Shown piece by piece: positions 1 to 64,000 of a stretch of 64,000 nucleotides of DNA. The stretch is from the NCBI RefSeq assembly GCF_006345805.1, contig NC_043005.1, positions 75,082,001 to 75,146,000 on the forward strand. Reading direction: 5' to 3'. Below the pieces are notes generated by a model that made no database searches, had not been told where the DNA came from, and saw only the letters and a program-made list of their open reading frames with translations. The position numbers and the translations under genes are program-made. Source of the stretch: Octopus sinensis (taxonomy: Eukaryota). How positions within the stretch are numbered: position 1 is the stretch's first letter; the number at the start of each line of letters is the position of its first letter.

Positions 1-217
1 CTTTCAGAATAAGCTCTAGGCATTAGAAATTGATTTTATCTTTTGTGATGATTATAATTAATAGTAACAGCTATTGATTAATAATTCAAAATGGAAACTT
101 TTGAAAGCAGAGAATTTATAATATAAAAGTAGCTAATATATCTTGTGTGTACGTATAGATATATCATCAAGTAAATGTAAGTGTAAGCAAGTTGGGCAGG
201 TCAAAATACAAAATATA

Positions 218-423
218 TTCTTTTCTACTCTAGGTACAAGGCCTAAAATTTTGGGGGAGGGGGCTAGTCGATTTGATCGACCCCAGTATGCAACTGGTAC
301 TTAATTTATCGACAGATGAAAGGCAAAATCGACCTCAGCAGAATCTGAATTCAGAATGTAGACTGACAAAATACCACTAAGCATTTCACCTGGCGTGCTA
401 CCGTTTCTGCCAGCATGCCACCT
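218..423 (-). mobile_element. tRNA-derived SINE, family 2
   Basis: Reverse complement matches the + copy at 9689 (ggcggcaagctggcagaaacgttagc..gttctgagttcaaat); boundaries approximate. Confidence 0.7.
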
Positions 424-559
424 TAAAAAAATACAAAGTATATTAGATAAATAGAATACAAAAAATGTTCACCGAATAGAAATGATATCAAAAATTAAAG
501 GGTTTGAAGAAAAGTATTACAAATCCAACAGCTGTTTCTGTGGGGGCTTGATGGTCCAA

Positions 560-1112
560 TATAATGTTTGTAGAGTGATTCCATCATTGGATGGTGTTGA
601 CATTTGAGGTGTTGACAAGATGAAGTTCAAAGATTCCAAAACTTGGATCATAGAAAATGATTCCCCATTCAAATAGTCAGTAGCTCCAAATATTGTTAAT
701 CTTCTTGATCTCAGATATTCTTCATTCTGGACATCTAGAATATTATTAATATCAAATCTTTCAATGCTAAAAGGCAAAAGTAAACATAAAAAGATTACAA
801 CTTTGTTACCGTTTCTTTGAATCAAATGTCACTTTTGGAAACATTTTTTCATGATCAGAATTGCTGAAGCATGGAATAAATTACCTGCATCAGTTGTTTA
901 CTGTCAGGACACTACGACATCATTAAAAGCTTCCATGCTTCCCAAAATTCACCAGCAGTACATCTAATGCCCCACTTCCATCTTTTTTTTAAAACAACTA
1001 ATTCACTGTTAATTCCCTGTGAATTATTTTATATACTGTTCACGCACTTTGCACTACTTTATTTAGTGAGCTGTAATGTACCTGAGCACTGTATACAATA
1101 AATTTATTATTA
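560..1112 (+). mobile_element. Degenerate 3' end of a CR1/L2-like LINE
   Basis: HFFMIRIAEAWNKLPASVV-like coding remnant and a cacctgagcactgtatacaataa tail; related copies near 13670-13900 and 30125-30690. Confidence 0.55.
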
Positions 1113-1152
1113 TATTATGTATAATATATATAATATATTATATATAATAATA

Positions 1153-1557
1153 GGTGCAGGAGTGGCCATGTGGTAAGTAGCTTGCTTACCAAGCACATGG
1201 TTCCAGGTTCAGTCCCAGTGCGTGGCACCTTGGTCAAGTGTCTTCTACTATAGCCTCGGGCTGACCAAAGCCTTGTGAGTGGATTTGGTAGACAGAAACT
1301 GAAAGAAGCCCGTCGTATATATGTAATTATATATGTGTGTGTGTATGTTTGTGTGTCTGTGTTTGTCCCCCCAACATCACTTGACAACTGATGGTGGTGT
1401 GTTTACATCCCCATAACTTAGCAGTTCTGCAAAAGAGACCGATAGAATAAGTACTAGGCTTGCAAAGAATAAGTCCTGGGATTAATTTGCTCGACTAAAG
1501 GCAGTGCTCCAGCATGGCCACAGTCAAATGACTGAAACAAGTAAAAGAGTAAAAGAA
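1153..1557 (+). mobile_element. tRNA-derived SINE, family 1, with internal (TA)/(TG) microsatellite and (agtaaaag)n tail
   Basis: A/B-box-like head (gtggccatgtggtaag..ggttcagtccc); near-identical copies at 33440, 45018 and 63330, and on the - strand at 9370, 15990 and 41170. Confidence 0.8.
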
Positions 1558-1723
1558 TATATAACTCTAGTGTGACTTTTTAACTTGTTCGCTTGTATTT
1601 TGCATAAACAACAATGATATTGAATTAAACTCTCAATAAAAGAACCCCCCAAAATCGCTTGTAACTATATTGAATCCAGTATATTTTGAATGCCATTTCC
1701 TCTATATATTACATATATTTCAG

Positions 1724-1887
1724 TACTTGTTATGGAGGAATCTTGGAATGTAGAAATAATACCTGCACTTGCCCTGAAGGACAGTTCCATTGCAGAAATA
1801 ATGAATGTATTGACTCTAAAAAGATGTGTGATAAACATAAAGACTGTAAAGATGGATCGGATGAGTCATTGGATATCTGCAATGAAG
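1724..1887 (+). CDS. Exon: end of a Cys-rich (VWC/TILa-like) module plus LDL-receptor class A domain
   Basis: tttcag|TACT...GAAG|gttagt; phase 2 to 1; TCYGGILECRNNTC-TCPEGQFHCRNNECIDSKKMCDKHKDCKDGSDESLDIC with the six-Cys LDLa spacing and DCxDGSDE motif. Confidence 0.93.
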
Positions 1888-4800
1888 GTTAGTCATCAGT
1901 TTGGATTTGAGAGTGAAAGCATCTTATTGTTCTTAGATATTTGGGTGCAGGCATGGTTGTGTGGTTAAGAGACCTGCTTCCCAACCAAGGAACATTGGGT
2001 TCAGTCTCACTACCTGGCACTTTGGGCAAGTATTTTCTTCAATAACCCCAAGATGACCAAAGCCTTGTAAATGGATTTGGTAAATGGAAGCTGAAAGAAA
2101 CTTGTCATGTGCATATTCATACATACATAACACACACACACACACACACACACATGCGCACACACACACACACACATATGTGTGTGTGTTTGTATGTACC
2201 CTTGTCTGGATATCATTTGATACTTGTAAATGAACATCATCAGACAAGTGAAGTCATTCATTTCCAACATTCTACGAAAAACATGTTTGGCCAAAGGGAG
2301 ATATTACCTTGCTTGGAAGCAAGTGAAGGTTGGCAACAGGAAAGGTATCCTGTAGTAGAAAATTTACTTCAACAAATTCCCTCTGACTCATGTAAGCATG
2401 GAAAAGTTGCTGACCAGCAGTTTTGAGGGAAGGGAGGCAATATGATGACATCAATCCCAGAACTTGACTGGTACTTTATTTTATTGACCCTGAAAAAATG
2501 AAAAGCTAAGGTGACCATGGCAAGATTTGAACTCAGAATGTAGAGATCTAGAAGAAATGTCATTTAAGCCTTTTGTCTAATGTGCTAATTCTTTTGTTAG
2601 CATGCTGCCTTATAATAATAATTAGATTGCTTTAAAATATCAGTGTGTACAAAAGTGCCTTGATATTGATTTCAGAATATTCATTGCTTGTTTGAAGTTT
2701 AAGAGGAGATTTTAAGTAATAAAACCTGAAATTTGAAAGAGGAAAACAAATGAAAGTTATGATGCTCATATATTTCCTGAACACAGTAACAATGCAAAGA
2801 AAACTAGTTACATTAAATTGCAGTTGGTTTTATTTGATATAAACTATAATTCATTCTTTTGTTCATGGTGCTATCTTCTGTCTCTGTGACTCTATAAAAG
2901 AAATTAGTAATAATAACCCATCAAGTGCAACAGATGTAGGATCAGATTAAAATAACTATCTGTATGTCATCCTCAATGCAAATACAAAAAAAAAAATTAA
3001 CTATAGTATTCATCCAGAGACACTATCTCTTATGGATGTGTGCCTTTTCATTTTGTGTTTGCATCAAGTATGATACTCAGATGACTATTTTAATCTAATA
3101 CTGCTTCTGTTGCATTAAAACAGATTTTTATTCAGCCAGCCAGCCACTTGCAACATCAGTGATTTTTCAATCACTGTTTTTCTATATTAGTGACAACAGA
3201 TTTTATCTTAGCAAGTGGTTGCCTGTGAGTGCATACTACAGAAAAAGCCCAGTAGATAGCATTTTAACTCTCGCTGCTGGACAATCTTCCTTTACTACTG
3301 ATATATTTGCGTTATTTAGTTCAGTATGTCCATCAGAGATGTTATTGCTGGATGAATACCACAAATCATTTAGCATTACACCATGTTTGCTACTCATGTG
3401 GCTATTAATGATAAATTATCAACTCAGTAAAAGAAATTGATTGTAATAATTTTGTGATAGAAAGTTGTGTCTTCAGTAAATTTCCATTCAGTTCTTTTCA
3501 GCTTGCTTATTCTTTTTTTCCTTTTGTTTTTTAGAATCCATTTCAGCAAAAGCACCGAACTATCAGAGGCCTAAAGGTTTGTTTAAAATATCTGTGTTAG
3601 CTCTGAAAAATGAAAGCTGTAAAATAATGCTTAAAAGCTATTTTATTAAATTTTGTTCCCTTCTAAATCATTTCGATAGCAACTATTTTAATCATTAAAA
3701 TTTTATTCAGTTTATTACAAGCATCATTCAAATTAGTTTTCCTTTCATTCAATAAACTTAATTTCAGTTTTCAAAATATTTCTAAATGAAAAAATATTTT
3801 AAACAATTGGAAGTATTTTGTTTGGCAATGAACTTCACAGAGGCAATGACAAAAGACTGAGACCTCTGGAGATATGCTGTGACTGCGAAGACCCAACAAA
3901 TAGAGTTCATGGCTGTATCCTACACCAGCTTCACACAACCAGCCCAAGCCCTATCAAAGTACCTTGGATTGCAGGACGGCCTGCAATGCTTACCTTGGAT
4001 CATGGGGCGACCTACTGTGCTTGAGGAGACCTATTGAGTCAAGTACATCAACATCAAAATATAAATCAAATGGAATTGTAGTTGTGATACCCATGCTGGT
4101 GGCACGAAAAAAGCACCATCCGAACATGGCCAATGCCAGTGCCGCTGGACTGGCTTCCGTGCTGGTGGCATGTAGAAGGCTCCAACTGATCATGGCCATT
4201 GCCAGCCTCCTCTGGCCGCTGTGCCGGTGGCACTAAAAAGCACCCACTACACTCACGGAGTGGTTGGCATTAGGAAGGGCATCCAGCTGTAGAAACACTG
4301 CCAGATCAGACTGGAGCCTGGTGCAGCCTCCTGGCTTCCCAGACCCCAGTTGAACCATCCAATCCATACTAGCATGGAAAACAGACGTTAAACGATGATG
4401 ATGATGATTTTTGTTGTATTTCTAAAGAGCAAGAAAACAAAGTAAGAATTAGAACTTCTGAATCCTATATACTAAGCTAAAAGTCCTGTTGTCATCATTT
4501 TCCCCTTCTATACTGTTTAGGTTTAGGTATACCCATGTCAGTTGGTGACCTCTGACCCTGTATACATTTCTGTTGCATTATATAATTTTTATGAGCAACT
4601 GTACTCTATGGAACTGAATATAGTAAATATTTCCTACTGACCAGTGGTCAGATATAATGCAATGCAGAAGCTCACTGGTGGGATTTGAATTTGATCATTA
4701 ATCAATAACATTAATTACTGCTCTATGCATTAACACCTGTGCCACCTTTAAAGACATGATTATAATATCACAATAAATTGTATTAATATATTCATCATCA

Positions 4801-5295
4801 TGATAATAATGTTTTCTTCTAAAGGCACAAGGCCTGAAATTTTGGGGAGGGGCATGTCAGTTATATTAATCCCCAGTATATAACTGGTACTTATTTCATC
4901 AACTCTGAAAAGATGAAAGCTAAAGTGAACCTCAGCAGAATTTGAACTCAGACAATAGTGACGGGTGAAATACTGCTAAGCGTTTCGTCCAGTATGCTAA
5001 CAATTCTGCCAGCTTGTTGCTCAACTACTACTACTACTAGTAGTAGTAGTAGTAGTAATAATAATAATAATCTTTTCCACTATAGGCACAAGCCCGAAAT
5101 TTTTGGGGAGGGGGACCAGCCGATTAAATCGACCCCAGTACACAACAAGTACTCAATTAATCGATCCCGAAGGGATGAAAGGCAAAGTTGACCTCGGCGC
5201 AATTTGAACTCAGAATGTAATGACAGACGAAATACCGCTAAGCATTTCACCTAGCGTGCTAAGGTTTCTGCCAGCTTACTGCCTAACTACTGCTG

Positions 5296-5337
<42 letters not shown>

Positions 5338-8300
5338 ATAATAATAATAATAATAATCCTTTCTACTATAGGCACAAAGCTTGAAATTTTGGGGAAGGGG
5401 GCAGTCAATTAGATCGACCCCAGTATGCAACAAGTACTTAATTTTTTGACCTTGAAAGGATGAAAGGTAAAGTCAACCTCAGTGAAATTTGAACTTAGAA
5501 TGTAAAGACAGACAAAATACCACTAAGCATTTCGCCTTGTATGCTAATGATTCTACCTGCTCACCACCGTCATAATAATAATAATAATAATGATGATGCC
5601 CTGATGCAGTACCAGACAGTGGCTCTCATGGCTCCTGATCTTAACTGATTAGAAGTGTTATGTACATTGTTTTCTCTTGGTATAAATGATGGGCTACAGC
5701 AAATATTCTGCTCAATACCACAGATTTGCTTGTCAGTTGATTTTGAGCAGGAGTAGTCAGGGAGCATCATAGCCATGTGTTGAGAGGGATTCTTTGGGGT
5801 TTGAATAATTCACCTCTGGAACCATGGGTGTTTCGTTCAACATCCTTAAACAACCCTTATTCAGAGACCTTTTGAACAGGATGGGTTACTCGACCAGAAG
5901 AAAATTCTAACTTGGCCCCCACCTGCAAGGTCGTGTGCTGTTTATCTTGATATGAGATCACCATGTCCTGCACATATGGTTGTGATGCATGTGCCTAGGG
6001 TACCCTTATCAGACGGGTAGTCATGATGGGTATACTGGGCTTCGTATATTTTACCCCAGTTTCACTTTGATGGCATTCACTGTTCTCTTACTCAATAATA
6101 ATAATAATAATAATAATAATGATGATGATAGTTTCAAACTTTGGTTACAAATGCAATAATTTTAGGAGGTTGAAGTTATTTGCATGGTTATATGTTTTAT
6201 GATTTACATTTGCCTAATTTTGAAATGACTAAGGATTGAAGTTAAAGAAAGTTTCCTTTTATATATTTAAGAGGATTAATAAAGTTCATTGATTAGTTAA
6301 CATTAATGATCTTCATGCAACATCTTGCAAGCAGGAAATCAATTCTAACAATGGCTCCCACTGTGTAGCAAAGCAAGTGAGCGTGCTAGTTAAAGATTTT
6401 AGAAGAATTTGTAGACTTTGGACTAAAACTATTCAAAAGTTTCACGCTGACAAAAATCAAATGAAAAATAGTTCATCATCATCATCATCATCATCAACAT
6501 CAGTGTTGTCATTGCCGCTGCTGCCATCATTGTTGTCATCACTATCATTGTCATGATTTAACCCTTTTGATACCAATCCGGCTGTAACCAGCACTGGTTC
6601 TGTAGTACAGATGTCTTGTTTTATAAGTTTTGAATTAAAATCTTTCACCAAACCTTAGTTACAATAGCCTGGTTTTCTGGTTTTCTACTTCACTACACAA
6701 TCTTAAGCACTAAATTTTCAATAGATCAAAAAATAATGCATTTTTTAATTTATTGAATTTTATGCAATTTTCAAAATTTTTTCAAGACAGAGATATTTTA
6801 AAAAATCATGTGAAACATATGTAAACAGTTCTGTAGTACAAATGTCTTGTTTCATAAGTTTTGAATTAAAATCTTCTACCAAACCTTAGTCACAATTTAT
6901 GTACCTAATATTAGCTTAATGATAACTAAGTTATTTTACTAAAGTCTTTGTTATTGTAAAAATTAATTGAAAGAAACAGAGAGCATCTCAAAATAAATAC
7001 GGTAATGAAAGGGCTAAGTCCATATTCCATGCTGGCAAGGGTTAGTAGTTTCACAGGCTCAAAGACTGCATTGCATTTCAGTAACTGTTTTGGTATAGTT
7101 TCTATAGCTGGATGCCTTTCCTCATAATTTTCTGATCCCTTGTTCTAAAGGTTCTTGGAATCCATACAACTTTACAGGGTGTGCTGGCAGCTTTATTTAT
7201 GCCACCAGCACCTGTGAGATTGGTATGCAGTTTTGAAGACTACAAGCCTCAAGTCGAGAGGGGTAACTTCGTGCTAGGACAATGAGCAGAGGGAGGTAAA
7301 GTATGAGAGAAAAGGGCCAGAGCAGAGTCAGTTTCTTGCTGAAGAGGAGCCACATGTCAACTCTCAATTTAGAAGAGAGAGAGAGAGGAGGTGGAGAGCT
7401 AGAAATTAGGGATGAAGAGTCAGTGCGAATCTTCAAGGTACAAAGTACAAGGATGGGAATGAGTAGGGCAGGGGTGTCAGAAGTGGGTGGGAGCAGTTGG
7501 GGGATATCTGGTGCAGAACAGCAACATGTTTACAATGATATAGTAAGCAGGTAGGCACTTAGGGTTATGTAGTAAAGTAGAAAACTAAGTATTTCTTCCA
7601 AGGAATGGACAATGAAATATTTCTAAAACTTTCGTAATTGTGTTCTTTTTGCTGGAGGCTGCCACATAATAGCATAATGGCAGTGAGAGAGAGGGGGAGA
7701 TCATGTGTGTGTGTGTGTGTTCTTAAAATGGGAGAATTACTTCTAAGTTTCTTCTTGTTTTGTGTTGAAAATTCTTATCAAAAGTTGAGAGAGGATACAT
7801 ACATTTCACATGATTTTTGGATCTTTACCTTTTGACCTACAGATTTAAAAAATAATTTTTTGTAACTAAACACTTTCAAACTTCAGACACTGGTAGAATG
7901 TGTCATATAAAACATCTTTTACTCTTAGCATTTTTGAGGAAAACTTATATTTATGAAGTAATTTCATGTTAAAGTAGTCCTATTTCTGTAATTTCAACCA
8001 ATCAATGACGTGTATTCAGCTGAATAAAATTACTGCCGTTGTTTGTCAACGACAACTATCGGCAGTGTATTGTTCGTTTGTCACTGTTATTTATGACATC
8101 GTTCATGCATTTGTACTGGTTTTAGCTTTAAGGTTTTAGGGTTAGAGTTAGGGGTTTTGGGTTAGGATGTTAGGGTTAGGGTTTTAGGATTATAGTTGTC
8201 ATAAATAACAGTGACAAACAACAGCAGTGATTTTATTCAGCTGAATACACATCATTGATTGGTTATAATTACTGAAATACAACTACTTAAATGTGAAATA

Positions 8301-11300
8301 ACTTCATAAATATAAGTTTTTTCTTAAAAATGCTAAGAGTAAAAGGTGTTTTACATGACACATTCTACCAGTGTCTGAAGTTTGAAAGTGCTTAGTTACA
8401 AAAAATTATTTTTTAAATCTGTAGGTCAAAAGGTAAAAATCCTGATTTTTAAAACTACCTCAGTCTTGAAAAAATTTTGAAAATTGCATATAATTCAATA
8501 AATTATTTTTTAATTTATTGAAAATTTAGTGCTTAAGATTACGTAGTGAAATAGAAAACCAGTAAATTTGTTTTAAGGAAAATAGATAATGAAAGATTTC
8601 AAAGACATTCTTTATTGTATGTAATTTTTTCAAAACTTTCTTATAAATTGTTTTGTAAAATGTTGAAATTTTGTTTTAATTTCAGAAAAACCTGTATGCA
8701 AATTCACAAATATTATGAAAGATCCTGATATTCTGCCAACAAGTGCTATTAAAGCTTCAAGTTATAACATTAATAATAAAGCAGAAGATATTCGACCTGG
8801 TGAACGGTTATGGTATTCTGCAGATAAAGACAAATTTCCACACATTACCATTGACATCTCAAATATTAATTCCCCAATGGAAAAGGTTTCTTTAGTTCGC
8901 CCTCACAATATTAAATCATTTGAAGTTCTCTTAATGAATGGAAAAAAAGTACTTAAAACATACAAGGTAACTGTTTAATTATAAAATAATACAGACACAA
9001 GCACACACACACACACACACATTTTGCCTGGCATGCTAAAGTTTCTGCCAGCTCTCCACCCTATGAATTTTAGGTAATGACCAGAAGAATATGATTGCGA
9101 ATACAGAAGGCAAAAACGGGCTTCCTCTGAAGGATCACTGGATTAAACTTACTCAACAGGGTTCATAGCCCTAAGATTAGGGAGTCTCTCCAGGTTGAGC
9201 CACTACTTCTCTGCATTGAGAGATCATAGCTCTAGTACTATAGACATATGGGGAGAATGCTGCAGAAAAAGATCACAAGACCGATTCTTCAAACTGAGAC
9301 AACTCGCAGGAGACCTAGGGGTAGACTAAGATTAAGACGGTTGGATAATATCAACCCCCAGTACTTTTCTTCTGTTTTAAGCTTGGTTCTTATTCTATCA
9401 GTCTCCTTTGCTGAACAGCCAAGTTATAGGGAAGTAAGCACACCAACACCGATTCTCAAGTAGTGGTGGGGTCAAACACAGACACTAGGAAACACACACA
9501 CATATATGATGGGCTTCTTTCAGTTTTCATCTACCAAATCTACTCACAAGGCTTTGGTCAGCCTGAGGCTATTGTAGAAGACACTTCCCCAGAGTGCTAT
9601 ATAGTGGGATTGAACTTGGAAGCATATGGTTGGGAAGCAAACTTCTTACCACATAGCCATTCCTGTGCCTATACATTCTGAGTTCAAAGGCGGCAAGCTG
9701 GCAGAAACGTTAGCAAGCCAGGCGAAATGCTTAGCGGTATTTTGTCTGCCATTACGTTCTGAGTTCAAATTCCGCCGAGGTCGACTTTGCCTTTCATCCT
9801 TTTGGGGTCGATTAAATAAGTACCAGTTACGCACTGGGGTCCATATAATCGACCTAATCCATTTGTCTGTCTTTGTTTGTCCCCTCTGTGTTTAGCCCCT
9901 TGTGGGTAGTAAAGAAATAGGTATTTACGTTCTGAGTTCAAATTTCGCTAAGGTCTTCTTTGCCTTTAATCCTTTCAGAGTCGATAAATAAGTACCAGTT
10001 GTGTACTGGGATTGATCTAATCGACTGCCCCACCTCCCCAAAACTTTTCGGGCCTCATGCCTAGAGTAGAAAAGTATACATTCTGAGTTGAGGCTGGCTT
10101 CTTCTTTTACTCTTTGCCAGACAGATGAAATAAGCATTTGAGTAGATAGAAAAGCATGACTAAATGCTTAAAGGTGGCCCATTAGCATTCCTATAGGCTG
10201 ATGATTTAAAAAAATAAACCAAAAGAATACTGAAATAATGTGAATTACTTCTTAAAATAAAATCTATTTCGTTTAATTCTTATAACTTTTAGGCTAACAC
10301 AAGACAAGGAGTAAATTTATATGATAAAACAGCAACACATATGAAGCTGAATTTATTTCCGATTGATATCAAACAATGCACTGCTACAGAAGTTTCGATT
10401 TTTGCTTGCATCAGTGAAAGTCCAAGTAAGTTAATTCATTAGGTTATTGCATTAATGGCTTAATTTCTTTTATTTCTTTTAGCAAAGCAATCCGTCATTA
10501 ACATCATAAGTAAATATCATTGCCACTGCTACCACCACCAAAACCACCACCATCTTGATCGTCATCATCATCATTATCATAATTTACACTGTTACTGAAA
10601 TAAGTAGGTAAAACTTCATTGTTTTTTTCTAAGCCAATTACAAACAGTTTGTTTCATAAATAAAAGGTCTCACATTTGGGAAGATGGTTTAGTCAATTAC
10701 ATGAGCTTCAGTACTTCATTGGAACTTTTAAGTACACAGAGAAATGAAACAAGGCTGAGTATGGTAAATTTCAAACACTGAGCATGGAGGGAGACAACTA
10801 AATACTTTGTGGCATTTTTGCATAATATTCTACAAATTCTCCAAATTTATAAACTAATGTGTAATCTTCAAAGAAGAATTTATTAGTAAAATTTCACTGT
10901 ATACATGCCTTTCTTTCTCTCTCTCTCTCAATCTTTTTTGTTTGATTGTTAATAAATGAATGAATGATAAAAGAACAGAAGTTGTATAATCACCTGTAGC
11001 TTACATCTGTTTTGGCTATATAGAAACATGCACCCTGAGCTAGGTGCCAGTGGAACATTTAATAGCTTCTTCAGAGCCAGTTATATGAAGTCTTTATTGA
11101 GGAAAGCATTTGAATATATACACACATGTATGATATTATATCATTTGTTTGTATTCATGTGCGCAATTATATATTTAAATACTTCCTCAACGAACAAAGT
11201 ATAAGACTTTACACTGGCACTTCTTGCAAAAGCTGGCTATGGCTTTCTAATCTCTGTTGAAGCTGTCCATGTCACATCTTACAGCTTTTATAGTATTCAC

Positions 11301-14300
11301 AGAGCATTGAACAGCAGTTATGATATTGGCATTTTGATACCCAGTGTGAATCATTGTCATACAGGTAGTGCTTTTCCAATATTCAGATGGCTTTCAGTTC
11401 TCCATGTCAGCTAAATTTTTCTTAGGGTCTGACAGAAACACTGTAAAGCTAAGTATTTTATGGACATGAAACTCAAAGTAACCCCATAGACCAGCCATGG
11501 CCATCTTTATCTAATTATATGTATGTATGTATGCATGCATGTATGTGTGTGTGTGTGTGCATACATAAATACATATATGCATATATACACACATAAATCA
11601 TCATCATCATAAATATATATTTACTCATACATATATCATATTTGCCTTTATATGTAGTGTCTAGTATCATCTTAGATTCAATCCATGTATATAGATGTAT
11701 TCTTTTAAAATCTAAATTAATTAATAATGTAACATTTACTTTCATTTCTTTAATAGTGACCACACCTGAGGTAACCACCATATTAACCCCAACTACATTT
11801 TTACCAACCAGTTAGTATACTTATTTATTTACTAATTGATTAAATTTTTCACATTTGATACTAAATTTATGATTTTACTATATCTAATGACTCTCATTTT
11901 GATTTGATATTGAAATACCATAAATACAAACTCAAAGTAAAAATATAATTTATTATTTTATATTTTGATTATACTGTTATATACAACTGCATCTCTATTA
12001 ATGGCACCCAAACCTGTAACAGAGACAGGAATGATACAATGAGTGAGCCTCTACACAGTCGTTCAACCTACTAGAAATAGCAGCCACCTTCCACTAAATC
12101 ACTCTGCTTTCATGAACTCTTTGTTTGTCCAGTGTATCACATATTACCCTGGCATCTATGTATCATATGATACAGATATCCAATTTTTTTTCAACCATTA
12201 GAATAACTTGGGACTTATTCAAGGAAAACATTATATTACTTAGAAGCAAGGTCAGGTTTTTCATCAGTCTGTCTCTTTACTATCTTATTATTATCTCTAA
12301 CTACCCTGTTCCATCTTTTTCCTCCTGGCTGAATTACATTTTTGTCAAATTGATCAGCATCTGCTCTGGTCACTGTCAAAGGCTATTGACATACAAAAAG
12401 TAGATTAGGCAATAAAGAAAAAAAAAAACATTGCCAATCTGTAAAATAGCACTCCACTTGATAAATCACTGCATACCAGAATTCAGTGCAGAATTAAAAT
12501 TACCATATAATATCCAAGCAGTTATATTGGTTGATATTTGCCCTGGAACTCACTATTAGGTTTGTATGTGTTTGAGTTAGACTGACTGACATTACAAAAC
12601 AAAATCCAACAAGTAGTAGATACGGTGTTAAAATCTTTTTTTTTTTTTTTTTTTTTAAATGAAACATATAAAGAATATTTTATAATTTTAACCAACGTTT
12701 CTGACAAGGAATTGAATTTCTTTTGTAGAATCATGGTGCATATTCAATGATGGTTTGGCAGATCATACTTTAATAAGGAACTCAGATATAGATTTGTCAA
12801 GCAATGACGGAAACAAAAATGTTATTCGGCCAGGAGGAAAAGGTTGGAAACCAGCAAAAGAAAATAAGAAACCATTTGTTAGCATTTTTGTTGGTGATTC
12901 TTTGAGGTATGGTGCATCTATATGTCTGGGCAAGGCTAAAGATATTAAAAGTTTTGATGTTATTCTAAGTGGAGGAGGAAACAATAAGAAATATATGGTA
13001 AGTTTGACTACTTTTTTTAATGTAGTAAAATGAATAGTTACATCATGGTAGAGTTATTCAAGCTGTTCAAATCACTTTTAACATGAAGTGTCAAAACGTC
13101 TCACACAAATACAACTTGGTCACTGATACAGTTTTCACAACAACTGTTCAAAAGCTTGATCCCTGTGGGTCTCAGCTTTTGTCTATTTTTATTTCATATA
13201 AGACTTAAGGATATATGGGTTTGCTGTGTTTATGTAAACTTTGACCTCATAACCTTGGACAATAATCTTTAGTAACTTTCAGTTTCTATTATTTTTACTA
13301 TATATATAGCATTGTGATCATTCCATTTATTCCCTTATTTCTTCTTTCTTTTCTTGAATGTTAATTTTGAATGTAATTCTTCCATGGTTGAGATTTAAAT
13401 ATTGCACTGTCAAATTTATTATTATTCTGTCCTATAATAGTCTTTACTATCTTATTATCCCTAACTACCCTGTCCCAACTTTATCATAGTGTGGAAGGCA
13501 TATTCCATCTTCATCAGTTTTTAGATGAAGAAAAGTACGTAAGCTGAATTGAAGATAACAAGTTTGGCTTTTTATTCCACCTCTCCTTTTCTGAGGATCA
13601 AACCCTGGAGCTGGCACATTACCGTACCAGCACCTGCAATTTCAACATTCAATTCAGCCTCCTGCTTCTCATCAAACTGCAGTCATCAGTTGTTAGTTGT
13701 TGGAGCACTGCATCCTTCAAAACTTCCATGCTTCCTGAGATTCGCCAACACTACACCTGATTTTCCCCTCCATACACACGCAAGCATGTATCTGACTCAT
13801 ACACTGTTCACTTCCCAGACATTTGTACATTCCTGCATATGCTTTCTACACACTTTTGACAAGTTGTGGTGCACCTGAGCACTGTATACAATAATTTCAT
13901 TATATATTTATATATATTATATATATCAGTCATGAAAACAGCCCTGAGATACTTAAACTTCTCCACTTGTATCAGTTCAAAATAATTCTAGGTGAATACA
14001 ACTAACCCACATTTCAAAGTTCAATACCGTGGGGTGGGGCGGAGAGAGAAGAAATCTAAAAACTATTAGGACTGACCTTGAGCAAACTTTTAAAAAGTTG
14101 TAATGGAACTATGCTGGTCACCAGGTCAGTTATACAATGAAAATATTTGACATGTCATGAAATAAGTTAAAAGTGAATTTAACAGTTCTGTGCACAATTA
14201 ACCCTTTAGCATTTAAATTGGCGATATCTGGCCCAAATATTCTACCTGTTTTATGTTCAAACTGCTTAGATCTGGCCTCCTACGCCTACCCTACAATGCC

Positions 14301-17300
14301 ATTCTAAAAATAAACAATCATATCAAAATCTCAAGGCCACAAGATAATGTGTGATAAATTCATAACAATATGAATGAATAAGCATTACATTTGATAGGGT
14401 AATCTGAATGTAAAGGGTTAACTGGCAAGGAGTACCCTTCCACAATGTGATTTGCTTCAGTTTTGATACATGATCCCTGATAAAGTCACTTGCTAGACAA
14501 ATACAATTCCTTAAAATAAATGTTTTAAAACCAAAAGGAATTTCAACCGTGTTTTGTGGTCTGCTACCACAACAGCTCCTTTATAGGATCCAATTAGCTC
14601 AAGACATCATCAGAAGGAACCACGTCCGGTTTCAGCCCCTATTCCTCTACCGTTTTGACGTGGCGAGCCCCCCCCCCTTCGAAGGTATCTTCTGCTCTGG
14701 TGCTGAGTGCATGTCTTCTTTGTTCTGTTCCCTGGCTTCTTCTATGTAGCGTCAACGAATGTCAGCGGGCGACTGACTGTCTTGTCAAATTTCCCTTTAA
14801 ATACCTGCTACTAGGCTCTAGCAGGCAACACCAGCAAGTTGTCACATGACACTGTCTCAACTTTAACTGACCAATGAAGTCACGTAGTCTCAGCTCACGC
14901 ATTTTGAAATAATTGTTTGTCAGAAGAAATGATATTCTTGATTAAATATTGAGTATCTTCACTTCTAAAATATAAATAAAGAAATTAATTGAAATCCTGG
15001 ATTATGATTATTGCTAACTGTATGTAATATCGTTGCTAAGATTTGCTGCCAGTAAATTTGGAAAATATGGTTTTGTCACTTGATTATCTACTGTGAAATT
15101 ACCATTTAAAAATAATTGAAGAAACTATGTCAGCTAGGACAGATTTTGTTATTTATCTTCTTGTATTCATTAATTTTGTGAAGATGTGTGACCAAATGGT
15201 TTGGGTGTTGCACCCATGATCATAAGACCATGGTTTCAATTATTTGTGTTCTTGAGCAAAACACTTCATTTCACATTGTTCCAGTTTGCTCAACCACGAA
15301 TGAGTTCCAACAATTGCTCAGAAGTTAACCTTGTGTCAGATTTGCATCTCATTCAAGAAAAATTGTCATAATCGTAGTCAATTATACACCATGAGAAGTG
15401 GACTAAGCCTTAATTTTATGAGTCCTAGGGCTCAGGACTGACCTAAATCTAATTCAAGAAATTCAATATTGTTCATTATCCAGGGCTTCATCATCCGTGA
15501 AGGAGGAACTCCTTCTTGGACTCCTTCCACCACTGTCTGTCTCTGGTCAGTCATGATTATAGATCCCAGTTAGCAAGTGAGATTATCTCAGCATCTTGTC
15601 TTCAGTTCTCAGCATCTTGATCTTCTCCATGTCTTGATATCCATTCCATCACCTTGATTGCTCATCTGTTGACTTTCAGATGAGCAATGGTTTAATAATT
15701 CAATATGTTTTACTATTTTTCTTGTTGAATTCTGATAACCAGCCAAGTATGTAATAACCAACCAAGTATGTAATAATGGATACTTCTCATTTTATAAATA
15801 AATATAATTATTCTTTCCTGTTTGAATTTCCAGGCAAATTTAAAAGGCAGTGTAGTTAAAATTCCATTTGGTACCACATCAACAACTGTAAAGATCTCTT
15901 TCAAAGGTGTTGCAGGAGATTGTGACATGGCTGTAACAGTATCTTTAAAGGGGTGCTTCGAATCACTAAGTAAGTATTAAATGCATCTTTTACTTGCTTC
16001 AGTCATTAGACTGTGGCCACGCTAAAGCACTGCTTTGAAGAATTTCAGTTGAATGAATTGACCCCAGTACTTTTAAGTCTAGTACTTATTTTATCAGTCT
16101 CTTTTGTTGAACCTCTAAGTGATGGAGATATAAACACAACAATACCAGTTGTCAAGCAATGGTGGGGGACAAACATACACAGAGAGACATACACACATAT
16201 GGCAGGCTTCTTTCGGTTTCTATCTACCAACTCCACTCACAAGGCTTTAGTAGGCCCAAGGCTATGGTAGAAGACACTTGTCCAAGGTGTCACACAGTAG
16301 TACTGAACCCAGAACCATGTGATTGGGAAGCAAGCTTCTTACCACACAGTCACACCTGCACCTGTATATGCATCTCATCAAATTGATTTGGTCTTCCATA
16401 TCTAATTACATAACTAGTATACTTTGTAAATTAAAAGAATACTATTTTCCTTGTTGAGTTAGCCTTGTGGTTCTTAAATGGTGCACCATGAAAAAGATTA
16501 GAATTTTATTACTGGTCAAAAAATTATTCTTGTAAAACATTTTTGTAAAAACAGATAGTCTTGTGGTTTAATGGACTGACGTAAAACAGCATGTGAATAA
16601 TGCCAATGTAATTCACATCATTCCATTTTTTACCTTTCCAATTTTAGCTTCTACTCTTGTGCCAGGTAAATTAGTTCAGGTAACAACACAAGCACAAATG
16701 ATGTTTAAAAGGCACTACTTTAATTTTTGACACTATACTTCAAAAATATTTCTACAATTTTGTCCAGTCTTTCTAGCAAGGAACTAAATTTCTTCTGTAG
16801 AATCTTGGTGAATTTAATGAGCCAATCATGCAATTAATAAAACTTTAATTTGAAAAATATTGCATGAATAATGTTGGTTTCAAGAAGAGGATCATTAATA
16901 TTAGCTGCTTTACCTAGATATTTGACAATAAGATAGATTCTGGTTGCTTTTTTTTTTCATTAAATTATAAAAGTGGTGTTATTGTATGGGGCTGAGACAT
17001 GGTGAACAACAGTTAAGTCAAACAAGCAAATACAATCATCATCAACAGATGCTTGCGTAGTATACTTAAAATTAAATGGCCCGAACACATAAGCAATATG
17101 GAGCTATGGCAAAGAACAAATGAAGTTTCGATTAGGGAGTAAATATTTAGGAAAAAGTGGAAGTGGATTGGTAGCACAATTAGAAAAGACACACCAAATG
17201 TAGTGAAAAGTGCTTTACAGTGGAATCCGGATGGATATAGAAGGAGAGGTAGGCCTAAGAACTTGTGGCATAGATCAACACAAAAGGAACTAGAGAAAGG

Positions 17301-18973
17301 GGGACATTCATGGCAGAGTATAAGTACAGAAGCGAAAAATTATGCGACATGGAATTCAACTATAAGTGGCCTATACTCCACAGTGGAGGGTTAAAGGCAT
17401 AAAGAAAAAAAATTATAAAAGCACAGTGGTAAGATATTGAATGTATGTTAGAATCTTATATAAAAATCTTGCCATAAATTTATTTTTTCTTACTGTTTCT
17501 ATGTTGAATATATGAAATTTCATTAACTATTTTGTAAGCTATAAAATATCTGATAATATACCTAACAAATATCATTTTATTGTTATTATATAAAGATCAT
17601 TGTAAATGTAATTCCTTTTTATCATTTTGATTTTAGCTACAACACCACTCCCAACATCGACAGTACAACCAACAACAGCCACAGGTATGATGATTAAAAG
17701 TCACTTTTTCAATTTCTTTTATATGAAAAATCTAAAAAATCTTTCTATATTTTGATATAAAATTTTATCTAATAATGAATTGAATTTCTTCTGTAGAGTC
17801 TTGGTGTGTATTCAATGATGGTTTGACAGATCACACTTTAATAAGGAACTCAGATATTGATTTGTCAAGCAATGATGAAAACAAAAATGTTATTCGACCA
17901 GGAGGAAAAGGTTGGAAACCAGCAAAAGAAGATAAGAAACCATTCATTAGCATTTTTGTTGGTGACTCTTTAAGGTATGGTGCATCTGTACGTCTGGGCA
18001 AGGCTAAAGATATTAAAAGTTTTGATGTTATTCTAAGTGGAGGTGAAAACAATAAGAAATTCAAGGTGAGTTTACTGAAATGATGACTGCTTTTCTTTCC
18101 AAATTAGTAAAATCTAACTGGTTATATTGTCTCAAACATTAAATTTCCTTTTGAATTGGTTGAGTGACAGGGTTGAGTACTGCAATGGAAATGAGCAGGG
18201 TAATGGTAAAAGAGAGCGATGGATGTTAATAATGAATGAGGGAGGAGGGGATTTGATTACAAGAGGTAGAGAAAGGTGGTTTTTAAGATATATCAGTTAT
18301 TAACACGTGATACAATCTTTCTCTACATAAGCATCTAGATGGGAGAGAGGAGAGGCTTGATTCATTGGTGGCATGACACATTGTGTAGGTGGGAGTGATT
18401 GGAAGGAGAAGGTATAGAAGTGGTTGAGCGGTGGAGAGTAGATAGAATCAAATATAAAGTCAATAGATAAAAATGTCAAATACAAATATACTATTCACCA
18501 TGCTTGTATGAAAGTGCAGGCATTTTCTAGCAGCATGTGTTGTCAATCATCCATTGACGAATTACTGCATCTTGACTGTTGATGAGCATAGGCACAGAAT
18601 ATAAGCACTTTCTCACCTTTCCAAGCATCAAACTAATACACCTGCTTGTTGTTTATAGAACTGTCTTCATCTGTTTTTTCGTAAATTTCAACTATATATA
18701 TATATGTATATATATATCATCATCATCATCTTTGTTATGAGCATCAACACACATCACCATTTAATGTTTGTTTTCCATGCTGGCATGGGTTGGAGGTTTC
18801 ACAGGAGCTGGCACACCAAAGGACTACACCAGGCTTCACTGTCTGCTCTGACATGGTTTTCATGGCTGGAACTAATAGTGAAGCCTGGTGCAGTTGCGGT
18901 TTGCCTGCTACTATCAAACTGTCCAACCCGTGCCAGCATGGAAAACAGAGTTTAATTGAAGTTGATAATGATT

Positions 18974-19050
<77 letters not shown>

Positions 19051-22000
19051 GTATTTATTGAACATGTGAAATAATTTACACCTGGTCTTGTGCTGTTAGA
19101 GAAGATACCTTGGTCATACAATAGACATTAATACGTGCTTCTTTACTTCTGTTTTCAAAGTTAGATAAAGAACTAGAAAATAATATAATGCACATACTTT
19201 TGTCAGAATATCCATTAATACAGTTCATTCTCATCTACTTGTGCATCCAATACAGGCAAATATGAAAGACAGTGTTGTTAAAATTCCATTTGGCACCACA
19301 TCGTCTACCATAAAGATTTACTTGCAAGGTGTTCCAGGTGACTGTGACATGGCTGTAACAGTATCTATAAAGGGGTGCTTTGAATCACGATGTAAGTATA
19401 TTAATCTGCAAGTAACTCATCTTGATAATGTTTTCTTTAACTTACCACATAACTAGTAAAGTTTATCTCTGATTATGATACATCAATGTTTGTGTGTATA
19501 CATGTGTATATTAGTTATTGAGAGGAGCATAATGAGTGATTCCTATAACCTTTAATCTTCTTCCCAACTTGGTTAGACTGATGTAGTTTATGGTCATTTG
19601 ATCCTCTATTGTTCAACTACAAGGTGAAATTAAGAGCCTTAACGTTCCTAACCATTTAAAAGATTTTTGTGACTCCTCATTATCATCATCATCATCATTT
19701 AAGGTCCACTTTCCATGCTGGCATGTGTTGGACAGTTTGACTGAGGACTAGTGAGCCAGAGGCTGCACCAGGTCCAGTCTGATCTGGCAAAGTTTCTGCA
19801 GCTGGATGCCCTTCCTAACACCAACCACTCCGAGGGTGTAGTGGGTGCTTTTATGTGACACCAGCACAAGGGCCAATCAAGTGGTTCTGGCAACGACCAC
19901 ACTCAAAAGGTGTCTTATTGTGCTACTTGCACAGAAGCCAGTCCAGTGGCACACTGGCAATGACCATGCTCGAATGTTGTTTTTCACGTGCCACTGGCAC
20001 ATGTGCCTGTAAGATGATGCTGTCACTGATCACGCTCGAATGATGCTTTTCCTGTTTCACCAGCACAAGAGCCAATCAGGTGGAACCGTCATCGGCCACA
20101 TCAGCGATTTTGATTTCACTTGCCTCAATAGGTCTTCACAAGCAAAGTTTATTATCCAATGAATGAGGGGTATTCATAAGTGGGCTGGTTACACCCATTG
20201 CCATAGGTCATGAGCCATGGTCTCACTTGGCTTGTCTTCAAAATTTAAACAATAATAAACCATAAAATAAACTTTATAAGAGATTAAAAATATAAATGGT
20301 GAATGTATGTCTTCCAATCTGTCATTATTATAGTTTCAATGCACAGTCATTTATAAATTAATCTCTAAAAACCTATATTCCTATTACATTGATGGTATAC
20401 TAGATACTTAAATCATGTGAAGGTAATTTTAGTCATTTAAAACTAAACACACTATAATTCACATCTTGTCAATTTTCATTTTGATTTTAGCTACAACACC
20501 ACTTCCAACAACAACAGCACAACATACAACAGCAACAGGTATAATTATTAAAAGTCACTTTTTCAATTTCTTTTATATGAAAAATCTAAAGAATCTTTCT
20601 ATAATTTGATATAAAATTTTATCTAATAATGAATTGAATTTCTTCTGTAGAGTCTTGGTGTGTATTCAATGATGGTTTGGCAGATCACACTTTAATAAGG
20701 AACTCAGATATTGATTTGTCAAGCAATGATGAAAACAAAAATGTTATTCGACCAGGAGGAAAAGGTTGGAAACCAGCAAAAGAAGATAAGAAACCATTCA
20801 TTAGCATTTTTGTTGGTGACTCTTTAAGGTATGGTGCATCTGTACGTCTGGGCAAGGCTAAAGATATTAAAAGTTTTGATGTTATTCTAAGCGGAGGTGA
20901 AAACAATAAGAAATTCAAGGTAAGTTTACGGAAATGATGACTGCTTTTCTTTCCAAATTAGTAAAATCTAACTGGTTATATTGTCTCAAACATTAAATTT
21001 CCTTTTGAATTGGTTGAATGATGGGGTTGAGTACTGCAATGGAAATGAGCAGGGTAATAGTAAAAGAGAGCGATGGATGTTAATAATGAAAGGCCAGGAG
21101 GAGGGGATTTGATTACAAGAGGTAGAGAAAGGTGGTTTTTTAAGATGTATCAGTTATTAACAAATGTGATACAATTTCTCACTATGAAGGCATCTAGATG
21201 GGAGAGAGGAGAGGCACCACCATTCCTTGATTCATTGATGGCATAACACATTGAGTAGGTGGGAGTGATTGGAAGGAGAAGGTATAGAAGTGGTGGAACA
21301 GTGGGGAGCAGATGGAAACAAACAGAAAATCAATAAAAGATTTTCAATACACCTGCTGAAAGAATACGAATTTCAGAAGATGCTCAGATAAGAAATTTTG
21401 TCTTATCAACCTCGTTCATCTACTCTTCTATTTCTGCGCAGATTATAAACCCCTTATTAGTTCTTTTCATTATTCTATCTATTTCATTACCATGTAAACA
21501 TAGTTTAAATAGTTCCGCTGTCCTTGTTGTTGTCTTAAGTTGATGCATCTCCATTAATCGTCACATATTTATTTATTCAAGTTTATCACATTGTAACTCA
21601 TCTCTCTAAATTTGTCACAGATTGGCTAACCAAAAATTCTAAGATTTTTCAATTCTATTTCACTATTATTGGCATTCGCTGTTTCATAAAATTATTTTAC
21701 CCAAAATCCCAAAGAATATTTTACTCCCTCGTGTTCTATGCCTGAACATCCTAACTCTGCCCCCCCCTCTCTCTCTCTCTCTCTGCCTCACTGTCTCTCT
21801 CTCTATCTTTCGATTTACCACTTGATTCACCAACACTTCCCCCTCTACCACCACCACCACCACCCTATATATACTAGTGTACGCACTCGGATTCCCCTAC
21901 TCGATTTTTTAATAGCTCCTCTGAAAGAATACAAATCCAGAAGATGCTATCGTCTAAATTTGCTAGTTCGCGATATGCCTACTCCTCCACCTGTACCAGA

Positions 22001-25000
22001 AGTTCCTATCCTGTCATCCTTTGGTTGTCTCCCATGAACACTTCTAGAAGCTTAATACCATCCCCACTCCTACCTAGGGTTTATCGATCATATAGTGCAT
22101 AAAAATGATGGTGTAGTGTATGCAGGTTGAAGGCTATTGTTTGTTTATAAATTCTGCCAAATGCAAGCTTTCTTTTCAGGTACATGACACTGCTGTCCCT
22201 CATCCCAGGGTCTCACAGGCCCACACCTTCCACACCCTTAGAGTTGACAGACTCAACATTGGCACACTGAAAGGTAGATCTGGTAAGATTGTTGAGATGC
22301 TTGAACGGAGATGTGTCGATTTGTGCTGCCTCCAAGAAGTAAGGTGGAGAGGAGGTTCTGCTAGGTACCTCACTGGCAAAGGACACAGGTGCAAGATTTT
22401 CTGGGCAGGGAACACTGATGGGATCGGGGCCGTGGGTATACTTCTTGCGGAGAAATGGATTGATAAGGTCATCGAGGTAGTCAGAGTATGCGACAGAATA
22501 CTTAAGATTAGATTAGTGCCCCATCATGGGTTATCAACCATTATCTATGCCCCTCAACTGGGGCTATCTGATGGAAATAAAGACCAATTATATGACTCCC
22601 TCTTGCAGACTACCTCATTGACAAATGACAGGGACCTTCTCTTTGTGGCTGGTGACTTCAATGGACATGTCGGACAACATGCAGGGGGCTTCCATGGTGT
22701 ACATGGAGGCTATGGTTTTGGTTCCCACAATGAGGAGGGAACCAGGCTGCTGGAGTTTTGCGATGCAAATGATCTTATGGTTTGCAATACTAACTTCAGA
22801 AAACCTGCCAGTCACCTAGTCACCTACTCTTCTGGCAGACACACTAGCCAAAGTGACTACATCCTCACCAGAAAAAGGGAAAGATGGCTGCTTATAAATG
22901 CCAAAACCTTCCCAGGCAAAGAATGTACACCACAACATAGACTAGTAGTTAGCAACTTCAGGATCAGGGCTAAATGAGTGCCCAGAAGACGACCAGCATA
23001 GAGGAGATGGGTCTGGAAGCTTAAAAATCCTATGATCTTTAAATAGAAAATAATATATTGCACATAGTTTTATCAGATTATCCATTAATACAGATCATTC
23101 TCTTCTACTTGTGCATCCAATATAGGCTAATATGAAAGACAGTGTTGTTAAAATTCCATTTGGCACCACATCGTCTACCATAAAGATTTACTTGCAAGGT
23201 GTTCCAGGTGATTGTGACATGGCTGTAACAGTATCTATAAAGGGCTGCTTTGAATCTCGATGTAAGTATATTAATCTGCAAGTAACTCATCTTGATAATG
23301 TTTTCTTTAACTTAACACATAACTAGTAAAGTATATATATGTGCAATTCAAAATATAAACAATAATAAACCATAAAATAAATTCTATTAGGGATTAAAAA
23401 TATAAATGGTGAATGTGTGTTTTCCAGGTTTTAATTATTTTAGTTTCACAGATCAAATCACTTACCAGACAAATTCATCTCCAAAAATCTATAAATATTA
23501 TTACATTGATATTTAGAAACGATGGTATATTAGAAACTTAAATCATGTTATACTAATTTTAGTCATTTAAAACACCCTGTCCTTCACATCTTGTCAATTT
23601 TCATTTTCATTTTAGCTACAACACCACTTCCAACATCAACAGTACAACCAACAACAGCAACAGGTATGATGATTAAAAGTCACTTTTTCAATTTCTTTTT
23701 CATGAAAAATCTAAAGAATCTTTCTATAATTTGATATAAAATTTTATCTAATAATGAATTGAATTTCTTCTGTAGAGTCTTGGTGTGTATTCAATGATGG
23801 TTTGGCAGATCAAACTTTAATAAGGAACTCAGATATTGATTTGTCAAGCAATGATGAAAACAAAAATGCTATTCGGCCAGGAGGAAAAGGTTGGAAACCA
23901 GCAAAAGAAAATAAGAAACCATTTGTTAGCATTTTTGTTGGAGATTCTTTGAGGTATGGTGCATCTGTACGTCTGGGCAAGGCTAAAGATATTAAAAGTT
24001 TTGATGTTATTCTAAGTGGAGGTGAAAACAATAAGAAATACATGGTGAGTCTACTGAAATGATGGCTGTCTTCACAATAATAAAATATAAAATGTCATAA
24101 AACTATATCTTGTTGGTTATATTATTTTTAAATATTTGTTTGTCAACACAGATAACACGCATGGTTATATATTGAGTATCTTTAGTTTTAAAATATAAAT
24201 ACATAAAATAAAATTCCGCATTGTAACTATTAATGTTAGATATATATAACATTCAATCATCATCATCATCGTTTAACATCCACTTTCCATGCTAGCATGG
24301 GTTGAACGAATAACTGAGGGCTGGCAAACCAGATGGCTGCACTAGGCTTCAATCTTGATCTGGCAGAGTTTCTACAGCTGGATGCCCTTCCTAACACCAA
24401 CAACTCCGAGAGTGTAGTGTGTGCTTTTACGTGCCACCGGCACGGGGCCAGTCAGGTGGTACTGGCAACGACCTTGCTCGAATCTTTTACACATGCTACC
24501 GGCACAGGTGCCAATAAGGTGATGCTGGTAACGATCACACTCAAATGGTGTCTTTTACATGCCACCAGCATGGAGGCCAGATAGCCGCTCTGGCAACAAT
24601 CACGCTCGGATGGTGCTCTTAATACCCTTCAATATTGTTAAATTTTACTGCTAGTAAGCATAAAATGAGTTTTTTCTTCATTTAATTACTGACTGTAAAA
24701 TCATTAGGTATAAATGACTAAGTAATTATAGGAGGTCAAATTTAGTTATTTTATTCTAATTGTGAGTTTAGATTTCATTGTAATATTCTATAACATGTTT
24801 TATTTATGTTGTTGAATTCAAATAAATAAAAAATAATTATTGTTACAGTAATACTTTTTCTCATATTATTCACAAATATAATCATCTTTCTCTGTTTGAA
24901 TATCCAGGTAAACTTAAAAGACAGTGTTGTTAAAATTCCATTTGGTACCACATCAACAACTGTAAAGATTTCTTTCAAAGGTGTTGCAGGAGATTGTGAC

Positions 25001-28000
25001 ATGGCTGTAACAGTATCTATAAAGGGGTGCTTTGAATCACGATGTAAGTATTTTGAACATATGGGTATCACTTCTGCTTCATTTATGTAGAGTTGCAATA
25101 TAACTTGAAGCAATTTGTGTATTGGTGGTATACTGTACTGGACTATATCACAACTAGAAAATGAAATGAATAACGAACAAAGATATTCCATAATGAGGTT
25201 TAAAATGATTGCTAACTCTAAACTACAGTGTTTGCTAGAAAACTATAATGTTTCCAGGGAGTTGAAAACATTTTCAATTGTAAAACTGTGAAAAAAGGAA
25301 TTGAACAAACCTCTGGTATTAATATTTATAATATAATAAAATGCGAAGTGAAAAAATAGGGTTAAAATACACTGTAAAATGACAGAAATATCTGCCCTGC
25401 TATCTTACTATATGCTGCCCCATAAAAATGAAAGTGTTTACCCTGTGAAAAGTGAAGATGAAAATGCTTTTTGCTTCACATGCATTTTTTTAGGAAATAG
25501 AATTATTAAAGAATGAATGTTATGCTAGAAAATGGATGTATTATATATGATTATTTTCATTCTATTAGGAAATAATCAATGTAAATTTAAAAACTTTCAG
25601 TGATAATTTCTTACATTTCATTGTCTTTCATTTCTATTTCAGCCACACCTATCCCAACAACAACACTCCGACCCACAACACAAACAGGTAAACTATTTCT
25701 CTTTCATAGAAATATTAGTGTTTTTGGATATTGTAATATTACTAATGATGGTCATTTTGTTGATTTCAATTTTATTTATTGATATTATTTTCTAGAATCC
25801 TGGTGTGTATTTAATGATGGTTTGGAAGATGCCTCATTTATAAGGGCCTGGGACATTAAATTATCAAGCAATGATAACAATCCTGATGCTATTCGCCCTG
25901 GCAGAAATGGTTGGAGACCAGATGAAGGTGATAATAAACGCACAGTAACAATGTTTGTTGGTGATGCTTTAAGATATGGTGCATCTATTCATCTATTACG
26001 AGCAGTAGGTGTTGCAAAGTTTGATGTTATTCTCAGTGGAGGAGAGAATAATAGATTTAAGGTGAGATTCAGTAAAGTAAATTTGCTATAACAATATTAT
26101 CACATTAAACACTTTATTGAAATAGTTCCATAAATTTTACCATTATTATCCAAACCTACAGAAACGCTGCTCTCAGGATAGTTTTCTGTTAGAATATGTC
26201 ATGTTTGCATGTAGGAAACAGCTGTGATGTGTATTTCTGCCAATATATATATATATGTGTGTTACGCACACACATTCATGCATATGTTGTCTTTTTCTCG
26301 CAGATATCATCTGATATCTGCAAAGTAATTGTCATATGATAAATAGACAGGGTATAAAATTTTGTACAAATATTCTCAAAGAGAAATTTTGAAATAACTT
26401 ATTTTTAATGAAATCAATTGAATGGAGGCAATGGAAAAGCAATAAAAATGAGTAGAGAGAGAGGTGGGGAGACTGTGTGTGTTGCAAAGTAGCACAGTGA
26501 ATGTGTCAGTGGGAAAGAGAAGCGAAAAGTATTAAAAGAAATGACAAAACAATGATTGTGATTGAAGTTTGTGTGAGAGAGAACAAAGACTGAAGAGGTG
26601 ATGTTGAAAAATTTAAGCATCAATATATTACATAAGAATTTTCTAAACACTTTAGACTTTAATGCTTTCTTTTGCTAAAAGTTACATAATTCCTACTAAG
26701 TAATACACAGATTCCTTAACCCAGTATAAAATATAGAGCCCTTTAAAATTGTTTATAACATAAATTATTATAGGGATATGAGATTTAAAGAATGCTTTAA
26801 AAATTGTTTGACTATATGCATATTTGTTATATTTTTGCCTTTCTTTCCAAATTACTTGTATAACTATGTATTTGTGGAGTGAAATGATCAAAAGATAGCT
26901 TGATATGATTTACATTGATAACCATAAAAAAATGTCTTTGAAAATCTTTGAAATATGCTATATGACAAGCATTTTGTAAAACAAATTGTACTTTTAATTT
27001 AGATGCAATGATAGTTTTATCTAAAACTGTTTATATCTGCATTACCTGTCTATCCAGAACAAGGAAAAGAAGAATTTATAAAAATTCCATATTATATTAG
27101 TCAGGAATCTTACAATATTCCTTACATGTTCCTCTCTCATCCATGATAGCTTTAGGCTTTTAATTAGTTCATCTAGTGTCATCTAGCAAATGGTTAACTT
27201 AGTTTTTTTAATTAGTACTAAAGAAAGCATGTCACCTAGCAGGTGGTTAATTTAACTTTTTATTAGTCTTTCACTTCTGTTTACCATGTACTAAAGAAAT
27301 CAGTGGACTTTAAAAAATTACTCAGGCTTTACTGTTTCGGAGGAAAAAATGTAGTAGATGTCCTGCCAAGAACATCACAGATCCAGATTATTCTGACAAC
27401 TTGGCAATACTCAATGATCAAATGAAAGATGCCAATATCTCCCTATATGATCTGGAGAAAAAAGCCAGAAAAATTGTTCCACATATCAATGCTATTAAGA
27501 CAGAATACATATCTTAGGAAAGCTTGCATTCTTTGAATGGAGAAGAAATGTAAAAAAATAGAGAACTACAAATGTATTGTAAGTCATATTTCTAAATCCA
27601 AGATTGGTACAGACATGAGAATTAGTAAAGCATGGTGAGTACTTAAGTGATATTACATTAAACATAGTGAAAATACCAACAACTACTATTTTTTCTCTTT
27701 GTTTATCTAAAGCTTCCTTATCTCTGTTTTTTTTCTGTATCCAGAACATTGAAAAGGATGCTGTTGTTAAAATTCCATTTGGAACAACATCAGACACAGT
27801 GAAAATCCATTTTGTTTCTGATTCACCAAACTGCAAAATGATAGTTACAGTATCTTTCAAAGGTTGTTTTGAATCAAGGTGTAAGTATAATGCAAAACTA
27901 CAATCAAAAGTATCATGTCATATATATGAGAATTATTTACAATATGCTGGTGCCACATTAAAAGCATTCATACTGGTGCAACGTAAAAACCAGCCATGCT

Positions 28001-31000
28001 GGTGCCATGTAAGTTGCACCCATACTAGTACCATGTAAAAAGTACCCAGGACTGTAAAATGGTTGGCATCAGGAAGGGCATCCAGCTGTAGAAAACATGC
28101 CAAACCAGACAGATGGAGTTTGGTGCAGCTCTCCAGCTTGCCAGCTCCTGTCAAACCATTCAACCTGTGTCAGCATGGAAAATGGATGTTAAATGATGAT
28201 GATGATGATGACGATGACAATGGTGATTTACTTATCTCTTGGCTGTTTCAATAATTATTACAAAACAATTTAAACAGAACATTATAGTGAATAATTCAAT
28301 CATCTGCACCATCAGCTTCAAAGTTTCCTTAAGCATTAATAATTCTATGATCATAAGATTCGTTAGTATGTTCATAATTAACTTTATGAATATTTAGTAA
28401 TAACAAAAACTTTTCATTAAATAAATTAACAAATATCATGTATAAAAATATTGCATTTGATTGTGAATTAATATTATAAAAGGGAAATTGAATTTATCTT
28501 TTTCTTCTGTTATAAAATTTACATGCATAAGGAATATATTTTCATAATATAGTGTTCAGTTTGTATTTTAAAATGGAAGCAATTAGTAACATACAATTCT
28601 TACAAATTTAGCTAATATTAAATTTCCAAACATCTATTATAACTTCTATTTCACCCTTTTTTCATATAGCAACAACACCAGTACCAACAACAATTCTTCC
28701 TACAACCACACCTCTGCCAACAAGTAAGTGATGAGATTTATTACTTAAAGTAATTAAAAATAATGAAGATATATATTTGAATGTTAATTTCCAAAGAATA
28801 TTTTATGAAATAATTCATGTAAATTTGTAAATTCAGTATAATGGATGGTATATGAAATTTTGTTTCCTTTCATTTTTATCTTAGCCACACCTATTCCAAC
28901 AACAACACTACAACCAACAACACGGACTGGTAAGAATTTTTCCTAAATTTTGAAATATTCCATGAAGACTCATAAAAATGCTTATATAATTAACTGTTTA
29001 TTTATTTTCTTTTTATCTTTTTGCTAATTGCAATTCACTCATGGATACTGTTTTCTAGAATCCTGGTGTGTATTCAATGATGGTTTGGAAGATGCCTCAT
29101 TAATCAGGGCCTGGGACATTAAATTATCAAGCAATGATAAAAATCCAGATGCTATTCGCCCTGGCAGAAATGGTTGGAGACCAGATGAAGGTGATAATAA
29201 ACGCACAGTAACAATGTTTGTTGGTGATGCTTTAAGATATGGTGCATCTATTCATCTATTACGAGCTGTAGGTGTTGCAAAGTTCGATGTTATTCTCAGT
29301 GGAGGAGAGAATAATAGATTTAAGGTGAGTTTCGGTGAGGTAAATTTACTATATCAATATTATCACATTAAACACTTACCAGCCTCCCCTCTCTGTGCTA
29401 GCGATATTATCCAAGGAAGAGGCATAGACCAATACAGCATAGCACCAGTGATGTCACAACCCATTTCTACAGCTGAGTAAACTGGAGCAACATGAAATAA
29501 AGTGTCTTCCTCAAGAACACAATACACAGCTCGGTCTGGGTATCGAACTCAGTACCTCATGATTGTGAGCCTGACATTCTAACCACTGAGCCATCTTGGA
29601 AATATACAATGTGAAATCATTTTGTGAACCAATTATTTTTCATATTTTGCAGTAATAATAGTTTGTCTAATGCTGTTTATATCTGCAATGAAAAGAAGGT
29701 TTTATTAAAATTCCATTTTATACAGTTACCAGATCCAGAATCTTTCAGTATTCTTGACACAAGCCTTCCATTTGTCTCTCTCATTTTCAAACACTTGGTT
29801 AATGCATCCAGTGTCTTCTAGTAATTGTTTGATGTGATTTTTTTGCTGGTCTGTCTCTTTCCTGTTTAGCATGTACAAAAGAAAGCACTGACTGAAAATA
29901 TCATAGGGTTTCGGCTCTTTCAAAGAAAGCAAGTGATGTCTATCTGGCCAAGAACATTACAGATCCAGATTAGTCTGATGACCTGACAATTATTAGGGAT
30001 CAAATGAAAAATGCCAATATCCTTCTGCATGCTCTGGAGAAAAATGCCAGTGAATTTGTACTATATATTAATGCTACTAAGACAGAATATATTTCTTACA
30101 ACCAATAAGAATTTATAATAATAATAATAATGAAATTATTGTATACAGTGCTCAGGTGCACCACAACTTGTCAAAAGTGCATATAAAGTATATTCAGTAA
30201 TGTACAAATGTCTGGAAAGTGAACAGTGTATGAGTCAGATACATGCTTGTGTGTGTATGGAGGGGAGAAAATCAGGTGTAGTGTTGGCAAATCTCAGGAA
30301 GCATGGAAGTTTTGAAGGATGCAGTGCTCCAACAACTAACAACTGATGCCAGCAGTTTGTTCCATACTTCAGCAACTCTTAGCATGAAAAAATGCTTCCG
30401 AATGTCATGGGAGCTGTGCTGTTTTCTGACTTTGTAAACATGTCCATGAGTGTTAGACAGGTGGAGTTTGAAAAGGTGCTCAGAGTTATTGTTAGTAAGA
30501 TGGTTAATAATTTTATGGGTGTCTGCCAAGTCAGCTGCCAGATGTCAGAGTTTCAATGTATCTATGCCCTGGGAATAAGGCATTCAGAATATGGCAAATG
30601 CCTGATGGAGGGTATTCTCTTTGTTGCACGTCGCTGAACAATTTCCAGACGATTAATATCCTGGGTAAGATAGGGGTTCCAGATTGTACTCTCTAAATGG
30701 AGAAAAATCAAAAATGCAGAGAAATATAAATACCATCTATGTCATATGTCTGTTATAGAAATCAGGATAAGTAAAGCATGGGGCATGTTTAAATGATATT
30801 ACATTAAACACAGGGAAATTTCCAGTGACTTCTATTTTCCTTTGTTTATCTAAAGCTTCCTTATCTCTAATTTTTTTCTGTATCCAGAACATTGAAAAGG
30901 GTGCTGTTGTTAAAATTCCATTTGGAACAACATCAGACACAGTGAAAATCCATTTTGTTTCTGATTCACCAAATTGCAAAATGATAGTTACAGTATCTTT

Positions 31001-31672
31001 CAAAGGTTGTTTTGAATCAAGGTGTAAGTATAAAGATAAACATTTGCTGAAATTTCCTTCTCATAAATCTCACTATTTTTACAAAGTTTTCTCACCCGTT
31101 GACTTTTTCAATAATTAGAACAAAACAAATTAAATAGAACACTATAAGGAACAATTTAATCATTCTACATCACCATCCTCAAAGTTTCATTAAGCATTAA
31201 TGATTTTATATTGATAAGATTCATTATAAATTTATAATTACATACTAATAACAAAAACTTCAGATTGAATAAATTTTTGCAAATGTGATATATAAAACTA
31301 CTATATTTCATTGTGAATACATATAAAAGTTGCTATGAATATATTCTTCTTGTTTTTATTATAAAATTTATATTCTTAAGGAATAGGTTATCATAATTTT
31401 GTTTGTATCTTAAAAAGGAAACAATTTCTGTTATACAACTCTTATAAATTTAGCTAATATTAACCTTCCAGGTATATAGTTGAGATTATTTTTATAACTC
31501 AAATGCTGTTTGTATGTCTTTATTTTTTTCCATTTGACATAATACTTCTTATGCTAACTTCTAGTTTACCCTTTGTTTACATAGCAACAACACCACTACC
31601 AACAACAATACTTCCAACAACCACACCTCTGCCAACAAGTAAGTGAAATCTTTCATTTTTTCATATATATTT

Positions 31673-31720
<48 letters not shown>

Positions 31721-33597
31721 GTCAATAAAAATGCTTCAAGATATATTGCATTTGATGGGTTGCACATGACATTTTGTTTTCTTTCATTTCTATTTCAGCC
31801 ACAATTATTCCAACGACAACACTCCGACCCACAACACAGACAGGTAAACTATTTCTGATCCCATGATACCTCATTTTTGTTGAAATTTGAAATAATAATT
31901 ATAAAAATAATGGTATTTTTTTGATTGCATTTTATTGATATTGTTTTCTAGAATCCTGGTGTGTATTTAATGATGGTTTGGAAGATGCCTCATTGATAAG
32001 GGCCTGGGATATTAAATTGTCAAGCAATGCTGAAAATCCTGATGCTATTCGCCCTGGCAGAAAAGGTTGGAAACCAGATGAAGGTGATAATAAACGTACA
32101 GTAACAATGTTTGTTGGTGATGCTTTAAGATATGGTGCATCTATTCATTTATTACGAGCAGTAGGTGTTGCAAAGTTTGATGTTATTCTCAGTGGAGGAG
32201 AGAATAAGAGATTTAAGGTGAGTTTCAATGAGTGAATACACACCTCATTAAAATTGTTTATAACATGAATTTTAGTAAAAATATGAGGTATAAATAATAC
32301 TTTATAAATTATGTTCCAGTATGTGCAAAGGGGATTTGTTATATATTTTATCTTTCTCCTCAAATTAATTGTATAACGACATATTTATGGAGAGAAATGA
32401 CCAAAAACTAACTTCATATAATTTACATTGATGGCATTTTATAAATGTGGGAGTCTTGGAAATATATACTGTGAAAGTATTTTGTGAAGCCAATTATACT
32501 TATTATTTAGGTGTGATAATAATATCGTTCATAATGATCAAAAGTAAAATTAATAAAATTTCCATATGACAGTGCATAAGATGGTATCATAGATTGAGAT
32601 TTTGTTCTCATTCTTGGCTCATATCTTTCGTTTGCCACCCATTCTTAAACATTTGCTGTCATCTAGCAATTGTTTCATGTAGTTATTTTGCTGGTCTACC
32701 ACTTCCTACTTTACCAAAGATAGAGCTTGACTGAAAACATCATGAAGTTTGACACTTTCATAGAAAAGAAATAGCAGATATTTTGCCAAAACAAATTAAG
32801 CATAATGATTATACTGACAATGAAGAAAGTCAATATCTCCATATTTGCTCTGGAGAAAAGTGCCTCTGAAATTGTACTATGTAGCAATGCTACTAACCTA
32901 GAATGTATTTCTTACAAGCAATATGTAACTGAAAGCTTGCACTCTATGAACGGAGAAAAAAATGCAGAGAAATTTATATGTCCATTTCCGAGTCTGTTAT
33001 AGAAATCAGGATAAATAATGCATGGGACACACTTCAATGATATTACATTACACACTGTGAAACATTCCAATGACTTCTACTTCCTTTGTTTAAAGCTTCC
33101 TTATCTCTAATTTTCTTCTGTATCCAGAATATTGAAAAGGATGCTGTTGTTAAAATTCCATTTGGAACAACATCAGACACAGTGAAAATCCATTTTGTTT
33201 CTGATTCACCAAACTGCAAAATGATAGTTACAGTATCTTTCAAAGGTTGTTTTGAATCAGGGTGTAAGTATAAAGAAAAACTATTACCAAAATTTTCTTA
33301 TCATAAATATCATTTTTTGCAATATTTACTTATCTGTTGACTGTTTCACTAATTATTGCAAAACAAATTAAACAGAACATTATAATGAATAATTTAATCA
33401 TTGTGCATCATCATGAAAGGTTCATTACATATTAATCACAGGAGCGAGTGTGTGGTAAGTAGCTTGCTTACCAACCACATGGTTCCAGATTCAGTCCTAC
33501 TGCGTGACACTTTGGGCAAGTGTCTTCTACTATAGCCTCGGGCCAACCAAAGCCTTGTGAGTGAATTTGGTGGATGGAAACTGAAAGAAGCCCGTCG

Positions 33598-33628
<31 letters not shown>

Positions 33629-33632
33629 TTAT

Positions 33633-33698
<66 letters not shown>

Positions 33699-36677
33699 AT
33701 ATGTTTGTGTGTCTATGTTTGTCTCCTCACCATTGCTTGACAAACAATGCTGGTGTGTTTACGTCCCCATAATTTAGCGGTTCGGCAAAAAGAAAACAAT
33801 AGAATAAGTACTAGGCTTACAAAGAATAAGTCCTGAGATCGATTTGCTCGACTAAAGGCAGTGCTCCAGCATGGCCGCAATCATATGACTGAAACAAGTA
33901 AAAGAGTAAGAGTATAAGATTTGTTAATAAGTTTATAAATAACTCTGTAAATACTTATTAAGAACAAAAACTTCAGATTGAATAAAGTTTTACTAATATA
34001 ATGTATAAAAATCTTACATTTCTTTGTGAATGCATATAAAAGCTGCTCTGAATTTGTTTCCTTTTGTTTCTATTATAATATGCACATAATTAAGGAATAT
34101 ATTTTCATAATATAGTGTTCAGATTGTGTTTGAAAATTGAAGCAATTGGAAACGTGAAATTATAAATTTAGCTAATATTAACCTTCCAGGTATATAGTTG
34201 AAATTATTTTTATAACTCAAATGCTGTTTATATGTCTTTATTTTTTTCCCATTTGACATAACACTTCTTATACTAACTTCTATTTTACCCTTTGTTTACA
34301 TAGCAACAACACCACTACCAACAACAGTGCTTCCAACAACCACACCTCTGCCAACAAGTAAGTGAAATCTTTAATTTCTTCATATATATGTGTGTGCGTG
34401 TGTGTATATTAAAGTCAATAAAAATACTTCAAGATATATTGCATTTGATGGTTTGTTAGCAAACCATATTTTATCAAACATTTGATGTAAATTTATATAC
34501 TACATTTGATGGGTTGTACATGACATTTTGTTTTCTTTCATTTCCATTTCAGCCACAATTATTCCAACGACAACACTCCAACCCACAACACAAACAGGTA
34601 AACTATTTCTGATCTCAAGATGTCACATTTTTGTTGAAATTTGAAATAATAATTATAAAATTAATGGCATTTTCTTCATTGCATTTTATTGATATTGTTT
34701 TCTAGAATCCTGGTGTGTATTCAATGATGGTTTGGAAGATGCCTCATTGATAAGGGCCTGGGACATTAAATTATCAAGCAATGATGAAAATCCTGATGCT
34801 ATTCGCCCTGGCAGAAAAGGTTGGAAACCAGATGAAGGTGATAATAAACGTACAGTAACAATGTTTGTTGGTGATGCTTTAAGATATGGTGCATCTATTC
34901 ATTTATTACGAGCAGTAGGTGTTGCAAAGTTTGATGTCATTCTCAGTGGAGGAGAGAATAATAGATTTAAGGTGAGTTTCAATGAGTGAATACACACCTC
35001 ATTAAAATTGTTTATAACATGAATTTTAGTAAAAATATTAGATTTAAAGAATGCTTTATAAAATATGTTCCAGTATATGCAAAGATGATTTGCTATATTT
35101 TTTTATCTGTCTCATCAAATTACTAATATAACCACATATTTATGGAGTGAAATGACCAAAAACTGGCTTGATATAATTTACACAGATGACATTTTATAAA
35201 TGTGAGAATCTTGAAAATATATAGAGTGAAAGTATTTTGTGAAGACAATTATATTTATTATTTTGCTGTGATAATAATGTCGTTCATAATTATGAAGAGT
35301 AAAAATGATGAAAGTTCCATATGATAGTACATAAGATAGTATCATAGATTGAGATTTTGTTCTCATTCTTGGCACACAACTTTCCTTTGTCTGTCACCCA
35401 TTTTCAAGCATTTACAGTCATCTAGCAATTGTTTCATGTAGTTTTTTTTGGTCTAGCACTTACTACTTTACCAAAGATAGTGCTTGACTGAAAACATCAT
35501 GAAGTTTGACTCTTTTATAGAAAAGACATGGCAGATATTTTGCCTAAACAAATTAAGCATAATAATTTTTGCTGACAATCTGGTAGCATTCAGTTACCAT
35601 ATGAAAGATGTCAATATCCCTGTATTTCTCTGGAGAAAAGTTCCTGTGAAATTGTACAATGCAGCAATGCTACTAACCCAGAATGTATTTCTTACAACCA
35701 ATATGTAATTGAAAGCTTGCACTTTATGAACAGAGTGGGGGAAAAAAGCAGAGAAATTTATATGTCCATTTCCGAGTCTGTTATAGAAATCAGGATAAAT
35801 AATGCATGGGACATACTTCAATGATATTACATTACACACTGTGAAACATTCCAATGACTTCTACTTCCTTTATTTGAAGCTTCCTTATCTCTAATTTTCT
35901 TCTGTATCCAGAACATTGAAAAGGATGCTGTTGTTAAAATTCCATTTGGAACAACATCAGACACAGTGAAAATCCATTTTGTTTCTGATTCACCAAATTG
36001 CAAAATGATAGTTACAGTATCTTTCAAAGGTTGTTTTGAATCAGGGTGTAAGTATAAAGCAAAACTATTGCCAAAATTTTCTTGTCATAAATATCATTTT
36101 TTGCAATATTTACTCATCTGTTGACTGTTTCACTAATTATTACAAAACAAATTAAATAGAGCATTATAATGAATAATTTAATCATTGTGCATCATCATGA
36201 AAGCTTCATTACACATTAATCATTTTATGATTATAAGATTTGTTAATAAGTTTATAAATAACTCTGTAAATATTTATTAAGAACAAAAACTTCAGATTGA
36301 ATAAAGTTTTGCTAATATAATATATAAAAATCTTACATTTCTTTGTGACTGCATATAAAAGTTGAACTGAATTTGTTCCTTTAATATTTTTTCATAATAT
36401 AGTGTTTAGATTGTATTTTAAAATGGAAGCAATTGGAAACGTGATATTATAAATTTAGCTAATATTAATCTTTCCAGATATATATAGTTGAAATTATTTT
36501 TATAACTCAAATGCTGTTCATATGTTTTATTTTTCTATTAGACATAACACTTCTTATGCTAACTACTATTTTACCCTTTGTTTACATAGCAACAACACCA
36601 CTACCCACAACAGTACTTCCAACAACCACACTTCTGCCAACAAGTAAGTGAAATCTTTTATTTCTTCATATATATTT

Positions 36678-36710
<33 letters not shown>

Positions 36711-39295
36711 CATGCATATATACATATATATATATATTAAAGTTGATAAAAATGCTTCAAGATATATTACATTTGATGGTTTATTAACAAACAATATTTT
36801 ATCAAACTAATTAGAAATATTGAATTTCTAAATGTCTCAAAGAAACATGAGCGGTGGTGGAGTGATAGAGTGGTTGTGTAAAGTCAACATAACATGACAG
36901 TCCCGTAGAGCGAATTACACCACTGCTATATAACCCTAGGAAGCATCGACGCTTCCTGTCCACTTTGACACATTTCCTGTGTCCTTATATTTGCAAAGGG
37001 AAGGCAAGCACCCCCACCAGCTAGTTATGTTGACTTTACACAACCACTCAATTTTATCAAACATTTGATGTAAATTTATATACTACATTTGATGGATCAT
37101 ACTTGAAATTTTGTTTTCTTTCATTTTTATTTTAGCCACAATTATTCCAACGACAACACTCCAACCCACAACACAAACAGGTAAACTATTTCTGATCCCA
37201 TGATACCTCACTTTTGTTGAAATTTGAAATAATAATTATAAAAATAATGATATTTTCTTTATTGCATTTTATTTATTGACATTGTTTTCTAGAATCCTGG
37301 TGTGTATTCAATGATGGTTTGGAAGATGCCTCATTGATAAGGGCCTGGGACATTAAATTATCAAGCAATGATGAAAATCCTGATGCTATTCGCCCTGGCA
37401 GAAAAGGTTGGAAACCAGATGAAGGTGATACGAAGCGCACAGTAACAATGTTTGTTGGTGATGCTTTAAGATATGGTGCATCTATTCATTTATTACGAGC
37501 AGTAGGTGTTGCAAAGTTTGATGTCATTCTCAGTGGAGGAGAGAATAATAGATTTAAGGTGAGTTTCAAAGAGTGAATACACACATCTCATTAAAATTGT
37601 TTATAACATAAATTTTAGTAAAAATATGAGATATAAAGAATACTTTATAAAATGTGTTCCAGTATATGCAAAGGTGATTTGTTATATTTTTTTATCTGTC
37701 TCCTCAAATTACTTGTATTTATGGAGAGACATATTTATGGAGAGAAATGACCAAAAACTGGCTTGGTATAATTTACACAGATGACATTTAATAAATGTGA
37801 GAGCTTTGGAAATATATAATGTGAAAGTATTTTGTGAAGCCAATTATACTTATTATTTAGGTGTGATAATAATATCGTTCATAATGATGAAAAGTAAAAG
37901 TGATAAAAGTTCCATATGATAGTACATAAGATGGTATCATAGATTGAGATTTTGTTCTCATTCTTGGCACACATCTTTCCTTTGTTACCCATTCTTAAGC
38001 ATTTACTGTTATCTAGCAATTTTTACATGTAGTTTTTTTGCTGGTCTAGCACTTACTACTTTACCAAAGATAGCGCTTAACTGAAAACATCATGACGTTT
38101 GACTCTTTCATAGAAAAGAAATTGCAGATATTTTGCCAAAACAAATTAAGCATAATTATGCTGACAATCTGGTAGTAATCAGTTACCATATGAAGGATGT
38201 CAATATCCCTGTATTTGCTCTGGAGAAAAGTGCCTCTGAAATTGTACTATGTAGCAATGCTACTAACCCAGAATGTATTTCTTACAACCAATATGTAACT
38301 GAAAGCTTGCACTCTATGAACAGAAGGGAGGAAAAAAAGCAGAGAAATTTATATGTCCATTTCCGAGTCTGTTATAGAAATCAGGATAAATAATGCATGG
38401 GACACACTTCAATGATATTACATTGAACACAGGGAAAAATTCCAATGACTTCTACTTCCTTTGTTTAAAGCTTTCTTATCTCTAATTTTCTTCTGTATCC
38501 AGAACATTGAAAAGGATGCTGTTGTTAAAATTCCATTTGGAACAACATCAGACACAGTGAAAATCCATTTTGTTTCTGATTCACCAAATTGCAAAATGAT
38601 AGTTACAGTATCTTTCAAAGGTTGTTTTGAATCAGGGTGTAAGTATAAAGCAAAACTATTGCCAAAATTTTCTTGTCATAAATATCATTTTTTGCAATAT
38701 TTACTCATCTGTTGACTGTTTCACTAATTATTACAAAACAAATTAAATAGAGCATTATAATGAATAATTTAATCATTGTGCATCATCATGAAAGCTTCAT
38801 TACATATTAATCATTTTATGATTATAAGATTTGTTAATAAGTTTATAAATAACTCTGTAAATATTTATTAAGAACAAAAACTTCAGACTGAATTAAGTTT
38901 TACTAATATAATATATAAAAATCTTACATTTCTTTGTGACTGCATATAAAAGCTGAACTGAATTTGTTCCTTTTGCTTCTATTATAATATTTACATAATT
39001 AAATATATTTTCATAATATAGTGTTCAGATTGTATTTTAAAATGGAAGCAATTGGAAATGTGAAATTATATATTTAGCTAATATTAAACTTTCCAGATAT
39101 ATACAGTGGAAATTATTTTTATAACTCAAATGCTGTTCATATGTTTTATTTTTCTATTAGACATAACACTTCTTATACTAACTTCTATTTTACCCTTTGT
39201 TTATATAGCCACAACACCACTACCCACAACAGTGCTTCCAACAACCACACTTCTGCCAACAAGTAAGTGAAATCTTTTATTTCTTCATATATATT

Positions 39296-39343
<48 letters not shown>

Positions 39344-41385
39344 TATATATGTATTAAAGTCAATAAAAATGCTTCAAGATATATTGCATTTGATGGTTTG
39401 TTAGCAAACCATATTTTATCAAACATTTGATGTAAATTTATATGCTACATTTCATGGGTTGTACATGACATTTTTTTTTCTTTCATTTCCATTTCAGCCA
39501 CAATTATTCCAACGACAACACTCCAACCCACAACACAAACAGGTAAACTATTTCTGATCCCATGATATCTAATTTTTGTTGAAATTTGAAATAATAATTA
39601 TGAAAAATAATGGTAATTTCTTGATTGCATTTTATTTATTGATATTGTTTTCTAGAATCCTGGTGTGTATTTAATGATGGTTTGGAAGATGCCTCATTGA
39701 TAAGGGCCTGGGACATTAAATTGTCAAGCAATGATGAAAATCCTGATGCTATTCGCCCTGGCAGAAAAGGTTGGAGACCAGATGAAGGTGATAATAAACG
39801 TACAGTAACAATGTTTGTTGGTGATGCTTTAAGATATGGTGCATCTATTCATTTATTACGAGCAGTAGGTGTTGCAAAGTTTGATATTATTCTCAGTGGA
39901 GGAGAGAATAATAGATTTAAGGTGAGTTTCAAAGAGTGAATACACACCTCATTAAAATTGTTTATAACATGAATTTTAGTAAAAATATGAGATATAAAGA
40001 ATACTTTATAAAATGTGTTCCAGTATATAGAAAGGTGATTTGTTATATTTTTTATCTGTGTCCTCAAATTACTTGTATTTTTGAGGGACATATTTATGGA
40101 GAGAAGTGACCAAAAACTAACTTCATATAATTTACATTGATGGCATTTTATACATGTGAGAGTCTTGGAAATATATAATGTGAAAGTATTTTGTGAAGCC
40201 AATTATATTCATTATTTTACTGCAATAATGTACATCTATCTATCCATTACCTATCAGTCCAGAATGATGAAAAGAACTCATAAAAATTTTACGTTTTATT
40301 ATGTTAAACACTGAAAATTCCACTAATTTTTCTTCCATCTAAAGCTGCCTTTTCTTGTATGTTCTTTTGTATCCAGAACAACGAAAAGAATGCTGTTGTT
40401 AAAATTCCATTTGGAACAACATCAGACACAGTGAAAATCCATTTTGTTTCTGATTCACCAAACTGCAAAATGATAGTTACAGTATCTTTCAAAGGTTGTT
40501 TTGAATCAAGGTGTAAGTATAATGCAAAACTATTGCAAAAAGTTCCTTACTATAAATCTCATAATACTTTACAATATTAACTCATTTGTGTGCTGATGTT
40601 ATTTGGTCTCTACACCTCATCTTATCTCATCTTGTTTTCCCATTTATTCTTGGGAGTGATGTGGAGCCAGATGCCTGAAGTACCTGTTTCATTTGGTCTT
40701 GTCAGAAACTTCTGACTCCAATTGATCCAGGTTGATCCACAAGTGAGATGAATCCAGCTGATGGAAGTTATACAACCATCTTGTATGTAATCTACTGTGG
40801 GGTTTCCTACCAGTTGGTTTTGCCTGTAAAACTTGTCCAGTGATTTTTCAGAAGACATTCTTATCCCACATCCATAGTATCAGAAGAGTGATCTCTTGAT
40901 TTGGAAAAGTAATGACACTACCTGACACTCCTCTCTGATGTCTGAGCTTTGCACTCGCTAGAGCTTGACTTGAAAATTTTTATACAGTTTATGAATATTC
41001 ATGTATTCCATTTAACATAACACTTGTTATCAAAATATGTTTTCTGTTCCCATAGCAACAACTCTACTACCAACAACAACAGTGCTTCCTACAACCACAC
41101 TGCTGCCAACAAGTACGTACAATGAAACTCACTATAAATATTTGTAAATATATTATATTTGATTCTTTTATTCTTTTACTTGTTTCAGTCATTTGACTGT
41201 GGCCATGCTGGAGCACCACCTTTAGTTGAGCAAATCAACCCCAGGACTTATTCTTTGTAAGCCTAGTACTTATTCTATCGGTCTCTCTTGCTGAACCGCT
41301 AAGTGACGGAAATGTAAACACACCAGCATCGGTTGTCAAGTGATGTTGGGGGGACAAACACAGACACACAAACATATACATACAT

Positions 41386-41416
<31 letters not shown>

Positions 41417-44400
41417 CGATGGGCTTCTTTCAGTTTCCATCTACCAAATCCACTCACAAGGCTTTGGTAGGCCCGGGGCTATAGTTGAAGACACTTGCCC
41501 AAGATGCCATGCAGTGGGACTGAACCCAGAACCACGTCATTCGTAAGCAATAATATCTCATAAATATTACAATTTATGAGATAGTCAATGTAATTTTATA
41601 AATTTTCTGTGCTAATTTCTTAAATTTTGTTGTCTTTCATTTCCATTTTAGCCACACTTATCCCAACGACAACTCTGCAACCCACAACACAAACAGGTAA
41701 AGTTTTTCTCTTTCATAGAAGTACTACCGTTGTTTGAAATTGTAACAATATTCATGTTAATAATGTTCAATATTTTGTTCAATATGTTTTTTTCTGAATT
41801 GACATTGTTTTCTAGAATCCTGGTGTGTATTCAGTGATGGTTTGGAAGATCCGTCATTAATCAGGGCCTGGGACATTAAATTATCAAGCAATGATGAAAA
41901 TCCAGATGTTATTCGCCCTGGTTTTAAAGGCTGGAGACCAGATAAAGGTGATAATAAACGTACAGTAACAATGTTTGTTGGTGATGCTTTAAGATATGGT
42001 GCATCTATTCATTTATTAAGAGCAGTTGGTGTTGCAAAGTTTGATGTTATTCTCAGTGGTGGAGAGAATAGGAGATTTAAGGTGAGTGTAAATTATTACA
42101 AAAGTATAATCACATTAAACTCTTATTAATGGAAGTAGATGTATTAAGTTATATTCTGTAAATTTAGATGACATTTTAAAATATTTCATGTGAATAATTG
42201 ATATGCAAACAGGGTGTGCATTAGTCACCAAAATTGTTAATATTTTCTTACACTATTTTTTCTTTTGATAGCTTTAAGTTGCTCTCCTTTAATGATATGT
42301 GATAGTTCTGTAGCATGCATTGCTCTAGAATAGATATTTTGTTTACACAGGAACTTGAGATTAAGAAATTAAGCTTAAATCTACCTTGTGAAATTAAGAA
42401 CATATTTCATTACCTCACATTGAGAACCTGGTTACAAGTGAGACAAAATCATGCCACTTATAACAGACTATCAGCAATGTGACATGGCCACCAATTTATA
42501 TCAAAACCAGATCAGGTTAATGTTTTGCAGACAAATAAATATTAATCATGATCACAGGCTTTCAATCCCGTAATTTTTTGTAAGTGATCAAAAAAAAATT
42601 AAAGATTATTGTATTTGAACTCATATTCTTTATTTGTCATTACACCCTCTCCGAAAGACTTGACACTTTCCACACAAAGTAAGTATAACCAGAATCCTAG
42701 TCCAGTACCGGATCGATCCCAAAATCTAATCAGTTTGTGACAATCATGAGGCCAAACATCCCGGAAAGTTTCATCCAAATCCATCCCACGGTTCTTGAGA
42801 TATCTTGTCCATGGACAAACAAACACGACTGAAAACAATACCTCTGCCTTCGCTAAGGTGGAGGTAATAAATGCTTTAAACAAGAGTAGCAGGAAATTCC
42901 ACAAAACCCTGCATGAAGGATATGATAACTAATAGTTGAGATAACCAGAAATTTGTTCTTTGATGAAATCAGATATAGTCTGATATATCATATCTTCACA
43001 TTTAATGAATTAATTCATTTTAGAAGCTTGACAATAAGTCATAGAACTAAATTTTTTCTATGCTAAAAACTTTACTTGGCTTTCATCATGTATTCATAAT
43101 CTAAAGGCATCCTCTCTCTAATTTTGTTGCATATCTAGAATAATGCAAAGGATGCTGTTGTTAAAATTCCATTTGGTACGACAGCAAATACAGTAAAAAT
43201 CGACTTTAAAGGTGTTTCACCAAACTGCAAAATGATAGTTACAGTATCTTTCAAAGGCTGTTTTGAATCAGCATGTAAGTATGAAGAGATTCAATCTCAA
43301 AGTACTTTGTTATAGAACTCATAAAGTTTTACAACCTTAACCCATCTGTAGACTCAATGGTGGAATTCTGCTTTAACCCCTCATAACCTTGCTATTTTTT
43401 TTTTTTGAAACCTTCAGAAAATTTTGGCAAATTTGTGTTCAACACATAGGAACTTATGATTATGCTAAAACAAATTGTATGTGATTTAAGGGCTGTCTAG
43501 CTGCTATCTTTAACACATCTCACAACCACCTGATACCCTCCTTATTTCTTTGTCACTCTGACATATTGATGTTTTTCTATATTTTTCTCCCCATAAACAC
43601 ATTTAATGGTATATTGCTAGGATTTGAGTCAAAGATTTGGACTGTCCATCTTTTATACTCTAATTTATAAATAAAAAATTCAAAAAAATTAAGAGAAAAA
43701 TATTTTTTCAAGATATTCAAAAGTTAGAAAAAATTCTATTTTCATAATTGTATGTATTCCCTTGTGTGGAAGACAAATACACAAAAATTTTCTGAAAATT
43801 CTAAAAAGTAGACAAGTTATCAGGGCTTATATGGGATGCTTAAACCAAAATTCCACTGACTCATTAATGCAAAACAACAGTGATTATGAAACAAATTATA
43901 GTTAATTTCATATATTATTTCTGATTGTAAATTAATATTATAGGAAGTAAGTAAAAATGATTTTGTCCATTATACAATTTACATTCATCTATTATCCAAT
44001 TTGCCATCATTGTAGAATCTATATACTTAAATGGTATATTCTTATAAATTACTGTCTTGTTTGTATTTCACACAATCAAAACATTTACTGATATGCAATT
44101 CCCATGTGTTCAGATAATATTCGATATCTAGAGCTCATCATATTTCATTTCTTTATTCACTTATTCCTGGGGGTGTCATAGTGTCAGAGATCTCAAGTAC
44201 TCCTTCCATTGGGTCCTGTCAGAAGCACCCATCTCCTATTAATCCAATTGGATCCCCGAGTGAGATGAACCATGTTCATGGATGTCATCCAATTATCTTA
44301 GTCATGGTCCACTGCTAGTGGGTTTTGTCTGTAGAACATGTCCAGCAATTCTTTCCTCAGACATTCTTACCACATGTTATTAATATCAAAATTGTGATCT

Positions 44401-45190
44401 CTCTATTTGGAGAAGTAACGACACTACCTGGAACACCTTGATGATCTCTGAACTATACACTCTCTAAAGCTAAGCTTGAAATTTTTTCTACTGTTTATGA
44501 ATATTCATGTATTCCCTGTGACATAACATTTGTTATCAAATTATATTTTCTGTTCTCATAGCAACAACACCACTACCAACAACAACAGTGCTTCCTACAA
44601 CCACACCACTGCTAACAAGTATGTATAAGCATTCATTTCTTATGATATATTAAACTCTCTATAAATACTTTGTTTTTGTATCTGGTTTACAAAATTCTTT
44701 ATGTCAATTCATGTGTTGAAGCAAATTTTCCTGTGTCTGAGGAGAGTCATACTGCCTTAACCCTTTCATTACGGTATTTATTTTGAGATGCTCTGTGTTT
44801 CTTTCAATTATTTTAAATATAACAAAAGAATTTAGTAAATTAACTTTGTTATCATTAAGCTAGTGTTAGGAATATAAATTTTAACTAAGATTTGGTGGAA
44901 GATTTGAATTCAAAACTTATGAAAACAAGACATTTATACTAAAGAGCCAGAAAGGGTTAATGTCTTAATATGTAACACACACTCACCAGTTCATTTTCCA
45001 CTTATTTATTATTCATAGGCGCAGGAGTGGCTGTGTGGTAAGTAGCTTGCTAACCAACCACATGGTTCCGGGTTCAGTCCCACTGCGTGGCATCTTGGGC
45101 AAGTGTCTTCTGCTATAGCCCCGGGCTGACCAATGCCTTGTGAGTGGATTTGGTAGACGGAAACTGAAAGAAGCCTGTCGTATATATGTG

Positions 45191-45229
<39 letters not shown>

Positions 45230-48200
45230 CTTTGTGTGTCTGTGTTTGTCCCCCTAGCATTGCTTGACAACCGATGCTGGTGTGTTTACGTCCCTGTCAC
45301 TTAGCGGTTCGGCAAAAGAGACCGATAGAATAAGTACTAGGCTTACAAAGAATAAGTCCTGGAGTCGATTTGCTCGACTAAAGGCGGTGCTCCAGCATGG
45401 CCGCAGTCAAATGACTGAAACAAGTAAAAGAGTAAAAGAGTAAAGAGTATATATATTCTTTCTTCCAAAATTTTCATTGCTTCTGCAGCCTTGTCAATGG
45501 CTGTTGACTCTGTCCATTATAGGAGCTGTAGATATTTGATTATTGATTTACAAATTATACTGTACGAAACAGTCAACGTAAATTTATAAACTTTCTGTGA
45601 TAATTTCTTAAATTTTTTTTTGTTTCCATTTCCATTTTAGCCACACCTATCCCAACAACAACACTACAACCCACAACACAAACAGGTAAAGTCTTTCTCT
45701 TTCATAGAAATATTACCGTTGTTTGAAATTGTAACAATATTCATGTTAGTAATGGTATTTTGTTCAATATGCTTTTCCCGAATTGACATTGTTTTCTAGA
45801 ATCCTGGTGTGTATTCAGTGATGGTTTGGAAGATCCATCATTAATAAGAGCCTGGGACATTAAATTATCAAGCAACGATGAAAATTCAGATGTTATTCGC
45901 CCTGGTTTTAAAGGCTGGAAACCAGCTGCAAGTGATACAAAGCGCACAGTAACTATGTTTGTTGGTGATGCTTTAAGATATGGTGCATCTATTCATTTAT
46001 TAAGAGCTGTAGGTGTTGCAAAGTTTGATGTTATTCTCAGTGGAGGAGAGAATAAGAGATTTAAGGTGAGATTTAATGAGTTTAAATTGTTACAAAAATA
46101 TTATGACAGTAAACTTTTAATTGAAATAGATCTTTTAACTAAGCTATTTTCTGAAAAATTAGATGACATTTTAAAATATTTCTTGCAATTGATATACAAT
46201 TATAGAGTGTGTATTAGTGGTCAAAATTGTTGATACACTCTTACACTGTTGTTTGGTGGCTTTAAACTGCTTTTCTTTTAGTCATTTTGAAATACAGCAG
46301 TCTTCAAATAATATTTCATTGTTCTTTTATATTTGTTACTCTAAAATTGATTTGTTGACACTAAAACAGGATATTACTTAACTGATATATTTATTCTCTT
46401 TTATGTGAAATTTAATTTTTTAATCAATTTGCAGTTATTAGTTAAGTAACTTTTAGAGAATATCATGGTACATTTGATAGCCAATCAGCAACCATATGCT
46501 GACCACTTCCTGCAGTCAATTAACATTAAGCTACCATTGCAACACTTGTGGTGGCCAATCAACCGTTGTATATAGTTTCACATTTCAGTAACCACTCATC
46601 ATTGAAACATGATCATATATTGTTTTTTAACTGGTCAAATACTTATTTCACATATTGGCACAAGGCCAGCAATTTTGGGGGCTTGGTAAGTCGATTACAT
46701 TGATCCTAGTGCTCAACTGGTACTTATTTTATCAACCAGGAAAGGATGGAAGGCAAAGTCAACCTCAGTGGAATTTGAATTCAGAATGTAAAGACAGATG
46801 AAATGCTACTAAGCAATTTTCCCAGCATACTAATGATTCTGCTAGCTCGCTACCTTAAACTAATCAAATATTGATCATACTTGTACTTTAACGAGTATTC
46901 ACAATTTTTTATGGCCCTCATTTTGTGATGAGTGGATACTATCAAAAGAAGCAGGAAACTTCTTGAAACAAATAACCAGAAAGCAAGAAGGTTATTAAAC
47001 AAATGAGTAGGATAAACAGTATATGATTAGATTAGCTCCAACTGATTGCCAGATTATGTGAAGTGAAATAAAATACAGCAAAAGTTAGCAGGCAGTGGTG
47101 TCAGTTTAAGTAATTGTGCAGTAATACACAGACTATTTGACAAAGGCCATAAAGCACAAATAACCACAAAATACAGAACATAGCCTTCATATGAGTCATA
47201 CAATGTATTATAGTGTAATGAGAAAAATATTCTTGTCTTCGATAGATTAAAATTTGTGAGGTTCAGGGTAAATGAATTTTGATTACCTCAGTGTATTACA
47301 GCAATAATGAAATATTCAGTCAGTATACTGTTGTTGGATTGCATGTCTCGTAGAAGTCTTAGTTATATTCATATTATAAATGGAGCTTTAAATGTTAAAA
47401 AAAGAAGCTATTTAGATACAAAATTACTTCTCTCAATTAATGGTATTTTTCCCACATCGTTTAGGTGAACCATTTTTTCAACAAGATTATGACACGTCAC
47501 ACAATGAAACCAATTTGAAATAGTTGAAGGACCATAATAAGATAGAGATTTACAACGGTCTTAAAACTGCCCTTAAATTAATGAAAAAGAAAATTTATAG
47601 TCAAAATCAAGTGACAATGCCAAACCTATCACTTCATTTAATTGAGGTGTTTAGCCAACTAATAGTTGTTCTCACAAATTTAAAGAAATTAAAGGCAGTG
47701 AGCAGGCACAATCATTAGAGTGATGGAAAAAACGCTTTGTGGTTTTTGTTCTAGTTCTTTACATTCTGAGTTCAAATCCCGCCAAAGTCAACTTTGCCTT
47801 CAATCCGTTTAGGGTCAGTTAAATTATGTACCAGTCGAATATTGGGGGACAATGGTATTGATTGAACCCTCTCAAACTTGTTGCTGTTCTGACTAAATCA
47901 GGAAAAATAGCATAAAGTGTGTTATCTTGATACTAACTGAATAAATATATATTCTTTACTACTCTAGGCACAAGGCCTGATATTTTGGGGGAGAGGATCA
48001 GTCGAGTAGATCGACCAGTTGTGTACTGGCACATAACTGGTACTTAATTTATTGACCCTTCAGTGGAATTTGAACTCAGAATGTAAAGACAGATGAAATA
48101 CTGCTAAGCATTTTGCCCGGCATGCTAACATTTCTGCCTGCTCACCACCTTTGAATAAACATGTATTAAAACTTTGACAGTATATTATGGTAAAACATTT

Positions 48201-51200
48201 CCTTATACTAATTACTCAGCATCTTCTGCTGTAATAAATTCTATAATTTAAAGCTACTTTATTTTTAATTTGGTTATGTATCTAGAATAATGCAAAGGAT
48301 GATATTGTTAAGATTCCATTTGGTACAACATCAAACACAGTGAAAATCCACTTTAAAGCTATTTCACCAAATAACAGAATGGTTGTTACAGTATCTTTCA
48401 AAAGCTGTTTTGAATCACAGTGTATGTATAAAATGATTTTTTTTTCCTTGAAATTTCTTGTCATAAATCTCATAATTCTTCACAAAATTCTCCCATCTCG
48501 AGACTGTTTGAGGCAAAACAATAACAATTATGAAATGAATTATTATCATTTTCATCATCATCATCATTTAATGTCCATTGCCCATGCTGACTTGGGTTGG
48601 ACAGTTTGACCATAGCTGGCAAACAGGAAGGTTGCACCAGGCTCCTTCTGATTTGTCATGGTTCCTACAGTTGGATGCCCTTCCTAACACTAACTGCTTT
48701 ACAGAGTGTGCTGGGTGCTTCTGCATGGTACCACATGAGTGCTTTTTACATGGCACCAGGCCAACCCTCTTCACCACAGGGGTGGTGGGGCTTAACACTT
48801 CTGCTGTGGAGTACAGGTCTTCTTGAATACAAGGTGCCCAGTATCTCAGTCCTTTCTCATCTTGTCTGAATGGTTCAGTGTCCTGTGGTCGCATTTCACT
48901 AATTTGTCCCATGTCTTCCTGGGTCTCCCTTTTCCATGAGTTCCGTCTACTTTGAGAAATTGACACTTCTTTATGGAGCTATTGGCATCCATCCACATAA
49001 CATGACTAAGCCAGCACAGTCCTCTTTCTTGCACATAGTATGTAATTATAGTGAATAATACAATCATTAAACACCATGATAAATATTTCCTTAATCATTA
49101 ATCATTTGCTAACTATAATATTGGTTAACATGATTTGAAATTAATTTTGTATTTATTAATAAAAAGAACTTTCAAGTAAATATACTATTACAATAATTTT
49201 GTATGAAAATATTTCTTTTGGCTCATCATCATCATTTAAGCATCCACTTTTCCATGCTTGCATGGGTCAGAAAGAATTTGTTGAGGCAGATTTTCTAAGG
49301 CTCTAAGCCCTTCCTGTTATCAATCCTAAGATATCTCCAGAGCTGAACATGTTTACATAGAATATTGAAAATAAAGGTCACTATTTGCATAATGAGGAGA
49401 CACTAAGTCACGCACACACACACACACGTATGCATATTTATATGATGGGCTTCTTTCAGTTTCCATCTCCCAAATCTGCTCACAAGATTTTGGTCAACTT
49501 CAGGCTATGGTAGAAGACACTTGCCCAAGCTGTCACACAGTGGGACTGAACTCAGAACCAAGTGGTTGGGAAGCTGGCTTCTCAACCACATAGCCATGTC
49601 TGCAGTTGTATACTATCGTTAATTAAAATTATAAGGGAATATGTAGAATCAATTTAATCCTGTTGCTTCCATCATACATCATTAAACAATATATCATATA
49701 TACTGGAGTACAGGTCAGAATTTGAACTTTAAAATATCACCCCAAAACTAGGGGACATCTTATGTACCCTGTATAAAATCTGAACCTTAACTTCTTGTGG
49801 TTTAGAGTAGCACCAATGTCAATAGAGCACAGTGTAAAGCACTCACATAGATCCTATGGGTCTGCAGAGCAGTATTTTCTACTGATACTTGCACATATCG
49901 ATGGAGAACACGATAAAACACTCACATAGATCTTATGGTTCTACAACTCAGAACTTTCTACTGATACTTACTCGTATGTTTGGGAAGCTGGATTAATAGT
50001 AAGATTATATTAAAATAACAGCACAGAAAACTTAGCGGAAAGACACCAGTCACCATTTGCAACAGAACAGAAAATGTAAAAAATCAGCCTGGGGGCTGCT
50101 GGGAGAAACTACGGTTCACCCCTTTAGCTATGACCTGCATGCCTTCAGTACTCAAGCTATTTTCCACAGAAACTTGGGGTGATCCTATACAGCAAGTATA
50201 GCTCAAAACCCACTTTTTAGATGGAAATCCTGGTGGGGGGGGGGTCATCTTGTACACCCATTCGTATTATACCCCAGCATATACAGTATTTTATTAAAGA
50301 GTTTTCAGTATGTATTGTAGAAAATGAAAATATTTACAGATATCCAAATTGTCCAACCCATGCTAGCATGGAAAGCAGATGTTAAACAATGATGATGATG
50401 ATGATTCACTTCTTATACCTATGTAATAGCAAATCTCCTGATGTATAGTTGCAATTATTTCTTCAACTGATATATTGCTTATGTATTTTTCTTAATTTAT
50501 TGTCTGTAACATTAGTCATCAGAATATGTTTTCTTTGTTCTCATAGCAACAACACCACTACCAACAACGACTATTCCTACAACTACACTTCTGCCAACAA
50601 GTATGTAAAAGAATTCATTAATAAAACTTTGTAATACTAAAATTCAAATTTTGTTTCTCTGTGACATGTTTTAATGAAAATAGTACACAGAAAAAAAATT
50701 GTTTGCACTAAATTGTGTTTCAAATATAAAATTTATATAAAATTACTGTGATTCAAATTCAACTAATTAGTAAACAAATAGTAGTATATACTTATAGTAT
50801 GTATTAAATACAATGGAAATAGCTGTTCATGTATTTTATTGGTTGTTAACATCTACAAACAATATTTTGTGGAATAATGAATGTAAATTTCTGAACTTTA
50901 TATGATGGTGAATGAAATCTTGTTTTGTTTTGTTTTTATTTTAGCCACACTTATTCCAACAACAACACAACAAATAACAACACAAACAGGTAAAGACTCA
51001 CTTTAATGAAAATATCACTGTTGTTGGAAATCATAATACTCATGTTTAATATTGACGTTCTGCTGATCGCATTTTACTTATATTGTTTTCTAGAGTCTTG
51101 GTGTGTATTCAACGATGGTTTGGAAGATCCCTCATTAATAAGGGCCTGGGACATTAAATTGTCAAGCAATGATGAAAATCCAGATGTTATTCGCCCTGGT

Positions 51201-54200
51201 TTCAAAGGCTGGAAACCTGATGCAAGTGATAAGAAGCTCACAGTAACAATGTTTGTTGGTGATGCTTTAAGATATGGTGCATCTATTCATCTCTTACAGT
51301 CTAAATGTGTTACAAAGTTTGATGTTATTCTCAGTGGTGGAGAGAACAAGAGGTTTAAGGTGAGTTTTAATGTGTTTAGTTTGATTCAAAGATATTGGCA
51401 ATGTAGGCTTGAGAACAGGTGATGCAGGTGCCACTCTACACACACGTGCACACCCAAATTCTCATGGTGGTGGTGGGGGGTACAATGAAAACGTTCTGAA
51501 CATCCTTGTGAAAAATTAGGTTTGCATCCCTCAAGCAAATTTCATTCCCACTCTTAGATTGACAAGTTAAACTTTCTTTAAAATAAGTGTCATTATTCTA
51601 TATTGATGTGAATTTCAATGACATTTTAAAATAAATATAAATAATTATTATACAGACTTCATATGCACTTGCAGCCAACATTTTGTACACTTACACAGCT
51701 GTTGTTTATTGGCTAAGCCACATTCCTTGTTATTTTGAAATATAATTGTCAAATAACGTTCTATAAGTCTCTACTCTCTAGCTCTCCCAAAATTCATATT
51801 TTGTTAACATTTAAACAGAAAATTAAAAGACTTGCAACATATATAGATCGTTATTTCACATTCAGTAACTGATCTGCTTTTAGATAAGATCATACCACTT
51901 TTGGCAGTCAAATAGCAATGAAACTAGATCACACTAGTTTTGAAGCAAAATTGGTTAGAATAAAATATTCTTTGAAATTGATCTGATAAAACAATCATGA
52001 ACATAAAGTAGCATAAAATCACCAAGCAACAAATATGTAACAGAATTCCCAGAATTTTCAATACCAGTGAAAAAGAAAGCATTTTAAATTGTTTCACTAA
52101 GGTCAATGTATTTGTATCTTTTTCTCAGTATTGTTAAGAGAAGTAATCAAAATCTGACGTACTTTTATTTTGATGTTATCTGAATAAATACGTATGGAAA
52201 ACTTGACAATATATCATTGTAGTAAAACATTTCATTATACAAATCTCTCTGCCTTTTTCACTGTAGTAATATTTCACCATCAAAACCTACTTATCTTTCA
52301 TTTTGTTCTGTGTCTAGAATAATGCAAAGGATGATATTGTCAAAATTCCATTTGGTACGACATCAAACACAGTGAAAATCCATTTTAGAGCTGTTTCACC
52401 CAAGTGCAGAATGTTAATCACAGTATCTTTTGAAGGTTGTTTTGAATCTGCATGTAAGTACTAATCAGTTCTAGACTAAAAAATTCAAGCTTTAAACCAT
52501 TCTTCACAGTAATTACCAATCTATACACTGTTTAATTCATAATACGATTGTGCAAGTAATTATATAGAATATTGTAGTTAATAATGAATAAAGTAATCAG
52601 AGTTAATCATCATGAATATTTATTTAATCATTGAGGATCTGATGATTGTAATTTTGGTTAGCATTATATTTGGAAATAACTATGTAAATACTAATTAACA
52701 ATTAGAACTTTTAATTGAATATGTTTTTACATATGTTATGTATGAAAGTCTAAATTGATATATTTCTCCTTCTTTTATTATACAAGTTTTACCTTAAATG
52801 GTATATAATACATTGTCCTGTTTGCATCTTACAAATTCCACTCACTGATCATTAAGCAACTTTCATAATTTTTGTTTAGTATAAAATAAAGAATTAATTT
52901 TGTTGTAATATGTATGGTGATGATAATGATGTAATAATACTGATGTAAAATATTATTAGTCATGGTTGTAACTAGATGTAAGAAGACCTTTCTACTGAGA
53001 TTTAAGACCAAAATTAAATGACGACTCATAGCTCAAATCTTACAATGTGGAAAGCATATTCATTTTTGTAACAACAGATAAATTATACCAAATGACACAA
53101 AGATTCAGAACAAAGAAGATTAATCTTTTCAATGAGGGAACAATTTAATCCAATAAATTAAATAGTTGATAAGAACTAAGTTTATACAGACTTCAGTCCA
53201 AAATTTGGGAGCAGAAATTCTGCACTCAGGATAGCAAGACCATGCATGACAGAATGAATAAAAAAAATTTCGTCTTTCTATGTGGAAGAGAAAATATGTT
53301 AAAAAGATGCCCTAGGTGAAATTCGATGCATATGTATCATGCAATATGGGTTTTATATTCATTATCATATTTTAAGTGAGTTTCTATGCATGGGTGTTAT
53401 ACAACACAGATACTGACAGATGTTTGTTATATTTCATAAATAGCCACTGTATGTAAAAATAAAGTTCTAAAGTTTAAAGTCATATTTTTCTTAGTTGCAA
53501 GATTATGTGGAAATAATATTGAAGTGTTCTGATACTGAAGCATTTAGTAATACACAAGCTTTTTGTCATTAGAAATGATCAGACTGATAGCCTTTGTGTA
53601 CATTTAATTGCAACTGCCGCATGTTGGTACAAAAGTTGTTTGCTGTAGTAAAACAGAGGGATCAAGCCATGTGCAAAGAGAATGTATGGGTGTACATGAT
53701 GTATGGGTGTCTGATGGTGTGTTTGCGGTTCCTTGTCTTGACATCATGTGATAGGTGTAAAATGAATGTCACCATCTTATAAGTTAGTCATTTGTTCTAA
53801 AACTTCCATAAAACATATCCAGTCATGTGGAAATATTACAATGCTTAGAAATATGTGGGAGTTGGTGATAGGAAGAGCATTCAGCTGTAGATAATTTGGC
53901 TCAACAAATTCATTGACTCATGCAAGCATGGAAAAGTAAACATTCAAACAGAAACGTTGCACGCAAACCTATCTACTTATTGAGACAGTTATGTCACATG
54001 AGAGGTGATACATGATTGAAGTAAAGTGTTTGTAGCGATTTGTAGTAGTTGCTACACATTTCTCTTAAATCTCCAGAAATAGTTTCAACTATTTCTATAA
54101 CTGATATGATATGCTGTTTATGTGTTTCCATTCATTCCATTTCACATAACACCCATCATAACATTTTTCTTTGTTTTCATAGCAACAACACCAATACCAA

Positions 54201-57200
54201 CAACAACAATTCCTACAACCACACCTCTGCTCACAAGTAAGTGAAAATATTCATTGCTTAATATATATTAATCTCAAGGCAGAATCGTTAGCACACCTGG
54301 CAAAATGTTTCATGGCATTTCCTCTGCCTTTACGTTCTGAATTCATATTCCACCGGGGTCAACTTTGCCTTTTGTTTGTTTGAGGTCGATAAAATAAGTG
54401 CCAGTTGAGAACTGGGGTTGATTTAATCAACTTAGCCTGTGTCCCAAACCTGCTGGGCTTGTGCCAAAATTTGAAACCAATATATATTAGACCCAATAAA
54501 TATTGATTTATGATAATATATGACATTTTTTGTTTCCTTTCCATTCTAGCCACACCTATTCCAACAACAACACTGCAACCCACAACACAAACAGGTAAAG
54601 TCTTTCTCATTCAAAGAAATATTGATACTCTTGGAAATTGTAATGAGACTCATAATAATAATGGTGTTTTGCTGCTTGTTTTAACTTATTGATATTGTTT
54701 TCTAGAATCCTGGTGTGTATTCAATGATGGTTTGGAAGATGCCTCATTAATAAGGGCCTGGGGCATTAAATTGTCAAGCAATGATGAAAATCCAGATGTT
54801 ATTCGCCCTGGTTTCAAAGGCTGGAAACCTGATGCAAGTGATAAGAAGCTCACAGTAACAATGTTTGTTGGTGATGCTTTAAGATATGGTGCATCTATTC
54901 ATCTCTTACGATCTAAAGGTGTTGCAAAGTTTGATGTTATTCTCAGTGGTGGAGAGAATAAGAGATTTAAGGTGAGTTTTAATGTGTTCAATCTTTTAGA
55001 AAAGTTTATTACATCAAATCAGTTTTTGTAGCCAGTACAAGATGACACAATTATCCTGCTTTCAGCAATGAGAAACGACACACAATCACACTAATTTGGT
55101 GGTCATTTGTCAGAAAAAGACAACCACGTCACTTATGTTAACTTGTCATAAATTTGTGGTATTTTATATGATCTTACATTCATTATTTGCTTTCATGATC
55201 CTCTAATGTTAGGAAAGACTGATTACTATATAAATGAGAAAAACAATAAAGCACCTTTCACATAGCCCAGTGATTCTCAACTGGAGTCCATGTAACATTT
55301 TTCTGTTAACCCTTTAGCATTCGGATTATTCTGTCAAATGCAATGCTTATTATTTCTCATTGTTTTGAACTAATCCTATATTATCCTATAGCTTTGAGAT
55401 TTAAATGATGTGATTGTTTATTTTTAGAATGGCATTGTAAGTGAAGTGGGAGAGGCCAGATCTGGCCTGCTTGAAAGCAAAACAGGTCAGATAATTGGGC
55501 TGGATATGGCCGGTTTATGCAATAAATTGGTTATACTTGTACAATACACAAAATAGTTTAGCAATTTTTTAAATACAATTCTACACTCTCGGAGTGGTTG
55601 GCGTTAGGAAGGGCATCCAGCTGTAGAAACACTGCCAGATCTGACTGGACTGGTGCAGCTTTCGGGCTCCCCAGACCCCAGTTGAACCGTCCAACCCATG
55701 CTAGCATGGAAAGCGGACGTTAAATGATGATGATGAATTCCTAATAATATTTCATTATAAAAATATTATAATAGGATTTTATCAAACATCAACTGGTTAT
55801 GGAAATCCAGTAGAAAAAAATAGGGATCAAAGGATCCTTAGATAAAAAGTGGCTGAGATCTGTTGAAAGCAATTAGATTAAAAAATTGGGTTAAAAATAA
55901 ATTTTACAAAACCAGCAAGCAACAAGTATATTACCTGTTTACAGAATTTTCAACAGTTTAACCAGGTTTTATTTTGTTGTATTTTTATTGTTTCTTCAAA
56001 ATAATTTGTATAATCTGTTGAATGAAGCAATCAGATATAGCCTGATATGTTGTATCTCAGCACTAATTGAATCCAAATATATTAAAAGCTTAACAATAAG
56101 TCATGGAAAAACAGTCTATTATGCAAATCTCTCTATCTCTTTCACTGGAGTAATATTTTATCATCAAAACCTACCTTATCTTTCATTCTGTTGTATATCT
56201 AGAATAATGCAAAGGATGACATTGTTAAAATTCCATTTGGTACGACATCGACCTCAGTGAAAATCCACTTCAAAGCTGTCTCACCAAATCGCAGAATGCT
56301 GATCACAGTCTCTTTCAAAGGATGTTTTGAATTGCAGTGTAAGTCTGCATTGGCTTCTCTACAGTAAAATTCCTGGTCGTAAATCTCATAATTCTTTACA
56401 ATATTTACCCATTTGTTGACTGTTTAATGTAAAACAATCATGATTATAAAACAAATCGTATTGAATATTTAGAGATATTCGAATCATTATGCATGATGAT
56501 GAATATTTGCTTAATCATTGATCATTTACTGATTATAATATTAGTTACCAAGATTTTAAAATAAATTTTTGAAATATATATTAACAATAAGAATTTTCAA
56601 TTAAATATAATTTTACAAATTTTGCAAAACTAAAAATATTACTTTTCTTATTGGAATACTATTATATGAAATAACAAGAACTTTATTTTAGTTTCATTCC
56701 TACTATTAAATACTTTAAATTCTTGGATTTTGTTTTCTTATAATATAGTGTTCTGTTTGTATTTTACTCAAAATGTAAATGAAAACACAAAAATGTGTTT
56801 GTAGATAAACAATTTTCATAACTGTATGTAATATTCAAACTCCAGAGATATAGTTGCAGTTATTTCTATAAAGGGAAAAGCTGATCATTATCATCAGATT
56901 TTTTCTTTGTTCTCACAGCAACAACACCACTACCAACAACAACATTGATTCCTAGTTCTACACCTCTAGCAACAAGTATGTGATAAAATTCATTACTTCT
57001 ATAATTAAACTCAATAAAGTAATGGTTTATGTAACATTGTGAGTTGCTAAAATTGAAGAAGAATATTTTATGAAATAATGACTCTAAATTTATGAACTGT
57101 TGATGATAGCATATCTAATTGTTTTCTTTCCATTCCAGCCACAATTATTCCAACAACAACACTACAACCCACAACACAAACAGGTAAAGTCTTTCTTTTT

Positions 57201-57767
57201 CATAGAAATATCAATACTCTTGGAAATTGTAATAATATTCTTAATAATAATGGTGTTTTGTTGATTGCATCTTATTCATTGATATTGCTTTTTAGAATCC
57301 TGGTGTGTATTTAGCGATGGTTTGGAAGATCCCACATTAATAAGGGCCTGGAACATTAAATTGTCAAGCAATGATGAAAATCCAGATGATATTCGCCCTG
57401 GTTTTAAAGGATGGAAACCAGCTGCAAGTGATAATAAGCGCACAGTAACCATGTTTGTTGGTGATGCTTTAAGATATGGTGCATCTATTCATCTCTTACG
57501 ATCCAAAGGTGTTGCTAAGTTCGATGTTATTCTAAGTGGTGGAGAGAATAAGAGATTTAAGGTGAGTTCTATTTGTTGAAAAATATATTATCTCAGTAAA
57601 CTCATTATTTAAATAGATCTATTAATTATTCTATATTTCAACAAAGTTAGCTGTCATACCAGATATGGTTGTGTTTAAAACTGTCAGCCATGTAGGATAG
57701 AGAATATTTCCTCTGAATAGAAACATGGGCATGTATTTTCAACTATAGTCTTAGGATATCTATCTAT

Positions 57768-57801
<34 letters not shown>

Positions 57802-58099
57802 ATATATATATATATATATACCCTCTGGAAAAAGATGAACTGTGAACTTTATTCTCCTCTCTGTATTCTTCTATCTACTGTTACCCTTTATTCTTCTATT
57901 TTATTCCTTATAAACAGTGAATTTCCCTGTCTAGAAATTTCATAGATACTCATCTTGTCTCTGATGATGGAATACCCAGTGTATGGATATGGTGGCCTAT
58001 CACTTGGGATATCTCAGAAACAGCTTACCCTAATTAAATTATCACAAATGACTTGAGATACTCGTCCTTCCTTGGTTTTTGTTGCCCTTTTCCTCTACA

Positions 58100-58131
<32 letters not shown>

Positions 58132-58195
58132 ATATATATAACCCATGCTAGCATGGAGAACAGACGTTAAACGATGATGACGATGATGATGATGA

Positions 58196-58234
<39 letters not shown>

Positions 58235-61200
58235 ACAAATACTTTTCTCTGAAGCATACAGTTATTTAGCTCTAACACCAGGTTATTATTATCACTATGC
58301 CTAATAGAAATATTGGTTTCAAATTTTGGCACAAGTTCAGCAATATTGGGGGAGTGGGTAAGTCAGTTAGATTGATCCCCACTTATTTTATTAACTCCCA
58401 AGAACAAAAGGAAAAGTTGAGCTTTGCAGAATTTTAACTCAGAACAAGAAGACAGGCAAAATGTAGCTTAGAATTTTGCTCAGCATGCGAACAATTTTGC
58501 CTGCCCACTGTCTTGGCTAAAAATGAAATAAGGCTAATATAGGCATTTTTATTCCTAAAGATATCATTATTACCCACAACTAACTCTAAGTTGATAAAGC
58601 AATAATTTTCTTTATGTCATACTCATAAATAGCACAGATCTCTGACATAATACTGCTGTAATAATACTTTTTTAACTATGCTGTTCTCATCTCCAATTTC
58701 CTTATGTACCCAGAATAATGCAAAGGATGACATTGTTAAAATTCCATTCGGTACAACATCAAGCACAGTGAAAATCCATTTTAGAGCTGTTTCACCAAAT
58801 CGCAGAATGTTAATCACCGTATCTATTAAAGGATGTTTTGAATCATCATGTAAGTATACATTGGTTCAATACTCAAAAATATTTGGTCTAAATCTCATAA
58901 TTTTTTACAATATTTACTGACCTATAGACTGCTTGATGTAAAAGAATAATGATTATAAAGTGAATTATGTAAAATATGATAATTAATATGTAGTTATTGT
59001 ACATAATCATTCATCATTTCATGATTATAATATTAGTCATTTTTATAATTTATAATGGTTTTGGGTTCAGTGTCACAATGCTGCATCTTGAGTGTTTTCT
59101 GCTAAAGCCTCAAGCCAATCAAAGCCATGTGAGTGGATTTAATAAATGGAAAATAAAAGTTAGGAGCATATGTGTGTGTTACATTGTCATGATGTCATAT
59201 GACAGTTGCAAGTAAGCTTCATCATGCAAGTAGCATCATTAGTTTTCAGTCTTCCATGAAAACATATCCAGCCAAGCAGAATTAGAATCTTACTTTGAAA
59301 CAAGAAGTGGTTAGCTACAGGAAGAACACTCATTTATGGAAAATTTTTCTCAAAGGATTTCATTTGACCCAAAGACCTCCATTTGATCCATACAACATGG
59401 AAAAGTTGATATTAAAATGATAGCGATGATGATGATACGCTGTTGATGTGGTGTCACTCTTTCAGTTTAAAAAAAAGTACACTAGTTATCATAATATCTT
59501 TTCTTTGTTCTCATAGCGACAACTCCAGTTCCAACCACAACAATTCCTACAACCACACCTCTTCTAACCAGTAAGTGAAAATATTCATTAATTAGCATAT
59601 ATCAAGCTCGGTTAAAAAAAGTGGTTTTATGTAATATTTATGGTACAATTTAAAAGCAATTTTTTTATACACTAATAAATGTATGTCTATGAACAATGTA
59701 TGATGAATAATATATGATAATTTTTTTTTCATTTTCAATTCAGCAACACCTATTCCAACAACAACTCAGCAAATAACAACACAAACAGGTAAATTATTTC
59801 TCTTGGATAGAAGTATTACCATTCTTGAAAATTGTAATAATACTCATAAAAATAATGGTGTTTTGTTGATTGTGTTTTATTTATTGATATTATTTTCTAG
59901 AATCCTGGTGTGTATTCAATGATGGTTTGGAAGATCCATCATTAATAAGGGCCTGGAACATTAAATTGTCAAGCAATGATGAAAATCCAGATGTTATTCG
60001 CCCTGGTTTTAAAGGCTGGAAACCTGCTGCAAATGATAATAAGCGCATGGTAACAATGTTTGTTGGTGATGCTTTAAGATATGGTGCTTCTATTAATCTC
60101 TTACGATCCAAAGGTGTTGCAAAGTTTGATGTTATTCTCAGTGGTGGAGAGAATAAGAGATTTAAGGTGAGTTTAAATGAATTTAATTTTATTCTGATAA
60201 TATTATCTCAGTTGAAGCAGATCCATTGATCATTGTATATTTTTATGAATTTAGATATCATATAAAACACGTTGGTGTTGGAAACTAATTTCAAAGCCAT
60301 ATAGGACTGAGATCATGTATCATAATACAGTATGGATCTACACACACGTGCGCACGCGCGCACACACACATACACATCACCATCATCATCATCATCATCA
60401 TCTTTTAAAGTCCACTTTCCATGCTGGCATGGGTTGGGCTGTTTGACAGGAGATACCTTGCCAGAAGACTGCACTATGTTTCGCTGTCTGTTTTAACCTG
60501 GTTTTTATGGCTGGTTGCCTTTCCTAACACCAAATATGCTTTTTACATGACATTAGCACATGAAAGGTCAGTTTTTGGGCATGATTTTCACAGCTGGATT
60601 CCATTCCAAATGCTAACTAATTTACAGTGTGGACTGGATACTTTTTACATGGAATCAGCACTGGTAAGGCTGCCAAGTAACTTGGAAGACAAAGATTGGT
60701 GGAGGGGATCTTGTGCCATGTGATGAAAGGTTAGAGTTTGACACTGAGACAGAAACAGGAGTCTTGCTGTTGAGAGAGAGAGAGAGAGAGAGAGCAAGAG
60801 AAAGTAGGAAAAAGAGAGAGGGTAGCAAAGGGCCAGAGCATGCTCACAAAGAACAGGGATCAGAATATAAATGGGATGGTAGAGTAGAGCAAGGGAGAGA
60901 TAAATGGTGGCAAAGTACCAGGCTATAACCTCGGGATATGTGTGTCAGAATATAAATGGTAGGGTATTGCCAAGGGTGCGTAAATAGGGAGTAGAGACTT
61001 AACATGAATGTAAAGAGTGTGGAGTGGGGAATACAGTGACTGGTGAAACTTGGGCATATAGAAGGATGGGGGAAAACATGATAGCAATGATACAGTAAAC
61101 AAGGCAGTAAGGAGAGAATTGGGGAGCAAGAGTTAAGCATAGACATAGCATATGAACAGAGGAACACATAGTGCTTAGTGCTTCTAGAATTCAATTTTGG

Positions 61201-63049
61201 TGAAGAGAGCAGAACTTGTCAAGGACCTCATATTGCAAGACATCTTGGTGCATTGTCATCTCTTTTGTAAGGTCCAACATACTGAGATCGGTACTCACTG
61301 CTTCTCCCTATGTCTTCCTGGCTCTCTTCCACAAGTGACATCCACACACAGTGATCAGAACCTCTTTATAAAGCTGTCTTCATTTATACACATCCCATGT
61401 CCAAAACAATGTAGCCCTTCTGCTTGCATGCTGCATTTGATTCCACTTATGCCCAACTTTTCTCTCAACACATTTGCGCTTTTTCCTACATACACACTGA
61501 TGTTGCATATCCAGTGGAGCATACTATCTTCATTTTTTTCAAGGTTACGCAGGTCTTCTACATTTAGAACCCAAGTGTCACTACCATGGAGTATAACCAT
61601 TCATACACAAGCATCATTCAATCTACCTATATATATATATCATCATCACCATCATCGTTTAACGTCCGCTTTCCATGCTAACATGGGTTGGACGATTTGT
61701 CTGAGGACTGGCGAACCAGGTGGCTGCACCAGGCTCCAATCTTAATCTGGCAGTGTTTCTACAGCTGGATGCCCTTCCTCATGCCAATCACTCTGAGAGT
61801 GTAGTGGGTACTTTTGCGTGCCAGTCGGCCGGTATTGGCAACACCCACGCTCAAATGGTGTTTTTTACGTGCCACCTGCATAGGAGCCAGTCCAATATAC
61901 ATACATCAATCTTTTCATATATTTTGCTGTCATAATACATTTTCTTCTAAACTGTCACCATTTCTTTTCATATCTAGAATAATGCAAAAGATGATATTGT
62001 CAAAATTCCATTTGGTACAACATCAAACACAGTGAAAATCCACTTTAAAGCTGTTTCACCAAATCGCAGAATGTTAATCACAGTATCTTTTAATGGATGC
62101 TTTGAATCATCATGTAAGTATACGTTGGTTCAATGTCAAACAATATTTTGTCATCTAAATTTTGTGATTTTTACATTATTTATTCATCTGTAGACTGTTA
62201 GATGCAAAACAATAATAATTATAAATACGAAATATTTTTATTACGAATGTCATGTTTGGGCATAATCATTGGTCATGTGATGATTATAAATATTAGTTAT
62301 TTCTATACCTGATGTGCTGTTTATATGTTTTTATTCTTTCTATTTGACCTAACACCATTTATTATAACATTTATTTTTTGTTCTTGTAGCAACAACACCA
62401 GCTCCAACAACAATAATTCCTACGACAACACCTCTATTAACAAGTAAGTGACAATATACATTAGCTAACATATATTAAACTCATTTGTGAAAAACACTTT
62501 ATGTAACATATATAATTGTTTTTTTTAAATTGGAACACAGTACATTATGAAATAATATGCATATATTTATGAACTCTATATGTTGGATGGTAAATGAAAG
62601 TTTATTTTATTTCATTTAAATTTTAGCCACAATTATTCCAACAACAACTCAACCAATAACAACACAAACAGGTAAATTATTTCTCTTACATAGAAATATT
62701 ACCGTTCTTTAAAATTGTAATAATGTTCATGAATGTAATGATATTCTGTTGATTGTGTTTTATTCTTTGATATTATTTTCTAGAATCCTGGTGTGTATTC
62801 AACGATGGTTTGGAAGACCCCACATTAATAAGGTCCTGGAGTATTAAATTATCAAGCAATGATGAAAATCCAGATGTTATTCGCCCTGGTTTCAAAGGCT
62901 GGAAACCTGCTGCAGGTGATAATAAGCGCACAGTAACAATGTTTGTTGGTGATGCTTTAAGATATGGTGCATCTATTCATCTCTTGCGATCCAAAGGTGT
63001 TGCAAAGTTCGATGTTTTCCTCAGTAGTGGAGAGAATAAGAGATTTAAG
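1724..63049 (+). CDS. Partial (5' and 3' open) multi-exon gene: LDLa plus 18 tandem F5/8C/discoidin-like domains with Thr/Pro linkers; mucin/SCO-spondin/hemocytin-like giant extracellular protein
   Basis: 66 exons, each with a pyrimidine-tract/AG acceptor and GT donor. Phases chain consistently and the summed length 8770 nt = 1 + 2923 codons. The domain pattern C..G.ED...I....I..SS.......IRPG..GW.P...(beta strands)...V.V.F.GC matches the FA58C outline by eye. Confidence 0.88.
3535..3576 (+). CDS. 42-nt linker exon (ESISAKAPNYQRPK)
   Basis: Long pyrimidine tract ttttag|AATCC...CTAAAG|gtttgt; phase 1-1, open frame. Confidence 0.7.
3840..4407 (+). mobile_element. RTE-LINE-related 3' end / SINE family 3 with (GAT)n tail
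   Basis: Recurrent motif ggaagggcatccagctgtagaaac...agcatggaaaacagacgttaaacgatgatgat; copies near 19680, 24260, 28000, 48555, 55580 and 61640. Confidence 0.65.
4815..5568 (-). mobile_element. Three head-to-tail family-2 SINE copies separated by (TAC)/(TAG)/(TAA) microsatellites
   Basis: ggcacaag..aaattttgggg..gaaaggcaaagt..atttgaactcagaatgta..ctaagcatttc repeated at about 4815, 5071 and 5357. Confidence 0.75.
6562..7013. mobile_element. piggyBac-type (TTAA) MITE with an internal insertion
   Basis: ttaa|cccttt ... aaaggg|ctaa; body is the reverse complement of 44761-44956. Confidence 0.65.
7819..8442. mobile_element. Foldback non-autonomous DNA transposon with long inverted arms, a degenerate TTAGGG core and an 8-bp TSD
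   Basis: ggatctttaccttttgacctacagattt ... aaatctgtaggtcaaaaggtaaaaatcc; tgattttt at 7811-7818 and 8443-8450. Confidence 0.85.
8686..8966 (+). CDS. Exon A0: N-terminal part of divergent discoidin-like domain D0
   Basis: ttcag|AAAAA...TACAAG|gtaact; KPVCKFTNIMKDPDILPTSAIKASS..DIRPGERLWYS..ITIDI; homologous to the later A exons. Confidence 0.88.
9370..9670 (-). mobile_element. SINE family 1 (diverged)
   Basis: Reverse-complement similarity to 1153-1557. Confidence 0.65.
9689..10074 (+). mobile_element. SINE family 2: full copy plus an adjacent 5'-truncated copy
   Basis: ggcggcaagctggcagaaacgttagc head; second body begins tacgttctgagttcaaat at about 9926. Confidence 0.75.
10293..10425 (+). CDS. 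Exon B0: C-terminal part of D0
   Basis: ttttag|GCT...CCAA|gtaagt; 133 nt, phase 0 to 1; ANTRQGVNLYDKTATHMKLNLFPIDIKQCTATEVSIFACISESP. Confidence 0.85.
11757..11810 (+). CDS. Thr/Pro microexon (54 nt, xTTPEVTTILTPTTFLPT)
   Basis: taatag|TG...ACCA|gttagt; phase 1-1. Confidence 0.78.
12729..12997 (+). CDS. Exon A1 (269 nt), domain D1
   Basis: tgtag|AATCATGG...TATATG|gtaagt; SWCIFNDGLADHTLIRNSDIDLSS..KKYM. Confidence 0.9.
14202..14417. mobile_element. piggyBac-type MITE (second family)
   Basis: ttaa|ccctttagcatt ... aatgtaaaggg|ttaa; inverted relative at about 55310-55530. Confidence 0.75.
15834..15969 (+). CDS. Exon B1 (136 nt)
   Basis: ttccag|GCA...CTAA|gtaagt; ANLKGSVVKIPFGTTSTTVKISFKGVAGDCDMAVTVSLKGCFESL. 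Confidence 0.9.
15990..16362 (-). mobile_element. SINE family 1 (diverged)
   Basis: Reverse-complement similarity to 1153-1557. Confidence 0.65.
16648..16822 (+). pseudogene. Decayed partial repeat unit: degenerate microexon, short intron and first ~20 nt of an A exon
   Basis: Paralogous to 17637-17820: ttttagCT.., atgatgtttaaaaggcact, aaatttcttctgtagAATCTTGGTG, after which homology stops. Confidence 0.6.
16970..17405 (+). mobile_element. Degenerate RTE-clade LINE 3' fragment
   Basis: Remnant peptides VLLYGAETW, RKKWKWIG and ALQWNPDGYRRRGRPKNLW, with stops and frameshifts. Confidence 0.7.
17637..17684 (+). CDS. Thr/Pro microexon (48 nt, xTTPLPTSTVQPTTAT)
   Basis: ttttag|CT...ACAG|gtatga; phase 1-1. 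Confidence 0.85.
17797..18065 (+). CDS. Exon A2 (269 nt)
   Basis: ctgtag|AGTCTTGG...TTCAAG|gtgagt; paralog of A1. Confidence 0.9.
18976..19043. repeat. (TA)n microsatellite, one of many TA/CA/CT/CAT tracts
   Basis: Direct reading; similar tracts at 2130, 33600, 39290, 57770, 58100 and 63260. Confidence 0.95.
19256..19391 (+). CDS. Exon B2 (136 nt)
   Basis: tacag|GCA...CGAT|gtaagt; ANMKDSVVKIPFGTTSSTIKIYLQGVPGDCDMAVTVSIKGCFESR. Confidence 0.9.
20491..20538 (+). CDS. Thr/Pro microexon (48 nt, xTTPLPTTTAQHTTAT)
   Basis: ttttag|CT...ACAG|gtataa. Confidence 0.83.
20651..20919 (+). CDS. Exon A3 (269 nt)
   Basis: ctgtag|AG...CAAG|gtaagt; nearly identical to A2. Confidence 0.9.
22120..23035 (+). 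mobile_element. LINE (RTE-like) AP-endonuclease fragment; ORF 22120-22977
   Basis: EEP motifs LNIGTL, CCLQEVRW, IYAPQ, VAGDFNGHVG and QSDYIL; ends with stops and has no RT. Confidence 0.88.
23126..23261 (+). CDS. Exon B3 (136 nt)
   Basis: tatag|GCT...CGAT|gtaagt; same peptide as B2. Confidence 0.9.
23616..23663 (+). CDS. Thr/Pro microexon (48 nt)
   Basis: tttag|CT...ACAG|gtatga. Confidence 0.85.
23776..24044 (+). CDS. Exon A4 (269 nt)
   Basis: tgtag|AG...TACATG|gtgagt. Confidence 0.9.
24908..25043 (+). CDS. Exon B4 (136 nt)
   Basis: atccag|GTA...CGAT|gtaagt; VNLKDSVVKIPFGTTSTTVKISFKGVAGDCDMAVTVSIKGCFESR. Confidence 0.9.
25643..25687 (+). CDS. Thr/Pro microexon M2 type (45 nt, xTPIPTTTLRPTTQT)
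   Basis: tttcag|CC...ACAG|gtaaac. Confidence 0.86.
25796..26061 (+). CDS. Exon A5 (266 nt, second subfamily)
   Basis: tctag|AATCCTGG...TTTAAG|gtgaga; SWCVFNDGLEDASFIRAWDIKLSS..NNRFK. Confidence 0.9.
27745..27880 (+). CDS. Exon B5 (136 nt)
   Basis: atccag|AAC...AGGT|gtaagt; NIEKDAVVKIPFGTTSDTVKIHFVSDSPNCKMIVTVSFKGCFESR. Confidence 0.9.
28670..28723 (+). CDS. Microexon M1 (54 nt, xTTPVPTTILPTTTPLPT)
   Basis: atatag|CA...ACAA|gtaagt. Confidence 0.86.
28885..28929 (+). CDS. Microexon M2 (45 nt)
   Basis: cttag|CC...ACTG|gtaaga. Confidence 0.86.
29059..29324 (+). CDS. Exon A6 (266 nt)
   Basis: tctag|AA...TAAG|gtgagt. Confidence 0.9.
30125..30690 (-). mobile_element. CR1/L2-like LINE 3' fragment
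   Basis: Minus ORF 30272-30529 (LFKLHLSNTHGHVYKVRKQHSSHDIRKHFFMLRVAEVWNKL) and a (TAT)n tail. Confidence 0.7.
30888..31023 (+). CDS. Exon B6 (136 nt)
   Basis: atccag|AAC...AGGT|gtaagt. Confidence 0.9.
31585..31638 (+). CDS. Microexon M1 (54 nt)
   Basis: catag|CA...ACAA|gtaagt. Confidence 0.86.
31799..31843 (+). CDS. Microexon M2 (45 nt)
   Basis: tttcag|CC...ACAG|gtaaac. Confidence 0.86.
31952..32217 (+). CDS. Exon A7 (266 nt)
   Basis: tctag|AA...TAAG|gtgagt. Confidence 0.9.
33128..33263 (+). CDS. Exon B7 (136 nt)
   Basis: atccag|AAT...GGGT|gtaagt. Confidence 0.9.
33440..33912 (+). mobile_element. SINE family 1 insertion unique to unit D7
   Basis: Matches 1153-1557; absent at the paralogous position after B8 and B9. 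Confidence 0.8.
34304..34357 (+). CDS. Microexon M1 (54 nt)
   Basis: catag|CA...ACAA|gtaagt. Confidence 0.86.
34553..34597 (+). CDS. Microexon M2 (45 nt)
   Basis: tttcag|CC...ACAG|gtaaac. Confidence 0.86.
34706..34971 (+). CDS. Exon A8 (266 nt)
   Basis: tctag|AA...TAAG|gtgagt. Confidence 0.9.
35912..36047 (+). CDS. Exon B8 (136 nt)
   Basis: atccag|AAC...GGGT|gtaagt. Confidence 0.9.
36590..36643 (+). CDS. Microexon M1 (54 nt)
   Basis: catag|CA...ACAA|gtaagt. Confidence 0.86.
36868..37049. mobile_element. MITE-like element with perfect 26-bp inverted repeats
   Basis: gagtggttgtgtaaagtcaacataac (36868-36893) / gttatgttgactttacacaaccactc (37024-37049). Confidence 0.75.
37136..37180 (+). CDS. 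Microexon M2 (45 nt)
   Basis: tttag|CC...ACAG|gtaaac. Confidence 0.86.
37293..37558 (+). CDS. Exon A9 (266 nt)
   Basis: tctag|AA...TAAG|gtgagt. Confidence 0.9.
38503..38638 (+). CDS. Exon B9 (136 nt)
   Basis: atccag|AAC...GGGT|gtaagt. Confidence 0.9.
39209..39262 (+). CDS. Microexon M1 (54 nt)
   Basis: atatag|CC...ACAA|gtaagt. Confidence 0.86.
39498..39542 (+). CDS. Microexon M2 (45 nt)
   Basis: tttcag|CC...ACAG|gtaaac. Confidence 0.86.
39656..39921 (+). CDS. Exon A10 (266 nt)
   Basis: tctag|AA...TAAG|gtgagt. Confidence 0.9.
40377..40512 (+). CDS. Exon B10 (136 nt)
   Basis: atccag|AAC...AGGT|gtaagt. Confidence 0.9.
41056..41112 (+). CDS. Microexon M1 (57 nt)
   Basis: catag|CA...ACAA|gtacgt; one extra Thr codon. 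Confidence 0.82.
41170..41545 (-). mobile_element. SINE family 1
   Basis: Reverse complement of the 45018-45448 type. Confidence 0.8.
41652..41696 (+). CDS. Microexon M2 (45 nt)
   Basis: tttag|CC...ACAG|gtaaag. Confidence 0.86.
41816..42081 (+). CDS. Exon A11 (266 nt)
   Basis: tctag|AA...TAAG|gtgagt. Confidence 0.9.
42640..42868. repeat. Interspersed repeat with terminal hairpin (possibly Helitron/Helentron-like non-autonomous)
   Basis: tacctctgcc-ttcgctaa-ggtggaggta stem-loop at about 42839-42866; GC-richer than the flanks; family assignment is a guess. Confidence 0.35.
43139..43274 (+). CDS. Exon B11 (136 nt)
   Basis: atctag|AAT...GCAT|gtaagt; NNAKDAVVKIPFGTTANTVKIDFKGVSPNCKMIVTVSFKGCFESA. 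Confidence 0.9.
44562..44618 (+). CDS. Microexon M1 (57 nt)
   Basis: catag|CA...ACAA|gtatgt. Confidence 0.84.
44761..44956. mobile_element. piggyBac-type MITE
   Basis: ttaa|ccctttc ... gaaaggg|ttaa, intact TTAA on both sides. Confidence 0.8.
45018..45448 (+). mobile_element. SINE family 1 (young, CpG-rich copy)
   Basis: ggcgcaggagtggctgtgtggtaagtagc ... gaaacaagtaaaagagtaaaagag. Confidence 0.85.
45641..45685 (+). CDS. Microexon M2 (45 nt)
   Basis: tttag|CC...ACAG|gtaaag. Confidence 0.86.
45800..46065 (+). CDS. Exon A12 (266 nt)
   Basis: tctag|AA...TAAG|gtgaga. Confidence 0.9.
48286..48421 (+). CDS. Exon B12 (136 nt)
   Basis: atctag|AAT...CAGT|gtatgt; NNAKDDIVKIPFGTTSNTVKIHFKAISPNNRMVVTVSFKSCFESQ. 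Confidence 0.88.
49694..50286. mobile_element. Degenerate TA-flanked (Tc1/mariner-pogo-like) MITE with an internal ~55-bp duplication
   Basis: Imperfect termini catatatactggagta / taccccagcatatacag; cactcacatagatc.tatgg.tct repeated at about 49840 and 49920. Confidence 0.45.
50547..50600 (+). CDS. Microexon M1 (54 nt)
   Basis: catag|CA...ACAA|gtatgt. Confidence 0.85.
50945..50989 (+). CDS. Microexon M2 (45 nt)
   Basis: tttag|CC...ACAG|gtaaag. Confidence 0.85.
51094..51359 (+). CDS. Exon A13 (266 nt)
   Basis: tctag|AG...TAAG|gtgagt. Confidence 0.9.
52318..52453 (+). CDS. Exon B13 (136 nt)
   Basis: gtctag|AAT...GCAT|gtaagt; ..HFRAVSPKCRMLITVSFEGCFESA. Confidence 0.9.
54183..54236 (+). CDS. 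Microexon M1 (54 nt)
   Basis: catag|CA...ACAA|gtaagt. Confidence 0.86.
54550..54594 (+). CDS. Microexon M2 (45 nt)
   Basis: tctag|CC...ACAG|gtaaag. Confidence 0.86.
54706..54971 (+). CDS. Exon A14 (266 nt)
   Basis: tctag|AA...TAAG|gtgagt. Confidence 0.9.
56203..56338 (+). CDS. Exon B14 (136 nt)
   Basis: atctag|AAT...CAGT|gtaagt. Confidence 0.9.
56919..56975 (+). CDS. Microexon M1 (57 nt)
   Basis: cacag|CA...ACAA|gtatgt. Confidence 0.84.
57139..57183 (+). CDS. Microexon M2 (45 nt)
   Basis: tccag|CC...ACAG|gtaaag. Confidence 0.86.
57296..57561 (+). CDS. Exon A15 (266 nt)
   Basis: tttag|AA...TAAG|gtgagt. Confidence 0.9.
58714..58849 (+). CDS. Exon B15 (136 nt)
   Basis: acccag|AAT...TCAT|gtaagt. 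Confidence 0.9.
59517..59570 (+). CDS. Microexon M1 (54 nt)
   Basis: catag|CG...ACCA|gtaagt. Confidence 0.86.
59744..59788 (+). CDS. Microexon M2 (45 nt)
   Basis: ttcag|CA...ACAG|gtaaat. Confidence 0.86.
59901..60166 (+). CDS. Exon A16 (266 nt)
   Basis: tctag|AA...TAAG|gtgagt. Confidence 0.9.
60390..61890 (-). mobile_element. Cluster of RTE-LINE/SINE-3 remnants
   Basis: Minus-strand remnant ILHGSDTWVLNVEDLRNLEKNEDSMLHWICNIS; (CAT)n tails at about 60380 and 61640. Confidence 0.6.
61978..62113 (+). CDS. Exon B16 (136 nt)
   Basis: atctag|AAT...TCAT|gtaagt. Confidence 0.9.
62390..62443 (+). CDS. Microexon M1 (54 nt)
   Basis: tgtag|CA...ACAA|gtaagt. Confidence 0.86.
62627..62671 (+). CDS. Microexon M2 (45 nt)
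   Basis: tttag|CC...ACAG|gtaaat. Confidence 0.86.
62784..63049 (+). CDS. Exon A17 (266 nt); its B exon is expected beyond the window
   Basis: tctag|AA...TAAG|gtgagt. Confidence 0.9.
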
Positions 63050-63288
63050 GTGAGTTTTAATGAGCTCTACTTGTGAAATTATATTATCTCAGGAAACACA
63101 ATATTGATAAAGACTAATTTATTATTTATTGTGGTGTATTTATATGAAACAAGATGTCATATTAGACATGGTTATGTTTGAAATTTACTTTGCAATACCA
63201 CAATTATGAATTTCTTTTTACTGCATGGCACTGAGGACATATACTTTCCACTATTCTAATATATATATATATATATACACATATATAT

Positions 63289-63325
<37 letters not shown>

Positions 63326-63329
63326 CATA

Positions 63330-63496
63330 CAGGAGTGGCTGTGTGGTAAATAGCTTGCTTACCAACCACATGGTTCTGGGTTCAGTCCCACTGCGTGGCA
63401 TCTTGGGCAAGTATCTTCTGCTATAGCCTCGAACCGACCAATGCCTTGTGAGTGGATTTGGTAGACAGAAACTGAAAGAAGCCCATCGTATATATG

Positions 63497-63532
<36 letters not shown>

Positions 63533-63770
63533 GTGTGTGTGTGTGTGTGTGTATATATGTTTGTGTGTGTGTGTTTGTCCCCCTAGCATTGCTTGACAAC
63601 TGATGCTGGTGTGTTTATGTCCCCTGTCACTTAGCTGTTCGACAAAAGAAACCGATAGAATAAGTACTGGGCTTACAAAGAATAAGTCCCGGGGTTGATT
63701 TGCTCGACTAAAGACGGTACTCCAGCATGGCCGCAGTCAAATGACTGAAACAAGTAAAAGAGTAAAAGAG
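63330..63770 (+). mobile_element. SINE family 1
   Basis: Matches 45018-45448. Confidence 0.85.
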
Positions 63771-63853
63771 TATACATATATACATATATATGTATGTGTT
63801 ACATATATGAATATATATATACATATATATATCTATACATATCTATCTATCTG

Positions 63854-63886
<33 letters not shown>

Positions 63887-64000
63887 TATATATAAACGGC
63901 AGTTTGTCTGTGTGTGTTTCTGTGTGTCTGTTAGCTTGCACCCTCACCCTGACCACGGCTTTCAACCGATTCTGATGAAACTTAACACACACATGGCCCA

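Follow-up and report, generated by a model that had tools for sequence, protein, structure and literature searches.

A long array of compact discoidin-like domains in Octopus sinensis, a likely central region of a gel-forming mucin

The 64,000-nucleotide stretch of Octopus sinensis DNA analysed here, hereafter called the window, encodes a tandem array of discoidin-like domains joined by short Thr/Pro-rich linkers. On balance, it appears to represent the repetitive centre of a very large glycoprotein, secreted and polymeric, of the lophotrochozoan gel-forming mucin or SCO-spondin-like kind. The exon chain, the repeat and the purifying selection acting on it are read directly from the window, whilst the discoidin fold is that predicted for a close homologue. 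Proteins of this class are already known; what is new is that the centre of the chain is formed by a discoidin domain invisible to Pfam and repeated unusually many times.

The exon chain and its repeat blocks

Exons were traced on the + strand of the 64-kb window by motifs and splice sites and were joined by coordinates. The resulting chain comprises 65 exons between 1724 and 63049 (+), with a total of 8,728 nt that encodes 2,909 aa in a single open frame. All 65 exons are preceded by AG and followed by GT, and the alternative frames of the spliced chain contain 306 and 145 stops. A preliminary description of this DNA had given 66 exons and about 2920 aa; its chain and phases are confirmed, with the totals corrected as above. 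The 66th exon is absent from the seven intervals scanned for extra exons (both flanks and five early introns), which returned three candidates, none of them Thr/Pro-rich. The predicted junctions rest on frame, on splice sites and on a database homologue that is continuous across the joints. No exon-exon joint occurs among the 15 of 674 read joints listed, all 15 of which are repeat artefacts, and no listed run was recorded as RNA.

Four classes of exon make up the chain, namely one LDLa exon, 18 A exons (264–281 nt), 17 B exons (133–136 nt) and 29 phase 1-1 linker exons (45–57 nt). The window itself is animal DNA of approximately 33% GC, rich in interspersed repeats. A six-frame profile scan across it recovered 18 A and 17 B pieces, all on the + strand; a lone match on the − strand, at −0.1 bits, was rejected as noise. 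Each of the 17 complete units is 133–137 aa long, with its A and B exons parted by a phase 0 intron, and the 18th is present as its A exon only. The 18 recurrences counted previously are thus upheld for exon A, whereas the number of complete units is 17. The window ends 951 nt past exon A of unit 17, and the A-to-B introns elsewhere measure 455–2,836 nt. The LDLa domain that had been placed upstream of the repeats is matched by Pfam (Table 1).

Table 1. Features of the exon chain, in window coordinates
Feature	Position	Strand	Basis
Weak TILa/VWC-like Cys-rich tail of an upstream module, then one LDLa; phase 1-1 exon	1724..1887	+	PF00057 E 7.9e-10, 39.2 bits; TILa only E 0.11; splice sites
Unit 0, divergent first discoidin-like domain; exon A 8686-8966, exon B 10293-10425	8686..10425	+	Profile matches, low identity to the rest
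First Thr/Pro linker exon, 18 codons, phase 1-1	11757..11810	+	
Block I, units 1-4, 134 aa each, single linker exon between units	12729..25043	+	Within-block identity 85-99%; dN/dS 0.22
Block II, units 5-10, each of 133 aa and mostly parted by two linker exons	25643..40512	+	Identity 94-99%; dN/dS 0.22
Block III, units 11-16, successive units parted by two linker exons	41056..62113	+	Identity 81-92%; dN/dS 0.23
Two linker exons (62390-62443, 62627-62671) and unit 17 exon A (62784-63049)	62390..63049	+	Exon B expected past the window

After unit 0 the array is organised into three blocks, of which Block I shares 58–64% identity with the later two. The motif quoted in the preliminary description fits units 5–10; unit 0 is only 22–31% identical to the other window units. 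Unit 0 is matched to the family profile by hhalign (99.4%, E 3e-21), the profile including the unit 0 exon itself. The repeat units are under purifying selection, with a mean dN/dS of 0.22, 0.22 and 0.23 within Blocks I, II and III (6, 15 and 15 pairs, which are not independent) and of 0.33 between Blocks II and III. The newest duplications are those of Block II and include introns, as in a 2.4-kb genomic duplicate at 34468-36807 and 37051-39424 (92%). As the 30 longest genomic duplicates listed, introns included, are 77–94% identical, tandem duplication of an exon cassette fits better than assembly error.

From unit 1 to unit 17, successive units are joined by 16 linkers of 15–34 aa, with 52–56% Thr+Ser and 12–24% Pro, in keeping with their earlier description as mucin-like and with the length range given for them. 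About 80% of the modelled residues lie in folded domains and therefore a long PTS region is absent.

Fold of the unit and its relatives

The unit is assigned a discoidin/F5-8C-like fold on the basis of a structure predicted for a close homologue rather than for a window unit. The predicted model is a jelly-roll beta-sandwich that is superimposable on solved F5/8C domains, in agreement with the fold call made by eye in the preliminary description. A Cys pair at the ends of the domain, a predicted disulfide, is present in 23/23 octopus units; in the alignment A3, among rows with a residue at the site, the first Cys is found in 25/25 and the last in 18/19. Identity between the window unit type and neuropilin b1/b2, factor V/VIII C, DDR discoidin and CBM32 domains is 13–19%. 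Compared with the animal domains of this set the octopus unit is approximately 20–25 residues shorter, so that its reported brevity relative to canonical FA58C holds, and its loops look shortened. The loops that make ligand contact in known F5/8C domains appear 5–9 residues shorter, in alignments that reach only E 0.18–0.29. Neuropilin, factor V/VIII, DDR and CBM32 proteins carry one or two copies of the domain.

A third Cys, in addition to the terminal pair, is kept in 13 of the 17 complete window units (it is lost in units 12, 14, 15 and 16) and in 6/6 complete O. bimaculoides units, and the Cys count is odd in 11 of the 17. Unit 1 (exon at 12729) and unit 13 (exon at 51094) each have a fourth Cys. 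That of unit 13 may pair with the third, and the relatives P0006 and P0008 have a Cys at the equivalent place.

The Pfam discoidin model PF00754 matched none of the 8 unit exons examined, nor the O. bimaculoides protein P0001, and it matched one of 37 A3 members, only at E 0.01. Its best score to a relative was 22.1 bits, below the gathering cut-off of 28.2. Mucin2_WxxW gave no match to any unit. The warning that automated annotation might miss the gene is consistent with the lack of a domain-relevant Pfam match in the 8 unit exons.

A search with exon A returned one protein among 78 candidates, Octopus bimaculoides A0A0L8GSU4, which is 71% identical and contains 6 units followed by TSP1, TIL and VWC domains. 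The O. bimaculoides tail ends in a cystine-knot-like stretch, recognised by eye only (P0001); VWD was not matched in the tail of the homologue, and a tail of this kind may belong to the window gene. The O. bimaculoides units form a block of their own, the fourth, with 54–66% identity to window units 1–16. Since they do so, and since that species has two further domain loci, the homologue from O. bimaculoides may represent a paralogue and not the 3' part of the window gene. The two loci, LOC128251500 (P0025) and LOC106867630 (P0029), carry the domain in more diverged form, next to Thr-rich sequence, and octopus may therefore possess several such genes. P0001, P0003 and P0004 are forms of one O. 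bimaculoides gene model, with 6, 4 and 7 units, that differ by whole cassettes, which may reflect either cassette skipping or model error.

When 1.84 billion proteins were searched with an octopus-only profile, 69 passed E<=0.001, and 20 of these were looked up by cluster. The named multi-copy matches among them are mucin-2-like proteins from Lineus longissimus (3 VWD and 3 C8 domains followed by 13 units, between which LDLa repeats are placed), Liolophura sinensis (7 units) and Mytilus californianus (11–12 units, then TSP1), together with an uncharacterised Tubulanus protein (7–8 units). A wider profile added two Patella vulgata proteins, one mucin-2-like (7 units) and the other pedal mucus protein 6 (6 units). 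One relative, P0066, has a DAN match (E 4.5e-6). Because repeats inflate whole-protein scores, single domains were scored against reversed and shuffled decoys. With a profile lacking the five animal rows, the best domains scored 24–72 bits against 8 bits or less for decoys; three suspected false matches scored below 4 bits. A Patella-only profile matched 18/18 window positions, several only at decoy level, and gave its best window score, 33.5 bits, on unit 0 (decoys <=3.6).

Median unit identity between genera is 14–28% and is far greater within a protein or genus, which suggests that the arrays have been amplified or homogenised separately. The window array is the longest among the relatives found. 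The earlier supposition that the design is peculiar to one lineage is not supported, since five further genera of lophotrochozoans, among them ribbon worms, chitons, mussels and limpets, have arrays of 6–13 copies joined by Thr/Ser/Pro linkers. In Lineus longissimus P0005 (residues approximately 1505-1650, and repeats thereof) a second Cys-bounded module of about 145 aa lies between the units; it is unmatched by the family profile or by Pfam and may be another discoidin-like subtype.

Patella vulgata pedal mucus protein 6 (A0A7D5H9V0) was recovered from limpet pedal mucus, according to the available part of PMC7333891. It resembles the octopus protein in its six copies of the domain, Thr/Ser/Pro linkers and TSP1-rich tail, the last of which can be aligned with that of the O. 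bimaculoides protein (E 2e-33), but its units are acidic, are of two alternating types with two Cys, and are only about 17% identical to window units. The sequence starts within a unit and hence looks 5'-truncated. In the part of Kang et al. 2020 that is available, it is annotated as TSP1 x4 plus a cystine knot only (PMC7333891). The earlier guess of a mucus or adhesive protein gains support from the six copies of the domain in this limpet protein.

A probable mucin middle and the alternatives to it

The window gene is probably the middle of a VWD...cystine-knot mucin, a placing that the preliminary description had overlooked. Against this reading stand the position of both protein ends outside the window and the lack of a long PTS region, together with the possible paralogy of the O. 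bimaculoides protein. By analogy with its relatives, an N-terminal VWD-C8-TIL head would lie upstream and a TSP1/TIL/VWC/cystine-knot tail downstream, and with these the chains would polymerise end to end through disulfides, as in other gel-forming mucins. Each Thr/Pro linker would be O-glycosylated to give a short, stiff, hydrated spacer, whilst each compact disulfide-closed beta-sandwich would act as a bead that resists proteolysis. The beads may then interact weakly, at many points, with neighbouring chains or with surfaces, a role like that of CysD in vertebrate PTS regions, and their number would rise by duplication of the phase 1-1 exon cassette.

The F5_F8 domain is described as characteristic of lophotrochozoan mucin-like proteins, and some invertebrate mucins as closest to SCO-spondin, in the accessible portion of Lang et al. 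2016 (PMC4948705). The proteins of that group resemble the octopus protein in having central F5/8C-type domains beside Thr/Ser/Pro-rich sequence, and share the VWD head and Cys-rich tail of its relatives. Their F5_F8 domains are annotated by Pfam, in contrast to the octopus 133-aa unit, which is invisible to PF00754 and occurs in at least 18 tandem copies; tandem arrays of such domains are unmentioned in the same portion of the paper (PMC4948705). The word "discoidin" is absent from the available part of PMC10475054. No description of a compact discoidin subfamily or of its arrays was found in the full-text literature searched, the coverage of which excludes most subscription journals. Repetitive central regions break assemblies and so make invertebrate mucins difficult to annotate. 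For a module that fills such unannotated regions in at least six lophotrochozoan genera, a fold and a working profile are now available; one of these genera is the source of a protein previously isolated from the adhesive mucus of a limpet. Since the 133-residue unit folds independently, a possible part of self-association, glycan binding or thiol cross-links in the gelling and sticking of mollusc mucus becomes directly testable.

The CysD modules of MUC2/MUC5 are likewise folded modules repeated within Thr/Pro-rich mucin regions (PMC4948705, in part) and have been proposed as weak cross-linkers, as stated in the available text of PMC6861317. They differ in fold, with no Mucin2_WxxW in the octopus units; the likeness is one of position only. 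A speculative extension, which we regard as rather unlikely, is that mucus and glues of molluscs and ribbon worms are cross-linked by the compact discoidin unit, which would then be a hitherto unrecognised functional counterpart of CysD, amplified per lineage. In octopus, the third Cys, gained in the loop before the last strand, could then supply lined-up free thiols through which chains would be covalently cross-linked side by side, with the skipping of whole cassettes tuning the number of beads.

Among the alternatives to a gel-forming mucin, the one with most, albeit modest, credibility is a lectin or immune trap, multivalent in the manner of hemolectin/hemocytin, in which the beads would bind microbial or cell glycans or lipids and the array would serve avidity more than gel formation. 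A lectin had also been suggested in the preliminary description; the loops that would contact a ligand look shortened in the octopus unit. Insect hemolectin/hemocytin, as with SCO-spondin, has one or two F5/8C domains compared with at least 18 in the octopus protein. In its 3+2 VWD plan, two VWD units follow the F5/8C domains, whereas the tail of the octopus homologue gave no VWD match.

Somewhat less probable is a SCO-spondin-like fibre or matrix protein of an internal tissue (neural, cartilage or egg coat), outside the surface mucus. In SCO-spondin the domains run from LDLa through a single F5/8C domain to TSP1/TIL/VWC. The octopus protein recalls this vertebrate order, with one LDLa before the F5/8C-like region in the window and TSP1/TIL/VWC after it in the O. 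bimaculoides homologue; in place of the single F5/8C domain it has an array of 17 complete units plus an incomplete 18th. The database gives the name SCO-spondin to a 204-aa O. vulgaris cluster member spanning the tail only, although the name was assigned automatically. None of 14 search strings (unit, LDLa and tail; two spanned trypsin sites) matched the 3,654 O. vulgaris skin-mucus PSM rows listed in the available part of PMC10138644. This absence favours an internal fibre and counts against a skin-mucus role. SCO-spondin-like proteins have been reported in octopus skin mucus (PMC10138644 and PMC11431876, each in part). Against the fibre, the sole relative with protein-level evidence comes from limpet pedal mucus, and the three named multi-copy relatives of the first look-up are annotated mucin-2-like.

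An assembly artefact or decayed repeat in place of an expressed gene is highly improbable, for although some neighbouring units are 98–99% identical in protein and the read joints listed include no RNA junction, the long duplicates have diverged at the DNA level, frame and splice sites are kept in 65/65 exons at a dN/dS of 0.22, and a DNA run, which may be the source sample, covers the introns with contigs of up to 1.5 kb at an even depth of 41–59.

The introns are themselves populated by repeats. Very high-copy interspersed ones (for example 19764-20427, 23748-24411, 29724-31051 and 33044-34371) dominate read mapping over the gene. Within unit 3, the intron that parts exon A from exon B contains a 286-codon stop-free stretch (22117-22977, +) that by eye resembles the endonuclease domain of a LINE retrotransposon. 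Nested inverted repeats occupy 6673-8566, with outer arms at 6673-6808 and 8443-8566 and an inner foldback (7819-8048 and 8212-8442, 89–95% complementary) around a telomere-like TTAGGG-rich patch at 8118-8197, and look like one non-autonomous element inside another.
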